IMG/VR virus record: IMGVR_UViG_3300027969_002350
Span: 1 to 64,000 of that record
DNA length: 64,000 bases
Origin: a virus
Strand: one strand, 5' to 3'
Shown here: positions 1 through 64,000 of the stretch, piece by piece
How positions within the stretch are numbered: position 1 is the stretch's first letter
Layout of the letters: each line of letters begins with the position of its first letter
Translations under genes and position numbers: made by a program
Notes under the pieces: model-generated
Database searches by the model: none
What the model was told of the DNA's origin: nothing
The model's input: the letters and a program-made list of their open reading frames with translations, nothing else

Positions 1-2
1 AA

Positions 3-1538
3 TCAGTCACGGAAGCATTTGACCAACCCTATAAAATACTTCGATGGGAAAAGGGTGACTTCGGTGATGTAGACGCAATAGCACGATTAGATGACAACAC
101 CTTTCTAAGTATTATGTTCAACAAGGGATTTAGTCAAGGTACAAAAGAAGAAGCATGGAGTGTTGAGTTTTATAGAAACAACAGCCAAGAAGTCACAGGA
201 GAAGGTGATGCACAACGTGTGTTCGCCACTGTGATAAGTGCTATACAAACATTTATTGAAAAGTACAAACCTAATAAAATAACCTTTTCAGCGAGTAAAG
301 AAGTTGAAGATGGACAAAACTCACAAAGCAGAGCAAGATTATATGACAGTTTAGTTCAGCGTTACGCAAGGTCCTGGGGCTTTAGAGCATTTCGTGCTGA
401 CACTGGTAACAAAGTTATCTACGAATTAAGTAGATTAAAGCCTATTGTTGACAAACCTGTGGCGGAAGGCTCTTGGAAAAAGCCCAAGTTTAATACTGAC
501 ACCGTGGTATATGACGGTGCAAAAGCAAACGGTATATCTATTTTTTCAGCAGGATATCACCCTGATATTGAAACAGCATGGATTGAAGCAATAAAATCTG
601 TTAAGCCAGGTGCGGGTGCCACTATGGTTAAATCATTTGAGCAGTGGGCAAAGTCTCAAGGTGCAAAGACTATTAGAGCCGAAGCACTTCAGCCCAGTTT
701 GAATTTTTGGAAAAAAATGGGGTTTGATGTTGTTGGTAATCCGTCTAGTAAGAACAGGGTGCCGATCGAAAAACATATTGGCCAGCAAGATGTGGCAGAA
801 AATATCAACACTATGAATTTTGAAGAAGGTGATTGTCCTATTTTCGCTATTGCTTTACATCGTTTATCCAAATTGCCATTAATGGCATTAATTGAGTATA
901 ATGAACAAGTGGGAAGTACAGTATTAATTCACGCCTATGTAAAACTTAATAATCAATGGCGTATTGATGCTAGTGGAGAAACTGATGTTAATTGGATGTT
1001 ACAAAAATATCCTAACAATGGTAACGCAGAAGAAATAGAAATAAGCGAAAACAATTTAATTAAATTAGGGTATGGTAAAAATAAATGCCCTATGCTACAA
1101 CAAGTTCTTCCACATGCTAAAGAAGTTTTACAAGATATAGAACTAAATGAAAACTTTGCAGATGGTAAAGTAAAAGGTAAAAGCCGTCCCGGGCGTGTAA
1201 AACGCAGTGGTGCAAGCTGTGACGGAAGTGTCTCAGATCTAAGATCAAAAGCAAAAGATGCCAGTGGCGAACGTGCCAAAATGTATCACTGGTGTGCTAA
1301 CATGAAAAGCGGCCGTGCTAAAAACGAATCTGAAATGTTAGAAGATTTAAACGTTATATGGAAAGATGTATTGGAAGCTGGCGTGTATAAAGGTTATCCC
1401 TGTACTAAAGACTGTAGCGGACATGCCGCAGGCGATCGTTGGGCAGATGCTAGAAATATAACTGACCCTAATCAATGTCCTTACAGTAATAACAGTTTCT
1501 GGGAAGGTTGTCTAGCGCATACCGATGAACAAGAATAA
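3..1538 (+). CDS. Mosaic multi-module protein, probable capsid-internal protein with GNAT-like and Cys-His-Asp modules; 5'-partial
   Basis: Frame is open from nt 3 (SVTEAFDQPYKILRW...), upstream of the listed ATG at 114. Modules are joined at VAE/LNE/VLE motifs. GNAT-like segment KPGAGATMV...FWKKMGF. Confidence 0.6.
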   Translation, partial: SVTEAFDQPYKILRWEKGDFGDVDAIARLDDNTFLSIMFNKGFSQGTKEEAWSVEFYRNNSQEVTGEGDAQRVFATVISAIQTFIEKYKPNKITFSASKEVEDGQNSQSRARLYDSLVQRYARSWGFRAFRADTGNKVIYELSRLKPIVDKPVAEGSWKKPKFNTDTVVYDGAKANGISIFSAGYHPDIETAWIEAIKSVKPGAGATMVKSFEQWAKSQGAKTIRAEALQPSLNFWKKMGFDVVGNPSSKNRVPIEKHIGQQDVAENINTMNFEEGDCPIFAIALHRLSKLPLMALIEYNEQVGSTVLIHAYVKLNNQWRIDASGETDVNWMLQKYPNNGNAEEIEISENNLIKLGYGKNKCPMLQQVLPHAKEVLQDIELNENFADGKVKGKSRPGRVKRSGASCDGSVSDLRSKAKDASGERAKMYHWCANMKSGRAKNESEMLEDLNVIWKDVLEAGVYKGYPCTKDCSGHAAGDRWADARNITDPNQCPYSNNSFWEGCLAHTDEQE

Positions 1539-1540
1539 CA

Positions 1541-1548
1541 TATAAATA
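1541..1548 (+). promoter_or_regulatory. T4-type late promoter TATAAATA
   Basis: Exact T4 gp55 late consensus, 7 nt upstream of ATG 1556. Confidence 0.65.
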
Positions 1549-1555
1549 TACTATT

Positions 1556-2920
1556 ATGCGATTATTAGACCTTAAACAACTTACCGAAGCGGCATTAGAC
1601 GTTGATGAACTTAAAAAGTACGAAGATGAAGTATCGTCTCCTACTCCATATCTACGTGCTAATAAATTTTTAAGTAAGATTGAACGCAATGAAGAATTTG
1701 AATTAGTAGGCGGAGAAAAGGTTATAATTAAACCAGAAGAATATAATAGATTATTACAAATATTTAAAGCAGACACAGTAAAAGGCCAAACAGTAAGTAT
1801 TCAATTGGCCAACGGACAAACCAAACGTTTAACACAATTTCAAAAAACAACAGACTTAGGTGGCAAAGGCGGCGGCGGTGCAGGACTGGCCAATCGAGGC
1901 GAAGCCGCAGAAGGCATATTGGGTGCTAGTTTATTTGCTAAATTAATTGCTAGAACACGTGGCAAAATAGATACAATCAATCCTACAAATATCTGGAACA
2001 TCATTGATACGTTGAAGCAAACACAGGAAGATCATTATTCTATACAAATTAAAGATGCTACTAAAAACGTTGCCAGAGACAGTATTCAATTTACATTAAA
2101 ATTAAAACCAGGACCATACAAAGACATAATGGATCCTAAGAAACGAAGTTTACTTACCAGCGAAATTAATAGTGCTGTTGCGTATGCTAACAGCGCAGAC
2201 GCACAAGAATACTGTGAGTATTTTTATCTCAACGGCAAGCCCGATGTTATCCATGTTATTACGGACGGCATCAGTGGCAGTACAACAAAGAAATCAGACG
2301 TTGAAGTTATTACAACAGATCCAACAACCGGCAAATCAGTGCGCCAACAACTTAATATTAGCCTTAAAGCAGGTAGTGATCAAATGGGTCAAGTTGGACA
2401 GGGAGAAAAAGGCGAAGAGTTTGACGCACAAAAGAAACTATGGAATTCCTTTGGCATTGACATCGAATCAAGTAGAAACGAATTTGATACTCTAGTCTCT
2501 GAACAAGGATTACCAGTAGGCATTGAAAGAATATATAGAGATGCTACCGTATTCTTACAAGACTTACTAGCAGGTAGTTTTGATGATGCTGAATACTTGT
2601 TCTTAAAAGATTTAGTCAAAGGCATTGATTATTTTGCTACATTAAACGATCCAACCGTATTGCTTGTTAGCTTTGAAGGCGGCAATTACGAAGTATTGAG
2701 TTTTGCTAATTTAGAAAAAAAACTAAAAAACATTGATTTAGACGCTAGATACAACGATAAAGCCGCCAATCCTCAAATTGAAATATATGATATAAACAGC
2801 GGTATGCAACTATTTAGGATCAGAAGCAAAAAAGAAAAAGTCAAAGGCGACAAGTGGTACATTCGCAATTACATTGAAAAAGGTCCATTGCTTTCAGAGT
2901 TAACCAGCATCAAGAAGTAA
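1556..2920 (+). CDS. Putative virion-associated protein with PD-(D/E)xK nuclease-like motifs
   Basis: 454 aa; NRGEAAEG...KSDVEV...NISLK pattern; N-terminus MRLLDLKQLTE. Confidence 0.45.
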   Translation: MRLLDLKQLTEAALDVDELKKYEDEVSSPTPYLRANKFLSKIERNEEFELVGGEKVIIKPEEYNRLLQIFKADTVKGQTVSIQLANGQTKRLTQFQKTTDLGGKGGGGAGLANRGEAAEGILGASLFAKLIARTRGKIDTINPTNIWNIIDTLKQTQEDHYSIQIKDATKNVARDSIQFTLKLKPGPYKDIMDPKKRSLLTSEINSAVAYANSADAQEYCEYFYLNGKPDVIHVITDGISGSTTKKSDVEVITTDPTTGKSVRQQLNISLKAGSDQMGQVGQGEKGEEFDAQKKLWNSFGIDIESSRNEFDTLVSEQGLPVGIERIYRDATVFLQDLLAGSFDDAEYLFLKDLVKGIDYFATLNDPTVLLVSFEGGNYEVLSFANLEKKLKNIDLDARYNDKAANPQIEIYDINSGMQLFRIRSKKEKVKGDKWYIRNYIEKGPLLSELTSIKK

Positions 2921-2955
2921 TACGATATATTGACATAAAATGGATAAATAATCAT

Positions 2956-3150
2956 ATGAAAATAAAAGAACTTATCATTGAAGACGGCGGCATAAGTGCT
3001 GGTAGTTTTGCCAACGCACCTGCCGGCAATTTGTTTGCTGTACCAATGAAACGTAATATGCCACGTAAGCGTCCAAAGAAGGAAGCTGAAGAATTCAAAA
3101 CTAAAAAAGATAAGTCTAATGTTTTAGAAACTGGAACTAAAAATGGATAA
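2956..3150 (+). CDS. Small basic protein, putative capsid-internal
   Basis: MKIKELIIE N-terminus; ATAAATA at 2944-2950 just upstream. Confidence 0.6.
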   Translation: MKIKELIIEDGGISAGSFANAPAGNLFAVPMKRNMPRKRPKKEAEEFKTKKDKSNVLETGTKNG

Positions 3151-4003
3151 ACAAAGAGCACGTCAACTTTATGAACTAGCAGATCGTTTAAGTAAATTAG
3201 ACGTTAATACTCTATCCGAAGAACAACTATCACATCGTAATACTATGATTGCTAAATTGCAAGAAGAAGTTACAACAATTAAAGAGATGGCCAGCAAGAT
3301 TATATCTGTAGATGATAAGCACGGATTCATTACAGTTATTGTACAAGCACCAGATGGCAGTAAAAGAGCAATGGCCAATGACAATCCAAATTACATCCAA
3401 AAATGGTTACAAAAATATGGATTAACTCTTCCACAGAGTATTACAAGTCAGTTCGTAGGCGTACACGAAGAATTCAACGGTGAATACGATGACGAAGCAG
3501 GTATGGTTCAAAGCAATCTACGCACAATGGCTCGTGCTGTAAACGGTTTACTAGATACCATAGAAGACAATGACAACTTGCCAGAGTGGGCACAGGAAAA
3601 AATTGCCAAAGCAGAAATGATGACAACCAGTGTTTGGGATTATTTACTAAGTCAAAAAGAACAAGGCATGGATCCTAAAGTAACAGAGGCCAAGCTGCCA
3701 GAAGTTGATTCACTTGTTACTGATACAGAAGCTGTAATGAAAGAATTTCAAATTGATGCTGAACAAGCATTAAAAACTGTGCTAGGAAACAGAGAGTATA
3801 ATAGCCGCCGTGGCTATTACAGTTTCTATATTAGACAAATTATTGCTAGATTGAATCAACAAGGTGTAACTGAAACTAAAAAGCCAAGTCCTCGTCTTAC
3901 GCCAGTTGACATGAAAAAATCTGAGCCGGTCAGTGAAGAAATAAATACAGAAGCATACGAAAGACTACAAAAGGTTTTCGCATTTAAGAATTACGAAAGT
4001 TAA
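3143..4003 (+). CDS. Hypothetical modular protein, putative capsid-internal
   Basis: 286 aa, overlaps previous gene; repeated V-x-E junctions (GVHE, KVTE, GVTE, PVSE). Confidence 0.6.
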   Translation: MDKQRARQLYELADRLSKLDVNTLSEEQLSHRNTMIAKLQEEVTTIKEMASKIISVDDKHGFITVIVQAPDGSKRAMANDNPNYIQKWLQKYGLTLPQSITSQFVGVHEEFNGEYDDEAGMVQSNLRTMARAVNGLLDTIEDNDNLPEWAQEKIAKAEMMTTSVWDYLLSQKEQGMDPKVTEAKLPEVDSLVTDTEAVMKEFQIDAEQALKTVLGNREYNSRRGYYSFYIRQIIARLNQQGVTETKKPSPRLTPVDMKKSEPVSEEINTEAYERLQKVFAFKNYES

Positions 4004-4005
4004 TT

Positions 4006-5253
4006 ATGAAACTATTTGAACTATATCAACAAAATACCCTACAAGGTACAAATAACTTAAAACAGATATCTGAAGCTGTTACCAATAAGACTGGTGCAGT
4101 TATTACTGTAGGCAATACTCAAGTTAAACTTGGCATTAATAGTGCTAGATATGTTTTTAGCTTATATGAAACCGCAGTGGCCAATGGCACCAGCGAACAA
4201 TTCTTAGAAGGCCTTGCTAATCTAAATCCAACAATGGTCATGGAAAATGATAACACAATGCGTCACATTGTCGGCAAGTTCAAGCACGAAGTTAAAAACT
4301 TCTTAGCTGGTCAAGAACTAAGCGATGACTTATATCACGCATTGTTTGACTACTACAGTGACCACGGTGAAATGCCTTATGGTACTATGAAAGGTCGTGA
4401 TGGCGATCCTTATGAATGGGTTCATATGCGTTTTGATCAAGACGTACTTGATTACACTGGCGGTGATAATCAAGATGTTCCGGCATTACCAGCGGCAACA
4501 ATGCCAATGATGCCACGTCAAGAAAGCATGTACGAATCTAAGAAAACAAAAATGAAAGAAGGTTGGGCAGAAATGCAGGCCGACGTTCTTGCTCGTGCAG
4601 AACGTGAAAAGCAAGAAAGAGGCACTGGTAAGTTTGATAAAAAACAAACTAGTACTGGTACTGTTTACAGCCGCAAATATAATGCAGATACAGGCCAATC
4701 AATTGAGCCAACTAAAGATGCAGAAGGTAAATCACCAGTTAAGCGCAGTCGCGGGCGCCCAAGTGCTGCCGCTAGTTCTACCGAAGGTGGTACAAGTTTT
4801 GCAGATTACAACAGTTGGTATCACAAGTCTAAGCGTACACATAGTGAACGCAAGATTGTTGGTAGCAGAGCAGGTGCTGTAGCAGTTGTTCCAAAAGGTA
4901 AAAAATATCTAGTAGTAGGTAATTGGGAAAACGATTCTGGTATGTTGTTTGATGCACCAAGTGAAATACTGTCATTGGAAGATTTAAAAGCATTTAAGAG
5001 TGCTAAAGGACGTCCAAAGAAAATCCGTGAATGGATTGAAACATTACGTTTTGTATCCGAAGGTGAAACAACTAAAACATCAACCGGTCTTAAGCATAGT
5101 GCTAAAGGCAAATATGGTGCAGACGAAAACGAACCAGAAGATGAAGAACAACTAGACAAAGCTGGCACTAACCGTAGAGAAAAAGCTATGGGCGTTAAGT
5201 GGGATCGCGAAAAGAAATGGGGCGGCGGCATTAAAGTTGAAAGCAAGAAGTAA
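4006..5253 (+). CDS. Hypothetical protein with AT-hook-like motifs, putative capsid-internal DNA-binding protein
   Basis: 415 aa; RSRGRP and KGRPKK motifs; MKLFEL start. Confidence 0.6.
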   Translation: MKLFELYQQNTLQGTNNLKQISEAVTNKTGAVITVGNTQVKLGINSARYVFSLYETAVANGTSEQFLEGLANLNPTMVMENDNTMRHIVGKFKHEVKNFLAGQELSDDLYHALFDYYSDHGEMPYGTMKGRDGDPYEWVHMRFDQDVLDYTGGDNQDVPALPAATMPMMPRQESMYESKKTKMKEGWAEMQADVLARAEREKQERGTGKFDKKQTSTGTVYSRKYNADTGQSIEPTKDAEGKSPVKRSRGRPSAAASSTEGGTSFADYNSWYHKSKRTHSERKIVGSRAGAVAVVPKGKKYLVVGNWENDSGMLFDAPSEILSLEDLKAFKSAKGRPKKIREWIETLRFVSEGETTKTSTGLKHSAKGKYGADENEPEDEEQLDKAGTNRREKAMGVKWDREKKWGGGIKVESKK

Positions 5254-5669
5254 TGCGTATCTCTGAAATTCTTGCCGAGAGTTGGAGTCAAAAGTATAAA
5301 AGCAGTATCAATTGTTCTCATCCTAAAGGCTTTAGTCAAAAGGCTCATTGTGCTGGCAAAAAGAAACACAACGAGTCAATTGAAACAGAAATGGTCTGCG
5401 AAGACTGCGGTATGTGCCAAACACACGGCGACAACCTAGTAGAAGTCAAACAACGGTTAGATGCCAAATGTTGGACAGGTAAGCACAAAGAAGGCACTAA
5501 GATCAAAGGCGGTGTTCGTGTAAACAACTGTGTACCTAATGAAAGCCTAGATGCTAATCAAAAACGTGTAGGACAAGTTGGTGGTGAAGAAAAAGCAAAA
5601 AAGATAGGACAAGTTCTTGCTAAACCTCCTAAGCAACATCCTTTCAAAGGTCGATTGGTCGGCGAATAA
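5253..5669 (+). CDS. Small Cys-rich modular protein, putative capsid-internal
   Basis: MRISEILAE start; modules CSHPKGFSQKAHC, CEDCGMCQTH and CWTG...NNC. Confidence 0.65.
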   Translation: MRISEILAESWSQKYKSSINCSHPKGFSQKAHCAGKKKHNESIETEMVCEDCGMCQTHGDNLVEVKQRLDAKCWTGKHKEGTKIKGGVRVNNCVPNESLDANQKRVGQVGGEEKAKKIGQVLAKPPKQHPFKGRLVGE

Positions 5670-5676
5670 CTAAACA

Positions 5677-6081
5677 ATGACGCATTGGCAAGAATACATT
5701 CGCAGTAGTTATGAATTGATTCTTGATGCAGAAGGCAAGACTGCTACTTACTTAAACGAACCTTTAGAATACTATCTAGTCAGCTTGATGGCTAGATGGT
5801 TTGACAAGCCTAATATTCCCCCTGATACTCCTGTGGCAATACTAATGCTTACTGCCATGCAAAATCCTAGAAAAGAAAACTTGTCAGAAGTAGCAGACAT
5901 TTGTTTGTTCTACGACAGCTTTAAAATAAAACAACGTAAATGGCCATCGCCCAAGTATTATAAAGACATGGGCGCCACAGCATATGGCATGGCTTATGTT
6001 GCTAGTAATGACAATATATACAATCAACTAGAAATTAGTTTTGATACGTGTAGTAGAATTTTATCTAATACTATTAAATAA
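5677..6081 (+). CDS. Hypothetical protein
   Basis: 134 aa ORF tiling between its neighbours. Confidence 0.7.
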   Translation: MTHWQEYIRSSYELILDAEGKTATYLNEPLEYYLVSLMARWFDKPNIPPDTPVAILMLTAMQNPRKENLSEVADICLFYDSFKIKQRKWPSPKYYKDMGATAYGMAYVASNDNIYNQLEISFDTCSRILSNTIK

Positions 6082-6119
6082 CTTATTAAAGATAAATATA
6101 TTCAATAGGAAAACAAATC

Positions 6120-6560
6120 ATGGATGAATTAGTACAAGCAATGAAAAAGGCACTGGCAGATACATTTGCCTTTTATTTAAAAGCACAGGGCTTTCACTGG
6201 AACGTTGAAGGTCCTAATTTCCCACAATATCACGCATTGTTTGATACTATATACAACGAAGTCTATGGAAGCATAGATCGTTTTGCAGAAGAAATTCGTG
6301 CCATGGATGCGTATGCTCCTGCTAGTTTTGCTCGCTTCAGTGAACTAACTAGTCTAGAAGATGAGATACAAATTTTAAATGCACAAGGCATGCTGGCAAA
6401 ATTATTAGCAGACAATGATGTTGTATTGGCTAGTCTTGAGCAAGCATATGAATTAGCAGAAGTTGCACACAATCATGGACTAAGCAACTTCTTAGCTGAA
6501 CGTCAAGATGCACATAAAAAACATGCTTGGCAATTAAAAGCAACTCTAAAACAAAGATAA
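6120..6560 (+). CDS. dps: Dps/ferritin-like DNA protection protein
   Basis: HWNVEGPNFPQYHALF...DRFAEEIR ferroxidase signature; AGGA RBS; GATAAATA at 6091-6098. Confidence 0.92.
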   Translation: MDELVQAMKKALADTFAFYLKAQGFHWNVEGPNFPQYHALFDTIYNEVYGSIDRFAEEIRAMDAYAPASFARFSELTSLEDEIQILNAQGMLAKLLADNDVVLASLEQAYELAEVAHNHGLSNFLAERQDAHKKHAWQLKATLKQR

Positions 6561-6806
6561 ATGAATCCTTTAATTAAAGAGTTAGTTCGGACAGAACTAA
6601 CTAAAAACCAAATACTTGCTCTTGACTCTTTTATCGCAGACAGAGGTGAGGAAATATTCAAAAACAGCAATCTACTCAAAGTAATCAACAAAGGCGATTT
6701 AAATTCCGTTCCTGTTGAACTTGCAAAATGGGTCGTAGATTCTGGAAGACTTCGTCCAGAACTCGCAGAACTTCGCCAAAAAGAAATCTCCTTGTTTACC
6801 AAATAA
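6561..6806 (+). CDS. Truncated GH24 lysozyme-like protein (C-terminal lobe only)
   Basis: LTKNQILALDSF...NSNLLKVINKGD...ELAKWV...LRQKEISLF resembles the phage lysozyme C-terminal half; no catalytic N-terminal segment. Confidence 0.55.
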   Translation: MNPLIKELVRTELTKNQILALDSFIADRGEEIFKNSNLLKVINKGDLNSVPVELAKWVVDSGRLRPELAELRQKEISLFTK

Positions 6807-6809
6807 CAC

Positions 6810-6838
6810 TTGACCTTTGTTGTCTACTATAGTATAAT
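6810..6838 (+). promoter_or_regulatory. Sigma70-type promoter
   Basis: TTGACC-N17-TATAAT. Confidence 0.75.
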
Positions 6839-6868
6839 AGTGAACACACATTTTACTAAGGAGTGTTT

Positions 6869-7126
6869 ATGGAACCGCGTATGTTTTCCGGCGATGAAAA
6901 AGCCAAAATTAAAAAACTATTTGCCGAAGGCATTCAAGTTATGGGCGAAGTTGCTGCCTTGTCAGAGGGCTTGAATGAAACGATTAAAGCCATTGCAGAA
7001 GAACTAGACATGAAACCCGGCGTACTAAAGAAAGCATTACGTATTGCTTATAAGAATGAGTTTGCCAAAGAACAAGATGCATTTACTGAAGTAGAAGAAG
7101 TTCTTGAAGTTGCAGGTCATCGTTGA
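6869..7126 (+). CDS. T4 DsbA-like double-stranded DNA-binding protein
   Basis: AAGGAG RBS then ATG 6869; about 85 aa helical, IKAIAEELDMKPGVLKKALRIAYK; lies upstream of DNA polymerase. Confidence 0.6.
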   Translation: MEPRMFSGDEKAKIKKLFAEGIQVMGEVAALSEGLNETIKAIAEELDMKPGVLKKALRIAYKNEFAKEQDAFTEVEEVLEVAGHR

Positions 7127-7509
7127 ATCAGTCATACCTAAGTCGGTTACAATATAATAAATTCTGGAGTGGCAGATCTAATTGCCCTTCAAAGAATGTA
7201 GCTGACTTATGGGCGGAACAGATTATTGTTCCTGCTATTTTTTACATTTATGATGATATGATTGATGATATAAAAGAGTTTGTCAATAAACAAACTTGGC
7301 AATTTTATTTTGAATGGCTATGTACTGCCGTTCTAATCGTCGGAGTTGCTTTAACCAGTTATAATGTTTATCCTCTAAACATTTGGGTCAGCGGTCTAGG
7401 CAATCTAGGCTGGTTTGTTCTTGGAATACTATGGCGTAAGTGGAGTTTGATTATTGTTCAACTTATAGTTACAATAATCTATGTTGCAGGAATATATAAT
7501 ATACTATGA
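7123..7509 (+). CDS. Small membrane protein (true start probably ATG 7258)
   Basis: Three hydrophobic segments in the C-terminal 80 aa. Confidence 0.55.
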   Translation: MNQSYLSRLQYNKFWSGRSNCPSKNVADLWAEQIIVPAIFYIYDDMIDDIKEFVNKQTWQFYFEWLCTAVLIVGVALTSYNVYPLNIWVSGLGNLGWFVLGILWRKWSLIIVQLIVTIIYVAGIYNIL

Positions 7510-10151
7510 GTTATGTTGACGCAGTTTATGTAAAAGATAAAGACCTTATCAATGTTGTAGAACGAGTTGATGGCGTAAGGAAGTTTAAAAGTTTCCCGGC
7601 ACATTATTTGTTTTACTATCAAGACAACAAAGGTCAATACACAGGCATTGATGGTAAAAAATTAACTAAAGTTGCTGTAGCCAGTAACAAAGCGTTTGAT
7701 AAAGAAAAACGTATCTATAGTCACAAACAACTTTATGAAAGCGATATTAAACCGCTTAATCGTTGTTTAGAACTAAACTATCTAAACAGTGATGCACCAA
7801 AAGTCAACAAGGCATTCTTTGACATCGAGGTTGCTTACAACAAAGTTAAAGGCTTTGCTGATCCCAGTGACCCTTTTAATCCTATCACTGCTATCTCTGT
7901 ACATTGTAGCTGGTTAGATAAATTAATCACGTTAGCAATTAAACCTGATAAGATGGCTCAGGACCAAGCGGAAGCTATTGTTGCTAGATTTGACGATACT
8001 ATTCTTTGTAGCACAGAAGAAGAAATGTTGGATATGTTCTTAAGTCTCATAGAAGATGCAGACATTATCAGTGGCTGGAACAGTGAAGGCTATGACGTAC
8101 CTTATACTGTTAATAGAATTATTAAACTTATGGGTGCAGATCATACTCGTAGATTCTGTTTGTGGAATGCTAAACCTAAAAAGCGCGAATACGAAAAGTA
8201 TGGTAAGATCAGTGCAACATATGACTTTGTGGGTCGCGTTCACTTAGACTATCTAAACTTATATCGTAAGTATACCTATCACGAACTTCATACATATCGT
8301 TTGGACTATGTAGGCGAGATTGAGATTGGCGAAACTAAAGTCCACTATGAAGGCACATTGGATCAATTGTATAACAATGACTTTGAAAAGTTTATTGCTT
8401 ATAACAGACAAGATACTATGTTGCTGTTCAAGATGGATGCCAAACTACAATACATTGACTTAGTTAATGTATTGGCACACGCAAATACAGTTACATTAAG
8501 CACAACAATGGGTGCAGTGGCAATGACTGACCAAGCGATTATTAATGAAGCACATGGCAGGGGTGTTATGGTTATGGATCGTAAGCGTGGTGATGGTATT
8601 GAAACACAAGCGGCAGGTGCTTATGTTGCGTATCCAGAAAAAGGTGTACATGACTGGATCGGAAGCATGGACTTGAACAGTCTATATCCTTCCTTAATCC
8701 GTGCTCTTAATATGAGCCCAGAAACTATTGTTGGTCAAGTACGTCAACAGCAAACTAAACCAGAAATTAAAGATTGGTTAGACAGCGGCAAAGGCTTTGC
8801 TGACTATTGGGATGGTAAGTTTGCTGTTCATGAGTATAATGAAATTGTCGCCAAGAATAAAGGCTACGACATAGTTATTGACTGGGAGAATGGTACTAGC
8901 ACCGAATTTAGCGCGGCAGAAGCATATGATTTAATTTACTTGCAAGGTAAGCCGTGGATGTTAACTGCTAATGGTACAATCTTTACCTATGAGAATCAAG
9001 GTGTTATTCCTGGCTTGTTGACTCGTTGGTATGCCGAACGTAAAGAACTGCAAGCAAAAGCAAAAGAAGCATACGGCAGTGATATGTTTGAATATTGGGA
9101 CAAGCGACAGTTAGTTAAAAAGATTAATTTGAACTCACTGTATGGCGCTTTGCTTAACGCAGGTAGTAGGTTCTTTGATATCCGTCTCGGACAAAGTACA
9201 ACGTTATTGGGTCGTTGTGTTGCTCGTCATATGGCAAGCCAAGTTAATAATGTGTTTACTGGTGAGTATGATCACAAAGGTAAAACTATTATCTATGGTG
9301 ATACAGACTCGTGTTACTTTAGTGCATATCCAGTTTACAAAGGTCAGATTGACAGAGGTGAAGTAGATTGGACTCGTGACAAAATTATTGAGCTATATGA
9401 CATGGTTGCCGATGAAGTTAATGCAACTTTTCCATTGTTTATGAATACTGCGTTTAATTGTCCAACTAACTTAGGTGAGATCATTAAAGCAGGACGAGAA
9501 GTTGTTGCGTCAAAAGGATTGTTCATTACTAAAAAGCGTTATGCTGTTCTTATCTATGATAAAGAAGGTAAACGCAAAGACAAAGATGGAGAGCTTGGCG
9601 AGATTAAAGCCATGGGCCTTGACTTGAAGCGAGCAGATACTCCTGAGTTTATGCAACGGTTCTTGGAAAAGATTTTGCTAATGGTGCTCAATGGACAGGA
9701 CAAGCAAGACGTTATTGATGCTATCAATGAATTTAGAACAGCATTTAAAGACCGTCCGGGTTGGGAGAAAGGTACACCCAAGCGTGTCAACAACTTGACC
9801 AAACACACAGAAGTCTTTGAAAAGACTGGTAAGTGCGGAGTTGGACATGCTATGGCGGCTATCAATTGGAATAGATTTAAAAAAGCACACGGTGACCAAG
9901 CAAGTTTGGATGTCACAGATGGTATGAAAGTTATTGTCTGTAAACTAAAATCCAATCCCATGGGCATCACAAGTATTGCACATCCAATTGACGAAATGAG
10001 ATTGCCAGAATGGTTCAAGGACATGCCTTTTGACCATGGCGCAATGGAAGAAACAATCATCAACAATAAAGTGGAAAACTTAATTGGTGTTCTTGATTGG
10101 GATATTCGAGCAAGTGATCAAACAAACACCTTCGAAAGTTTGTTTGCGTAA
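7506..10151 (+). CDS. Family B DNA polymerase (T4 gp43-like)
   Basis: Exonuclease motif FFDIEV; polymerase motifs SMDLNSLYPS, KKINLNSLYG, YGDTDS; KKRYA. Confidence 0.97.
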   Translation: MSYVDAVYVKDKDLINVVERVDGVRKFKSFPAHYLFYYQDNKGQYTGIDGKKLTKVAVASNKAFDKEKRIYSHKQLYESDIKPLNRCLELNYLNSDAPKVNKAFFDIEVAYNKVKGFADPSDPFNPITAISVHCSWLDKLITLAIKPDKMAQDQAEAIVARFDDTILCSTEEEMLDMFLSLIEDADIISGWNSEGYDVPYTVNRIIKLMGADHTRRFCLWNAKPKKREYEKYGKISATYDFVGRVHLDYLNLYRKYTYHELHTYRLDYVGEIEIGETKVHYEGTLDQLYNNDFEKFIAYNRQDTMLLFKMDAKLQYIDLVNVLAHANTVTLSTTMGAVAMTDQAIINEAHGRGVMVMDRKRGDGIETQAAGAYVAYPEKGVHDWIGSMDLNSLYPSLIRALNMSPETIVGQVRQQQTKPEIKDWLDSGKGFADYWDGKFAVHEYNEIVAKNKGYDIVIDWENGTSTEFSAAEAYDLIYLQGKPWMLTANGTIFTYENQGVIPGLLTRWYAERKELQAKAKEAYGSDMFEYWDKRQLVKKINLNSLYGALLNAGSRFFDIRLGQSTTLLGRCVARHMASQVNNVFTGEYDHKGKTIIYGDTDSCYFSAYPVYKGQIDRGEVDWTRDKIIELYDMVADEVNATFPLFMNTAFNCPTNLGEIIKAGREVVASKGLFITKKRYAVLIYDKEGKRKDKDGELGEIKAMGLDLKRADTPEFMQRFLEKILLMVLNGQDKQDVIDAINEFRTAFKDRPGWEKGTPKRVNNLTKHTEVFEKTGKCGVGHAMAAINWNRFKKAHGDQASLDVTDGMKVIVCKLKSNPMGITSIAHPIDEMRLPEWFKDMPFDHGAMEETIINNKVENLIGVLDWDIRASDQTNTFESLFA

Positions 10152-10236
10152 CTAAATAGAATACACGACATGCTTGGCGCACGTCGTATCAAAGATCAGC
10201 TTAACTATGTTTTGGTAATATAGGTAGTTATAACAG

Positions 10237-10265
10237 TTGACACACTAACCTAAATACAGTATACT
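10237..10265 (+). promoter_or_regulatory. Sigma70-type promoter
   Basis: TTGACA-N17-TATACT followed by AGGAG RBS. Confidence 0.75.
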
Positions 10266-10283
10266 ACTGTATAGGAGAAAATA

Positions 10284-11021
10284 ATGAAAGACGCAATTTT
10301 TGATATCGTGCGACACACAGCCAGCCTCGGCTTCTTTGACTTAGCAAAGATTACAGGCACTGATGCTAGCACAGAAATATGGACCTGTGACGAAAAACGT
10401 AACGTGGTCCTCGAAGCTGAATTAAAGAACCCAGTGGCATCGTTAATCGGTGAAGTTGGATTGGGAAATTTAAGTTTCTTAAATGGTCTCACTGGACTTT
10501 ACAACAAAGATGGCGTTGAAGTCGAAGTATCTACAGTTAATAAAAATGGAAATGATATTCCAGAGTATTTTATCTTTAAAGATGCAGAAGGCAACAACGA
10601 CAAGTATCGTTTGATGAGCAAAGAGATTATCGACACACAACTACAGCAAAGCAAGTTTAAAGGTGTTAAATGGGATATTAGTTTTGAACCCAAGAAAACT
10701 AAAGTCAGTGAAATGGCACAAAAGGCAGGTATCTACTCTGCGCTAGAGCCAACATTTACTGTAAAGACAGAGAACAACGACCTTGTTCTCATATTTGGTA
10801 GTGATACAGGCGGCAGCCACTTTGGACGTATGACCTTTGCAACTAATGTAACAGGTACTATGAAAGAAGGTTATTCTTGGCCCATTGACAAGTTTTTGAG
10901 TATTCTTAAACTTGGCATGAGCGGCGAATGCAAAGTACAATTCTGTCAAGTAGCTTGTATGATTACCATTGACAGCGGCACAGGTGTATATAATTACATC
11001 TTGCCAGGCCATACACGATAA
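10284..11021 (+). CDS. Putative sliding clamp (gp45-like)
   Basis: 245 aa alpha/beta protein directly after the polymerase; C-terminal ITIDSG..YNYILP strand pattern. Confidence 0.6.
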   Translation: MKDAIFDIVRHTASLGFFDLAKITGTDASTEIWTCDEKRNVVLEAELKNPVASLIGEVGLGNLSFLNGLTGLYNKDGVEVEVSTVNKNGNDIPEYFIFKDAEGNNDKYRLMSKEIIDTQLQQSKFKGVKWDISFEPKKTKVSEMAQKAGIYSALEPTFTVKTENNDLVLIFGSDTGGSHFGRMTFATNVTGTMKEGYSWPIDKFLSILKLGMSGECKVQFCQVACMITIDSGTGVYNYILPGHTR

Positions 11022-11029
11022 GGATTGTT

Positions 11030-11248
11030 ATGGCAACTAAACTAACTCCTATTAAACAAGAAGAAGTTTCGCTAGCATCTACACAAGATGCAATTCTTTT
11101 AGAGCTAAAAAAACATACAGAATATCTACACAGAGTCGATTGGAAACTGTGGATGATTATGAATATGTTTAGAACTGTAGGTGAAGAAAATGGCTACACT
11201 TTTAGTGTAGTACATAGAGACGGTGACGATACCGACAAGGAAATTTAA
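11030..11248 (+). CDS. Hypothetical protein with DWKLW motif
   Basis: AAGGA RBS; shares motif with the next gene. Confidence 0.65.
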   Translation: MATKLTPIKQEEVSLASTQDAILLELKKHTEYLHRVDWKLWMIMNMFRTVGEENGYTFSVVHRDGDDTDKEI

Positions 11249-11250
11249 AA

Positions 11251-11514
11251 ATGACAGATAATCAAGCGGCACAAATAGTAGAAACACTTGAGAAGATTGA
11301 AAAACATCTTCAAGCAATTGATTGGAAATTCTGGGATATATATCAGAAATTTTCTAAAGATGACTCTAATCCTTCTAACAATGAAACACCAGTTACAGAT
11401 GTTAAGGCAGATAATGAATTAGATACTCTTGCTGAAATTATAAATGAATCTAATAAACCAGTAGTTAAACATACATTAAAATATCCTAGCATTGAGATTT
11501 TAAAAAATGAATAA
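11251..11514 (+). CDS. Hypothetical protein with DWKFW motif
   Basis: AAGGA RBS; shares motif with the previous gene. Confidence 0.65.
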   Translation: MTDNQAAQIVETLEKIEKHLQAIDWKFWDIYQKFSKDDSNPSNNETPVTDVKADNELDTLAEIINESNKPVVKHTLKYPSIEILKNE

Positions 11515-11881
11515 AATGATTTGGGTAACCTTCCAAAAAGAAGGAATACATAAGTATCCAGCGGCTCTAACTGATCCCAACTTGGCTACCGGCGATGAAT
11601 ATGATGTCAGCTTTCTTGGCTATCCTCACAGACACATATTTCATTTTAAAGTATCCATTGAAGTGTTTCATGACGATCGTGACATTGAATTTATTCAATT
11701 TAAACGCTGGTTGGAAAATCTCTATAAAGATGCTATACTAGCATTAGACTTTAAAAGTTGCGAGATGATCGCAGAGGATTTATATTCTCAAATTGCTACC
11801 CGCTATCCTGGCAGGGCAGTATGGATTGACGTGAGTGAGGATGAAGAAAATGGATGCCACATTCAATTTAACAAGAAGTAA
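11507..11881 (+). CDS. queD: QueD-like T-fold protein (6-carboxytetrahydropterin synthase family)
   Basis: HRHIFH metal-binding histidines, SCEMIA and VSEDEEN motifs; lies near TGT-like, folE and queE. Confidence 0.7.
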   Translation: MNKMIWVTFQKEGIHKYPAALTDPNLATGDEYDVSFLGYPHRHIFHFKVSIEVFHDDRDIEFIQFKRWLENLYKDAILALDFKSCEMIAEDLYSQIATRYPGRAVWIDVSEDEENGCHIQFNKK

Positions 11882-11891
11882 AGTGAGAACT

Positions 11892-12248
11892 ATGCATAAT
11901 AATAATTCTTATGTAAGTCGTGCTATGATTAATATCAACGATATCAAATATGATTTGTTGAAAATTAGTGAGATGTACGACGGAGTGTTACAAGATGGTC
12001 TTGGACACATTGCCGCAGACATGTTCTGCCAGTATCTACAAGATATGTGTGACCAGAGATGGATGCACAGTTTTGAGATCACAGAAATTGTGTTGAAAGA
12101 ACACAGTTATACATACGACATTAATATCCAAATTACTAATGATCGTACTCCAAAGAAATTAAAGATTCACGTGGGTCTTTATAAGAGTGCTTGGCCTAGC
12201 TTTGCTAGTACAATGAAGAATACTGAGACTGGTTATGTCGCTCAGTAA
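11892..12248 (+). CDS. Hypothetical protein
   Basis: ORF between the QueD-like and TGT-like genes; ATG 11892 preferred. Confidence 0.6.
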   Translation: MHNNNSYVSRAMININDIKYDLLKISEMYDGVLQDGLGHIAADMFCQYLQDMCDQRWMHSFEITEIVLKEHSYTYDINIQITNDRTPKKLKIHVGLYKSAWPSFASTMKNTETGYVAQ

Positions 12249-13755
12249 AAAAAGCACAGTTGATCTATGGGCAAAGAATGCAGACTATTCTGTGTTCCTC
12301 CCTAGTATCAGCACATTCTACAACGACTTTATCAGCAAACAACATCATAGTGAGTTTGTTCCTAAAGATCGTATTCCTGCAGAATGTGAAAATGGTATAG
12401 AAGGCTTTAACTTTTTAAACAAAGAACAGGCCTACTATTATTATCCTTGGGCATTGTATTCAGCAGGTCACGCTCAACTTGATATTGCTAAAAGCAAAGT
12501 ACAAGAATCTATGGTCCATCGTAGAGATAAAAAAGAAACTTTTATTCTCGGCGACTCAGGTGGATTTCAAATTGGTAAAGGTGTTATTAAGTTTGACTGG
12601 GATCGCTTCTTTGAAAAGAAGGGTGATGCTGATTATAAAGGATCAGCAGATGGAGTTCGTGATGCTATTCTAAATTGGTTAGAAGAGACTGCTGACTATT
12701 CAATGATCCTTGATATTCCAACATGGGCTGCCGATCCAGTTAATAAGAGTCGTACCAAGCTCAACGGCTTTAATGATGCACTTAAAGGAACTTTGTTTAA
12801 CAACGATTACTTCTTAAAGAATCGTAAAGGTAAAACTAAATTCCTAAACGTACTACAGGGTGGTAATGGTGTTGATGCTGATATTTGGTATGACGCAGTA
12901 AAGCATTATCCGTTCGAAGGTTGGGCCATGGGTGGACAGAATATGCGTGATGCATATCTAATGTTACGCAGACTTATTACTTTACGAGATGATAAACTTC
13001 TTGATCCAGGACATGATGTTATTCACTTCTTAGGTACAAGTAAATTAGAGTGGGCCTGTTTGCTAACAGCAGTACAACGTAATATCAGAAAAACTATTAA
13101 TCCAGGTATGAATGTTACATTTGACTGTGCCAGTCCTTTCATTGCCACTGCTAAAGGTCAAATCTATACACAGCATAGACATGAAAATGACAGCTTTCGT
13201 TATGTAATGACTAAGGCATTAGATAGTAAGAAGTTTGCTGGTAGTGAAATTCCTTGGCCTTGGTCTAGTCCTATTGGCGATAGAATGACCATGGGCGATG
13301 TCTGTTACTATTCTCCTGGTATGCTAAACAAGATTGGCAAAGAAGGTAAAACTTCGTGGGATAGTTTTAGTTACTTCTTACAAATGGGTCATAACGTATA
13401 TCAACACATTGAATCAGTTCAACGTGCTAACATGCTTGCAGATGCGGCAGCTTTGATGCATCAACCTGATCCTGGACATTGGACTAAAGTCAAGAATGGT
13501 GTTGATGAGCCTAGCTCATGGGTACCTAGAAATACTTTGTATATGATTGAACTTGTTAACAGAGTCTTTAACAGCGAAACACCTATGACAGAACTCAATC
13601 GTGCTGAACATTTGTTGGCTGAGTTTAATGTCAAGAAAACTCTAAAGAACACAGCAGAAACATTTGATAGCTTATTTGACGTTGTTGAGCAAGACCAAGA
13701 TGAAGATTCTTGGGAAGGTCTAGATGCTGACGAATTGTTGAAAGACATACTATGA
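12235..13755 (+). CDS. dpdA: TGT-fold transglycosylase, DpdA-like (probable DNA 7-deazaguanine insertase)
   Basis: ILGDSGGFQ, MILDIP, NVLQGG, GWAMGG, IHFLG and TFDCASP motifs of the tRNA-guanine transglycosylase fold; clustered with folE/queD/queE. Confidence 0.75.
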   Translation: MSLSKKSTVDLWAKNADYSVFLPSISTFYNDFISKQHHSEFVPKDRIPAECENGIEGFNFLNKEQAYYYYPWALYSAGHAQLDIAKSKVQESMVHRRDKKETFILGDSGGFQIGKGVIKFDWDRFFEKKGDADYKGSADGVRDAILNWLEETADYSMILDIPTWAADPVNKSRTKLNGFNDALKGTLFNNDYFLKNRKGKTKFLNVLQGGNGVDADIWYDAVKHYPFEGWAMGGQNMRDAYLMLRRLITLRDDKLLDPGHDVIHFLGTSKLEWACLLTAVQRNIRKTINPGMNVTFDCASPFIATAKGQIYTQHRHENDSFRYVMTKALDSKKFAGSEIPWPWSSPIGDRMTMGDVCYYSPGMLNKIGKEGKTSWDSFSYFLQMGHNVYQHIESVQRANMLADAAALMHQPDPGHWTKVKNGVDEPSSWVPRNTLYMIELVNRVFNSETPMTELNRAEHLLAEFNVKKTLKNTAETFDSLFDVVEQDQDEDSWEGLDADELLKDIL

Positions 13756-14270
13756 AAAGAGATTATGCTCAAGGGGAGAAGGATGATGTTCAATTCTTTA
13801 CTGGCGTAGAGATTGAACACACACCTGCCTATGGAATGAATACTTTGTTTGTAACTAATCTTCAAACTATAGATGCTATTGAATTATTATTGGCAGCTAA
13901 CAATACTATCAAACATATCTTTTTTGGAGCCAATCATAGTTTTAATCCACAGACTCCAGAAGAGTGGGATAGCTGGCAAGATATGATTCAGTTCTTTCTA
14001 GACAAAAATTATCTATGCTCATTAGATATTCCGCTAAGTGCTGTTGAAGAATTCAATGACGGTGGTCTAAACGAGAACGATAATTTTATTCCTCAGATCC
14101 GTGTTCCGATTCCTTATATTAAATTGTGGAATTATAACACTATGATTAAAATTGATGACAAGGATTTTAAGGCAACTAATCCCGGTGTGTGGAGTCATAG
14201 TTTACATTCATTAACTAATAGAGAAAACTTTACTCCTTGGTTTAAATATGAAGATGATAAAATTGTATAA
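13752..14270 (+). CDS. Hypothetical protein coupled to the TGT-like gene
   Basis: ATGA overlap with the TGT-like stop; 172 aa. Confidence 0.7.
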   Translation: MKRDYAQGEKDDVQFFTGVEIEHTPAYGMNTLFVTNLQTIDAIELLLAANNTIKHIFFGANHSFNPQTPEEWDSWQDMIQFFLDKNYLCSLDIPLSAVEEFNDGGLNENDNFIPQIRVPIPYIKLWNYNTMIKIDDKDFKATNPGVWSHSLHSLTNRENFTPWFKYEDDKIV

Positions 14271-14282
14271 GTAAAAATTAGT

Positions 14283-15194
14283 TTAGTCTAAACTAGACAC
14301 CGCATTTAAATTCTTATGGTGCCACTCGAGTAAATCTTTACTGAACTCATCATTGGTTATTTGGAATATTTCTTCCAAATAACCTTTTTCGAATAGTTTG
14401 CTGTAGTAAATTCTATTTGTGTTAACTGTAGTGTCGTGAAAAAACTGTATGTTATTCTCATATGGACCATCTAAGTAATTTATATACTTACAATATAGCT
14501 CAGTAGTTGTGCTCGATATTAACTCTTTAAAATTTTTAAAATCTGGGAATATATAATTAGACATCATACATGCAATATATATTTCTTCTATTTCAGTAAT
14601 ACCAACACTTTTTGACCATGTAGAAAATTCATCTAGTATAGTTAGCTTGCTTCCTAATTTCCAGAAATTCATTTTGTACGTATCGATAATTGAATCTACA
14701 GAAGATTTATTATTGAATACTTTTAAAAATCGTAATTTGTTTATATAAGTGTAGCTTTCTTTATTATCTATGAATATAGACCATGTGTTGGTTTTATTGA
14801 AATATGAATTAGTTGTCAGGTGTAGTTTACATAGATTAGGTTTATCAGTTACTAACATAGGTCGAGTGCCGTTTATTATTTTTATTGCTTCATTTAAATC
14901 TCCAGCAGACACTCTGAGTAATTCTTTAAATATTAAATTTTTTATATCTTCAATATTCCCATTATCGAGTCGAGAAAATCCAATTGCCGATAAAAATGGA
15001 GTTACGTGTAATATTGTTCTATTATTTTCATCTAACCTAAGTGCATCTGCATCAGTTTTGTATATATTAGAATATTGTCTTAATTTAGTTATTAGGAATT
15101 CACCACCAGAGCCGCCATTATATGCAAGATAATGTAATTGGTATTGAGCAAATATATCATTAATTTGTTGTTTAAGTTGTTGTTCTGTAATCAT
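14283..15194 (-). CDS. Hypothetical protein with Gly-rich loop (sulfotransferase/P-loop-like)
   Basis: LAYNGGSGGEFL motif; paralog of the adjacent gene. Confidence 0.55.
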   Translation of the reverse strand: MITEQQLKQQINDIFAQYQLHYLAYNGGSGGEFLITKLRQYSNIYKTDADALRLDENNRTILHVTPFLSAIGFSRLDNGNIEDIKNLIFKELLRVSAGDLNEAIKIINGTRPMLVTDKPNLCKLHLTTNSYFNKTNTWSIFIDNKESYTYINKLRFLKVFNNKSSVDSIIDTYKMNFWKLGSKLTILDEFSTWSKSVGITEIEEIYIACMMSNYIFPDFKNFKELISSTTTELYCKYINYLDGPYENNIQFFHDTTVNTNRIYYSKLFEKGYLEEIFQITNDEFSKDLLEWHHKNLNAVSSLD

Positions 15195-16120
15195 AAAATA
15201 AATTTATCTGTGTCGAAGCCATAAGATTTTATCAACGAAATATTAGTTGTATGCCATTGTAATAACTCTTGATGGAATACTGGGTTAGAAATATTAAACA
15301 TATTTTCTAAATATCCCTCATTAAAGATTTTAGTATACTCTATTATATTAACGTTGTCAGTTAGCATCGTAGTAGAGTCTTGTATAAATTTAGTATGATA
15401 TACCGGACAAGAAGGTAACTGCACTTTCTTAATTTTGTTTAAGAAAAAATTGTAAATGTCTACTAATGACATTGCAAAAATATCTTTATAACTGCCGATC
15501 TCATCTAAATATTCTATACAATATCGATGTCCAAAATAAATTTCTGTTTGATTATTATCTTGCATCCATTTAAGTGCATCATCATACTTTCTTCTATCTC
15601 TGCCGCTTTTGCTTGTATACTCATCAAAATACATTGATGCAAGATTATAATCCAGTTTATAACTACACGCTTTTATAACACGCATTAAAGACGAATATTC
15701 TAACCACAGTTCGTTATCTGGAATTATTGCAAATGAGTTTTGTTTATTGAAATATTCGTTAACCGAATAGTGTACCCTAAGTAGATATTTTTTATCTTTA
15801 ATAAATTTTTCGGCTATGTCTAATTCTTTGTCCAAATCCAATCTTAGTATTTTGGCATCGTGTATTATTCCCGCATACAAATCGTCTAAATTACCTGTTA
15901 TTGCCGGCACACTGGCCATTAATTTAAAAAACTTAGGTAGTTCAATTACTGTTCTATTCTCACGATTAACTGTTGTAAGATGTGTTAAGTTTTCATAAAT
16001 AGGAGAATACTTACTAATATGTAATGCAAAAAACTCACCGCCCGAACCTCCGGGAAATTGTAACCAAGCCTGTGTTTTGGCAAGTTCTAACAGTCGTTCT
16101 ATTTTGTTTAGTTCACTCAT
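15191..16120 (-). CDS. Hypothetical protein with Gly-rich loop (sulfotransferase/P-loop-like)
   Basis: QFPGGSGGEFF motif; ATG 16120 downstream of a minus-strand TAAATA (16131-16136). Confidence 0.55.
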   Translation of the reverse strand: MSELNKIERLLELAKTQAWLQFPGGSGGEFFALHISKYSPIYENLTHLTTVNRENRTVIELPKFFKLMASVPAITGNLDDLYAGIIHDAKILRLDLDKELDIAEKFIKDKKYLLRVHYSVNEYFNKQNSFAIIPDNELWLEYSSLMRVIKACSYKLDYNLASMYFDEYTSKSGRDRRKYDDALKWMQDNNQTEIYFGHRYCIEYLDEIGSYKDIFAMSLVDIYNFFLNKIKKVQLPSCPVYHTKFIQDSTTMLTDNVNIIEYTKIFNEGYLENMFNISNPVFHQELLQWHTTNISLIKSYGFDTDKFIL

Positions 16121-16136
16121 AATGGCGAAGTATTTA

Positions 16137-16165
16137 TTGACAAACACCTTAATAGATTGTAAAAT
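16137..16165 (+). promoter_or_regulatory. Sigma70-type promoter
   Basis: TTGACA-N17-TAAAAT, 6 nt before ATG 16172. Confidence 0.7.
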
Positions 16166-16171
16166 ATAAAG

Positions 16172-17269
16172 ATGAAAATATATATTATTGACTTAGAAGC
16201 AGTAAGCACCCGCTATACTGGTCAGTGGAAAGATCACGTTCCACAATTACTTAGAAAAGCAGGTTACGATGTTCAAGTTATTTCTGGTCCTGAGGATATT
16301 CCTAGTGCCACTACTCCTGGCGCCTTTCTTAATTTCGGCGGCACTAATATCTATAAGTCTAGTCAAGTTGAGCAGATGGGCCGTTTATTTTGCTCCGGAG
16401 CAGTTAAGCCTGGCGATCATTTTTTGTTTACTGACGCTTGGCATCCTGGTATCATAAACTTAAAGTACATGAGTGAACTACTAGATATTCCAGTAGTTAC
16501 ACATGGGTTATGGCATGCCGGTAGTTACGATCCTCAAGATTTCCTTGGACGTCTTGTTGGTAATAAACCTTGGGTTAGGCATGCTGAGAAGAGTTTCTTC
16601 TACGCATTTGATCACAATTATTTTGCCACAGACTTTCATATCAAAATGTTCTATACAAATTTACTAAATGATTATCCTACAGAGAATCCTTGGTTTAGTG
16701 AACACCTTGACGAAATATTAAAAGGTGAGGATCCTAGATTTGTTCGCACCGGTTGGCCTATGGAGTATATGAATGATACTTTAAGTTTATACAAAGGTAT
16801 GCCTAAACGTGACCTTATTGTATTTCCCCATCGCATCGCTCCTGAGAAACAAGTTGAAATCTTCCGTGATTTAAAAACTCATTTACCACAATATGAATTT
16901 GTAGTATGTCAGGATCGGCAACTTACTAAGAATGAATATCACACATTATTAGGAGAAGCTAAAATTGTGTTTAGTTGTAGTCTACAAGAAACACTGGGCA
17001 TTGGCTGTTATGAAGGTGCAATAGTTGATGCTATTCCTATGGTGCCAGATAGACTAAGCTACAGTGAAATGTATTTAGATGTATTCAAATATGATAGTAA
17101 ATGGAGTGAATCATGGGAGGCTTATAATGTTTACCGTCCAGACTTGTGCCGCGCTATTATGACACACATGGATTATTATGACACTCGTTTATCATTGCTC
17201 AAACAACAAACGGCTAGTTTAACAACTAATTTCTTTAGCGCAGGAGATATGTTAAGGAATATAAAATGA
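16172..17269 (+). CDS. GT-B glycosyltransferase (GT4-like)
   Basis: FPHRIAPEKQ and SLQETLGIGCYEG motifs (E-x7-E) followed by PMVPDRLSYSE. Confidence 0.75.
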   Translation: MKIYIIDLEAVSTRYTGQWKDHVPQLLRKAGYDVQVISGPEDIPSATTPGAFLNFGGTNIYKSSQVEQMGRLFCSGAVKPGDHFLFTDAWHPGIINLKYMSELLDIPVVTHGLWHAGSYDPQDFLGRLVGNKPWVRHAEKSFFYAFDHNYFATDFHIKMFYTNLLNDYPTENPWFSEHLDEILKGEDPRFVRTGWPMEYMNDTLSLYKGMPKRDLIVFPHRIAPEKQVEIFRDLKTHLPQYEFVVCQDRQLTKNEYHTLLGEAKIVFSCSLQETLGIGCYEGAIVDAIPMVPDRLSYSEMYLDVFKYDSKWSESWEAYNVYRPDLCRAIMTHMDYYDTRLSLLKQQTASLTTNFFSAGDMLRNIK

Positions 17270-17613
17270 TTAAAATACAAAGTTATGGTCCGGTACCTAG
17301 TTGGTATCAAGTTGATAACAATTATAACCTACCTGGTATTACTGGCGCTGTTCAATGGAATGGTCACGGTAAATGTTTTGAAGTTAGTATTGGTACTGGC
17401 TGGCAACGTATTGACAATACTGTTCAAATACAGCATAATGCAGATTTACAAAAAATTATTGCATGGGCAAATATAAAAATGTCCGAAGAAGAAAAAATGC
17501 AGGACTTGCGTAGTAAATACCCAGCACTAGATGAGGCATACAATCATTTAGAATTAATTAAAGCATTGGTTACATCTGGATCAGAAGAAAACAGCGTACA
17601 AACAAGCCCATGA
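17266..17613 (+). CDS. Hypothetical protein
   Basis: ATGA overlaps on both sides. Confidence 0.65.
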   Translation: MIKIQSYGPVPSWYQVDNNYNLPGITGAVQWNGHGKCFEVSIGTGWQRIDNTVQIQHNADLQKIIAWANIKMSEEEKMQDLRSKYPALDEAYNHLELIKALVTSGSEENSVQTSP

Positions 17614-18080
17614 TATTCAACAAAGTTAAAGACTTAAAGGCCAAAGGCCTTAAGATAGGAATTACATTTAGCACGTTTGATTTACTTCATGCCGGACATA
17701 TTGCTATGCTAGCAGAAGCAAAGAATCATTGTGATTACTTAATCTGCGGTATTCAAACTGACCCTACTATTGATAGGCCAGAGAGTAAAAATCCTCCGGT
17801 CCAAAGTATAGTAGAAAGACAAATACAATTATCAGCAGTACGCTACGTTGACGAAACAGTGGTATATCAAACTGAAAAAGACTTAGAAGATATTTTACTT
17901 ACATTGCCAATTGATGTTCGTATCCTAGGAATAGAATATGCAGAAAAAGATTTTACTGGCAAAAATATATGTTTTGACCGAGGCATTGAATTAGTATTCA
18001 ATCAAAGGGATCATAGCTTTAGCTCTAGTAACTTGAGAAAGCGTGTGGCCCACGCAGAAATGATTAAGGAAATAAAATGA
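17610..18080 (+). CDS. Cytidylyltransferase (TagD/glycerol-3-phosphate CTase-like)
   Basis: TFDLLHAGH (HxGH) and RDHSFSSS motifs. Confidence 0.88.
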   Translation: MIFNKVKDLKAKGLKIGITFSTFDLLHAGHIAMLAEAKNHCDYLICGIQTDPTIDRPESKNPPVQSIVERQIQLSAVRYVDETVVYQTEKDLEDILLTLPIDVRILGIEYAEKDFTGKNICFDRGIELVFNQRDHSFSSSNLRKRVAHAEMIKEIK

Positions 18081-19000
18081 GAATTGGTATTATTGGTTAT
18101 GGATTTGTGGGATCAGCAGTTGCGGCTGCTCACGATAGAAATGTGTTGATGATTAACGATCCTGGTAAGTTTGAAGAATGGCAACAATATACCGTAGAGC
18201 AAATTAAAGAAAACTGTGGATGGATTTATGTATGTTTGCCTACAGCACAAAATGAAGATGGAAGTTGTGATACCAGTATTTTAGATGCTATGTTAGAACA
18301 ACTCAAAGACTACGAAGGTTTTGTTATTAGCAAAAGTACAGCACCTCCTAAATGGTACAAAGACATTTTTGATAACTGTGGAATGAACAAAAAGTATAAG
18401 TTTAAATTTGTTCACATGCCAGAATTCTTGACTGCTAAAAATGCCATACAAGACTACATGCATCCAAAAATTATTGTTATTGGTGGCAACCCTATACATA
18501 CCAGTGTTATAACCACGCACGTTATTAACAGTGACTTAACTTACAAAAGTAAAGCTAGAATAGTTAGAACAGATATTGGTAGTGCGGCCGCTATGAAATA
18601 TTATGCCAACAGTTGGTTGGCTACCAAAGTTATCTATAATAATCAATTTGCTAAGTGGTGTGAATCACAAGGCGTTGTGTGGAATGATGTTACTGAAATC
18701 CTTGCACAAGATAATAGATTGGGCAACACACATTATAATGTGCCGGGAGAAAATGGTGATGTTGGCTATGCTGGATATTGTTTTCCAAAAGATATTGCTG
18801 CCATACTTAAAATTGCAGATGACAATGGCGTAGATATGAGTCTATTGAAATCTCAAGTTGAAATCAATGATGCTATGCGTGAAGCGCAACGAATACAACG
18901 AGAAGAAGAAGCTGCCAGGATCAAAGCATTCCCGCAACGTCGTAGAAGAGATGAACTTCCTCCATATAATCCAAACGCTAACAACCGTAGAAGACGTTGA
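18077..19000 (+). CDS. UDP-glucose/GDP-mannose dehydrogenase family protein lacking the C-terminal domain
   Basis: GIIGYGFVG, VCLPT, KSTAPP, PEFL, KYYAN and GYAGYCFPKD (catalytic Cys). Confidence 0.85.
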   Translation: MRIGIIGYGFVGSAVAAAHDRNVLMINDPGKFEEWQQYTVEQIKENCGWIYVCLPTAQNEDGSCDTSILDAMLEQLKDYEGFVISKSTAPPKWYKDIFDNCGMNKKYKFKFVHMPEFLTAKNAIQDYMHPKIIVIGGNPIHTSVITTHVINSDLTYKSKARIVRTDIGSAAAMKYYANSWLATKVIYNNQFAKWCESQGVVWNDVTEILAQDNRLGNTHYNVPGENGDVGYAGYCFPKDIAAILKIADDNGVDMSLLKSQVEINDAMREAQRIQREEEAARIKAFPQRRRRDELPPYNPNANNRRRR

Positions 19001-19025
19001 CAAGACCTAAATAATCATGTATAAT
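18997..19025 (+). promoter_or_regulatory. Sigma70-type promoter
   Basis: TTGACA-N17-TATAAT, GGAG RBS downstream. Confidence 0.75.
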
Positions 19026-19044
19026 ACTAATATGGAGACTTTAT

Positions 19045-19872
19045 ATGCAACCTGTATTTAAAAAAGATGAGCTCATTCACGGGACCATTTTAAAATTTAA
19101 ACAAGACAAAATTGAAGAAGTAATAGATATGACTGATAAAAACGAACCGGTGACATTACAAAACATAGACGACAAGGGCTACGAAGAAGCGTATTTTGCA
19201 GATGTTATCCGCACTAAGATGAAACGTGACAACAAACGCTTTTGGGCAGGTGACAATATCAGTGACTACTTACACGAAGGTGATGTAGAAAAACTAATCG
19301 ACGAAGCAACAGAAGCATTTGAACTAGTGCTAGATCGTTTGCTCATTGATAGAGAGAATGATCCTAATAGTAAAGGTACAGCAAGACGTCTTGCTAAAAT
19401 GTATTTTAATGAAATTATGGCAGGTAGATATGAACAAGCACCAGACGCAACAGCATTTCCAAACGATTCTGCAGACCGCTACGAAGGTATGCTCGTGGTA
19501 CGTAGTGAGTTACGTTCCATGTGTTCTCATCATCACCAGCCTGTTAGTGGGGTTGCCTACATCGGTATCCTTGCCGCTAATAAACTTATTGGTTTATCTA
19601 AGTATACTAGAATAGCACAATGGTGTGCTAGACGAGGTACGCTTCAAGAAGAACTAGCCAATGATATTGCTAAAGAGATTACGAAAGCTACAGACTCTGA
19701 AAGCGTGGGCGTGTATTTAAGGATGACTCATGGGTGTTGCGAAAATAGGGGTATCATGGCTCACGATAGTTCAACAACTACTACAGTACTTAAAGGTGCA
19801 TTTAGTCAAGATGTTGGTACAAAGAAAGAGTTTTTTGATACCTTGAGTTTACAAGAATCTAATAAGAGATAA
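19045..19872 (+). CDS. folE: GTP cyclohydrolase I
   Basis: SMCSHHHQP, IGLSKYTRI, LQEEL and HGCCENRG motifs. Confidence 0.93.
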   Translation: MQPVFKKDELIHGTILKFKQDKIEEVIDMTDKNEPVTLQNIDDKGYEEAYFADVIRTKMKRDNKRFWAGDNISDYLHEGDVEKLIDEATEAFELVLDRLLIDRENDPNSKGTARRLAKMYFNEIMAGRYEQAPDATAFPNDSADRYEGMLVVRSELRSMCSHHHQPVSGVAYIGILAANKLIGLSKYTRIAQWCARRGTLQEELANDIAKEITKATDSESVGVYLRMTHGCCENRGIMAHDSSTTTTVLKGAFSQDVGTKKEFFDTLSLQESNKR

Positions 19873-19877
19873 TACAT

Positions 19878-20468
19878 ATGATAGTAACTAGTCTTCCACG
19901 AAGCGGATCAACCAAATTCTGCACTGACTTATCAGTGAATTTAAAATTGCCACTGCATGACGAGATATTTGAATATGAGGTGGCAATAGACCATAAAGAA
20001 AAATTACATCAAATTTCAGATGCACCTGCTTCCTCTAAGGATATTATATTTTTAAAATCTCTAAACTTTAAAGAATGTGTGATTAATAATCATGAAATTT
20101 CATTCTTTACTTTAGAAAATACAGATATATTTGTATCTAGAAAAAATATACAAAATTCTATTTGGTCCTGGATCGAATATATTGATCGATATATTGATAT
20201 CTACTTATCGGAAAAAACAAAATTAGATCGATTATCAATAGAATTTAATAATAGAAAACATGCTATAATACATGGACAGTTAGAAAGATTGCTAAAACGT
20301 ACACGATACTTTTATGAATACTGTATTGTTACTAATAAAGAGATAATTGTGCCTGACCTAATTTACAGGAGTAATGAAGATGTTAGAGAAAAATTTAAAA
20401 TGTTCTCGAGTCAAATAATTGAATTTAAAAATCAACTAGTACTGCCTAGTGGATTTATATACGAATAA
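19878..20468 (+). CDS. Sulfotransferase-like protein
   Basis: N-terminal SLPRSGSTKF resembling the PAPS-binding loop. Confidence 0.45.
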   Translation: MIVTSLPRSGSTKFCTDLSVNLKLPLHDEIFEYEVAIDHKEKLHQISDAPASSKDIIFLKSLNFKECVINNHEISFFTLENTDIFVSRKNIQNSIWSWIEYIDRYIDIYLSEKTKLDRLSIEFNNRKHAIIHGQLERLLKRTRYFYEYCIVTNKEIIVPDLIYRSNEDVREKFKMFSSQIIEFKNQLVLPSGFIYE

Positions 20469-20481
20469 TAAAGAATTTAAG

Positions 20482-20691
20482 ATGAAAGATCCAGCAATAG
20501 AATTAAAAGTCGCAGACTTAAAAGTATTAGTTGACCAAGTAAATCAAATTATGAGTGACCTTCAAGACTTGAACGTAGAAGTTAGAATTGCTTATGTTGA
20601 TAAAAATGAACCAGGTCATACCACTGAATTTGGACCAGCTAGACAAAGTATTAAACTGTGGAAAGTAGAAGAGCGGAATGGCTACATCTAA
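20482..20691 (+). CDS. Hypothetical protein
   Basis: ORF tiling in operon. Confidence 0.55.
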   Translation: MKDPAIELKVADLKVLVDQVNQIMSDLQDLNVEVRIAYVDKNEPGHTTEFGPARQSIKLWKVEERNGYI

Positions 20692-21043
20692 TATACATCC
20701 AGGTTATGGCGCTGTTCCTCCAAGCCATAATCTTCCACCGTACGTAGGTTCTGCAGGACAAGTTCTAACTGCTAATGGTATGAATGGTACTAGTTGGTCC
20801 AAGCCCATGCAACATACTAATGCTGTTCAAATTGGTAATCCTGATCCTGTTATTACATTTAAATTGGATGGTGACATAGTAACCAAGGCAGGAACTATTA
20901 CAGCAGATGATTGGATAACTACTATCAAAGTTATGAAACAGTTAGTCATGGATATGAGTCAAGATGAGGAATTAGTATCTAAATATCCGTATATACGTGA
21001 TGTGGCACATTCCTGGATGATGGAAAAACTTAAAGGAGAATGA
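20678..21043 (+). CDS. Hypothetical protein
   Basis: ORF tiling in operon. Confidence 0.6.
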   Translation: MATSNIHPGYGAVPPSHNLPPYVGSAGQVLTANGMNGTSWSKPMQHTNAVQIGNPDPVITFKLDGDIVTKAGTITADDWITTIKVMKQLVMDMSQDEELVSKYPYIRDVAHSWMMEKLKGE

Positions 21044-21044
21044 T

Positions 21045-21251
21045 ATGGCAAAAGTAAAAACAAATAAAATCAGCGATAAATTAGCCAAGGTAAACGATAG
21101 CTTTACTATTAATATGTATGACAATGGCTTTATGTTAGAAATTGCAGGCAATGATCATAAAGAAGATTGGGCTAGTGCTAAAATTGTATGTACAAGTATG
21201 GCAGATCTTGTTGAGCTTATTCAAGAAGCAACAGAACTAGAAAGAAGTTAA
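21045..21251 (+). CDS. Hypothetical protein
   Basis: AAGGAG RBS; 68 aa. Confidence 0.7.
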   Translation: MAKVKTNKISDKLAKVNDSFTINMYDNGFMLEIAGNDHKEDWASAKIVCTSMADLVELIQEATELERS

Positions 21252-21253
21252 TC

Positions 21254-21763
21254 ATGGCATTTTGGACTATTAGGACTCATTATAAAAAATCTTGCGAACA
21301 GCACGAACATTTTTACAATCGTAAAATTGATGGTGCAAAAATTATTGTCAAAGACGGTTACCGTAGTGCAGAATTTACCATCGAAACTACAGACGATAAA
21401 TTTCCTGCTATTGAGTTTTCAGAAGTGCCAGGTGGCGACGGCAAGAAAGACAGCGTAGACTTATTCAGTCTTGTGGGAGAAAACATTGACTCAACTGACC
21501 TTATTGAAATGTACGACGGCGGCTGCTGGGGCGATATTGAAATTGAAGGTATCGACGACGAAGATGAAATAGAACGTCTAACAGATCTTATCAACGAAGA
21601 TGGTTCATATGCTTTAGAAGATGATGAAGATGGTGACTGGTATCTTAGCGACACTGAATGTTGGGTATGGGGTCCAATAAAAATTGAAGATGAGGCGGGC
21701 AATGTACGTATTATCATTGCAGATGAAGATGGCAATGTCATTGACTTTGAAGGAGACGAATAA
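21254..21763 (+). CDS. Acidic hypothetical protein
   Basis: 169 aa, very D/E-rich. Confidence 0.7.
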   Translation: MAFWTIRTHYKKSCEQHEHFYNRKIDGAKIIVKDGYRSAEFTIETTDDKFPAIEFSEVPGGDGKKDSVDLFSLVGENIDSTDLIEMYDGGCWGDIEIEGIDDEDEIERLTDLINEDGSYALEDDEDGDWYLSDTECWVWGPIKIEDEAGNVRIIIADEDGNVIDFEGDE

Positions 21764-22065
21764 TGGCAACAAAAAAGAAAACTAAAGTAGAAGAAGTCAA
21801 AGTAAAAAAACCTTCTAAGAAAAAAACAAAGGACAGTATCACTCTAGATATGCCTGGAACTATTGGTGGTGCTAAACTAGTATTTCCGGAAACTAAAGTT
21901 GTAAAAGGTAGTCACTTAACTATCACATACACTAACGGTTATCCTGAGAAATTAGAATGGGATGATGAAGCATTGATACGTGATGTTCGTCAGGCATTAC
22001 TAAAAGCAGAAAGTAACGTTCCTGCTACAGCAGAAACTAAACCAAAGAAGAGCAAAGCAAAATGA
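21763..22065 (+). CDS. Lys-rich hypothetical protein
   Basis: AAGGAG RBS; TAATG overlap. Confidence 0.7.
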   Translation: MATKKKTKVEEVKVKKPSKKKTKDSITLDMPGTIGGAKLVFPETKVVKGSHLTITYTNGYPEKLEWDDEALIRDVRQALLKAESNVPATAETKPKKSKAK

Positions 22066-22475
22066 AAACAACAGTAACTATATCAGACAATGAAGAATAT
22101 GTAATGGAAGATTTTCCGTGGCGTGACCCAATTAAAGAAAATGAACAAATGGTAGTGTTTATAGACAACTATCCTGTCAGTGAAGCTGGACATTTTCTTT
22201 TTGTACCTAAGACGAATGATATTAAAGACATTGCAGATTGCTTAACTGCCGCTACCAAACAAGGTGCTGCCTTTATGGAAGAGGGCAGATGTGATGGCTT
22301 TAATGTAGGATTGAACTACGGAGAAAGTGCAGGCCAAACTGTTGATTGGCCGCATGTTCATTTAATTCTTCGAGTACTAGGAGACTGTGCCAATCCAAAA
22401 GGCGGGGTAAGAAACGTAATTCCAGGTAAAGGCGATTACACAGCAGATGAAGAACCAACAACTGATTTCTCTTAA
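22062..22475 (+). CDS. HIT-family nucleotide hydrolase
   Basis: YPVSEAGHFLFVPK, GFNVGLNYGESAGQTVDWPHVHLI. Confidence 0.85.
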   Translation: MKTTVTISDNEEYVMEDFPWRDPIKENEQMVVFIDNYPVSEAGHFLFVPKTNDIKDIADCLTAATKQGAAFMEEGRCDGFNVGLNYGESAGQTVDWPHVHLILRVLGDCANPKGGVRNVIPGKGDYTADEEPTTDFS

Positions 22476-22689
22476 TTTTTGGGAATCTAAACAATTAGAA
22501 TATTGGCTAGAAGACAATTTTCCAGATTGTCGAATTCGTAGCCTTTATGATACCTGGACGGCTCCAGAAGACTCAGAATTGTATGCCATAGAAGGTAACA
22601 TTACACTTGACTTAGAGTGCCTTCTGAAGTTAAAATACAGTGACAGATTAAAAAATTCTAACGCAGGGATAAGACATGGACAAAATTAA
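22447..22689 (+). CDS. Hypothetical protein
   Basis: ORF tiling in operon. Confidence 0.5.
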   Translation: MKNQQLISLNFWESKQLEYWLEDNFPDCRIRSLYDTWTAPEDSELYAIEGNITLDLECLLKLKYSDRLKNSNAGIRHGQN

Positions 22690-23536
22690 AGTAAGTGAAA
22701 TCTTTTATAGCGCACAAGGTGAAGGTCGATTTATCGGCGTACCTAGTGTATTCTTCCGTACATTCGGTTGTAACTTTAAATGTGGCGGCTTTGGCTTGCC
22801 AGCAGGTGAAAAGACCTCAGAGCCAGATGACATTGGTGCTAAGGTACATCTATATAAAACGTTTATGGACTTACCCTTAGCACAAACAGGTTGTGACAGT
22901 TATGCTAGTTGGCATCCTGCATTTAAACATCTAAGTCCTTACTATAGTATCGATGAAGCTATTGCAGAAATGTTAAAGCTAACTCCTAATCATGCTTGGA
23001 AACAAGACAACGGCAATGATGTACATCTTGTTATTACAGGTGGCGAGCCATTGCTGGGCTGGCAACAACTATATCCTGACTTGCTCAGTGAAAACAAAAT
23101 GCGTGATCTCGAAAACTTAACCTTCGAGACAAACGGCACTCAGCACTTGCATGAAGACTTTAAACGTTTCTTAACCAATGATTATCATTTGCGTAAAGAT
23201 CAAATTACATTTAGTGTTAGTCCTAAACTAAGTGCCAGTGGTGAATCTTGGAAGGATGCTGTCTGTCCCGAAGTGGTTGCAGAGTATCAAACTCGTGGTT
23301 TTACATATTTAAAGTTTGTTGTTGATAAACTAGAAGACTTTAAAGAAGTAGATGCCGCCACAGCAGAATATAGGGAAGCCGGCTTTAAAGGTCCTGCGTT
23401 TGTTATGCCGGTAGGTGGTACTGATGCGGCCTACTTTGCCAACAGTAAACACATTGCAGACATTGCATTAGAACGAGGTTATCGTTATAGTCCTAGACTA
23501 CACGTAGACATTTGGAGTAATGGGTGGGGAAAATGA
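22676..23536 (+). CDS. queE: 7-carboxy-7-deazaguanine synthase (QueE-like radical SAM)
   Basis: EIFYSAQGEG, FFRTFGCNFKC...GCDS, ITGGEP, FETNG, VSPK and PRLH motifs. Confidence 0.88.
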   Translation: MDKIKVSEIFYSAQGEGRFIGVPSVFFRTFGCNFKCGGFGLPAGEKTSEPDDIGAKVHLYKTFMDLPLAQTGCDSYASWHPAFKHLSPYYSIDEAIAEMLKLTPNHAWKQDNGNDVHLVITGGEPLLGWQQLYPDLLSENKMRDLENLTFETNGTQHLHEDFKRFLTNDYHLRKDQITFSVSPKLSASGESWKDAVCPEVVAEYQTRGFTYLKFVVDKLEDFKEVDAATAEYREAGFKGPAFVMPVGGTDAAYFANSKHIADIALERGYRYSPRLHVDIWSNGWGK

Positions 23537-23736
23537 CAGAAACTAAAAAAAGAACAGTAGTCAGAATGATTACATATCGCTTAACAGCATGGCTATTCAC
23601 TATATTCTGGACCTATTTGTTTACTGGCGATATCGGAAGCGCCACGGGTTTTGCTACAGTTTTACATCTACTATTAAGCGTAGATTATTATATTCATGAA
23701 CGCATTTGGTTAACAATCAAATGGGGTAAAGAATGA
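23533..23736 (+). CDS. Small membrane protein (DUF2061-like)
   Basis: ETKKRTVVRMITYR...YYIHERIW pattern. Confidence 0.65.
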   Translation: MTETKKRTVVRMITYRLTAWLFTIFWTYLFTGDIGSATGFATVLHLLLSVDYYIHERIWLTIKWGKE

Positions 23737-24089
23737 AAGCACAACCGCCTGCACAAGGCATAATGTTCGATGGTGACTATGGAAACTGTCAAGCATACAC
23801 CATTGCCTGCGACTGTCACAGTGGAGATCATCAAGTTCATATGTGGATTGAACTTACAGGGGACGATGACCTCAAAGATATAGAAATGACATTCTATGTA
23901 AATACCACTACACCATTCTGGAGAGAAGGATTTAGCCGTATTAAAAGTGCATGGGATATTTTAATTAACGGGTATAGAGAAGATCAACATACATTGATTT
24001 TAAACAAACAGGCAGCATTGAATGTTGCTAGTACTATTAATCGAGTGGTAAAAGAATTAGAGGAAAAGAAAAATGGAAGTTCAACCTAA
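23733..24089 (+). CDS. Hypothetical protein
   Basis: ATGA overlap; CDC...H motif. Confidence 0.65.
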   Translation: MKAQPPAQGIMFDGDYGNCQAYTIACDCHSGDHQVHMWIELTGDDDLKDIEMTFYVNTTTPFWREGFSRIKSAWDILINGYREDQHTLILNKQAALNVASTINRVVKELEEKKNGSST

Positions 24090-24240
24090 AGATACAAGTA
24101 AGGGACATTTCTATGTTAGCCTTGTTAAAAGTGCATTACGTATCATTGCAGGTCTAGCATTAATTCAAGGTATGATATGTGAGGCGGGTGCATTTCTTGT
24201 TGCCGCAGAAATATTAGGCGTTGTTGAGGAATTAGTATGA
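24073..24240 (+). CDS. Small membrane protein (55 aa, not in the ORF track)
   Basis: GAGGA RBS; MEVQPKDTSKGHFYVSLVKSALRIIAG...EELV fills the gap exactly. Confidence 0.65.
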   Translation: MEVQPKDTSKGHFYVSLVKSALRIIAGLALIQGMICEAGAFLVAAEILGVVEELV

Positions 24241-24548
24241 AAGAGTTTCTAAAAGGCTTATTTAATAAAAAAGAAGAACCTACAGGCAAAGAAGGTAAAG
24301 AACCTTGGGTCAATGTTGTTAATACAAACTTTGATGGAGAAAATCCTAACCAAGGCTTTATGGAATTGGAATGGAATAAAGCCTTTATCGAGTTTCTACG
24401 TAAGCATGGTTATGAAGGTGCCACAGATGAGGAAGTAGTCGACAAGTGGTTTACTGACCTCTGTAAGAATATTGGTGGCCAAATGGATGAAGAATCCAAA
24501 TTTGTTGCTGACGCTGACAAGTTACCAAAAAAGCGTAAGAAGACTTGA
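24237..24548 (+). CDS. Hypothetical protein
   Basis: GAGGA RBS; ATGA overlap. Confidence 0.7.
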   Translation: MKEFLKGLFNKKEEPTGKEGKEPWVNVVNTNFDGENPNQGFMELEWNKAFIEFLRKHGYEGATDEEVVDKWFTDLCKNIGGQMDEESKFVADADKLPKKRKKT

Positions 24549-24577
24549 CTTTAATTGATAATCGTGTATAATAGCGT

Positions 24578-24793
24578 ATGTCAACAAAATTAAATTGGAA
24601 CTTTGAAGTTAAATGGGTAGGTGATACTCATATATTATTAATCCTAACAAGGACCGATGATGACAACATTAAAAATGAAATGCTAATGACAGTTAAAGAG
24701 TATGCCGAATTTATGAGCTTGCTACAAGAGTTCAACATGCACTTTAAAGATAAAATTGATCAACAACTTATACAAGATTATTTAAATGGGTAA
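24578..24793 (+). CDS. Hypothetical protein
   Basis: Follows TTGACT-N16-TATAAT (24545-24572). Confidence 0.65.
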   Translation: MSTKLNWNFEVKWVGDTHILLILTRTDDDNIKNEMLMTVKEYAEFMSLLQEFNMHFKDKIDQQLIQDYLNG

Positions 24794-25775
24794 ACAATAC
24801 ATCCTAGTAGATGCCGCTAACATGTTCTTCCGTGCTAGACACGTTGTTCGCGGAGAAGATGCAGAAACTAAGGTAGGTATGGCTTACCACATTATGTTTA
24901 ACAGCATTAATAAGGTATGGCGCGACTTTAAAGGTAGTCACGTTGTAGTCTGCCTTGAAGGTCGAAGCTGGCGTAAAGATGTTGATACAAAATACAAGGC
25001 CAATCGTACTGCGGCACGTATGGCATTAAGTCCTAAAGAAGCAGAAGAAGATCGAATCTTTTGGCAGGCCTTTGACGAATTCAAAGACTATCTTACATCC
25101 AAATCCAACTGCACCGTTCTACAACATGAACGCTGTGAAGCAGATGATTTCATTGCTCGCTGGATTCAAAATCATCCAGAAGATGAACACGTTATTGTCA
25201 GCAGTGACAGCGATTTTTATCAACTACTCAAACCAAATGTTCGTCAGTTTAATGGCATCAGTAAACAACTAATTACAGTTGATGGTATCTTTGACGAAAA
25301 AGGTAAGCGCATTAAAGATAAGAAAACTAAAGAAGAACTTGCACCACCAGATCCAGAATGGTTGCTGTTTGAGAAATGTATACGTGGCGATAGCTCAGAC
25401 AATGTCTTTAGTGCTTTCCCCGGTGTACGTGAAAAAGGTACTAAGAATAAAGTTGGTTTGAGAGAAGCATTTGCTGACCGAAAAGACAAGGGCCTCAATT
25501 GGAATATGATGATGCTTCAGCGTTGGGTTGACCACGAAGGAAATGAACATAGAGTTCGTGATAGATATTTGCACAATAAGATGCTGATTGACTTGACAGA
25601 ACAGCCAGAAGATATTAAAATAGCATTAGATACAACTATTAGCGATTCCGTTAATAAACAAAGAGTACAGTCAGTGGGCTTACACTTTGTCAAGTTTTGT
25701 AGTAAATGGAACCTTGTCACTATCGCAGATAAGATGACTGACCATGGAGAGTACCTCGGAGCAACATATAAATGA
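24786..25775 (+). CDS. rnh: T4 RNase H-like 5'-3' exonuclease/flap nuclease
   Basis: ILVDAAN, WRK..YKANR, EADDFI, SSDSDFYQL and RGDSSDNV motifs. Confidence 0.9.
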   Translation: MGKQYILVDAANMFFRARHVVRGEDAETKVGMAYHIMFNSINKVWRDFKGSHVVVCLEGRSWRKDVDTKYKANRTAARMALSPKEAEEDRIFWQAFDEFKDYLTSKSNCTVLQHERCEADDFIARWIQNHPEDEHVIVSSDSDFYQLLKPNVRQFNGISKQLITVDGIFDEKGKRIKDKKTKEELAPPDPEWLLFEKCIRGDSSDNVFSAFPGVREKGTKNKVGLREAFADRKDKGLNWNMMMLQRWVDHEGNEHRVRDRYLHNKMLIDLTEQPEDIKIALDTTISDSVNKQRVQSVGLHFVKFCSKWNLVTIADKMTDHGEYLGATYK

Positions 25776-26242
25776 TTTTAGCAAAAAGTGTAATTAAAGA
25801 TAAGTTTTGGATCTTAGAAGAAAATGCCAAACGTGTTGGTATGATGAACTTCAAAGACAACAATTATACTATTAATCTTAAACGTAAAGATTTAATAGCG
25901 CAAAACGAAAACGAACTTAAAAATATGGGTATCGAGTTTGTTATTCGTGATTTAACACATGGCGGACATCTTGAGGTTATGGGATATCCTACAGACCAAG
26001 AAGAAGTGTTTAATGTAAAAGAGATTGATGGATTTCCTACATTTACTAAAAAAGCCCTAAGTAAAAGCACTCACGTAGCAGGTTGGTATGGTTTAAGATT
26101 TAAGAATGGATGGAGTATTAGTCTTTGCCCTAGACTTACCACTGTTAAAACTAATCAATATGTAGGACCATTTAAAACTAAAATGGATCTTAAAGTTGTC
26201 CTAGGACAGAAAAAAGATGCTATTTTAGACGATGATCTTTAA
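25772..26242 (+). CDS. Hypothetical protein
   Basis: ATGA overlap; 156 aa. Confidence 0.7.
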   Translation: MILAKSVIKDKFWILEENAKRVGMMNFKDNNYTINLKRKDLIAQNENELKNMGIEFVIRDLTHGGHLEVMGYPTDQEEVFNVKEIDGFPTFTKKALSKSTHVAGWYGLRFKNGWSISLCPRLTTVKTNQYVGPFKTKMDLKVVLGQKKDAILDDDL

Positions 26243-26294
26243 TTAAATAAGTATATAATGCTGTTTTTGATAAATAATAGTAGGAGAACAGCAA

Positions 26295-26612
26295 ATGGCA
26301 AGACCAAAACCTACTATATTATTAACGCACGTTGACCCCAGTACTTATAAAAGCGAAGAAGTATTAGAAGCCGAAGCCATCTATGCAGTATTCTTTCAAG
26401 GTAAGCCGTTTAACCTTCGTACTTTCTTAAATAGTTTACAAGATTATCCTGGACCAAAGTACAAGAAGGTCAGCTTTAGTAATCCAGGACATGCATTTAA
26501 CTTAATGGAAAAAATGAACAAGTTGTTCAAGTGTTCAGACTTTACTGTAGTAGAATTAAAAGAAGGGTCACTAGTCAATGAGTCAGACCTTGTCAAAAAA
26601 ACAGATAAGTGA
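26295..26612 (+). CDS. Hypothetical protein
   Basis: GATAAATA at 26269-26276 and AGGAG RBS. Confidence 0.75.
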   Translation: MARPKPTILLTHVDPSTYKSEEVLEAEAIYAVFFQGKPFNLRTFLNSLQDYPGPKYKKVSFSNPGHAFNLMEKMNKLFKCSDFTVVELKEGSLVNESDLVKKTDK

Positions 26613-26919
26613 ATCAATATTTAAACAGTTAAAAGTCTCAGTAGGGCAAGACTTAGAGTTTTTTCAAATATTTAAAAACATCAAAGGTACTAGATTTACC
26701 AGCACTGGGTTTGAGTTGGCTAAGAAACTTTGGAAAATATATCCAATAAAATTCAAACAAGAATACAGAGTACTGAACAAAACGTTGTTACTACTAGATG
26801 AGCGTATGGATTGGCCATATTATCTAAGTAAACGTCAATTGGTATTATTCAGTGAAATGGATGCGTTCGAGTTTACATTATATTCAGGTGATATAAATCT
26901 ATGGTCCAACAAATTTTAA
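26578..26919 (+). CDS. Hypothetical protein
   Basis: ORF tiling in operon. Confidence 0.65.
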   Translation: MSQTLSKKQISESIFKQLKVSVGQDLEFFQIFKNIKGTRFTSTGFELAKKLWKIYPIKFKQEYRVLNKTLLLLDERMDWPYYLSKRQLVLFSEMDAFEFTLYSGDINLWSNKF

Positions 26920-27596
26920 ACACAATCAAAGAACAAGGTTATTGCATTGTTCAAAACGCCATTAATGTTGAGGACATAGACGGTCTTAATTATTTACAAA
27001 GATATTTAGAACCACAACGAGGTCACGATTATACTGCAAAATATTTTCCAAGAAAAACTTTACACGAAGCCGGTAAACTTGCTATATGGTGGAGTCAACA
27101 AGTTGTCGGTTGGGAATGTGTTAAATCTATTAATCAGAGTTTATTAGGAATTACCAAAGGCTGGTTTGATAATAACATTATCTATGTTAGTGATGTTATT
27201 ACTAATGAGCCTGGTAATCAATTTGTAAAACCACACATTGATAGTCCATACCGTTTTGATCAATGGCATGAAACTTTTGAATTACTAGGCGTTCAATGTA
27301 TCGTGCCATTATGCAATTTTAACAAGGAAAATGGCGGTACTGGAATATATCCTGGCAGCCATTTAAAAAATTGGATTGTCAAGGACTGCTATCGAGGAGT
27401 TTATACTGAAGAATTTTTAAAACATGTTGTCCAACCAGAAATGAATCCAGGAGATGTGTTGATTTACAATCCAAGAGTGCTACATAGTACCATGCCAAAT
27501 AACACAAATATAACACGAAGAGCTTTGCTAACTCACATAACTACCAAAGAATTAGCAGAAGAAATGAAATTGGTTGACAATTTGTATTTAGAATGA
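26901..27596 (+). CDS. Phytanoyl-CoA dioxygenase (PhyH)-family 2OG-Fe(II) oxygenase
   Basis: PHID (HxD), ENGGT..PGSH, PGDVLIYNPRVLHS...N....RR. Confidence 0.85.
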   Translation: MVQQILNTIKEQGYCIVQNAINVEDIDGLNYLQRYLEPQRGHDYTAKYFPRKTLHEAGKLAIWWSQQVVGWECVKSINQSLLGITKGWFDNNIIYVSDVITNEPGNQFVKPHIDSPYRFDQWHETFELLGVQCIVPLCNFNKENGGTGIYPGSHLKNWIVKDCYRGVYTEEFLKHVVQPEMNPGDVLIYNPRVLHSTMPNNTNITRRALLTHITTKELAEEMKLVDNLYLE

Positions 27597-27597
27597 T

Positions 27598-28104
27598 TTA
27601 ATCTTTAAAGAAACGTAGACTACAAAAATAAGCAAATTCATCGGACTCATTAGATACTTGATGCCATTGTAAAATTTGTACCTGAATTGGTTGCGTATAA
27701 TATGCAGAATCTATTAATTCTACTTGATTAATATTAAGAGTAGGTGCAGGAGGCTCGACATTATAATTCATAGTAATTTGATCAACAATCGATTTATACC
27801 AACTCATCTTAACATTATTACAATTGACTAATGGTAAATTTGTTGCTATTGGGTTCCAAGGAACAGTTGTAGTTGGTGCATCCAAATGTATTGCACTTTT
27901 ATCATTAGGAGGCATTATAAAAAAAACTACACTCTGTAAGTTTTTAATGCCTAACAATGTTGCTATTTCTTTTATTTGTATTTCGGACGCTCGAAATACT
28001 CTAGTTTTTTTATCCAAAAGATCTTTATCTTTATATAAAATATCAAATAAAGCAGTAGGATTATATTCAAATTCTGTTAATTTATAATTTGGTAAAGTGT
28101 TCAT
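27598..28104 (-). CDS. Cupin/2OG-Fe(II) oxygenase-like protein
   Basis: IHLD...NLP...WHQVSN...SLR pattern; ATG 28104 is 5 nt from a minus-strand TAAATA. Confidence 0.55.
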   Translation of the reverse strand: MNTLPNYKLTEFEYNPTALFDILYKDKDLLDKKTRVFRASEIQIKEIATLLGIKNLQSVVFFIMPPNDKSAIHLDAPTTTVPWNPIATNLPLVNCNNVKMSWYKSIVDQITMNYNVEPPAPTLNINQVELIDSAYYTQPIQVQILQWHQVSNESDEFAYFCSLRFFKD

Positions 28105-28207
28105 ACAAATATTTAGTTCTTGTGTCAACGAAATACTGAGCTGCCGCGTTATATATATGTAGGGACAAAAATGTCACTACAGTTCATTAACCAAAAGGAA
28201 ACGTAAA

Positions 28208-28504
28208 ATGAAAAATCTTATCGCCACACTAATCGTTGCAGTTGCCGCAACATCCGCTCTTGCCGCTGAACCAGCTAAGGTTGAAGCAGTTAAGAAACCA
28301 GAAGCTACTGCCACCGCAGTTCCTGCTACACCAAAGGAAATGCCTAAGGTTGAAAAGCCAAAGACAAAAGCTGAAAAAGATGCCGCTAAAAAGGATGCTA
28401 AACCAGCAGACACTAAAAGTGCCGCTCCAGCCGCAACTCCAGCACCTGCTGCCAAAGCAGACGAAAAGGCTGTTGCTAAGCCTGCCACAGCACCAACTAA
28501 GTAA
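28208..28504 (+). CDS. Small secreted Ala/Lys/Pro-rich protein
   Basis: AAGGA RBS; Sec signal peptide MKNLIATLIVAVAATSALA; low-complexity mature part. Confidence 0.8.
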   Translation: MKNLIATLIVAVAATSALAAEPAKVEAVKKPEATATAVPATPKEMPKVEKPKTKAEKDAAKKDAKPADTKSAAPAATPAPAAKADEKAVAKPATAPTK

Positions 28505-28672
28505 TTTAGAATTAAACGATGAAGACTATGATGGTGGTTCAGACGACATAGATCTTCATCGTGGCTACAATAGACCTAAACTTATTACTGTTGACTTAGA
28601 CAATGATGATATTAGTGACTATGTAGCACTTAGATTACAACTAGCTAGAGCAAAGGCCTTAGAGGCTTATCG

Positions 28673-28701
28673 AGAAAAATGGGCATAATGCCCATTTTTC
28701 T
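28673..28701. terminator. Bidirectional intrinsic terminator
   Basis: Inverted repeat AGAAAAATGGGCAT-A-ATGCCCATTTTTCT between convergent genes. Confidence 0.75.
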
Positions 28702-30018
28702 TTATGTCCTAACAGGTAATATTTCATGTACCTTTGGGGGTGGTAATAGTTTTTCAGTGTCTGGCGGTAGGGCATCTATTATTTCAACTAACCAAGGAAA
28801 TGTTACTTTCCAGTCAGTGCCTCGTTTTTTATCAAGTCTGCCTAAAAATAATGACAAATCTAATATGTGCCCGGGTTGCGTCGTAGATCCTTCTATTTCA
28901 TTAAAAATGGCGGCAACATATTCTTTATAATTGGAACCTTTAGTAAAAATTTTCTCGTTTAATTCTAATAGTTCTTTAAAGTATTTTGTATAAGTACCTT
29001 TAGGCATAATATGCGGATCAAACATTATAGGGTTTATGCATTTATTATAGTTAACTTCAATGTGTTTTATTTTTTGCCATTCTACAACTTTTCTAATTAG
29101 TTTTGCAGTATACGGAATACTCAATGTACTCACTGTTAAATTAAATTGCATTTTAATGTTATCTTCTTGGCACTCGTTTAGTATGTATAATAAATTTTCT
29201 TCAAATGTTTCCATGTCATGGCCAAAGCGAATATATTCGCTTTCAGATCCCCAACAATCAATACTAGCAGTTATTTCTACACAACGAACTGTTTTAGAAA
29301 GATCTTTAATTTTTCTAATGCCACGTTTAAATAGTTCTGGTTTGATTTGTAAGTTACTATAAATCTCAGCGTCTACTTCTAAATTAGGATGTGCAATCAT
29401 CCAATCAATACAATCATATGTCTCTTGCTGGATAAAAGGTTCGCCGCCAAGAATGTCAAATGCTCGTAGACTAGAATAATTTTCTTCCATCCAAGTATAA
29501 AATTTTGCAAGACGTACTTTATAATTTGCATCTAGATCCCACGGATCCATGCCATTTACTCTGCCTTCGCCTATTGATTGTTTTTCTAATAACCATGCAC
29601 TACTTTGATTTGGTCCGCAGTAAACACATTTCATATTGCATTTATTATTAAAATGCACAGATAGCATTGTCGGTTTAACTCTTACTGCTGATGGATTAGT
29701 TAATAACTCCGATGGTACATATCTAGCATTTTCATCATTTTTTAAAAATTGTATTCGATCACTTAAACCACTGTGAAGTTCTTGATCTCTACAATGTTCA
29801 CAACCGCGGCCGTCGCTGGGCCATTCACCGCGTAACATTTTTTCTCTGTGTTCAACTACTGGTCCAGAATTATGAAAATCATAATCATCTGCTATAAATG
29901 AATTTTTGTTCCTGTGACAGCCACTGCTCATGTTTTCCCATAGGTACAAACTAACTTGACTCCATTTTAATAGACAGGCTTTGTCGCTGGGAGGCGGAAA
30001 CCATTTTGCTAATGACAT
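28702..30018 (-). CDS. Radical SAM protein with N-terminal Cys-rich auxiliary region
   Basis: CNMKCVYC, LGGEP; N-terminal CLLKW...GCH...GCEHC. Confidence 0.88.
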   Translation of the reverse strand: MSLAKWFPPPSDKACLLKWSQVSLYLWENMSSGCHRNKNSFIADDYDFHNSGPVVEHREKMLRGEWPSDGRGCEHCRDQELHSGLSDRIQFLKNDENARYVPSELLTNPSAVRVKPTMLSVHFNNKCNMKCVYCGPNQSSAWLLEKQSIGEGRVNGMDPWDLDANYKVRLAKFYTWMEENYSSLRAFDILGGEPFIQQETYDCIDWMIAHPNLEVDAEIYSNLQIKPELFKRGIRKIKDLSKTVRCVEITASIDCWGSESEYIRFGHDMETFEENLLYILNECQEDNIKMQFNLTVSTLSIPYTAKLIRKVVEWQKIKHIEVNYNKCINPIMFDPHIMPKGTYTKYFKELLELNEKIFTKGSNYKEYVAAIFNEIEGSTTQPGHILDLSLFLGRLDKKRGTDWKVTFPWLVEIIDALPPDTEKLLPPPKVHEILPVRT

Positions 30019-30030
30019 ATTTTATCCTTT

Positions 30031-31371
30031 TTAACTACTCGTATTTATTACATTCATTTTAGCCCACCACTCTTGTAAAAATGGATAGTCTTTTATAACA
30101 TCTGTTATGTATGATTTTCTTATGGTATCTGTTTTGTTTGCCCATGTAACGCCTCGGCAAAGTCTTTCTAATTGGTGAGTATTAAGTTTATCTAAATTTA
30201 CATTTGTTCTATGTTCTATAATATTTGCTATTGATTCTAACTGTTGATAAGAATAAGGAAGCAATGTATCTTTATAATCTTTTATTATTGTTCTAAATTC
30301 TTCCAACCAAGGTTTTTTGTATTCACCCAAAAACTCAAATCCTAAATGCCAATTATTTTGATTAGGCTTAATCAAAGTAGCACTGGCAATATCTGCTTGT
30401 TCTTCTACTAAAAATTCAATAAACTCTCGCAGGCCAGATAGACTCAAATTTGTTAATGTGATGCCTGCTCGTATAGTATGCTCATAGTCTTCTCTTGTTT
30501 CTTTATATCTAAAACTGTTATGAATTATTCTAAAATTTGTTTTCCATTTTTCCCAGTTTAATCCAGTTCTGATATATTCAGCGGCTTTCCCGCCACTCTC
30601 TATACTTGCATGAACATACACCATGTTAAACTTGTTAATCATTTCTACAAAGTCATAACCTTTAAATTTTAATATACTAAGATTTGTTATGTAAGACATG
30701 TAAATATCTTCGTAGTCACAGTTCTGTATTAAATGATTCATAAAGTCCCAATGAACTTCGTGAAACAGCGGTTCTCCGCCCACCCATTGAATATAGTCGA
30801 GAACTCCGGCATCGGCTGCCGCTTGCATTTCTTTTAATAAATGTTCTTGTCTTAAATCTTTATCAAAGTTAGTTATATTAGGACGAGTATCAGAATCTTC
30901 GTATCCTACATGCTCGATTCCATGTGCATCTTCCTCATGTTCAATTGCTGAGCTAGCAAACCAATCACAATGTCTACATTTATAATTGCAGATATTATTA
31001 AATCTATAATCAAAACTTCGCATTGGCATTGTTGTAGTACCATCTGGTGCTGTTTTTTCTAATGATTCTAGGTAAAACTTTTTATATCTTTTATTAAAAC
31101 TATCTTTATAAGAATTAACCCTAGTAACCTTGTTACCCTGTACATTGCAGTTATAACAATCTTTTGGCAATATTCCATTCATCATTTGATGTCTAATAGA
31201 TTTAAGATGCGGGGAATTTTGATAATCGTCTAAACTATGAGGATTTAATAGCTCGCCCTTTTCATCAAATGCGCTAGGAGACATACTACAGACTTTTCTA
31301 AGATAATCCGAATTGTGATGTGCATGAAGCCATGGTGCCAGACAAAAATTCTCAGGTATTACAATATTCAT
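30031..31371 (-). CDS. Radical SAM protein with N-terminal twitch/SPASM-like region
   Basis: FCLAPW, CYNC, CNYKCRHC, VGGEP; ATG 31371 is 5 nt from minus-strand TATAAATA (31377-31384). Confidence 0.88.
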   Translation of the reverse strand: MNIVIPENFCLAPWLHAHHNSDYLRKVCSMSPSAFDEKGELLNPHSLDDYQNSPHLKSIRHQMMNGILPKDCYNCNVQGNKVTRVNSYKDSFNKRYKKFYLESLEKTAPDGTTTMPMRSFDYRFNNICNYKCRHCDWFASSAIEHEEDAHGIEHVGYEDSDTRPNITNFDKDLRQEHLLKEMQAAADAGVLDYIQWVGGEPLFHEVHWDFMNHLIQNCDYEDIYMSYITNLSILKFKGYDFVEMINKFNMVYVHASIESGGKAAEYIRTGLNWEKWKTNFRIIHNSFRYKETREDYEHTIRAGITLTNLSLSGLREFIEFLVEEQADIASATLIKPNQNNWHLGFEFLGEYKKPWLEEFRTIIKDYKDTLLPYSYQQLESIANIIEHRTNVNLDKLNTHQLERLCRGVTWANKTDTIRKSYITDVIKDYPFLQEWWAKMNVINTSS

Positions 31372-31437
31372 GCTGTTATTTATAGAACTGATTCTTGACA
31401 AATTGACACAAATTGATTCCGAGTGTATAATTACGTT

Positions 31438-31680
31438 ATGAACAAAGAAAAAGTAAACGAAATTGTACAGTGGACTGGTGCGTTTTTTATTACAGCCGGC
31501 CACGTCCTAAATACACTTGGTAGCGCATACCACCAAGATTTTTGGAATATTGCGGCATTTGCAGTTGGAACAACCCTGTTTTTAACATGGACAATCCGTG
31601 TTGCAAATAAGCCACAGATGGCTGTTAACATAGCCGCATTGGCTACAATGGCAGTCGGACTATACAAAGCCTTTAATTGA
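31438..31680 (+). CDS. Small membrane protein
   Basis: Three hydrophobic segments; directly follows a promoter. Confidence 0.65.
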   Translation: MNKEKVNEIVQWTGAFFITAGHVLNTLGSAYHQDFWNIAAFAVGTTLFLTWTIRVANKPQMAVNIAALATMAVGLYKAFN

Positions 31681-31711
31681 CACAAATTGGTTTTGGCTAT
31701 ATAATACTTGT

Positions 31712-31894
31712 ATGACACTAGCAAACGAACTTCCAAAAGGTCTTCAAACTGAAGACGAAATTTTAGCCGCAGGCTTTGCATTAATGAAGGAACAACTGGG
31801 CTTAAAATCAGCCCGTTATTACTTCTATTACAATGAAGACTATCCTAGTGACTTAGTTAACGAGTATCTTTGGTTACAAGAACCCGTTAATTGA
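31712..31894 (+). CDS. Hypothetical early protein
   Basis: ATG 6 nt after TATAAT. Confidence 0.65.
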   Translation: MTLANELPKGLQTEDEILAAGFALMKEQLGLKSARYYFYYNEDYPSDLVNEYLWLQEPVN

Positions 31895-31949
31895 CACAAA
31901 TTGGTTTTGGTAGTATAATATACACATAGACAGCAAAAAAGGAACTTAT

Positions 31950-32231
31950 ATGTCATACGTAATTGTCGCAAAAGGTACAGGACTTATCGTAACAGATGGC
32001 CCTAATCACAGTAAAGCCTACAAGACTTATGCCGCCGCTCGTGCTACTCGCACTCGTCTTTGCAATAAAGCAGGTTGGAATGCTGGTGATTTGAGCATTG
32101 TTGCTCGCGAAACTTATCGTGCGCCAGGTAGGATCACTGTTAAGAACTTGATGACTGGCAAAGATGTAGAAATCGATGCTGATACACCTTGGGCTTGTCG
32201 TGTAGACAGCGAAGCGTTTTGGTGTAATTAA
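31950..32231 (+). CDS. Hypothetical early protein
   Basis: AAGGA RBS after a promoter. Confidence 0.7.
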   Translation: MSYVIVAKGTGLIVTDGPNHSKAYKTYAAARATRTRLCNKAGWNAGDLSIVARETYRAPGRITVKNLMTGKDVEIDADTPWACRVDSEAFWCN

Positions 32232-32284
32232 TTGACACAAATTAGGTTTTATTGTATAATACATTATCGCAACAAGGAGTTAAC

Positions 32285-32545
32285 ATGAAAGCACTTCAAA
32301 CATTTATAGACCAGAAGAACCGTTGGAACGCTATCTTCAATGGCGAACAATACGAGATCAAAACTGCCGCAGGCCGCCAAAAGGTAGCAGATATGATTGA
32401 CTCTGCATTGAGTCCTGAGAACTTGACCTGCGATGGGGAATTGCCCAGAGCAGAGGTCAATCGGAGATTCAAAGAGTTGAACTCTGCCGCTAAACAACTT
32501 CGTCAGTTGGATCCCGGTGTTAAGTTTTACGAATACGATTATTAA
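32285..32545 (+). CDS. Hypothetical early protein
   Basis: AAGGAG RBS; LSPENLTCDGE motif. Confidence 0.7.
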   Translation: MKALQTFIDQKNRWNAIFNGEQYEIKTAAGRQKVADMIDSALSPENLTCDGELPRAEVNRRFKELNSAAKQLRQLDPGVKFYEYDY

Positions 32546-32553
32546 GGAAAAAT

Positions 32554-32712
32554 ATGAGTGCAATGTCAGATATGTCAATTGAAATTCAAGGTATGCTTGA
32601 AGATGGTTACTTGCCAGTAACTATTGCTCGTCAACTTGAAATTCCCATCACTTGGATCTTCGAGGAAATCGAACAAGAAGAACTAAGCCCGTTTGAAACA
32701 ATCAATTCTTAA
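32554..32712 (+). CDS. Small acidic protein, possible HTH (52 aa, not in the ORF track)
   Basis: AAGGA RBS; MSAMSDMSIEIQGMLEDGYLPVTIARQLEIPITWI... Confidence 0.6.
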   Translation: MSAMSDMSIEIQGMLEDGYLPVTIARQLEIPITWIFEEIEQEELSPFETINS

Positions 32713-32716
32713 AATC

Positions 32717-32950
32717 ATGAACGCATTTGACCGAGAAAACCTAGACTTCATCATGACTGCCAGTCCTGATGTTCTTAAAGAATTTTACAGCGACATTGAC
32801 ACAGAAAATCTATTGTATCTTTTAAAATTGGTACAAGGTGAAATGAGTCGTTTGCGTTTGGAAGAAGTTGAGTTGCTTGACTTGGTCGAGCACACAGATG
32901 ACGCAGACCGTGCCATCCTAGAGATGCTAGAGAAATTTGACACAAAATAA
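32717..32950 (+). CDS. Hypothetical acidic protein
   Basis: ATG 32717 directly after the previous stop. Confidence 0.55.
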   Translation: MNAFDRENLDFIMTASPDVLKEFYSDIDTENLLYLLKLVQGEMSRLRLEEVELLDLVEHTDDADRAILEMLEKFDTK

Positions 32951-32986
32951 TTTTGGTGTTATAATAACACTTTAATGGAGAGAATT

Positions 32987-33145
32987 ATGAAGCGAGAAAT
33001 CATTACTGCTAAAGTTCCTAAACAGAAACGCCGTGCTGAGTTCTTGTTTCATAACGGTGCTTATCGCCCGCAGGTCGTTGCTAGCCAAAAAGTTTACAAT
33101 CGTAAAAAATTGGTAAAAGTAGTAATTGACACAAAAGGTGATTGA
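32987..33145 (+). CDS. Small basic protein (52 aa, not in the ORF track)
   Basis: GGAG RBS after a promoter; MKREIITAKVPKQKRR...YRPQVVASQKVYNRKK. Confidence 0.6.
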   Translation: MKREIITAKVPKQKRRAEFLFHNGAYRPQVVASQKVYNRKKLVKVVIDTKGD

Positions 33146-33215
33146 GCATACAATAGTGATACGGTGAATGGTTCATCGTACACATTTTTTACACACAGAG
33201 AAAGAAAAATCTAAA

Positions 33216-33470
33216 ATGGCTACATCTAAACTTTTCAAAGTAGTTGGCGTTTCAACCCTTAATGGCAAAACTAAAGTTCGTTTTGCCAATGACACCGCCC
33301 GTGTCAAAATCCTTGTCAAGAACGGTCATACCGCAATTGACTTGCACGAGTTGCCTGAGGCAATGACAAAAGAAGCCGCACTGGCTCACGTTAAGGCTAA
33401 TAACCTTTTTGCTATCCCTGCAGACACAGATATTTCTGCAGAAGACTTAGTAGCAGTAGCAGGCAAGTAA
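33216..33470 (+). CDS. Hypothetical early protein
   Basis: MATSKLFKVVGVS start; followed by a terminator. Confidence 0.7.
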   Translation: MATSKLFKVVGVSTLNGKTKVRFANDTARVKILVKNGHTAIDLHELPEAMTKEAALAHVKANNLFAIPADTDISAEDLVAVAGK

Positions 33471-33473
33471 TTA

Positions 33474-33509
33474 GGATGGGCACAGAAGTGTGCCCAATCC
33501 TTTCTTTTT
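33474..33509 (+). terminator. Intrinsic terminator
   Basis: GGATGGGCACA-GAAG-TGTGCCCAATCC stem followed by TTTCTTTTT. Confidence 0.75.
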
Positions 33510-33520
33510 AGGAAATCATA

Positions 33521-33742
33521 ATGAGCAGATTACAGTTGCACGGACGCCAGTTCATGGTGTTTGATGCTAACAATAAAGATCATCGCAAGTGGTTTGCTGA
33601 CTTTAATGCAACAAGACGTTGGGGTAAATGCCCTGTGCGTTTTGTAGTTAATGATGATCATGGCGACCTGATCACTCAAATCCAACGAGAACTAATCCAG
33701 TTCTATGTTGACAAAGAATTTAAAACCGTAGTAAAGAAATAA
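33521..33742 (+). CDS. Hypothetical protein
   Basis: AGGA RBS; 73 aa. Confidence 0.7.
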   Translation: MSRLQLHGRQFMVFDANNKDHRKWFADFNATRRWGKCPVRFVVNDDHGDLITQIQRELIQFYVDKEFKTVVKK

Positions 33743-33743
33743 A

Positions 33744-33857
33744 ATGACACAACCTGTAACAACACCTAAAGTCGGTGACAAAGTCCGTAGCTCAACTGGC
33801 GGAGTTATCACATACACTAAGACAGGTCTAATCCACACTATGTCAAAGAATCGTTAA
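33744..33857 (+). CDS. Small hypothetical protein (37 aa, not in the ORF track)
   Basis: MTQPVTTPKVGDKVRSSTGGVITYTKTGLIHTMSKNR fills the gap. Confidence 0.45.
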   Translation: MTQPVTTPKVGDKVRSSTGGVITYTKTGLIHTMSKNR

Positions 33858-33921
33858 TTGACATTAAATAGTTTTGACGTTACAATAGACACATAGCAAA
33901 ACATTTATAGGAGTATGCTAA

Positions 33922-35037
33922 ATGGCAAAAGTAAATAAAGGCGGAGTCGGCGAACCCCGTACAGTAAAGATAACAGAAGCAAAGCGTCTCGTTCGCCATG
34001 CTATGAAGAAAAAACGTCCAGTGTTCCTTTGGGGTCCTCCAGGCGTGGGTAAATCCGACCTTGCCGCTCAGTTGGCAGATGAAATGGGCGGAGCACTAAT
34101 TGACGTTCGTTTGAACTTGTGGGAACCTACAGACATTAAAGGTATCCCTTACTATAACGCAAAAGAAAATGTAATGAGCTGGGCTCCTCCAGCAGAACTG
34201 CCCACTAAAGAGTTTGCCGCAAAGCATCCTGTGGTAGTGCTATTCCTAGACGAGCTTGCAGGTGCGGCTCCTGCTGTACAGGCCGCGGCTTACCAACTTA
34301 TCCTTAACCGCAAGGTAGGTACATACGAACTGCCAGACAATGTTGTTATTATGGCGGCAGGTAACCGTATGACAGACAAGGGTGTAACTTATCGTATGCC
34401 TACTCCGCTAGCTAACCGCTTTGTTCACTTTGAACTTCGTGTAGACTTTGCAGACTGGAATGTTTGGGCATTACAAAACCGTATCCACCCGGACGTGGTA
34501 GGTTACCTTAACTACCAAAAAGCAGACCTGTACAACTTTGATCCTACAGTACACGACCGCAGTTTTGCCACTCCACGTAGTTGGATGTTCGTCAGCGACT
34601 TGCTTGATGACGACATGACAGACAACGAGCAGACAGATACTGTAGCAGGTTGTGTTGGTGAAGGTCTTGCTATTAAGTTTATGGCACACCGTAAGATTGC
34701 CGCAGACTTGCCTACTCCTACAGACGTGCTGTCTGGTAAAGTTAAAGAACTAAAGACTAAAGAAATTAGTGCTATGTATTCTTTGACAACTGGTATGTGC
34801 TACGAGCTCAAAGACAACTACGAGACTGCTAAAAAGGCAGGTAAGCTAGACACATGGCATACTAACTGTGAAAACTTTATCCAGTTTATGATGGATAATT
34901 TTGAGGCAGAGATGGTTATTATGGGTGCCCATACAGCACTTAAGAATTACAACTTGCCCTTTGACCACAAGAAGCTTAAGAACTTTCCAGACTTCTTTAA
35001 ACGCTACGCTCACTTGGTAGTGGATGTCAGTAACTAA
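33922..35037 (+). CDS. MoxR-like AAA+ ATPase
   Basis: Walker A GPPGVGKS, Walker B LFLDE, AAGN, LANRF, TPRSW. Confidence 0.92.
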   Translation: MAKVNKGGVGEPRTVKITEAKRLVRHAMKKKRPVFLWGPPGVGKSDLAAQLADEMGGALIDVRLNLWEPTDIKGIPYYNAKENVMSWAPPAELPTKEFAAKHPVVVLFLDELAGAAPAVQAAAYQLILNRKVGTYELPDNVVIMAAGNRMTDKGVTYRMPTPLANRFVHFELRVDFADWNVWALQNRIHPDVVGYLNYQKADLYNFDPTVHDRSFATPRSWMFVSDLLDDDMTDNEQTDTVAGCVGEGLAIKFMAHRKIAADLPTPTDVLSGKVKELKTKEISAMYSLTTGMCYELKDNYETAKKAGKLDTWHTNCENFIQFMMDNFEAEMVIMGAHTALKNYNLPFDHKKLKNFPDFFKRYAHLVVDVSN

Positions 35038-35353
35038 GACAAACAAAGAAGGGGACTTGATCCCTTTCTTGCCTAATACAGTTGACTTGGTATATGGTGG
35101 CATGGACTATGCTAGAAGTGTGTTTGGTACAGCAAAAATCTCCAGAACACTGATAGTAAACTATTTTGACAATGCCAGACGTACATGGCCCAATGCAGAT
35201 ATACCTCATGGCTTCAGTAGGTATTCTGTGACAAGTTGGTGTAAGGAACGTGGCATCAAACCTTTGCACTACTATACACCAATGTCAGAGAGAACAGTTT
35301 GGTTTAGGGAAGAGTCAGACTTATTTGCATTTAAACTAAGGTTTGGAATCTAA
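35024..35353 (+). CDS. Hypothetical protein
   Basis: ORF between the ATPase and VWA genes; start uncertain; hairpin at 35046-35070. Confidence 0.5.
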   Translation: MSVTKTNKEGDLIPFLPNTVDLVYGGMDYARSVFGTAKISRTLIVNYFDNARRTWPNADIPHGFSRYSVTSWCKERGIKPLHYYTPMSERTVWFREESDLFAFKLRFGI

Positions 35354-35403
35354 TTGACATTAAATAAGTTTATGTGTATAATAGATACATACAGGAGCAC
35401 AAT

Positions 35404-36597
35404 ATGAAATTCACAACAAAAGATAGACTTACTAAAGCCCGTGTTAAGATGTTGCTTAAACATCCTTTCTGGGGTAACTTGGCAACTCGTCTTAAAATGG
35501 TAGAGAACAGCGAGTGGTTGACAACTGCCGCTACAGATGGTCGCCACTTTTACTATTGTGAAAAGTTTATTGAAAGTCTAGACGACGAGGAACTAGTGTT
35601 CTTGTTTGGACACGAAGTTGGTCACATTGTCTATGACCACATGGGACGCCGTGGAGACCGAGATCCGCAATTATGGAACATGGCCGGAGACTATCTTATC
35701 AACGACATGCTTATCCAAAACAATGTAGGCAAAAAGATTACCAAGGTGCCAATCCTTTGGGATCCTAAATTCCGTGACATGACAGCAGAAGAAGTCTATG
35801 ACGACTTGTTTAAGAACGCTGTTAAGATCCAAGTTACTTTGGACATGCACATGGACGGCAGTGGCGAAGAAGGTGAAGACGGTAAAGGCAGTGACGGCAA
35901 GTCTAAGTCAAGTGGTATTAAGATTGACGAAGAGACTGCCAAGAAGATGCGTGACGAGATGAAAGAAGCTATCCTGCAAAGTGCTCAGGCCGCAGGTGCA
36001 GGTAACGTTCCGGCAGGCATTAAACGTCTTATTAATAACTTTACTGCTCCTAAGATGCGCTGGCAAGACCTGTTGCGTATCCAATTGGAATCTAGTCTTA
36101 AAAGTAATTATAGTTTTATGCGTCCCAGCCGTAAGGGTTGGCATACAGGTGCAGTACTGCCGGGTATGTTGCCAGCAGAAGAATTGGATGTAGTAATTGG
36201 TATTGACATGTCTGGCAGTATTAGCCAAGAGATGGCACAAGACTTCTTATCAGAAGTTAAAGGCATGATGGATTTGTATCCTACTTACAAAATCCATGTA
36301 TTCTGTTTTGATACAGAAGTGTACAATCCTGTGACGTTCAGCGATGACTATGGAGATGACATTAGTACATACGAAACAATGGGTGGCGGCGGAACTGACT
36401 TTGACGCTTGCTTCCGTTACATGAAGGAAGAAGACATTAATCCAAAACAATTTATTATGTTTACAGACGGCTACCCATACGACAGTTGGGGTGACGAAAA
36501 CTACTGCGACACGTTATTTGTTGTACATGGCAATGAACAGATAGAAGCACCATTTGGTGTAACAGCACATTATACTTTTGACAACGAAACTGTATAA
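35404..36597 (+). CDS. Metallopeptidase-like plus VWA domain protein (DUF2201-like), MoxR partner
   Basis: TAATDG, HEVGH (HExxH), WN.AGD..IN, MIDAS DMSGS, GGGGTDF, FTDGY. Confidence 0.88.
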   Translation: MKFTTKDRLTKARVKMLLKHPFWGNLATRLKMVENSEWLTTAATDGRHFYYCEKFIESLDDEELVFLFGHEVGHIVYDHMGRRGDRDPQLWNMAGDYLINDMLIQNNVGKKITKVPILWDPKFRDMTAEEVYDDLFKNAVKIQVTLDMHMDGSGEEGEDGKGSDGKSKSSGIKIDEETAKKMRDEMKEAILQSAQAAGAGNVPAGIKRLINNFTAPKMRWQDLLRIQLESSLKSNYSFMRPSRKGWHTGAVLPGMLPAEELDVVIGIDMSGSISQEMAQDFLSEVKGMMDLYPTYKIHVFCFDTEVYNPVTFSDDYGDDISTYETMGGGGTDFDACFRYMKEEDINPKQFIMFTDGYPYDSWGDENYCDTLFVVHGNEQIEAPFGVTAHYTFDNETV

Positions 36598-36611
36598 GTT
36601 TAAATAGGACC

Positions 36612-37550
36612 TCAGCGTTCTATTTTTTTGAGTATTTCTTTTATCTTAGCAGTATGCACTAGGTTAATATTATCTCGCAAGTGTGCATAAGAAATGCCGG
36701 GATTTAAATCAAATACACTACAGATATATGTTATATCCTTCTTTACTTTTTCTAACATGATATTTTGAGAATAACTTAATTCAAAATTAGGATATGCAAG
36801 TTGTATCTGTTCGATATTTTTATTAAAAATTAAATCATACATATCTATGTTACGGTATCCCGGCATATCTTTTACCAGTCGACGCCCAAAGGATTTTATC
36901 CTGTTGTTCCATTCATTTTTATAAAATTTTTGGGTAGCAATAGGATCATTGTGTAACTGTTGTTCTATTGGTATTTCTGGCTTGTCTATTGTGTAATAAA
37001 ATTTTTTGTAATACATTAAAATATCAACTAACCACATTTTATCAAAAGAAAATTGGCAATAAATTTTTTGTTTCCAATTTAAATTATTGATAAGAGGATT
37101 TGTATTTTCATAATGGCATTTTAAATGTGTAAACTTTAAATCGTTGACGTCAAATAATGGCTCTATCTCTGCTAGTTCAAGTAATTGTTCAGGTGAATAT
37201 TTCATCGAAGTAGGATGAATTTGTTCATAGTGTCCATGTTCTCTAACTAGAGGTTCAGTTAACTGGTATATTACATAAATTAACGCCTTATCATATTCAT
37301 CTCCATGATATTTTTCTTTTAATAATGAAGTGTGATCATTTATATATTTTTTATAATAATTATGGTTGCTGCCATTTTCTAAATATTCCAATGTTCTATC
37401 CCAATTAAACCATTCTAAATTAGGCCATTGATTTTTATCGCGTATAAAATTAGCGTCTTCAATGAACCGCATAAAGAACGCCCCCATTGCACCGCCTACC
37501 CACATTACCGGAGTTAAATTATTAATTAATAGTTCATGATTTTTGTTCAT
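36612..37550 (-). CDS. Hypothetical protein with Gly-rich loop (sulfotransferase/P-loop-like)
   Basis: WVGGAMGAFF motif; ATG 37550 is 5 nt from minus-strand TATAAATA (37556-37563). Confidence 0.55.
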   Translation of the reverse strand: MNKNHELLINNLTPVMWVGGAMGAFFMRFIEDANFIRDKNQWPNLEWFNWDRTLEYLENGSNHNYYKKYINDHTSLLKEKYHGDEYDKALIYVIYQLTEPLVREHGHYEQIHPTSMKYSPEQLLELAEIEPLFDVNDLKFTHLKCHYENTNPLINNLNWKQKIYCQFSFDKMWLVDILMYYKKFYYTIDKPEIPIEQQLHNDPIATQKFYKNEWNNRIKSFGRRLVKDMPGYRNIDMYDLIFNKNIEQIQLAYPNFELSYSQNIMLEKVKKDITYICSVFDLNPGISYAHLRDNINLVHTAKIKEILKKIER

Positions 37551-37564
37551 GCTTTTATTTATAT

Positions 37565-37613
37565 TTGACAAAGTGCAAATCTTAATGTATAATAAGAACA
37601 TATGCTATAAATA
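37565..37613 (+). promoter_or_regulatory. Tandem sigma70-type and late promoters
   Basis: TTGACA-N17-TATAAT (37565-37593) and TATAAATA (37606-37613). Confidence 0.7.
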
Positions 37614-37652
37614 AAATAGGTATATAATATATCAACCTTAAGGAGAATTTAA

Positions 37653-37919
37653 ATGAACTTGACAGATCTATCTACACTACTAGCCGCAATTGATATCGCA
37701 GTTAAACGTGGTGCTTTCAGCGTACTAGAGATTGGTGCAGTTGGAGAAACAGCTACTAAGCTAAACAACTTCTTGCTAGAAGCTAAAAAGCAACAAGAAG
37801 AAGCCGCTGCCGCCCAAGCCGCAGAAGCACCTGCTGATGCCGCGCCAGAAGCACCTGCTGATGCCGCGCCAGAAGCACCTGCTGAAGTTGTTGCAGAAGC
37901 TCCGGTAGAACAAGCCTAA
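37653..37919 (+). CDS. Hypothetical protein with Ala/Pro/Glu-rich tail
   Basis: AAGGAG RBS; EAPADAAP repeats. Confidence 0.75.
   Translation: MNLTDLSTLLAAIDIAVKRGAFSVLEIGAVGETATKLNNFLLEAKKQQEEAAAAQAAEAPADAAPEAPADAAPEAPAEVVAEAPVEQA
37822..37885 (+). repeat. 24-bp coding tandem repeat, about 2.7 copies
   Basis: CAGAAGCACCTGCTGATGCCGCGC repeated exactly. Confidence 0.85.
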
Positions 37920-37932
37920 TTAGGAATTAACT

Positions 37933-38514
37933 ATGCCTAAGTTTACTAAACACGTAGGGCAAGTTGTTAGCACAGGTAAGAAGTGTGTTGTTGTATTTAG
38001 AACAATACCTAATGACACAACTTCTTGCCTTGTTATACAAACTGAAGATATTCCCAATCTTTATCACGACGACCTAATTAATGCGGTCGAAAGTGATACA
38101 GCTCAAGAGAATATGGACTTCTTTAAATATGCTCAACGTACACAATTCCATGATGGAAGAACTATCCTAGAAGGTAGTCATCAAAGTGGTTGGATGAAAA
38201 AGTTTCTAACTACTGAGATTATGATGCTACCAACTTTAGAACATAAAATTCTACTCAGCGATCTTAATCAACAATTAGATCAAGCAGGTAGAACAACTAG
38301 TGGTGATATCAGTCAACCCGCACCAGAAGGCAAGCCTGCCGGTATACTAGATGAAAAAGATATCGCTAATCAAATGCGTGGGCAAGCTGCCTTCTTCCGT
38401 AAGGAAGCAGAACGTTTACTCAAAGAAGCAAATGATTTAGATCCAACTGCGGCAACTGCCCAGCAGGTTGCTGAGGCTCCTGCGCCTAAGCGAGCATACA
38501 ACAAAAAAAAGTAA
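37933..38514 (+). CDS. Hypothetical protein
   Basis: AGGA RBS; 193 aa. Confidence 0.75.
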   Translation: MPKFTKHVGQVVSTGKKCVVVFRTIPNDTTSCLVIQTEDIPNLYHDDLINAVESDTAQENMDFFKYAQRTQFHDGRTILEGSHQSGWMKKFLTTEIMMLPTLEHKILLSDLNQQLDQAGRTTSGDISQPAPEGKPAGILDEKDIANQMRGQAAFFRKEAERLLKEANDLDPTAATAQQVAEAPAPKRAYNKKK

Positions 38515-38530
38515 GTAAGGAACCCGAGTC

Positions 38531-38854
38531 ATGGCTATTAGGAAAAAGGATAGAAGTTTTGAAGAAATCCTTAAAGATGTTGTCATGGAAGAAGTTCCTA
38601 TAGAATACATAACACACATTCAACTTAAACTTATAACCGGAGATGTTCTTGAATTTAATCAAGAAGAATTAGCAGGCTTAAAAGATGCCGGTGAAATTCT
38701 TAAAGCACAGGGCTTAGAGCACTTGCGTGATAATATTCAAGACATCGAGGTTTTTATTGACAGCAGTAAAATCAAGAATCGCGTCATAAAGTATGTACGT
38801 GGTATACTAACCAGCCAATTCGGCGAAGAGAATGACACTAAGAACAGAAATTAA
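38531..38854 (+). CDS. Hypothetical protein
   Basis: AAGGA RBS; 107 aa. Confidence 0.7.
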   Translation: MAIRKKDRSFEEILKDVVMEEVPIEYITHIQLKLITGDVLEFNQEELAGLKDAGEILKAQGLEHLRDNIQDIEVFIDSSKIKNRVIKYVRGILTSQFGEENDTKNRN

Positions 38855-39716
38855 TTTTGAAACAGATAAAAACTATCTTCCAGTATTGGATCATGGTTTT
38901 GTAGGTCTTGTTGACCATATGGGCAGTGATAACGCCATCGTTCAAGCCGCTCGTGTTAGTTATGGTGCTGGCACAAAACAAGTTCAAGATGACCGCAACT
39001 TAATCCGGTATCTAATGCGTCATGAACATACAACACCATTTGAAATGTGCGAAGTAAAGTTCCACATTAAACTTCCTATCTTTGTTATGCGACAACTTGT
39101 ACGGCATCGTACAGCCAGCATGAATGAATATAGTGCTCGCTATAGTGTGCTTACAGATGAGTTCTACATTCCAGAGTTTGAACAAATACAAAAGCAAAGC
39201 ACAACTAACAAGCAAGGCAGAGAAGAAAGTGCCTGGGGCTTTGATGAGAAGCGTAGCGTACAACATGCTTTCCAACGTAGCTTTCATAATGCATACAAAG
39301 AATATGCAAGTTTGCTGGGCAAGGAAGATTCTGGACTGGCACGTGAGCTTGCTAGGAGTGTGCTTCCAGTAGGCGGATATACAGAATTGTATTGGAAAGC
39401 CAACTTAAAGAACTTTCTGCACATGGCTCGCTTACGCATGGATCCACACGCTCAATGGGAGATCCGAGAGTTTGCAGGCGCTATGTATGACTTAGTTAAG
39501 CCATTATTTCCAGAGGCATGTACTGCATTTGAAGACTACGCTGTTAACTCAGTGAAGCTAAGTGCTGGAGAGTACGAGCTAGTTAAGAATTTAATTAGTC
39601 ATGCTAAATGGGCTTCGTTAGTCGAGCAATACGGCAATGACGAAAAAGCACTGGGCGCAGACGCAGGACTTGGTGTTCGTGAACTTAAAGAGTTTAAAGA
39701 TAAATTAGGTCTGTAA
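38832..39716 (+). CDS. thyX: Flavin-dependent thymidylate synthase
   Basis: AARVSY, HTTPFE and RHRTASMNEYSARY ThyX signature; HAQWEIR. Confidence 0.95.
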   Translation: MTLRTEINFETDKNYLPVLDHGFVGLVDHMGSDNAIVQAARVSYGAGTKQVQDDRNLIRYLMRHEHTTPFEMCEVKFHIKLPIFVMRQLVRHRTASMNEYSARYSVLTDEFYIPEFEQIQKQSTTNKQGREESAWGFDEKRSVQHAFQRSFHNAYKEYASLLGKEDSGLARELARSVLPVGGYTELYWKANLKNFLHMARLRMDPHAQWEIREFAGAMYDLVKPLFPEACTAFEDYAVNSVKLSAGEYELVKNLISHAKWASLVEQYGNDEKALGADAGLGVRELKEFKDKLGL

Positions 39717-40259
39717 AGGATCTACACTAAGTTCATTAATGTGAACTCCTGCAGGCTGCGAGATTATCCATTTGATATAATCAGCAGCCTGTTTTGTTGG
39801 CATTGTTTTCCTGTCAGGATGCTTGGTTTGATTATTAGATAAAGTACCAAAGCTAATCAATGTAACTTTGGGATTAGTTGCCCACACACCAGTCATACCC
39901 AAACTGTTAGCATAATCACGTAATGCTTTCTTTTCAGCATTATATAACCAATCTGTTGCTTTCATAACCCTATCAGTTGTACTACCAACACAAATTATTA
40001 AAGTTTGTTTGTTTTCTGTTTTAAGTTTTTTGTATACTGCTTCAAGTAACAATGTTTGATTGAACTTCCACAATGCACTATTAATAATGACTATATCGTA
40101 ATCAATACTCATATCAGCAAATACTTGTTGGTGTTCTGCTTTAGTTAGATCTAACTTATGAGTTGTTCTACTTACAAAAGTAAGGTCATGTCCTGTTAGC
40201 TCTGTGTTAAGAGCTTCTGCTAATCCATACGCTGGATTACCTGATATTAATATTTTCAT
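39705..40259 (-). CDS. Short SDR-like Rossmann oxidoreductase
   Basis: ILISGNPAYGLA, INSA, VGS, YNAEK (YxxxK). Confidence 0.7.
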   Translation of the reverse strand: MKILISGNPAYGLAEALNTELTGHDLTFVSRTTHKLDLTKAEHQQVFADMSIDYDIVIINSALWKFNQTLLLEAVYKKLKTENKQTLIICVGSTTDRVMKATDWLYNAEKKALRDYANSLGMTGVWATNPKVTLISFGTLSNNQTKHPDRKTMPTKQAADYIKWIISQPAGVHINELSVDPLQT

Positions 40260-40987
40260 AATTTATTTATTTCTTCCATATCGTAATATACGTTAACGTC
40301 TGTTTTTGGACAATGATCAAAAACAGAAATATCAATTTCAATGTTGTTACCTTGCATTATTTTTTTAATCAAATCAAATAATACAAAATTATTTTCGTCT
40401 GATAAATGATTTTGTAATCTATCTTCTCGTTCAAAATGCATACCTTTGTGCGGAATATTGTAAAATTCTCTTTCTAACTCGTTTACCATGCCTAAATTAA
40501 ATTCGTCAGCACAATTAATATACGGATTAGAATTTCTAGTTCTACTCTCAACCATACACGGTAGCATAATTAATTTAATATTATGTTCTGCACATACGTT
40601 TATAATTTTTTCAATTATAGCATCGTGAACAAATATATCAAACTCGTCAGTTTGAAGGTACTTATAATATTGTTCTGCTGCCTTAATATGTTTATAATAC
40701 ATCTTTGTTTCGATGTTTGGCATGCTTAATTGATGTTCAACTACAAACAAATTGCAAATGCACATATCTACAGGAACATCGGTATAAAGTCTTCCAGGCG
40801 CAGTAATTGTAAAAATAACAGTATCGTAATCTTGATAGTTTTTTATAAAATGTTGATATGCGTGGAACAAACTTGTGCCTGGTTCTGAGTGATTAATGGC
40901 ATTTCCAAATTCGTTGTGCAATAATGTTGTCCAACTAGTTGGACCATTGCTTCCTGAAAAACTATCTCCAAAAATCCCTATTTTCAT
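40256..40987 (-). CDS. SGNH-hydrolase-like protein
   Basis: IFGDSF block I, GTS block II, C-terminal NH. Confidence 0.55.
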   Translation of the reverse strand: MKIGIFGDSFSGSNGPTSWTTLLHNEFGNAINHSEPGTSLFHAYQHFIKNYQDYDTVIFTITAPGRLYTDVPVDMCICNLFVVEHQLSMPNIETKMYYKHIKAAEQYYKYLQTDEFDIFVHDAIIEKIINVCAEHNIKLIMLPCMVESRTRNSNPYINCADEFNLGMVNELEREFYNIPHKGMHFEREDRLQNHLSDENNFVLFDLIKKIMQGNNIEIDISVFDHCPKTDVNVYYDMEEINKL

Positions 40988-42297
40988 TTAAATAACCTTG
41001 TGTATTCTGGTGCAATATTTAATATGCTATGTCCACGTGCTTGATCCAAATACTTTGTAAACTTGACGAACTCGGGAAGTTTATCACTGTAGTCAGCACC
41101 TAACATGTATTTTGTAATACTGTTTAGTATGTTTTCTGCGTTCTTTGCAATGTCTTCTGGATACTCTGCTTTAAACTCAGCAATACATTTAGCATAGTAG
41201 TCGACAATTTCTTGTTTCATGTCTGCAGGTAAAACACGAACGTTAACACGTTTTGGTCCGTGTGCTACATGATGTGTAATAATAGGACGCTTCTTTGTGC
41301 TATTGATCTTAGTAAAGCCACTGCTGTCTAGCTTCCATTTCATAAAACGAGGAACGTGCCAAATATTGTATGCTGTTACTGTACAGGCCATCCAGGCCAT
41401 AATGTTTGGATTCTTTTCTGCATATTCGTCTAATTTCTGCAAGTTCTTGTATGCCTGTGTCCACTTTAAAGGCCAACGCTGATATTCAACTGTTTCGCCC
41501 ATGCCGTCCATACTGGCACCAACACGCACTTGTTTAAACTGTGTCCACATATCTAATACACGCTGTGGCAGGTTACTCATGTTAGTGTTATACTCAATGA
41601 TCATCTTCTTACTTTGACCAGCATCAATGCATTTTTGCAAAAACTCATAATGACGTTCAATCATCATTGGTTCTCCGCCGGCCATATAAACATGCTTGAT
41701 GTTTGGAATGTTAGCTTCTATCTGTGTCCAAAATGATTCACTGTTGTGCCAGTCATAGTCAGTAGTAGATAGTCTGCCACTATCATTGCGCTCTAATTTA
41801 ACTGTACCGTGCGTATCTTTGTATTCATCACTGCCATGATATTCAGTCCATTGTTCATACCAAGTGTGACTATCAGTAGGGCCGCACATACGGCAAGCAA
41901 GATTACATAAATTACCAAAACGCAAGTCGTAGTATTCTAAGTTTCTATTTTTAACCGAGCCATCTTCTTCTGTTATATAGCGAGCATCATCTATACTAAA
42001 CTTCCAGTTTTCTAATTCGTATTGTCTGCGACTGTTAAGTCCACTGGCCTCTTCTTGTTGGCATCGGCCACATTCTTGACTCCATTCTCCCACTAGCATA
42101 TTCTTGCGAACTTCTTTCATTAGTGTAGCATTACGAGCAGTTTCCATATTGTCTCTGCCAGCATTATATGGAGTGCCATCTTCGTGTCTAACTACACCTT
42201 GATTCTCAGTTACATTGGCTTGACAGCATATACGAATGTCGCCATTATTTCGAACAGCTTGGAAGTTCCATGGTATAGGACAAAATGTATTAGTCAT
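40984..42297 (-). CDS. Radical SAM protein with N-terminal twitch/SPASM-like region
   Basis: FCPIPW...ICC, CGRC, CNLACRMC, AGGEP. Confidence 0.9.
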   Translation of the reverse strand: MTNTFCPIPWNFQAVRNNGDIRICCQANVTENQGVVRHEDGTPYNAGRDNMETARNATLMKEVRKNMLVGEWSQECGRCQQEEASGLNSRRQYELENWKFSIDDARYITEEDGSVKNRNLEYYDLRFGNLCNLACRMCGPTDSHTWYEQWTEYHGSDEYKDTHGTVKLERNDSGRLSTTDYDWHNSESFWTQIEANIPNIKHVYMAGGEPMMIERHYEFLQKCIDAGQSKKMIIEYNTNMSNLPQRVLDMWTQFKQVRVGASMDGMGETVEYQRWPLKWTQAYKNLQKLDEYAEKNPNIMAWMACTVTAYNIWHVPRFMKWKLDSSGFTKINSTKKRPIITHHVAHGPKRVNVRVLPADMKQEIVDYYAKCIAEFKAEYPEDIAKNAENILNSITKYMLGADYSDKLPEFVKFTKYLDQARGHSILNIAPEYTRLFK

Positions 42298-43660
42298 TTA
42301 TTCTTCCCTTGTATTCTATTGTATCTACTATTCGTTTCCATAAATCAGGCAAGTTTCTTCTTAAGTCTTGTCCTCTTATTTTATCCAAGTCTGCTGTATA
42401 TTCAACAAAAAGTTTTAATTGTTCCTTATCGACTTCTTCTTTGGCATGTAATGCATTTACTACGTTAGTATAAATCCTATACAATCCTAGTTCGGCTAGC
42501 CATTTTTTGTCATGGTCAACATCACTGTTATTCATTTGTTCCAATAAAGTATCTCTGTGCGTTACTAACTTATGCACTAGTAACTTTTTTGCAGGATATA
42601 GTGTTGGGCTTAGATATTTTGGATCATATAAAATATTAATAATCATAGTAGTAAAATCTGAGCCGTAATATCTAACTAGTACATCCCACCATTCTTTATT
42701 AGATATTTCTTTTTGTAAAGCAAACCACCACTCTAACATTTTATGAAATGTCCATACATTAAAAATACTTAATACAGGAGCCCATTTAATGTATATACGT
42801 TCTGGATCATCTTTTTCTGTTATTAACCATTCTCTTACTGATGCTTCTACAATGTTCCATTCACTAGGAAATCGGATATAATCATTGACTGGGCCCACGC
42901 CATCGACGCTTAGATTAACAATAACTTTTTTAAATTGTTTAAGACGGCTTAATACTTTTTCTTTTGGTACCCAGCTTGCATTAGAAAAGATGTCTAGTAT
43001 GATTTGATCCTGTCGTCCTGTAGATATAATCATATCGATTGCTTCAATAAAATTAGGATGCAACATTGGTTCGCCTCCTGTAAATTTAATTTCTTCAACA
43101 TCCCTAAAGTCTTCGATGTCCCAGTTATTATCAACGTTAATAACTGTTTTATGAAATTTTCTATCCGAATAATACGACGCAAGTTTATTGTCGTCATCGT
43201 ACCATGTAGTACTTAAACTACCATTACAAGTCCTGCATTTTAAATTACAGTGATTACCAAACGCTAGTTCAATATATCTAATTTTATTTTTTTGATTAGG
43301 ATCAGCAAGTTGCTCTTGGTTGTTTTCATTCCACATCAAATTTGCTTTTTCTCGCATACTTTTATTTTTTCGACGAGCATTTTTAACTTCTGGTAGTGTA
43401 CTAGTTTCTTCTTGATAACATTTTCTACAGCCTGGAACTGGTTTGCCAGCAATAATAGTTTGTCTAATTTCTTCCCACTCGGGCGAGTTTAATGCCCCAG
43501 TAAAAGAAATATTATCAACATTGAACTTGTCAAATTTAAATTCGTTACCTTTAACTTTATAGTCAGGATGTTTAATATCAAAACGGCAGCAAGGTTTTAT
43601 TTCTCCTGCTGGTTTAGTTTGAAGATGTATCCATGGGAGAATACAAAAAACATTACTCAT
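42290..43660 (-). CDS. Radical SAM protein with N-terminal twitch/SPASM-like region
   Basis: FCILPW...PCC, CRKC, CNLKCRTC, TGGEP; start MSNVFC at 43660. Confidence 0.9.
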   Translation of the reverse strand: MSNVFCILPWIHLQTKPAGEIKPCCRFDIKHPDYKVKGNEFKFDKFNVDNISFTGALNSPEWEEIRQTIIAGKPVPGCRKCYQEETSTLPEVKNARRKNKSMREKANLMWNENNQEQLADPNQKNKIRYIELAFGNHCNLKCRTCNGSLSTTWYDDDNKLASYYSDRKFHKTVINVDNNWDIEDFRDVEEIKFTGGEPMLHPNFIEAIDMIISTGRQDQIILDIFSNASWVPKEKVLSRLKQFKKVIVNLSVDGVGPVNDYIRFPSEWNIVEASVREWLITEKDDPERIYIKWAPVLSIFNVWTFHKMLEWWFALQKEISNKEWWDVLVRYYGSDFTTMIINILYDPKYLSPTLYPAKKLLVHKLVTHRDTLLEQMNNSDVDHDKKWLAELGLYRIYTNVVNALHAKEEVDKEQLKLFVEYTADLDKIRGQDLRRNLPDLWKRIVDTIEYKGRIND

Positions 43661-44819
43661 AACTCTTATCTCCTGGAAACAAAGGTAACTTAGTGCCAGG
43701 AGCACGTTTTGGAATCTTACTATCTGCACTACTTACACAACTTGTCCCGCCACAAGGCATTGGCTTGTCATATAACTTAAATCCAGTTTCAATATGTCCT
43801 AAAGGAACTTCGCTACAACTATAACTACGTTTTACTGTGCCGTCTGGTTCGCGAATAATAATACTGCGAAATCCACTACTACACTCCCATTTATTAAAGT
43901 TATTAAAGTTAAAAGCATTAAAACGTTCTGCTTGATCCATAAACCAAGGCTTGCCTTCTTTATCAACAAACTCAATTTGATAGTGTGGATCAACATCGAC
44001 TTGTTTCTTACGCTGAGTATCTGCCTTGTCAATCATGAACGTAGGTTTCGGACGTTTCACTAATCCAGACTTTAATGCTTTTTCTTCTGTGTAAGCACGT
44101 TGTGGCATACCATTGTGTAACTTAGCCAACATCTCAGGTGTATAACCATCTACCACACGGCTTGCAGTAGGATCGCTTTGTGGCTTGAGTGTTACGTTGA
44201 TACCTCTATTGTGAAAGTATAAACTTAGATCATAAATCTCATTAAACTGTTCTGGCACCATAACCATATTAATAGTTATTTGTGTGTCATATTCTTGGCA
44301 TAAGACTAGTTTGTCAGCAAACTCTTCTACTTTCTTATCTGTGTCAACATGTTCACGATGGCAACTTGCTGTAATACTAGCACGATGAAAATTTTTAACT
44401 GCTGGCACATATTGTTCTTCAAACCATTTCATAGGACGACTCATGTTACTGGTCATATGCACACTGGTATAGTTTGTGTTAGCCGCATCATTATTTAAAT
44501 GATTAAGGATGTCAATGTAAGCTGGATGGAATGTGGGTTCTCCTCCACTTAGACTAAAGTGGAAACTATTAAATCCATTTTCTCTAGCTTGACGTTTTAT
44601 CTCATCTACAGTATGTAACATTAAAGGTGTAGGGCGATGGTCCTTTGTGTCACTGCGAGCATACGGCCAGCAATAACTACAACGATAGTTGCAGTATCGT
44701 CCTAATAGCCACGATACGGTAAACATATCGCGGTATAGCATTGTTCTTTGACCAACTCTAACTAAGTCGTTAAATGGAATCTTAGTAAAGTCATATTCAC
44801 TGGTTTTTAAATCACTCAT
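43653..44819 (-). CDS. Radical SAM protein with C-terminal Cys-rich region
   Basis: WLLGRYCNYRCSYC, SGGEPT, C-terminal WEC...SC...PC...SC. Confidence 0.9.
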   Translation of the reverse strand: MSDLKTSEYDFTKIPFNDLVRVGQRTMLYRDMFTVSWLLGRYCNYRCSYCWPYARSDTKDHRPTPLMLHTVDEIKRQARENGFNSFHFSLSGGEPTFHPAYIDILNHLNNDAANTNYTSVHMTSNMSRPMKWFEEQYVPAVKNFHRASITASCHREHVDTDKKVEEFADKLVLCQEYDTQITINMVMVPEQFNEIYDLSLYFHNRGINVTLKPQSDPTASRVVDGYTPEMLAKLHNGMPQRAYTEEKALKSGLVKRPKPTFMIDKADTQRKKQVDVDPHYQIEFVDKEGKPWFMDQAERFNAFNFNNFNKWECSSGFRSIIIREPDGTVKRSYSCSEVPLGHIETGFKLYDKPMPCGGTSCVSSADSKIPKRAPGTKLPLFPGDKSYE

Positions 44820-45045
44820 TTTTTTCGTAGATAAATTTTACTTCTTTGCCTGGTCCTGCTTCGCTGGGCAGGCCGCCATACTCTTTAATATACCAAGTAA
44901 TAGCAGCCTTGTACCATCCTGTGCTATCATGCCTACTTTCTTTATTAAACTTATATATGTTATCATTGGTTGCTTCCATGCTACTAATAATTCTAGCGGC
45001 TTCTAATTGTAACACTCTTAAGGGCATTGTGTCAAGGTCTATCAT
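44812..45045 (-). CDS. Hypothetical protein
   Basis: 77 aa, overlaps both neighbours. Confidence 0.65.
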   Translation of the reverse strand: MIDLDTMPLRVLQLEAARIISSMEATNDNIYKFNKESRHDSTGWYKAAITWYIKEYGGLPSEAGPGKEVKFIYEKNE

Positions 45046-46244
45046 AGGTCCAAATTATTCATTAGTTTAATTAATTTATCTGTTTTCTTAACAGCTTGTT
45101 TGCGCTCTAAAAATTCCTGTGCCAGTTGTTTATAGTTATCATTGTATGCTGTACCAATTCTAAATATCATATTATCAAGAAACGTGATAAAGTTTTCGGG
45201 GTCTACATGATTAGAATTGGCAATATTATCCAACACAACTTTTTTAGCCTGTTCCATGTATTTAAGATAATATATCGGAAGATTTGCAATATCCAATTCA
45301 GTGGGTACACTTATAAAATTTCCGTACCACGTAAATTTTTTATTTGGTGCGTGAGTTTTGAATTGTTCATATATCCAAGAAATATATTGTGAAAAACTTT
45401 TTAAGTTAAAAATATTAACAGTAGGACTTAGTACTATTAATTCTGTCTTAGGATGTGTTATGTATCTAACAAAGTTTTCTTGAAAACAAGTCCAATCTAA
45501 ACCGTGTCTTATAAGTTCAGCATCCTCTCCAAAACTTTCATTGCTAATGCCAATTCCCCATGACAAATTACTTGTGTCCATTTTAGCAACAATTTTATCC
45601 ATCAAGAATCGTTTACTATTGGCATTAGTACATATTTCTAATCTAATATTTTTACTGCTATTCTTTGAGCACTCATCAATAAAATCTACTAACTCATAAA
45701 AACGATTACTGGCAGTAGGCTCTCCACCTAAAAATATAAAAATTATCTTATTAGCATACAGTTCTTTATCGATATGATTTTTAATCCACTGCTTAAAAAC
45801 TGTATAATCATCCTCATTAGTATTATCTACTATTTCAATGCCTTCTTCTTGCGCTATCTTACTGCTACTACCAGACCAACAATATATGCAAGACATATCA
45901 CATATTCTATCAGGTCTAATTTCTATATAACTAATATAGCTATCACCCTCTAAGCTATTTCTTTTATCTTCAATAAAGTTATTATCCCATTTATTGGCCC
46001 ATTCTTTAAAGGCGCTATTACCTTTATTATAATCATTCCAACAGTTATTACAATCAATATGTTTAACATTTTTTAAACTTGCAATTCTTCTATCTGTTAT
46101 GTACTCATTTTTACTAATAAAATCTTCAGTTAGTTTGTCGGGAAACTGATGTGAAGCAGCCTTGCAACAATGGCTTACTGATCTTAATTCAAAATTAATA
46201 TTAATATCTGTCCAACTTTTAGAACAGTAAGTTTCGTTGCTCAT
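45042..46244 (-). CDS. Radical SAM protein with N-terminal twitch/SPASM-like region
   Basis: YCSKSW...HCC, CNNC, CDMSCIYC, LGGEP. Confidence 0.88.
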   Translation of the reverse strand: MSNETYCSKSWTDININFELRSVSHCCKAASHQFPDKLTEDFISKNEYITDRRIASLKNVKHIDCNNCWNDYNKGNSAFKEWANKWDNNFIEDKRNSLEGDSYISYIEIRPDRICDMSCIYCWSGSSSKIAQEEGIEIVDNTNEDDYTVFKQWIKNHIDKELYANKIIFIFLGGEPTASNRFYELVDFIDECSKNSSKNIRLEICTNANSKRFLMDKIVAKMDTSNLSWGIGISNESFGEDAELIRHGLDWTCFQENFVRYITHPKTELIVLSPTVNIFNLKSFSQYISWIYEQFKTHAPNKKFTWYGNFISVPTELDIANLPIYYLKYMEQAKKVVLDNIANSNHVDPENFITFLDNMIFRIGTAYNDNYKQLAQEFLERKQAVKKTDKLIKLMNNLDL

Positions 46245-46984
46245 ATACTAACTATCATAGTTTCTTGCTTTTGATTGATAGTAAAACTTTCTTCGCGTCC
46301 GCCACGTTTAAAATGCGTTTCCCCGTCTAAATATTCTTCTTTTACTGATACATTTTTACCTGCATATATATCAACAATTTTTTTATCTTTTGGTCCAATA
46401 CATATAGCTACTACCGCTTCAACTGGTTGTTGAGAAAAATCATCTCCAAATTCTTTTGCAAGTAACCGAACAAATTGTTTATTGGATAATACATCTTCCA
46501 TACCGCAGGCAACAAATGCCGTGCCATAACCAAGATCCTCAGCAGTTAACTGTGCGTATGTGGCGCTAATCATTGCGTCACGTACAGCACCTTTGACCAT
46601 AACATATTTAGATACAGGACTTTTAACTTCGCTGTATACTCTGTCATATACTTCTGTTCCTTTACTTTCTACAAGATCAACCATTTGATGCTCTGGAGCA
46701 GGGTTTGTTATATAAAGTAATACCAACGGGGCTTTAGTTTGTAGCAGATATATTTCTTTACCAAGTTCGTCATTACACGATGTAATATTATCACATAGTT
46801 CTGACTTTAATCTTTTACCGGCTGCAGAGTCTGTCAACGCAAACACTTTGTATCCATATATTTTGTTTTTACTTGGTGCACGACGGGCACTATCCAAAAT
46901 AGTTTGAACATCGTCTTCGTTGATTTCGTCGGTCATTAACCTAGTAGTAAATCTAGATTTAATTAATTCATTCACTGTTGACAT
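46241..46984 (-). CDS. Nitroreductase-family flavoprotein
   Basis: LIKSRFTTR, ARRAPSKN, APLVL, AEDLGYGT; AAGGAG RBS. Confidence 0.8.
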   Translation of the reverse strand: MSTVNELIKSRFTTRLMTDEINEDDVQTILDSARRAPSKNKIYGYKVFALTDSAAGKRLKSELCDNITSCNDELGKEIYLLQTKAPLVLLYITNPAPEHQMVDLVESKGTEVYDRVYSEVKSPVSKYVMVKGAVRDAMISATYAQLTAEDLGYGTAFVACGMEDVLSNKQFVRLLAKEFGDDFSQQPVEAVVAICIGPKDKKIVDIYAGKNVSVKEEYLDGETHFKRGGREESFTINQKQETMIVSI

Positions 46985-47012
46985 TTTCTCTCCTTAAATT
47001 ATTATATACGCA

Positions 47013-47026
47013 GATAAATATTTATA
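47013..47026. promoter_or_regulatory. Overlapping divergent late promoters
   Basis: GATAAATA on + (47013-47020) overlaps TATAAATA on - (47019-47026) in the 62-bp divergent gap. Confidence 0.6.
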
Positions 47027-47046
47027 GATAATAACCGGAGAATAGC

Positions 47047-47787
47047 ATGGCAGACGATTTAGTAAACGAATATGGTGTAAGTAACGAGGACCCAAAATCA
47101 TTTGCTAATAGGAACAACCATCCTGCTAACATAAAATATCCACAGAATTTAACAAATGGTAGAGAAGTTAATATGTCTAGTGACATTCCATTTTTACCAA
47201 TAGACGATTGGAAGGATACTGCTGATTGGAATCAAATGTTGTTTGAAGCAAAACGCTTACAAAAGCATTATGTACAGCATAGAAGTCACGAGTTACATGC
47301 AGGCTGGAGTAGTTTATGTATACACGGTCTTAGTAGTGTTCATACAGAAAGCAGTCACACATATGGATTTACAGATGCAGATGCTCCTTGGCGCTGGACC
47401 GATGTAGCTGATTGGTGTCCCACGATTAGAGCATTCTTTAAGGATCAATTTGATTATAAAAAATACTTTAGAATACGCATTATGAAATTGGCTCCTGGCG
47501 GATGGATCGTACCGCATAAAGATAGCATGACTCAAGACGAAAATCATATAGGACCAGTTAATATTGCCATCAATCATCCTGCAGATTGTCACTTCTATAT
47601 GGATAACATTGGTTATTTGCCGTGGGAGGCAGGGCGAGCAATTAAACTGAACTTATATAATGTACACCAAGTGTATAATCATAGCAACGAGGATAGATAT
47701 CATATCATTGCACACGGCCATGCAGGAGATAGTTGGTCCAATCGATTATATCATAATTACAATAATTGGAAGAAAATATATGAATAA
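47047..47787 (+). CDS. Aspartyl/asparaginyl beta-hydroxylase-like 2OG-Fe(II) oxygenase
   Basis: WSSLCIHG, RIRIMKLAPGGWIVPHKD, HQVYN...RYH. Confidence 0.8.
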   Translation: MADDLVNEYGVSNEDPKSFANRNNHPANIKYPQNLTNGREVNMSSDIPFLPIDDWKDTADWNQMLFEAKRLQKHYVQHRSHELHAGWSSLCIHGLSSVHTESSHTYGFTDADAPWRWTDVADWCPTIRAFFKDQFDYKKYFRIRIMKLAPGGWIVPHKDSMTQDENHIGPVNIAINHPADCHFYMDNIGYLPWEAGRAIKLNLYNVHQVYNHSNEDRYHIIAHGHAGDSWSNRLYHNYNNWKKIYE

Positions 47788-49285
47788 TACACGCATTTCA
47801 AATGCGCTTATATACGACAAAAAAGACATAGGCTTAGATGAAGATATTAGACAAAGTTTAAAAATATTTCATAAACGAAATATATCTATAGATATTGTTA
47901 AATTGCCGTCACTGGGAAATATATCAGATAATGAAGACATTGCAATTCAAGAAACTGCCGATAATCCAAATAACTACGACTATGTAATTTTAACATGGGA
48001 AGGTACGATCCCAAATATATATTACTATCACGAGCCGTGTATTAAACATGTAATAGACTTAAACGAAAAGACCAACGGAGAATGGTTAGTCAGCGGACAA
48101 ATAATGGATCAATACGAAAACCGAAAAATGTTCGAAGATGCTGATGCAGATAAATGGAAAGGAAGTTTTTATCTATTTCCTATAACAGCTATTGTTAATT
48201 TAAAGAAGTGGAGAGAACTTGGACGGCCTGCTTGGGGACAATCTAGCTTAGTCGCCGTACAACATATAATTCCAAAAAGAAGCGACGATAATATACACGA
48301 TAACTATACTCCATTGATGCTTACTACAGGGACGGAGGTTACAGAAACGCCAGTCAAAAAAGGCTGGAATATTATCGACGTTTCAATAAAAAATAATTTA
48401 CCTATTTACAATCTGAGTACAGACATAAGACAAAATCAAACTTATTTGTATCCAGAGAATAATCCAACAATGTTTAATAATTTTTGGCGTAGCTTATATA
48501 CTATGCCAAAGTTAACTGATCAATACGTAAAAGTATTACAAACTGTATTACCAAGTAAAAATCCTATTCGTATCAATGGCAATAAATGGGGTTGTTTTAT
48601 TCGCAATACAGAAGAACATATTGTAGAACGATTTGTAGATATATTCGAAAAGCATATGTACGGTGTAGATACAATGATAGTCCCTTGCAGTGGATTTAAA
48701 GATCTAGTTATTGCATCTAAAAAACCAAAAGGTGTAAATATTAAACAAGTAATACATTTTGATATTCTTAAAGGATGCGTAGATATCAGACAACATATTG
48801 TGAAAGGATGGGATGGCACCAGAGATCATTTTACTATATTATTAACCAATATAAAAGAATACTATCAAAAAAAATATAATCATCCAAATTGCTTTCAAAT
48901 GGGATCAATGGATACATTTGATGATGCTTATTTGGATATTTTAAAGAATTTTGACAATGAAGAGCATTTAAAAGATAACTGGTTAGAATTCAAACAGTTA
49001 AATCATAAATTCATACACAGCGATATTCTTTCAGAACCTTGGCTAGTCACCAAACATGTTAAAAATAGTAATGTGTATTTGTGGTTAAGCGACATTGCTG
49101 GCTGGAGAGAAAATATCATTGGTTATGGATACAAGACATTGCGAAATCAATTATCATCTGTTGCTGAACATTTAAAGCGCAATAACTGTATTGGCATAGT
49201 TGACTATAAGGATCCTGCTACTGATTTGCAATTACTTCAAGAATTTGATGAATTTATAACATTTTTAAAACAAGATATTCAATGA
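47780..49285 (+). CDS. Hypothetical protein, possibly glycosyltransferase-like N-terminal domain
   Basis: ATG 47780 overlaps the previous stop; about 500 aa; no decisive motif. Confidence 0.6.
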   Translation: MNNTRISNALIYDKKDIGLDEDIRQSLKIFHKRNISIDIVKLPSLGNISDNEDIAIQETADNPNNYDYVILTWEGTIPNIYYYHEPCIKHVIDLNEKTNGEWLVSGQIMDQYENRKMFEDADADKWKGSFYLFPITAIVNLKKWRELGRPAWGQSSLVAVQHIIPKRSDDNIHDNYTPLMLTTGTEVTETPVKKGWNIIDVSIKNNLPIYNLSTDIRQNQTYLYPENNPTMFNNFWRSLYTMPKLTDQYVKVLQTVLPSKNPIRINGNKWGCFIRNTEEHIVERFVDIFEKHMYGVDTMIVPCSGFKDLVIASKKPKGVNIKQVIHFDILKGCVDIRQHIVKGWDGTRDHFTILLTNIKEYYQKKYNHPNCFQMGSMDTFDDAYLDILKNFDNEEHLKDNWLEFKQLNHKFIHSDILSEPWLVTKHVKNSNVYLWLSDIAGWRENIIGYGYKTLRNQLSSVAEHLKRNNCIGIVDYKDPATDLQLLQEFDEFITFLKQDIQ

Positions 49286-51345
49286 AACCCTTTTCAATTA
49301 TAAAAGAACACGAAGCTACTTACGGCAAAGGTATTTTAAATAATACGTTTACTAGATTTGTGGGGCCTGCTGACAGCATTTTTAATATGCTAGTACGTAG
49401 TATTGGGCAACGCAAAGAAAAAAGAGCAAACGAACAATTACATTTTGTTATATACGACAAGAATCCTGCACACCTAGAAATGTTCAAATATTTGTTAGCA
49501 TGGGATGGCAAGGTAGAAACTAACAAAGAATACGATTACTCTGACTTATTAAATTATATTGAACAAGGAAAAATAAAGTTTGGACTACAACTTGCTCCTT
49601 TTGTTTTACGTTATATGAAAAGTTCTCCATTAGATAAAACTATAAGATATGATTATGATAACTTTACCGAATCGTGGAACATCTTTAAAAAGCATAAGTT
49701 TACATTCTTACATATAGACTTGATTGAAGAGAATGAAAAGTTTATTGATTATATAGACAAACTTCCATTGCTCAGGAAAAAACTAAGTCAATTTGTTAAA
49801 ATTGATATTAATCCATCTGACTATGATGCAAAAAAATATCAAGATTCAATAGACAACATTCTTCATAATTTATGGATTAAGAATATTAAAAATTATCCCA
49901 GCGTTGTGCAAATTGCAACCAATAATTCAAATGAAGAAGATTATGCAGGTAAACTATATGCCAAACGCAATCCTAGTTTTTGTGTATTACCTTGGATGCA
50001 CATACAATACAAGCCTACTGGCCAAAGTAAACTATGTTGCAGATATGATACTGTTCACGAACACAAACAAAATGATGTAAATAGAACATTGGGTAATTTA
50101 TCCGAACTTGTTCCAGAACGTTTAGACTTAGTAATACAAAAAAGTACTATGGAAGAAAGTTTCTTCAGTAATTATTGGGATACTGCAAGAAAGTATACTG
50201 ATAATAATCAAGCTATTTCTGGTTGTCACAAATGCTATAAAGAAGAAAGCGGTGCGGGAGAAGTTGCTACATCAATGCGACTGGGTACTGCTATTTTGTA
50301 CAACGAAGGGTATTTACATAAAAGGCCTGCACACGAAAAGCCAGAAATAAAATTCTTAGAAGTGGGCTTTGGTAATTACTGCAACCTTGCTTGTTTATCT
50401 TGTAATAGTACACTTAGCACAACCTGGAACAATGACGAATTAGAATTAAATAAAATTGTTGGTTCAAGACTTAAACGAGACGTGTTTCCTAAATTGGATA
50501 ACTTAAAATTTATTCCCAATGAAGAAACACTTAACAGTTTACGCATTATTAAATTCACTGGTGGTGAGCCAATGATTAATCCTGAATTTATTAAATTTAT
50601 AGACTTAATTTGTGAAAATGGAAATCCTGCACAAATCAGTTTAGAAATATATACTAATTGTAGTTACATTCCAAGTCCAAAGTTATTAGAAAATTTAACT
50701 AAATTTGAAGCAGTACAATTAAATTTAAGTATAGACGCATATGGACAAGCCAATGACTATATTCGGTATGGTAGCGTATGGGAAGGTACTTCAAAGCAAA
50801 CAGTTAGCAATGCCATAGATCATTGGTTGGATTTTGGTAAACAATACGATAACATCAGTATCATAATGTCTTCTACACTAAGTGCTCTTAATATATTAGA
50901 AGTACCAAAATTAATGACATGGTGGATGGACAAGTATAAAGATTCTGGCAATAAAATTGTTGTTCATCGAAGTAAATTATTGGCCACAGAATACGACGGC
51001 TTCTTCAAATTACAGCCTGCTCATGATCCTAGTTATATTAATTTAAATATTTTACCAAAAGAATATTATGCCGATGTATCTAAATGGATAGAAAAATATC
51101 GTGAAGAGTTTGTTGTAAAATATGCAGACTTGGGGGGTATTCCAGAATGTATTGGTGCTAGTTTATTAAAGCTAGAACAACTTATCAACAAAGCAAAAGG
51201 CAATAAAGATTCTGCACAAGACTTTATTAACTACATCGAATCTATGGATAAGGTACGAAAGAATTCCGGGGATGCTATTATACCAGAGTTGATTAACAAA
51301 GTTAAAGAATACTTGCTAACTCAGGATATACCTCAGCAAAACTAG
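49282..51345 (+). CDS. Fusion of an unknown N-terminal domain (about 230 aa) to a twitch-type radical SAM
   Basis: FCVLPW...LCC, CHKC, CNLACLSC, TGGEP in the C-terminal two-thirds. Confidence 0.88.
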   Translation: MKPFSIIKEHEATYGKGILNNTFTRFVGPADSIFNMLVRSIGQRKEKRANEQLHFVIYDKNPAHLEMFKYLLAWDGKVETNKEYDYSDLLNYIEQGKIKFGLQLAPFVLRYMKSSPLDKTIRYDYDNFTESWNIFKKHKFTFLHIDLIEENEKFIDYIDKLPLLRKKLSQFVKIDINPSDYDAKKYQDSIDNILHNLWIKNIKNYPSVVQIATNNSNEEDYAGKLYAKRNPSFCVLPWMHIQYKPTGQSKLCCRYDTVHEHKQNDVNRTLGNLSELVPERLDLVIQKSTMEESFFSNYWDTARKYTDNNQAISGCHKCYKEESGAGEVATSMRLGTAILYNEGYLHKRPAHEKPEIKFLEVGFGNYCNLACLSCNSTLSTTWNNDELELNKIVGSRLKRDVFPKLDNLKFIPNEETLNSLRIIKFTGGEPMINPEFIKFIDLICENGNPAQISLEIYTNCSYIPSPKLLENLTKFEAVQLNLSIDAYGQANDYIRYGSVWEGTSKQTVSNAIDHWLDFGKQYDNISIIMSSTLSALNILEVPKLMTWWMDKYKDSGNKIVVHRSKLLATEYDGFFKLQPAHDPSYINLNILPKEYYADVSKWIEKYREEFVVKYADLGGIPECIGASLLKLEQLINKAKGNKDSAQDFINYIESMDKVRKNSGDAIIPELINKVKEYLLTQDIPQQN

Positions 51346-52558
51346 TATCGTTTTGTTTGTCCATAAAGTTAATATACTCGGCGGTTTCGCCGAGTGCTGA
51401 TGAATAGTCTTCGGCATTCATATAGTTAATTGCATGATCACCATAACGAACAATACGTTTCTTTTGTTGTTGTTTACGTTTTTCATTGCTCCATTGTGCG
51501 TGTGTCCACAATGCAGGATCATCTAATGTTAGTTTAAAATTATTCCAGTCTTCTGTGACCTTTGCTTTGATGGCAGCTGGCAATACTTTAGGATTAATAG
51601 GCTTAGGATATTGAACCATACTTGTATGAAACAATCCGCCTGCGGCATTGACAAATTTAACAATGTCAACTAATCTAGTAATATTATAAATGCTAACAGT
51701 AGTAGTCAAACTCATTTCTATGTTAGTAAGTGCATGTAATTTTTGTACATTATCTACAATCTTATATATGTCGCCGTTAGTTCTAAAATAACTAAATGTA
51801 GTATCATCTCCGTCAATACTTACACGAAGTATAATCTTTTTAAACTTGGGCCAGTGATCCAAGACATTATAGTACCCTAGACCTAATGCTACCAAGTTAC
51901 TGTTATAACTTAATGTTATGTTCTGTGCATGATCTGCCATGGCATCAATCATTTCCCAATGACGCTTTTGTTGTAATGGTTCTCCACCGGCAATCAATAC
52001 TTCACGCAAATAAGGAATAGCATTTTTAAACTCTTCAAAACTCCGCTCGGGTAAACTAATGTGTTTCTTTTCTAGTCTGCCTGCGCCGTGCTTGGTAAAG
52101 AATGTTTTAACTTCAGGATCTTTAAATGCTAGTACTTCCCATTGACTACTATAAGTAGGGCTACAATGTCTACAACGCAGATTACAAGTATTATCAAAGC
52201 GAATCTCTATACTTCTTGGCTGATAAGGCATTGAATAGTCTTCTGCAACATTAGACAGTATTTCATCAAAGTCCATATTGTAACTATCTTTGTATGTTTC
52301 ATTACATGTTTGTCGTGTACTAGCAACTCCGCTATCCTCAAAGTCCCAACAACTGCGACAGCCAGTAGGACGCTCTTCATTTAATACAGCTCTACGAAGT
52401 TCTTTTGTTTCTTTACTATTCCATATTTCACTTAATGTTTGACTGCGGTAATCTCCAATACGATCCGGATAACGCCAGCAAGCACCTACTTTACCTTCGT
52501 GCTTAATGTTCTGATGTATAAAAGGCATTATACAGAATGTTTTGCTGTCTTTGTTCAT
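51302..52558 (-). CDS. Radical SAM protein with N-terminal twitch/SPASM-like region
   Basis: FCIMPF...ACW, CRSC, CNLRCRHC, AGGEP. Confidence 0.9.
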   Translation of the reverse strand: MNKDSKTFCIMPFIHQNIKHEGKVGACWRYPDRIGDYRSQTLSEIWNSKETKELRRAVLNEERPTGCRSCWDFEDSGVASTRQTCNETYKDSYNMDFDEILSNVAEDYSMPYQPRSIEIRFDNTCNLRCRHCSPTYSSQWEVLAFKDPEVKTFFTKHGAGRLEKKHISLPERSFEEFKNAIPYLREVLIAGGEPLQQKRHWEMIDAMADHAQNITLSYNSNLVALGLGYYNVLDHWPKFKKIILRVSIDGDDTTFSYFRTNGDIYKIVDNVQKLHALTNIEMSLTTTVSIYNITRLVDIVKFVNAAGGLFHTSMVQYPKPINPKVLPAAIKAKVTEDWNNFKLTLDDPALWTHAQWSNEKRKQQQKKRIVRYGDHAINYMNAEDYSSALGETAEYINFMDKQNDTSFAEVYPELASIL

Positions 52559-53616
52559 TGCTTTAATATGTTTTCTTTATTCAGCTTATCGTTAACATAA
52601 AGAGTTGTGTTCTCTTGACTTCCGCATGTGTGTAAACATGTAATTAAATTGCCGTTTTCTATTGTGTCATTCCATTTTGAACTTATATTATACTGCATTT
52701 TTAGCACGTCGTCAACCGAATGTAAATTCAAATCAAAGTCTTTTAAATTGTAATTCTCATTAAGATTCCAACTGCCAGGACTATCGTGTGTATGTGTGCC
52801 CAAATAACAACAAGGCATTAATAGCCCGTTTGACGACAAATATATATCTTTACGTTCTAAGCTCTTACAAGTAATTTTATTTCCATTTAATTTAGAATAA
52901 TTTTTAATATCAAATTTGAACAGCGTGATTGGTATATGTTCTTCCTTGCCTACATTAGTATGTCTAAATTGTTCTTGATTGGGAGGCTCTAAGGTAAAAA
53001 CTTGTTTGCCTTCTATCATAACTTTAAAGTCTTTTTTGCCACGAAACTTTTGAGTTACTTTTAATCTAAACTTAATGCCCAGTTCTTCTGCTAATTGCTT
53101 TGCTTCATTAACTTGATGTTCATTATGTTTAAATGCTATGAAATTCCATTGTGCTTGGCCGCCAGCGGCAACATAGGCTTTTAAGTTGACATATACTTTA
53201 TCATATTTGACACCAATTCTATATTTCCCTAGTGCTTCGTTGTCAGTTCCATCTAAGGCAAAGTTAATCATTACATTAGGACGAGCAAGACTAGCCCACC
53301 ATTCTTCGCCACGATAGCCGCCATTAGTATCAACACTAACACTTTTACATCCGTTGTCTATTAAGTAGTTGACAAACTCCGGCAATGATTTATTTAAGCA
53401 AGGGTCACCGTATACTCCACTAAAGTATACATGGTCGAGTTGTCTGGTAAATTCTTTAGTAAACAACTTATAAAAAACTTCAGGAGTTAAGTCTCCTTCT
53501 TCCAAATCTGGTTGCACAAATCCATCACCAGTGTATCTACTACACATAGGACATTGGCTGTTACAACGACTGCTTGCTTCAACGTGTATTAATCTAATAT
53601 CTTCTTTAGCTATCAT
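52555..53616 (-). CDS. Radical SAM protein with C-terminal SPASM/twitch
   Basis: CNSQCPMC, GVYGDP, C-terminal ITC...MPCC...CLHTC; start MIAKED at 53616. Confidence 0.9.
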   Translation of the reverse strand: MIAKEDIRLIHVEASSRCNSQCPMCSRYTGDGFVQPDLEEGDLTPEVFYKLFTKEFTRQLDHVYFSGVYGDPCLNKSLPEFVNYLIDNGCKSVSVDTNGGYRGEEWWASLARPNVMINFALDGTDNEALGKYRIGVKYDKVYVNLKAYVAAGGQAQWNFIAFKHNEHQVNEAKQLAEELGIKFRLKVTQKFRGKKDFKVMIEGKQVFTLEPPNQEQFRHTNVGKEEHIPITLFKFDIKNYSKLNGNKITCKSLERKDIYLSSNGLLMPCCYLGTHTHDSPGSWNLNENYNLKDFDLNLHSVDDVLKMQYNISSKWNDTIENGNLITCLHTCGSQENTTLYVNDKLNKENILKQ

Positions 53617-54434
53617 TTTGCAATAGTGGTCATCATACTTAAACCACATTTCATAGTCACACCATTCCTTGGAAAGTTTGTTCCGCTGTGTGCTTGGCAT
53701 CTATCAAAAACAACTATGCCGCCACGCTTCCAGTTATACACCCCTTCTAATTCAAATCCATCTAACCATTCGCGCTTGAAATGACTAAAGTAGTTTTTAT
53801 AATCTTCATCGCTGATTGTGCGCTTATTCCAATCTACATCCCATACTGTGCCGTCTCGATGATAACAAGGCATTCCTCGATAATCACTGATAGTATAAAA
53901 TACATTTGTTTCATACTGTGGACTATTTTTAGCAAAGTTTGTTCCGTACATCATAAATCTATTCTTAAAGATAGCAGTCCCTGCCATAGGATTTTCTTCT
54001 TCTTTATTAGTATGACAAACCCATAGCGGGATAATAAACTGTTTGCCCGGAACGCTGTTACTGTCCTTTAATGTATTTGGATTTCCTGTGTCAATATGCA
54101 AATTATAAGGTGTTGCTGTGATTAAGAAGTTGCCTTCCCATATTGTTTCATTGGTCAATTCTGGAATTACTTCTTTTAGTTTGCCAAAGAATTTATCCTG
54201 TATACGTTTATTATCTACGTTAAAGTGCAACGTTCCGTTATGCTTAACTCTGCGTGTTCGATGTTCACGATGCATTAAATCTTCTAACCAAACTAATTCT
54301 TCTTCGTCAAATACATTATCTACAGCATAGCTACTATCACTCCAAGTACTCATCCATTTTGGATGTTCTATTGGATCTACAGGAATAAATTCTTTTACTA
54401 TATTATCTCCTGGTACGTATTCTAAATTAACCAT
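53613..54434 (-). CDS. 2OG-Fe(II) oxygenase-like protein
   Basis: LHIDTG (HxD) and distal FDRCQAHSG...K. Confidence 0.55.
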   Translation of the reverse strand: MVNLEYVPGDNIVKEFIPVDPIEHPKWMSTWSDSSYAVDNVFDEEELVWLEDLMHREHRTRRVKHNGTLHFNVDNKRIQDKFFGKLKEVIPELTNETIWEGNFLITATPYNLHIDTGNPNTLKDSNSVPGKQFIIPLWVCHTNKEEENPMAGTAIFKNRFMMYGTNFAKNSPQYETNVFYTISDYRGMPCYHRDGTVWDVDWNKRTISDEDYKNYFSHFKREWLDGFELEGVYNWKRGGIVVFDRCQAHSGTNFPRNGVTMKCGLSMMTTIAK

Positions 54435-55182
54435 GATAATGTTCCTTTATATATTTTAATATGTAATCTGCCAAAAACTCATTGCCGTCGTGATCCCAAT
54501 GTCGACAGCTAGCTGGAGATATACCAGATTCCACTAGAAAATTATTTGCATTAATGTCATAATTTAAATCATCTTTAAATTTTATCATTGGAATAGTATG
54601 GCCTAATTGTATTGGCTCTATTGTTTCAGGTTCGGCTAACATTTCAAAGAAATAATGTTCTATATTTAATGATTCTAATAATGTATGCATCATTACTACT
54701 TTTCGATTAATTTCCTCGACGTCATTGGTTCTATGATGAAATGTCGAATAATATATTTCAAAAAAATGTCGTTCTCTTTTATTAAATTGATCTGCATTTT
54801 TTTTACGATCTATTGTTGTAAATTCATCTTCGGCAATTAAATTATCAAGAGTGTTAATATTGATCATCCAGCTTCCTAGTGAAATATATTTTACATAATC
54901 ATCATAACAATATATCAATTCTTTACGTGACAATTCAGTTAATGAGATTATAACTACTAAATCCGCAGTATTATTATTTTTTAAATGTTCAAAAAGTACC
55001 CTTTCTGATCTATCATTGCTGCCGCCAGGAGCTCCTAAATTGATACTATCTCTAAAGTTACCCAATCTTTCTAATTTTTTAACCCAACTTCGTTCGTGAC
55101 ATGTTATTGGGTCATTATCTTCTCCAAGAGTTCCAAATACATGACTACAACCTACAGCAACCAATGTCTTTCCTTCAAACAT
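54427..55182 (-). CDS. SGNH-hydrolase-like protein
   Basis: AVGCSHVFG, NLGAPGGSN, C-terminal HWDHDGNEFLA. Confidence 0.6.
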   Translation of the reverse strand: MFEGKTLVAVGCSHVFGTLGEDNDPITCHERSWVKKLERLGNFRDSINLGAPGGSNDRSERVLFEHLKNNNTADLVVIISLTELSRKELIYCYDDYVKYISLGSWMININTLDNLIAEDEFTTIDRKKNADQFNKRERHFFEIYYSTFHHRTNDVEEINRKVVMMHTLLESLNIEHYFFEMLAEPETIEPIQLGHTIPMIKFKDDLNYDINANNFLVESGISPASCRHWDHDGNEFLADYILKYIKEHYHG

Positions 55183-55879
55183 TTTTCATTTCCTTTATGC
55201 GATTATAAAATAATTCTGCTAAGAATTGATGTGCATCATGATCGAAATGTCCAGTATAATCTGGAACATACCCTTGTTCCATAATATAACGGATTGCATT
55301 AGTTGCATCACCGTATTTGTTTTTAAAATTTAGTAATGGTAATTTAATTCCAAATGGATTATCGACAATGCTACCACCATGGCAATGTAATTCTATAAAA
55401 TAATGTTCTATATTAAATTTGTTTAAAAATGTATTTAAGAATAATAGTGTTCTATTAATCATAACTGTTTCGTATTGTGTACTATGAAATTTTCCATATA
55501 AAATTTCCATAAAGGTTATTTCTTTAGGATCACTTGTAAATTCTTTATTAACACTCCAGGGACCAAACGGTTTCATTGTATAGAAATGAGTGAATGTTTG
55601 ATCTGGTAATGGAATTTCAAATCTAGATAAATCGGTTAAGCCGAATGCAATAACTAAATTTGAAACTTCGTGTGTTTCTAAGTATTCCATCAATACACGT
55701 TCAGAGCGTTGATTGCTTGCTCCTTCTAATGATAGATTGATACTGTTTTTAAAATTTCCTATATTCTCTAATTTTTTGACCCAACTGCGTTCATGACAAC
55801 TTAATGGATTAATATCCTCACCTAGCGGAGCAAATGTATGACTACACCCAACTCCTAGTAGTGTCTTACCTTCAAACAT
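55175..55879 (-). CDS. SGNH-hydrolase-like protein, paralog of the adjacent gene
   Basis: GVGCSHTFA, NLSLEGASN, C-terminal GHFDHDAHQFLA. Confidence 0.6.
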   Translation of the reverse strand: MFEGKTLLGVGCSHTFAPLGEDINPLSCHERSWVKKLENIGNFKNSINLSLEGASNQRSERVLMEYLETHEVSNLVIAFGLTDLSRFEIPLPDQTFTHFYTMKPFGPWSVNKEFTSDPKEITFMEILYGKFHSTQYETVMINRTLLFLNTFLNKFNIEHYFIELHCHGGSIVDNPFGIKLPLLNFKNKYGDATNAIRYIMEQGYVPDYTGHFDHDAHQFLAELFYNRIKEMKNV

Positions 55880-57272
55880 CTTTAAAAATATCTTTCATCT
55901 CTGGGAAGGTAGTATAAAAATTAGTACCTCGCTGTTTATCTAATAGCTCTAAGTATTCTTTCATTTCTGGCAAACGCACACTCCAGTCTTCACTCTTAGC
56001 AAATTTAACCATACCGCGAAGACGATCTATACCGTAATCTGCATTTAACCATTGTTCTTCAGTTACTTTACCTTGATGCCATGCTGGCACGCCTTTTTGC
56101 CAATTAGCTTTCCACCACGGAATAAACTCTTCGTACTTGCGTTCAATCTCATCTTTAAACCATGCTGGCAATATCTTAACATTTAAATGTGGTGGATGAT
56201 AAACAAAGTGATAGTTAATGCCGCCAGCACCAAATGGCCACATGTTAATCTTCTTAAAGCCATGTTCTAGCTTCCACTTTAAAAACTCTGGGATATAATA
56301 AATGTTCAGTGCTTGCACGGCACAGGCAATTGATATCTCTACATTTTTTCCTGTCTCGTTATCTAACTGTCTAAATGCTTCTAAGTTTCTTTCCCACTTA
56401 CTTGGATAACGAATATAATCATTACGTTCTTCTATAGCATCAACACTATAGTGATAACGAACTAGTTTAAAATGACTCCATAATTCAAATAAATCTTCAC
56501 GCCACTCGACACCATTGCTGTTATAACGTATTTCCATGTCCTTGGCATAGCCACGCTTAATACATTCTTCTAGAATAGCATAATGCTCTTCAATGATTAA
56601 AGGCTCGCCTCCAGCAAAGTAAAGCTGTTTCATATTAGGAATCTGTTCCCATAACTGTTCCCAGAATTGAGGATTGCTCTTATGCCAATTATAACTGGCA
56701 CCGTTCTCTTGTCCTTTGTTACCCCATTGCATACTATCTTTAAGTACAGGATTAGTAACGTTAGGATACATCTTTTGCCATTCAGGAACCCATAAACTAC
56801 TATCATGCGGACTACACATCACACATGCCAGGTTACATTTAGTACCAAACCTCATGTCAATATAAGCAATATGCGGGGGGACGCTACCGTCTTCTTGGGT
56901 GTCTTCTAATAGTTTGTCTAGATCGACACGTTGGCTCCAGTATTTTGTTTCCCATTCACGTTTAGATTTATGTCCTTCACGTTCTTCCTTGTAACACTTA
57001 GTACAGCTATCTGGTTCTTCACCTGCTAGCATTTTAAGTCTTGTATTCTTCATGTAGTCATTATTCCAACTACTTAGAAAGTCTGTGTGATTTAAATTTG
57101 CGGGTTTACCATCGGCATTTTTGAGAATACCGACTTCGCCGCCATGAATTTTGTCGTTTGTTGGGCCTACTGAACTTGCATTGGCGGTACAGCAGACTCG
57201 CATATGTCCGTTGGGTCGTGTGCTTAAATGTACCCACGGAAGGATACAAAATGTTTTACTTGGAGTTGTCAT
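55872..57272 (-). CDS. Radical SAM protein with N-terminal twitch/SPASM-like region
   Basis: FCILPW...VCC, CTKC, CNLACVMC, AGGEP; minus-strand TAAATA 5 nt upstream of ATG. Confidence 0.9.
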   Translation of the reverse strand: MTTPSKTFCILPWVHLSTRPNGHMRVCCTANASSVGPTNDKIHGGEVGILKNADGKPANLNHTDFLSSWNNDYMKNTRLKMLAGEEPDSCTKCYKEEREGHKSKREWETKYWSQRVDLDKLLEDTQEDGSVPPHIAYIDMRFGTKCNLACVMCSPHDSSLWVPEWQKMYPNVTNPVLKDSMQWGNKGQENGASYNWHKSNPQFWEQLWEQIPNMKQLYFAGGEPLIIEEHYAILEECIKRGYAKDMEIRYNSNGVEWREDLFELWSHFKLVRYHYSVDAIEERNDYIRYPSKWERNLEAFRQLDNETGKNVEISIACAVQALNIYYIPEFLKWKLEHGFKKINMWPFGAGGINYHFVYHPPHLNVKILPAWFKDEIERKYEEFIPWWKANWQKGVPAWHQGKVTEEQWLNADYGIDRLRGMVKFAKSEDWSVRLPEMKEYLELLDKQRGTNFYTTFPEMKDIFKDV

Positions 57273-57321
57273 ACTAGTATTTAATCAACAAAGCCGGATA
57301 GACCTGTTGATTAAGAAATTA

Positions 57322-57639
57322 TTAATCTTTTCCTTGTTGCTGTACTTTACGGACAAAAGGATGTTTCGGAGAGTCGGTGCCACAGGTATCTAGACAAGTC
57401 GAAAATGGTTCGTCTGTATCAAAAGAGTCTTTTAATTTATCGTATGCTTTGATAATATCTTCTTTAGCATTAGTAATAAAAATTCTTTTATAGTCCTCCC
57501 CTAAAAACTTTTCTAAGGCATTGTGGCGTCTCTTTGTACTTACTAACCAGCAACAAGGTGCAACTAAGCCAGTAAACTCAATAAAAACACCCGGATGTTT
57601 AACGCAAAACGGATTTACTTTTTTGTTGGTTGAATTCAT
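57322..57639 (-). CDS. Stand-alone SPASM/twitch domain
   Basis: PFC...FIEFTGLVAPCCW...CLDTC. Confidence 0.7.
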   Translation of the reverse strand: MNSTNKKVNPFCVKHPGVFIEFTGLVAPCCWLVSTKRRHNALEKFLGEDYKRIFITNAKEDIIKAYDKLKDSFDTDEPFSTCLDTCGTDSPKHPFVRKVQQQGKD

Positions 57640-58270
57640 TTTCTATTTCCTCAAATGGGCGACTAGGTGCTAACCAATCATTTCCTCCCGGTACAACAAC
57701 TAATGCATGTTGTAATTCAAAACCTATTCCTAATTCAATACTTTTTTCATAAGCATCCATGATCGTATTTTCATTAAATGAAAATACGATATGTTTCCAT
57801 TTAATTCTAGCTTTTTTAACTTTTGTATTATTGACTTTGACACATGATTTAATAGCGGTTTCAACATCTTCCCATTCTGAATTAACTCGATATTGCATAT
57901 AGTTTTCCGGACTGCCGTCTATACTAAAGAACAACAAATCATGTTCATTAAATTCAGCCATTAACCTTTCCCACCACTCTGCAGATTTGCCTGAGCCGTT
58001 GGTATGTGTTATAATTTGACAAGTAGGATGTGCTTGTTTAACTGAGCGCACTAGTCCAATAAAATCTTTACTGTATATTGGATCTCCCCAATTACCGCAA
58101 AACGTAATAACTTCTGGATTGCAGCCAAGCAAGAATTCTTTGAAATATTCAATATCCATATCAAACATATTGTGAATATACTTGTTATGCGGTGTTGTTC
58201 TTGTACATTCTAAACAAAGCAATCTACATCGGTTTGTTAATCCAACATGTAAGCATGTAAAATCAATCAT
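57599..58270 (-). CDS. Radical SAM core lacking the C-terminal SPASM
   Basis: CRLLCLEC, CGNWGDP, HTNGS, FSIDG, YRVN; only 223 aa. Confidence 0.85.
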   Translation of the reverse strand: MIDFTCLHVGLTNRCRLLCLECTRTTPHNKYIHNMFDMDIEYFKEFLLGCNPEVITFCGNWGDPIYSKDFIGLVRSVKQAHPTCQIITHTNGSGKSAEWWERLMAEFNEHDLLFFSIDGSPENYMQYRVNSEWEDVETAIKSCVKVNNTKVKKARIKWKHIVFSFNENTIMDAYEKSIELGIGFELQHALVVVPGGNDWLAPSRPFEEIENEFNQQKSKSVLR

Positions 58271-58279
58271 ATAATTTCC

Positions 58280-59347
58280 TTATATTAAAGTATAGTTACC
58301 TATCGGTAATACTTCTAGTTTTTTCACATTGCATACTTCAGTGCAACGATGAATACGATCAATTTTATTTATACCGTGTTCTTTTGATTGCCAACTACTA
58401 ACTAAGTTGTCTGTGTAAAATTCGTGTGCTAGTATTTCTTCAACAGAATATTTAGTCAGGTCGTTCCAGTCATTACTGCCATACGATTCAAATAATCGTT
58501 GTTGTAAAATTTCTGCTCGGCCACGATCCATGTTCATAAACCCATTGTGTAAAAAACAGCAGGGCCATAGCTTACTATCAAAACCAATGAAATACATTTT
58601 CTTTGTTTGATTATTACATTGTATTTCATTATCTACTGAATCTTTAAATGCTTCATTAACTGAGTCGATGGTACTTTTATAATCTTTGCGCTTTATATTA
58701 TCTACTTTAATTTTTTGAATTAATTGTAAACCTAGACTAGTTGCCACGCTTCTATCATGTCTGCTCATAAACTCTTTAAACTGCATCTTAACACTTAATG
58801 CTTTTGCATCCATAATCTGATGCTCATTCCAAGGGAATATTAAATATTGCCAGCCTGCATTGCCTCCTGCGCCAATAAAAGCATTTGCATTTTCTATAAT
58901 CTTAGACCATGTAGTATTTTGTCTGTATATATGATTAGTATCTTCCATGCCATCAATACTAAATTTAACCATATGTCTGTCATGCTTCTTTAGCACTTGA
59001 GCTAATTTAGTCCAGTATTTTACACTACGTAAGCTGGCATTTGTATGAATTATAATATTGTATTTGCCCACAGTACTTGCAAAATCTAAGAAATCTAAAA
59101 ATTCAGGATGCATTAAAGGATCGTCGATTGTTCCACAAAACTCTAACTCGATGACTGATTTAAATTCTGGTGCTAGTAAAATCTTTTTGAATGTTTCAAA
59201 TTTAATATATTCTTTATCAGGAATAACATATTTCTTTTCATTGAACGAATTACCGTCTGTTCTAACACAGCCCAGACATAGTGCATTGCACATGCTACTA
59301 AGTTCGAATTGTAGCTTGGTGGCCGCGGATAGATATGTATTATTCAT
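58280..59347 (-). CDS. Radical SAM protein with C-terminal SPASM/twitch
   Basis: CNALCLGC, CGTIDDP, C-terminal IQC...WPCC...CTEVC. Confidence 0.9.
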   Translation of the reverse strand: MNNTYLSAATKLQFELSSMCNALCLGCVRTDGNSFNEKKYVIPDKEYIKFETFKKILLAPEFKSVIELEFCGTIDDPLMHPEFLDFLDFASTVGKYNIIIHTNASLRSVKYWTKLAQVLKKHDRHMVKFSIDGMEDTNHIYRQNTTWSKIIENANAFIGAGGNAGWQYLIFPWNEHQIMDAKALSVKMQFKEFMSRHDRSVATSLGLQLIQKIKVDNIKRKDYKSTIDSVNEAFKDSVDNEIQCNNQTKKMYFIGFDSKLWPCCFLHNGFMNMDRGRAEILQQRLFESYGSNDWNDLTKYSVEEILAHEFYTDNLVSSWQSKEHGINKIDRIHRCTEVCNVKKLEVLPIGNYTLI

Positions 59348-60311
59348 AATTAAGTTCTTTTGGTATTAACACATCAGCAGTACACATGCACCAATCTTCT
59401 TTACATTTTACTGACTGTGTTAGCAGGCCACTAAAATTAAAAATACTAGTAAATGGTTTTAATTGTGCTGTTCTGCATGTTGCCATATATATAGAACCAG
59501 TATCATCTACATATATATGATCCATGCCCATATTACAGTCCCATCCTTTAAATTTATTTGTTCTATTGTTAACGGCTTCTACTTCGTCAAATCTAGAAAC
59601 AACATCAAATTCGTCTTTAATAAAAGTATTACCATAATAGTTATGAATAGGTGCAGGTTTAATTGCTCCACGAATGTTCAATCCTGTATTTGCAGATAAC
59701 CAACTTAATTGTTCGGTATTATATTCATAACTAATAGATAGTCCACTTTGATTGTTGTTTCTTTGAAATACCCTACTAGGTTCTAACGTTATGTTAGGCA
59801 TATCTTTAAGTCTTTCAAATGCATCTACACTTTTTTCCCAGTAAGGAGAAACTGGATACATTAAAGTAACTATGCCGATATTAGTTTGTGTGCCAATGAA
59901 TCTAATTTTTTCAAATATTTCTTCATCTGCACTTTCTGGGTGATAGCTAATTGTAACTTTATAAATTTTAGGGGCATATTCCCTCCACCATTCTATGCTT
60001 CTACTTCCGTTTGTATTAACATATACACACCAACCAGCTTCATTACAAAAATCAATAATTGTTTCTAAACTGGGACTAATAGTAGGTTCACCACCATTTA
60101 CAAATACATGTACGCTTCTTCCGATAACTTCTTTTTGTATGTTGGTAAGAAATTTTTTAATTATTACAGGATCTTCTTGTTTACTTTTAAAAACATTTGT
60201 ACCTGTGTGGAGGGATGGCGGACAATAGCTACAATGATACGTGCAAAGAGTATTCAATGTCCAATCAATAATAAATCGATTTGTCTCATTGTAAATTTTA
60301 ATAGTTTTCAT
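59340..60311 (-). CDS. Radical SAM protein with C-terminal Cys-rich region
   Basis: WTLNTLCTYHCSYC, NGGEPT, GWDC...TC...KC...CMC. Confidence 0.9.
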   Translation of the reverse strand: MKTIKIYNETNRFIIDWTLNTLCTYHCSYCPPSLHTGTNVFKSKQEDPVIIKKFLTNIQKEVIGRSVHVFVNGGEPTISPSLETIIDFCNEAGWCVYVNTNGSRSIEWWREYAPKIYKVTISYHPESADEEIFEKIRFIGTQTNIGIVTLMYPVSPYWEKSVDAFERLKDMPNITLEPSRVFQRNNNQSGLSISYEYNTEQLSWLSANTGLNIRGAIKPAPIHNYYGNTFIKDEFDVVSRFDEVEAVNNRTNKFKGWDCNMGMDHIYVDDTGSIYMATCRTAQLKPFTSIFNFSGLLTQSVKCKEDWCMCTADVLIPKELNYE

Positions 60312-61480
60312 TTAAATTGTTCTTTAAAGGCATCGTATTTAGTACCACATGTCTTGGCACAAACTGCTAACTTACCTTCTGCACAACTGGGCTTAGTCCA
60401 CGATCCTGGAACAACTTCTTGGATGAATTTGCCGTTGATAACATCATTTAAATCGTGTACACGCAGATCTAAACTGTCAAGGCCTGCACTATCAATAGCA
60501 TCCCAAATTTGGCCGCCGCGTTCTTTCCAATACCAAACATACATCTGCCCAGCTGTCCAACAACATGGCTGTAGATATCCTTCTGCTGTAATGTAAATGC
60601 TTTTTTCTTCAGCAACTTTACATTTAACTTCAACAGAGTCCCAGTACTTTTCCATGTCTTTTTTCTTATCAAGATCTAAATTAAATTTCTGGCTACCTAT
60701 TTTACCTTCAAGTTCTGCTACAGTTGAAATAAAATCAATTTTAACTTCACCTTTGTCTTTACTTAAACTTTCTAATTGCTTTAATGCGGCATTTTGATAT
60801 TCGGGATTCTTAGGCATACTTAACAACGTAGTTTCGTTGCCTTTACGATTTCCTGCTTGATGTTCTGCTTTAACTGCACCTCTAGTATTGCTAAAGAACC
60901 TATTGGACTTTTTGACATTAAACTTTTCAAAGCCCATGCTAGTTGCTAATGCTCTAGCTTCTTCAACTTGATGTTCGTTATGTCCAAATACAATATAGTC
61001 CCAACGAGCTCTACCGCCGGCGGCTATAAAGGCTTCTGCATTACGCATAATGTTTTTCCATACCGTGCCTTGTCGATACAAGTGATTAGTATCTTCTAAG
61101 CCGTCTACACTGAATACAACATAATGACTTTTACCCATAGCGGCAGGCAACTTACTCCACCATTCAGGAGTTTTAGCACTGGCATTTGTGTGAAAGCTCA
61201 ATTGCATTTTAGCATTGTGGCTGCGAATATATTCAAATATCTCTAATGTATCTCTGGCACTAATTGGGTCACCATAGTTGCCGCACATATACAATCGTTT
61301 TAATTGTTTGATGAATTTAGGTTTTAGTATTGTTTTAACATCATCTAAGCTAAGTTCAGCGTCATGTAATTGTGGATTAACTTCGCCGCCATTGATGTTT
61401 CTAGCACATTGAGGACAACTAGCATTACAGCGTTCTGTAACTTCTAAGTGAACTGTGGCGATTTCATTAGCTTTATACAT
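60308..61480 (-). CDS. Radical SAM protein with C-terminal SPASM/twitch
   Basis: CNASCPQC, CGNYGDP, VKC...QPCCW...CAKTC. Confidence 0.9.
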   Translation of the reverse strand: MYKANEIATVHLEVTERCNASCPQCARNINGGEVNPQLHDAELSLDDVKTILKPKFIKQLKRLYMCGNYGDPISARDTLEIFEYIRSHNAKMQLSFHTNASAKTPEWWSKLPAAMGKSHYVVFSVDGLEDTNHLYRQGTVWKNIMRNAEAFIAAGGRARWDYIVFGHNEHQVEEARALATSMGFEKFNVKKSNRFFSNTRGAVKAEHQAGNRKGNETTLLSMPKNPEYQNAALKQLESLSKDKGEVKIDFISTVAELEGKIGSQKFNLDLDKKKDMEKYWDSVEVKCKVAEEKSIYITAEGYLQPCCWTAGQMYVWYWKERGGQIWDAIDSAGLDSLDLRVHDLNDVINGKFIQEVVPGSWTKPSCAEGKLAVCAKTCGTKYDAFKEQFK

Positions 61481-62331
61481 TATTTGATACCATAGATCAT
61501 AAATCTTTTATATTTGGGAAAAGCTGTTTCTCCCCTAAAATGAACTATATTTAATGGGTATTTTTTTAAAAAAACTCCAAAATTTTCACAATAGTTTATA
61601 TGGTCGTATTCGGGACTACTATTTGATTGTATTAAAACTGTAGTACCTGGTTTTAACTTTTCAAACCAAACATTACTCATATGCTCTGCACTTGTGTTAA
61701 TAATTAAATCAGGATTTAAAATACTATTATTAAAAATAATATTGTTATTTGCATCAAACGCTTCTTCCATAGTTCTGTTATCAACTTGTGCATTTGAATT
61801 TATAATTTTAACTAATGGATTAATACTACTGTCTGGATCTATACTGTATAGATTGGAATATGTAATATCTTTTAAAAATAAACTATGATGTGTAAGCCAG
61901 CCGCCAATTAACAATACATTATCAAAATTTAATTTAAATTTATTTAATGTTTCTGCCATCCAAAGTTTACTTAGGATTTGACTTTTACTAAAGACCGTTG
62001 CAATTATATCATTATTTAACAATGTAATATTGTGCAATTTTTTCAACACTACATCATTGGGCCATATAGAAGTCATAATATAGATTAATTCACTGGTAAC
62101 TAGTTTATCTTCAGCGCATATGTTAGTATAAAAATTTAAACGTTCGTTTCTGTTTAAGTTTGAATACAATTCATAATCGCTAGCAATCAAATCTTTTAAC
62201 GGCCATGTTTTTAATTTAGGCTCAGAATATTTCATATTAATAATATGACGTATAAAGTTTTTCTTTTCTGGTTCATTAATAAAGTTAAAAAACTTTTCAA
62301 TTCCAAAAAGCCAAGAGAGTTGATCATCCAT
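61480..62331 (-). CDS. Class I SAM-dependent methyltransferase-like protein
   Basis: VLLIGGW, SIDPD, DLIINTSAEH Rossmann-like motifs. Confidence 0.55.
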   Translation of the reverse strand: MDDQLSWLFGIEKFFNFINEPEKKNFIRHIINMKYSEPKLKTWPLKDLIASDYELYSNLNRNERLNFYTNICAEDKLVTSELIYIMTSIWPNDVVLKKLHNITLLNNDIIATVFSKSQILSKLWMAETLNKFKLNFDNVLLIGGWLTHHSLFLKDITYSNLYSIDPDSSINPLVKIINSNAQVDNRTMEEAFDANNNIIFNNSILNPDLIINTSAEHMSNVWFEKLKPGTTVLIQSNSSPEYDHINYCENFGVFLKKYPLNIVHFRGETAFPKYKRFMIYGIK

Positions 62332-63004
62332 TTAAACCCGTCCATTCTGTAAATTTACCACGTAGCCATTTAAAATTATTTACTAAAGTAAAATCTGCAT
62401 TTTCTTCTTTAGTGTATGCAACACCTTGTCTTGCACCTTGTATAGCAAAGTATCCATACTGCGTTTCTATACCTGCTTCGCACCACATAGTTAACCGTTC
62501 TTGACTTTCTTGATCATTATTATTTTTATTAATACCAGCACTAAGTTTAACTGCTTCACGAAATGCTGTTCTCCACGTACTGTATGGATTATAATTAAAC
62601 CTATGCTCTGTGGCTAGTATGTTTAACTTAATATAACTATCAGCAAGTGTAGTAGTCATATCAGGTCGGTCTAAGCGTTCTGCACTAAAACAATCCTTAC
62701 TAAATAATTTAATACCACCGTGTCCATATATTAAACCATTAATGGGATTTTTACTGCGAAATACCGCGACACTCTTTGGCGTTAGTTCTATTTGTTTATC
62801 AAATGTAAAACTATCTACTATCCACGAGTCAGCATCTACTACATAGAATCTATCGCCTTCACAGAGACCGGCTATGTGTTTATGACTTTCAAATATATTC
62901 CCTACTGCGGCAACTGCTTGAGCATTGTCAGTTTTAGATTGCAGTCGTTCCCAATTATCATTGAGATTGCTTTCATCAGAATATAAAAAATAAACAGGTA
63001 ACAT
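62324..63004 (-). CDS. GT-A glycosyltransferase-like protein
   Basis: FYVVDAD (DxD), NPINGLIYGHGGIKL, WRTAFREAVKL; paralog of the next gene. Confidence 0.55.
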   Translation of the reverse strand: MLPVYFLYSDESNLNDNWERLQSKTDNAQAVAAVGNIFESHKHIAGLCEGDRFYVVDADSWIVDSFTFDKQIELTPKSVAVFRSKNPINGLIYGHGGIKLFSKDCFSAERLDRPDMTTTLADSYIKLNILATEHRFNYNPYSTWRTAFREAVKLSAGINKNNNDQESQERLTMWCEAGIETQYGYFAIQGARQGVAYTKEENADFTLVNNFKWLRGKFTEWTGLNG

Positions 63005-63005
63005 T

Positions 63006-63998
63006 TTAATATTTAGGTAACTCGAAACCAAATAATGGTAATGCGCTTTGATTTAATAATGCAGGCCATCCTAGTCCCTTGCCAGGACTAATATGTACAT
63101 GTTTGAACCATATGCTTTGATTTGAATCAAGTTCTACTAATGGTAATCCTAATTGTGCTTTTAAATCCGTCATTAATTTATGACTGCGTTCATTAATATA
63201 CTCACCTTGTTTTAATTGTAATATTTGATTATCCCATAACTTATTAAACCAGTCATAGTCTGAAATTACAGTATGATCAAAGTAGTCCAGATATAGCATG
63301 TGGGCCGCTAACCGAGCACCATATATAACCCAATCTCCGTTTTCTACATCGCGTCCCACTGTCATCCAAATTAACCAACGTGCAAAGTTAGCTGGGTACA
63401 TTTTATGTTTAAAATCCTTAGGAGATACTTTATGTCCTTGATCGAGGCCCATTTTAACACCTTCACGAAAGCCCGCTCTAAATGCTTGTTTAGGAGTTGC
63501 ATTATTATAAACAACGCCATAAGTATTGTTCATTTGTTTGTACTGATCTGCATCCCAGCAAAAATCAACATTATGAGTACTATCGCCTTTTGCTGCCGCT
63601 TCGTGGCTTTTCATATTTTTAACATGTTCAGAATACCATAATTTAATTCCGCCATTACCATAGACTAAGCCATTGACGATATTACGACTACTCCAACTTA
63701 GTGTAGCAAATTTGATATCAGAAGTAATCTCGATACTTTTTTTCCATATTTCACTATCTACAAAACAATCAGCATCTACTGTAAAAAATCTATCAGTGCC
63801 TGCGGTTTCTGCAGCCGCTTTGTGTGCCGCATCAAAGCCTTTGACTCCGTGTACCCTGTACACTAATTCCGGATTAGGATGATTGTTTTTTAAATGATTA
63901 TAATTATCATCTGCATTAGGCTCATCAAAACTTAAAAACACAACAGGTGGTGTTTTTAATTGTATTATTTGATTTTTTTTATTTAATCCGCTATCAAA
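63006..63998 (-). CDS. GT-A glycosyltransferase-like protein; 5'-partial
   Basis: FLSFDE, FFTVDAD, NGLVYGNGGIKL, FRAGFREGVKM; frame stays open to the window edge. Confidence 0.55.
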   Translation of the reverse strand, partial: FDSGLNKKNQIIQLKTPPVVFLSFDEPNADDNYNHLKNNHPNPELVYRVHGVKGFDAAHKAAAETAGTDRFFTVDADCFVDSEIWKKSIEITSDIKFATLSWSSRNIVNGLVYGNGGIKLWYSEHVKNMKSHEAAAKGDSTHNVDFCWDADQYKQMNNTYGVVYNNATPKQAFRAGFREGVKMGLDQGHKVSPKDFKHKMYPANFARWLIWMTVGRDVENGDWVIYGARLAAHMLYLDYFDHTVISDYDWFNKLWDNQILQLKQGEYINERSHKLMTDLKAQLGLPLVELDSNQSIWFKHVHISPGKGLGWPALLNQSALPLFGFELPKY

Positions 63999-64000
63999 AG

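Follow-up and report, generated by a model that had tools for sequence, protein, structure and literature searches.

A radical SAM-rich gene island behind the fibre genes of a jumbo phage: a possible cytoplasmic pathway for a sugar-bearing product

An uncultured jumbo phage carries an island of about 44 genes for soluble enzymes, 13 of them radical SAM enzymes, and we see about an even chance that it forms a phage-encoded, wholly cytoplasmic pathway for an unusual sugar-bearing product edited by radical chemistry. Which reactions take place, that the substrate is a sugar, and what accepts the product are all inferred here; judged by gene position only, the acceptor is most likely a protein of the virion, such as a fibre, because the island's place directly after the fibre genes is conserved. 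The window analyzed is the first 64 kb (64,000 nucleotides) of a 90.5-kb contig, and the island runs past its edge, ending at about 80.6 kb of the contig (~80571). Since CheckV estimates the contig at about 25% of the genome, genes elsewhere could change this picture.

Gene order in this contig (G000) leads from a giant virion protein through a fibre-like gene and the island to nucleotide-metabolism genes, with ThyX (38832-39716) as the border gene on that side, and the island is oriented like the fibre genes, not like the replication module. The earlier note had suggested looking for fibre or capsid genes in the flanking DNA, and the far border, beyond the window, is indeed formed by genes resembling tail fibres together with one for a virion protein of 2385 aa. 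Its description of positions 39705-64000 was likewise borne out: neighboring ORFs adjoin directly or share a few bases, and neither membrane segments nor structural, replication or transport families (Pfam, PHROG and NCBIfam profiles) were found there. In the island as a whole, 49 of 50 proteins lack a membrane-like segment. The fibre-side neighbor (80626-81663) contains a (GY)9...(YG)7 run that is unique to this contig.

Table 1. Features of the window, with strand and principal evidence.
Coordinates	Strand	Feature	Evidence
28702..30018	-	Outlying N-terminal-twitch radical SAM	NF033640 218 bits; CxxxCxxC
30031..31503	-	Outlying N-terminal-twitch radical SAM	NF033640 243 bits, residues 51-472
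39705..40259	-	Short SDR-like protein, 184 aa, last gene of left operon	NF038213 E 2.7e-7, 30 bits, cut-off 300
40256..40987	-	Weakly supported candidate SGNH-type hydrolase or acyl-esterase	N-terminal FGDSFSG; BLASTP E 0.03
40984..42297	-	N-terminal-twitch radical SAM, semi-conserved	NF033640 383 bits; homologue in 31/70 genome_contigs loci
42290..43729	-	N-terminal-twitch radical SAM	NF033640 286 bits; SPASM 29-105 before Radical_SAM 157-289 (Pfam)
43653..44819	-	Conserved-core radical SAM, not N-twitch type	PF04055 52.7 bits
44812..45045	-	Conserved 77-aa protein, overlaps both neighbor genes	tblastn
45042..46244	-	N-twitch-like radical SAM	NF033640 153 bits (under 170); PF04055 26.5 bits
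46241..46984	-	Nitroreductase-family flavoenzyme, first gene of left operon	PF00881 29 bits, cut-off 23.5
46985..47046	.	Divergent intergenic region, near-palindromic ATAAATATTTAT	TATAAATA minus strand, GATAAATA plus strand
47047..47787	+	Asp/Asn beta-hydroxylase-type Fe/2OG oxygenase	PF05118 35.8 bits, cut-off 22.6
47660..49285	+	Virus-only protein of unknown fold	Atlas entry begins at residue 41
49282..51345	+	N-terminal-twitch radical SAM, extra N-terminal domain of ~230 aa	NF033640 251 bits, residues 231-670
51302..52558	-	N-terminal-twitch radical SAM, last gene of long right operon	NF033640 324.5 bits
52555..53700	-	phrog_21308-class radical SAM	PF04055 39.9 bits; phrog_21308 1.3e-23
53613..54434	-	Candidate second Fe/2OG oxygenase	Invariant HxD...H
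54427..55182	-	DUF6071-like (SGNH-type?) protein	PF19547 E 0.0026, 17.9 bits, cut-off 27
55175..55879	-	Paralogue of 54427-55182	phmmer 7.2e-55 between the pair
55872..57272	-	Anchor N-terminal-twitch radical SAM, best-conserved island gene	NF033640 431 bits
57322..58270	-	Split radical SAM: 223-aa core (57599-58270) and 105-aa Cys-rich ORF (57322-57639)	phrog_21308 8e-18 (core)
58280..59347	-	phrog_21308-class radical SAM	phrog_21308 1.7e-21; CxxxCxxC
59340..60311	-	Small radical SAM, nearest models STM4011/viperin/QueE	PF04055 35.1 bits; NF038073 53 bits, below cut-off
60308..61480	-	Conserved-core radical SAM	PF04055 40.5 bits
61480..62331	-	Class I methyltransferase-fold protein, conserved core	AF2 model pLDDT 92.5
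62324..63031	-	GT-A-fold protein, four-copy family	phmmer 1.1e-35 to 63994-64731; VVDxD
63006..64000 (gene extends to 64016)	-	GT-A-fold protein, four-copy family	phmmer 1.3e-21 to 63994-64731

Twelve of the 25 ORFs in 39705-64000 encode radical SAM enzymes, the number the earlier note had claimed: ten of the 24 large ORFs match PF04055 at E<=0.01 (eight exceed the 29.5-bit cut-off), phrog_21308 adds 57599-58270 and 58280-59347, and all 12 carry CxxxCxxC. The two further genes it had placed at 28.7-31.4 kb also hold up by their NF033640 scores (Table 1). This NCBIfam family of radical SAM enzymes with an N-terminal twitch domain (cut-off 170 bits) accounts for five of the 12 and for nine enzymes in the whole contig, eight of them over the cut-off. 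In alignment, invariant N-terminal Cys residues precede CxxxCxxC, and the domain order in 51302-52558 is SPASM (residues 9-71), then Radical_SAM (123-288) by Pfam. In the PDB, the N-twitch profile best matches the RiPP cyclopropyl synthase 8vpo, via the core only, and this core also resembles viperins and BlsE. The best 120 protein clusters matching the anchor gene 55872-57272 are all at least 70% identical to it, and matches occur in 183 IMG/VR stretches and, at 42-72% identity, in 70 genome_contigs loci. The two ORFs of the split enzyme lie in different frames with a 41-nt overlap, and both are retained as separate ORFs in loci L004, L014, L010 and L009 at 50-60% identity.

The GT-A-fold family has four copies here, and its DxD motif is invariant (VVDxD in 25 sequences). 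The model of 63994-64731 adopts a GT-A fold (pLDDT 90) and is matched in Foldseek by WrtF (7.5e-5), the PBCV-1 capsid glycosyltransferase 2p6w (2.1e-4) and SunS (4.1e-4), with VIA Z of 10-11 and Foldseek TM-scores of only 0.3-0.45; 63006-64016 also matches 76588-77559 (phmmer 3.6e-79). Against sugar transfer, nucleotidyltransferases share this fold, and MobA and IspD appear at Z ~10 in the same VIA list. The methyltransferase model matches PsoF (2.4e-6) and NodS (1.1e-5, TMt 0.67), and homologues occur in 31 of the 70 genome_contigs loci and in the cultured Ralstonia phage RsoM2USA. At fold level, then, the two GT-A-like proteins and the methyltransferase-like protein proposed earlier are backed.

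Among the redox and acyl-type enzymes the earlier assignments fared unevenly. The nitroreductase and one Fe/2OG oxygenase (47047-47787) exceed their Pfam cut-offs, while the second oxygenase (53613-54434) is suggested by a motif, with H113, D115 and H249 invariant in an eight-sequence alignment; Pfam and PDB searches gave no match, and its Atlas clusters are virus-only, one having DUF6445 in 14% of members. The three SGNH-like proteins are weaker candidates, as the DUF6071 match of 54427-55182, which brings in its paralogue, lies below cut-off, and 40256-40987, whose BLASTP partner is the DUF6071-positive ORF 72527-73462, matched no family in Pfam, PHROG or NCBIfam searches. The SDR assignment agrees with an NF038213 match in E-value, but its bit score is far under the cut-off, and Pfam adh_short gives E 0.17. 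For 47660-49285, probably starting near 47780, the same three profile sets found no family; a 688-aa Atlas cluster with PF05118 (score 0.84) offers a lead only. Beyond the window, the island encodes a NodU-type carbamoyltransferase (182 and 120 bits), a sugar-1-P nucleotidyltransferase fused to an APH kinase, and class II aldolase-like, shikimate-DH-like and cupin proteins.

The island occupies the same position in a 342-kb relative (G001, 92% complete) whose DNA polymerase is 52% identical, and relatives carry 5 to 14 NF033640 genes over cut-off. A fixed core consists of the GT-A-like and methyltransferase-like genes, the anchor 55872-57272, and radical SAM genes 60308-61480 (80 of 80 phage loci, median identity 60%; 53 of 70 genome_contigs loci) and 43653-44819 (40 of 80, median 70%; 52 of 70); outside it, genes are swapped between relatives. 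In RsoM2USA a seven-gene mini-island follows a fibre-like gene, and the adjacent ORF356, ORF359 and ORF361 were identified by mass spectrometry of purified-virion bands (PMC8504454). Core genes also occur in 55 Bdellovibrionota-labelled chromosomal loci, and in five of 15 such loci examined GT2 glycosyltransferases lie near the module. Against a virion acceptor, housekeeping genes surround the module there, and an S74 chaperone-domain fibre protein lies within 10 kb in only three of the 70 genome_contigs loci. A conserved 77-aa partner ORF of the island is newly recognized here: its protein is found by tblastn at full length in 37 loci (47-96% identity), has 12 invariant residues and matches no family in Pfam or PDB searches.

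In the proposed pathway, the accessory genes beyond the window (nucleotidyltransferase-kinase, aldolase-like, shikimate-dehydrogenase-like and cupin) would supply an activated sugar, which the phage-specific GT-A-fold family would transfer. The product could then be decorated by the methyltransferase-fold protein, the carbamoyltransferase, the Fe/2OG oxygenase(s), the nitroreductase-type flavoenzyme and the SGNH-like proteins. Finally, the 13 radical SAM enzymes, the N-terminal-twitch family among them, would abstract hydrogen at unactivated C-H positions, resulting in epimerization, oxidation, deoxygenation or C-C/C-methyl chemistry. The earlier interpretation survives as a biosynthetic and tailoring island (sugar-transfer, methyl, acyl-type and redox functions) joined to the structural module, without its late timing.

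That timing had been drawn from TAAATA promoters. Intergenic boxes before start codons do exist: four of the eight copies of TATAAATA in the contig lie between genes and are followed by a start codon after 8-40 nt; among them are 80600-80607 and 47019-47026, the latter on the minus strand 35 nt ahead of the start at 46984. However, a sigma70-like site with an 11/12 match (46978-47005, plus strand) shares that intergenic region, and TAAATA-type boxes also precede the non-structural genes FolE (19045), 26295 and 10284, so such boxes do not mark structural genes in particular and late expression is not supported. The window holds six copies of TATAAATA against 10.9 expected. The TAAATA at 57278-57283 is bare and stops 5 nt short of the ATG, and the minus-strand copy at 31377-31384 falls within the listed ORF 30031-31503, whose true start is probably downstream of it.

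Rather than the virion, the sugars might be destined for the LPS O-chain or capsule of the infected cell, changing receptors and blocking superinfection. This is how PMC7029224 interprets the closest described region, which has glycosyltransferases and LPS-type sugar genes, its authors favoring host O-chain modification, a point against a virion acceptor. UDP-glucose dehydrogenase-like and cytidylyltransferase-like genes at 17610-19000, outside the island, fit as well, and soluble enzymes could feed new sugar nucleotides to host export machinery. We nevertheless consider it unlikely: besides the near-complete lack of membrane-like segments, flippase, polymerase, ligase and Gtr-type families were not found in the island, and among 119 neighbor proteins of 15 Bdellovibrionota loci there was no Wzx/Wzy-type family and one PMT_2, while a lytic-type T4-like phage would more plausibly devote 41 kb to a virion component. 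It is quite unlikely that the radical SAM enzymes instead act on a ribosomal peptide or structural protein, by cross-linking, epimerization or another modification, and that the GT-A-like proteins glycosylate it in the style of glycocin S-glycosyltransferases, with the 77-aa protein as substrate or peptide-presenting partner. SPASM/twitch enzymes of known function are often peptide-acting, which counts against a sugar substrate, and include many peptide maturases (NCBIfam side matches; PDB 8vpo, SkfB); the peptide S-glycosyltransferases SunS and ThuS are among the best fold matches of the GT-A model, 27 of the 37 loci with the 77-aa ORF have a radical SAM gene immediately downstream of it, and the GY run is near. 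Yet the 77-aa protein is evenly conserved (70% mean column identity) with no leader/core split, and none of the 55 Bdellovibrionota-labelled loci that retain island enzymes encodes it, nor, as far as compared, does the RsoM2USA mini-island; moreover, Pfam found no RRE/PqqD domain, the GY run is confined to one contig, and the sugar-nucleotide and carbamoyl enzymes would be left unexplained.

Modification of phage DNA bases or nucleotides, for which phage glycosyltransferases and radical SAM enzymes are known, is suggested by the adjoining nucleotide-metabolism genes, the 7-deazaguanine-type genes at 19-23.5 kb (GTP cyclohydrolase I, QueE-like), the likeness of the N-twitch core to enzymes acting on nucleotides or nucleosides, and QueC-like genes beside the module in two of the 15 Bdellovibrionota loci. 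We rate it very unlikely, in line with the earlier preference for a virion coat over DNA precursor supply: no hydroxymethylase was found, ThyX at the border being an ordinary thymidylate synthase; PF00303 is absent in G000, G002, G003 and G004, and its single copy in G001 (342 bits, same island border) is most simply read as ThyA; profile searches of the island found no base-exchange enzyme or DNA-binding family; and the island is co-oriented with the fibre genes. Least probable of all is that the genes make a small molecule of cyclitol or aminoglycoside type, which would leave the infected cell or serve within it, even though the mix of twitch radical SAM enzymes with carbamoyltransferase, SnoaL-like, aldolase-like and shikimate-DH-like genes is reminiscent of aminoglycoside/cyclitol pathways (BtrN) and PMC12801897 names a similar trio of a cultured cyanomyovirus 'antibiotic synthesis genes'. 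The island yielded neither an exporter nor a gene for resistance and is all but devoid of membrane-like segments, its place behind fibre genes is fixed across relatives as distant as G001 and RsoM2USA, and cassette-like turnover would be more typical of surface structures.

The earlier note had considered the pathway to be of an uncharacterized type. As to chemistry this holds, literature searches having found no assay; the type of region, on the other hand, is in print. Its nearest published description is the pelagimyophage 'host recognition cluster', which combines glycosyltransferases with radical SAM cassettes (PMC7029224).

The record from which the window is taken, as its first 64 kb, is a contig of 90,493 bp that represents about 25% of the phage genome by the CheckV estimate. 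Its family-B DNA polymerase (7506-10151) is nearest to those of jumbo phages, namely Sinorhizobium phage Phosso (49%) and Agrobacterium phage Atu_ph07 (46%), followed by a 349-kb Vibrio phage (45%) and the Rak2-like group (42-43%). The left 39 kb of the window hold replication and nucleotide-metabolism genes, including those for DNA polymerase, exonuclease, GTP cyclohydrolase I, a QueE-like protein and ThyX, together with a MoxR-type ATPase and its VWA/metallopeptidase partner. One cluster in this part, which encodes cytidylyltransferase-like, UDP-glucose dehydrogenase-like, GTP cyclohydrolase I, HIT and QueE-like radical SAM proteins, probably supplies 7-deazaguanine and sugar nucleotides, separately from the enzyme genes described below.

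Between 39705 and 64000, the ORFs form three units of genes that abut or share a few bases, and this enzyme-gene block (the island) extends on the contig to ~80,571, comprising ~44 genes over ~41 kb with 13 radical SAM genes (see the table, where genes are named by start coordinate). No structural, replication or transport family was recognized at 39705-64000 by Pfam, PHROGs or NCBIfam, as the earlier note had stated from the sequence. Beyond the island, the next gene on the same strand encodes a protein marked by a Gly-Tyr run; after it come, in this order, genes for a tail-fibre-like protein, a member of phrog_11259 and a virion structural protein of 2385 aa (phrog_10938), hence the fibre or capsid genes that the earlier note suggested looking for do flank the region, as the tail-fibre-like gene and the 2385-aa virion protein. 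The island proteins are soluble: family searches of the island revealed no membrane flippase, polymerase or GtrA/B/C, and none of 50 proteins, taken from the island and the fibre-side genes next to it, has a clear membrane segment; 49 have no membrane-like segment at all and one a marginal one. Megablast of the island against 50,697 phage records and tblastn of 43653-44819 against phages gave no match, and loose Pfam scans of 23 unknown ORFs gave chance-level matches only. The Gly-Tyr protein, whose gene separates the island from the fibre-like gene, has a GGGG(YG)9...(YG)7 run that is missing from its homologues in a 342-kb, 92%-complete relative (G001) and in the 140-kb contig L143, and that occurs in no other ORF of the fetched loci; it was therefore rejected as a cross-linking substrate, the run being unique to one contig.

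Positions of the island, its radical SAM and tailoring genes, and neighbouring features on the contig
Position	Strand	Feature	Remark
16172-23536	+	Nucleotide and sugar-nucleotide cluster	
26901-27596	+	PhyH-type dioxygenase	
28702		N-twitch radical SAM	Over NF033640 cut-off
30031		N-twitch radical SAM	Over NF033640 cut-off
33922-36597	+	MoxR-type AAA ATPase, then DUF2201 metallopeptidase/VWA protein	
38832-39716	+	ThyX	Replication-side border
46984 to 39705	minus	Island unit 1	
47047 to 51345	plus	Island unit 2	
From beyond the window down to 51302	minus	Island unit 3	
40984-42297		N-twitch radical SAM	NF033640, 383 bits
42290		N-twitch radical SAM	NF033640, 286 bits
43653-44819		Radical SAM	Neither NF033640 nor phrog_21308 type
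44812-45045	-	77-aa ORF	
47047-49285	+	Asp/Asn-hydroxylase-type oxygenase and virus-only 500-aa protein	Overlapping genes
49282-51345	+	N-twitch radical SAM	NF033640, 251 bits
51302		N-twitch radical SAM	NF033640, 324.5 bits
52555-53700		Radical SAM	phrog_21308 type
55872-57272		N-twitch radical SAM (anchor)	NF033640, 431 bits
57322-58270	-	Radical SAM split in two ORFs	
57599-58270 (core ORF of the split enzyme above)		Radical SAM	phrog_21308 type
58280-59347		Radical SAM	phrog_21308 type
60308-61480		Radical SAM	phrog_21308 type
		Small STM4011/viperin/QueE-like radical SAM	Neither NF033640 nor phrog_21308 type
61480-62331		Methyltransferase-like	31% identical to RsoM2USA homologue
63994-64731		GT-A-like	38% identical to RsoM2USA homologue
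75186-76586		N-twitch radical SAM, thirteenth of the island	Past window; over NF033640 cut-off; 40% identical to RsoM2USA homologue
76588		GT-A-like	46% identical to RsoM2USA homologue
		The two further GT-A-like family members (63994 and 76588, above)	Past window
		NodU-type carbamoyltransferase	Past window
		Class II aldolase/GatZ-like protein	Past window
		Shikimate-dehydrogenase-like protein	Past window
		SnoaL-like protein	Past window
		Sugar-1-phosphate nucleotidyltransferase fused to APH-type kinase	Past window
		Cupin; DUF6071 protein	Past window
80626-81663	-	Gly-Tyr-run protein	

The count of 12 radical SAM genes at 39705-64000 proved right, since 10 of the 24 large ORFs match PF04055 at E<=0.01 (8 over the cut-off), the remaining two are recognized by phrog_21308, and CxxxCxxC is present in all 12; the two additional genes reported at 28.7-31.4 kb are also correct. 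When membership of NF033640, the NCBIfam family of radical SAM enzymes with an N-terminal twitch domain (N-twitch), is defined as a whole-protein score of at least the curated cut-off of 170 bits, eight proteins of the contig belong to it and a ninth (45042) falls just below (153 vs. 170), so that 7 of the 13 island radical SAM genes, namely six in-range non-members and 45042, are of other kinds or below the threshold. Alignment of nine paralogues has shown that a Cys-rich twitch-type domain precedes the CxxxCxxC core, with invariant C9, C90, and C93 ahead of C146, C150, and C153, and in three proteins a Pfam SPASM match lies ahead of Radical_SAM. All radical SAM scores against NCBIfam equivalog models are far under every cut-off, and PDB profile searches with the N-twitch enzymes found no solved close homologue, their matches (8vpo, viperins, BlsE, SkfB) covering the common core only. 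In the literature we found no assayed NF033640 member, and the term "N-terminal twitch" did not occur in the papers listed by the search.

Several of these genes have unusual architectures. One radical SAM enzyme is divided between two ORFs that overlap in different frames, one for a core of 223 aa and one for a Cys-rich tail of 105 aa; because four other phage loci show the same division (50-60% identity), it is a true two-gene form or a conserved frameshift and not decay. The N-twitch enzyme 49282 carries an additional N-terminal domain of ~230 aa with no family match. Outside the island, the PhyH-type dioxygenase gene lies ~1.1 kb from the outlying N-twitch genes (28702-31503), with two short minus-strand ORFs between, and these genes may belong together as a small island satellite.

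Four unannotated proteins (62324, 63006, 63994, and 76588) are mutual paralogues without any Pfam, NCBIfam or PDB sequence match, and a PDB profile search also gave nothing meaningful. An AF2 model of 63994, built from 25 homologues (pLDDT 90), matched by Foldseek WrtF (7.5e-5), the chlorovirus capsid glycosyltransferase A64R (2p6w, 2.1e-4) and SunS (4.1e-4), at probability 1.0 and TM 0.33-0.44, and by VIA B4GALNT1 (Z 11.0, rmsd 2.7 over 136 residues). The model thus has a GT-A fold with a DxD, and the VVDxD motif (V55, V56, D57, D59) is invariant across the 25 GT-A-like sequences, which bears out the two GT-A-like proteins noted earlier, 62324 and 63006 being paralogous to 63994. Because nucleotidyltransferases of the same fold, MobA and IspD, score almost equally (Z 10.0-10.5 in the same VIA list), we only infer that this family transfers sugars.

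The other tailoring genes named in the earlier note fared unevenly. The nitroreductase is over the Pfam cut-off. For the methyltransferase-like protein 61480, a class I methyltransferase fold with a helical N-domain stands by its model (pLDDT 92.5; PsoF 2.4e-6; NodS TMt 0.67, rmsd 3.5), while its alignment keeps G144, W145, D165, and D167 with no clear GxGxG, and neither a Pfam methyltransferase match nor anything meaningful in a PDB profile search of the family was obtained. One of two proposed Fe/2OG oxygenases is over the cut-off (PF05118); the other, 53613-54434, has an invariant HxD...H alone, and a PDB profile search with it found nothing meaningful. The three SGNH-like proteins reach no family threshold and are left with a sub-threshold DUF6071 match, a paralogue pair and a GDS motif, and for the SDR, which is 184 aa long, the match is weak and partial. 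The gene for the Asp/Asn-hydroxylase-type oxygenase overlaps that of a virus-only 500-aa protein, and in other phages the two may be fused, to judge by a 688-aa Atlas cluster with PF05118 (score 0.84), which is no more than a lead.

The 77-aa ORF overlaps both neighbouring genes and encodes a protein of no Pfam or PDB family, whose entire length is conserved in 37 loci (identity 47-96%), 12 residues being invariant and conservation evenly spread. It is found alongside radical SAM genes in all 37 loci, directly upstream of one of the 60308 class in 23 and of the 43653 class in 4, and is preceded by a methyltransferase-like gene in 22. By profile search it is present in 33/80 phage loci and in 0/55 Bdellovibrionota-labelled loci.

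For the anchor, N-twitch enzyme 55872, a search at E<=0.001 gave 5088 relatives, with at least 70% identity throughout the best 120 clusters, and in IMG/VR 183 stretches encode a relative. Among the best 80 of these 183 loci, analysed over 10 kb on either side of the anchor (blastp E<=1e-10, at least 50% coverage; radical SAM counts are inflated by cross-matches of paralogues), 60308 is present in 80/80 (median identity 60%), GT-A-like genes in 72/80 and 43653 in 40/80 (median identity 70%), and many other island genes in just 0-10/80, a pattern of core plus cassettes. Six loci viewed whole have 8-13 CxxxCxxC ORFs each within 21 kb in varying arrangements, and the whole records of four relatives contain 14, 10, 9, and 5 NF033640 genes over the cut-off. 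In G001, whose polymerase is just 52% identical to that of the contig, the order is that of the contig: after the giant virion protein come the phrog_11259 homologue and the island, which is ~58 kb long and wraps around the contig ends, and then the small genes, MoxR/VWA pair, exonuclease, QueE, FolE and DNA polymerase. The island thus keeps a fixed position behind the fibre genes, and its other border is formed by ThyX, then small unknown genes, the MoxR/VWA pair and exonuclease. At the place of ThyX, G001 has a ThyA-family gene (C1:32124-32975, 342 bits), which is a non-orthologous swap of thymidylate synthases. The MoxR-type ATPase and DUF2201/VWA pair is conserved beside the island in G001, and the PHROGs label "HNH endonuclease" for the latter protein is unsupported by Pfam.

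A scan of one genome per prokaryotic species with an orthologue alignment of the anchor yielded 70 loci at 42-72% identity. Bdellovibrionota-type labels are carried by 55 of them, among which are a cultured Bdellovibrio strain and contigs of chromosome scale (2.2-3.0 Mb); the other 15 have assorted labels and are mostly contigs of 2.9-47 kb, with four of 80 kb to 1.3 Mb. The otherwise phage-only 77-aa gene occurs in 4 of these 15, many of which may be mis-binned phage DNA. The 70 loci have in common 60308 (53/70), 43653 (52/70) and 40984 (31/70), the methyltransferase-like gene (31) and GT-A-like genes (15, 12, and 5 for three query paralogues). Of 15 Bdellovibrionota loci whose neighbours were scanned (119 proteins), five have GT2 glycosyltransferases close by. 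Other neighbours of the loci are GNAT, QueC-like, SIS, amine-oxidase and methyltransferase genes; housekeeping genes make up the flanks, and a Wzx/Wzy-type family was not detected. In the cultured Bdellovibrio strain, a 1355-aa protein with a Peptidase_S74 fibre-chaperone domain adjoins the module; since jackhmmer found an S74-domain protein in only 3/70 loci, a general fibre linkage in bacteria is unsupported. In L143, which bears a Bdellovibrionales MAG label, the stretch 11391-21300 encodes homologues of 80626, 80218, and 79329, arranged as in the phage and adjoining core genes; L143 may be phage DNA that binning assigned to a bacterium, or the stretch may be prophage-like.

Ralstonia phage RsoM2USA (MG752970.1) is the only one of 50,697 cultured-phage records in which the GT-A-like family occurs. 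Its ORF347-355, after a fibre-like gene, include homologues of 80218, 79329, 76588, 75186, 63994, and 61480 in the same order, so that a core is common to this phage and Bdellovibrionota. This mini-island, all annotated as "hypothetical," has one radical SAM gene vs. 13 in the island, and adjoins ORF356, ORF359, and ORF361, which were assigned to purified-virion bands by mass spectrometry (PMC8504454); the accessible text of that paper does not mention radical SAM.

The earlier note had read the promoters as TAAATA late boxes and not sigma70, of which only part stood. The extended box TATAAATA does occur at 47019-47026 and at 80600-80607, where it heads island operons, and 4 of its 8 copies on the contig lie in the few intergenic gaps, 8-40 nt upstream of a start codon; in the window it shows no enrichment (6 copies vs. 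10.9 expected), and in the 102 kb covered of G001, 2 of 5 copies stand just before a start. Shorter TAAATA boxes, often followed by a TATAAT-like element, are found upstream of fibre-side genes and also of FolE, 26295, and 10284, and the one at 57278-57283 ends 5 nt before an ATG, directly after a hairpin. Sigma70-like sites are at chance level (102 vs. 98.7 +/- 10.1), with one 11/12 match in the gap 46985-47046. For gp23 (PF07068) of four out of four relatives, neither TATAAATA nor TAAATA was found within 150 nt upstream, the gap being short in the two loci with a visible stop. A recurrent two-part element, TATAAATA, 7-11 nt, and TATATAAT just before the ribosome-binding site, is seen in the contig gaps 37602-37652, 46985-47046, and 80572-80625. 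Late expression is plausible, predicted from the co-orientation of the island with the fibre genes.

Most likely the product is sugar-based, as suggested by the DxD-bearing GT-A fold, the fused nucleotidyltransferase-kinase, the carbamoyltransferase, the resemblance to NodS in fold and the bacterial GT2 neighbours; the radical SAM enzymes would edit it, and it would end on a virion protein, as the earlier note had proposed in outline. The related host recognition cluster (HRC) has instead been seen, in the available part of its description, as converting the host surface (PMC7029224), and the same could be said of the island; a classical O-antigen reading is weakened by the lack of membrane proteins. 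Modification of a peptide or small protein would find its candidate in the 77-aa product, which is however evenly conserved and absent from the bacterial modules, and Pfam detected no RRE/PqqD-type recognition domain of the kind found in RiPP maturase systems.

Nucleic-acid modification is a further alternative, weakened by a border gene that is ThyX instead of a hydroxymethylase. The neighbouring "thymidylate synthase" PHROG match, from which the island could be taken for a DNA-modification system, is ThyX by Pfam, and PF00303 (ThyA family) is absent from the 90-kb contig, itself about a quarter of the genome. The product could also be a free metabolite. Returning to the sugar-based reading, its most novel form would be that a machine for editing glycans, so far undescribed, is common to jumbo phages and predatory Bdellovibrionota. 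A GT-A family of phage type would put sugars on a fibre or adhesin, N-twitch arrays would rewrite single C-H positions of the attached glycan by new carbohydrate reactions, swapping of cassettes would create a combinatorial surface code tuning host or prey recognition or shielding the fibre, and the invariant 77-aa protein would serve the non-twitch radical SAM enzymes as a dedicated partner that carries electrons or substrate. That all of this holds jointly we consider rather unlikely. If the sugar-based reading holds, tailed phages would devote more than 10% of a ~350-kb genome to radical chemistry on a sugar structure, a new class of post-assembly carbohydrate modifications would be at hand, the large family NF033640 would gain its first function, and the hypervariable fibre-adjacent region of abundant aquatic phages would encode chemistry, beyond proteins, for host recognition or protection. 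The core common to predatory bacteria and one cultured phage makes the question open to experiment.

Freeman et al. 2023 are said to have described glycans on the capsid and tail tube of mycobacteriophages, a case of virus-encoded virion glycosylation. As in chlorovirus PBCV-1, whose A64R (2p6w) is among the best fold matches here, soluble GT-A glycosyltransferases are encoded beside structural genes. To our knowledge, these systems use few glycosyltransferases and no radical SAM enzymes. Virion glycosylation is a feature of both and, for the present phage, a prediction. Among radical SAM enzymes, BtrN, BlsE, and viperin (sugar or nucleoside) and SkfB and anSME (peptide) are weak best matches that belong to the same superfamily and have an auxiliary-cluster domain, which is C-terminal in them and N-terminal in the island N-twitch enzymes. 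The contig proteins share with NF033640 the Cys-rich domain ahead of the CxxxCxxC core; NF033640 is a catalogue entry, and arrays of 5-14 copies per phage genome are apparently outside its description.

The closest published region is the HRC of pelagimyophages and cyanomyophages, whose description covers glycosyltransferases and briefly mentions radical SAM cassettes (Zaragoza-Solas et al., 2020, PMC7029224). As far as the accessible text shows, T4-type phages carry it as a large island without synteny, adjoining a giant structural gene and the genes for tail fibres. It contains glycosyltransferases, sugar genes and swappable "radical SAM" cassettes, varies between close relatives, is read as modifying the host O-chain, and comes without an analysis of the radical SAM families. 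Adjoining giant structural and fibre genes are present on the contig, in G001 and in RsoM2USA, and the content is likewise hypervariable, with genes in 72-80/80 loci vs. 0-10/80 and differing layouts. In contrast, the HRC lies, by the same text, between VrlC and the neck gene gp14 in phages of ~150-200 kb, whereas the far side of the island, in a jumbo phage, is ThyX (ThyA in G001) and nucleotide metabolism, and gp14 was not found as the other border. A paper on a cultured cyanomyovirus names, in its available part, a similar trio "antibiotic synthesis genes" (PMC12801897), and the "moraphage" paper (PMC12619734) concerns a different lineage and leaves radical SAM unmentioned. Our literature search found no paper analysing phage radical SAM arrays, assaying an NF033640 member or naming a product. 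The type of region is hence already published as the HRC and its radical SAM chemistry is uncharacterised, while the system is real, widespread and extends beyond one contig, and the conserved 77-aa ORF is a new detail.
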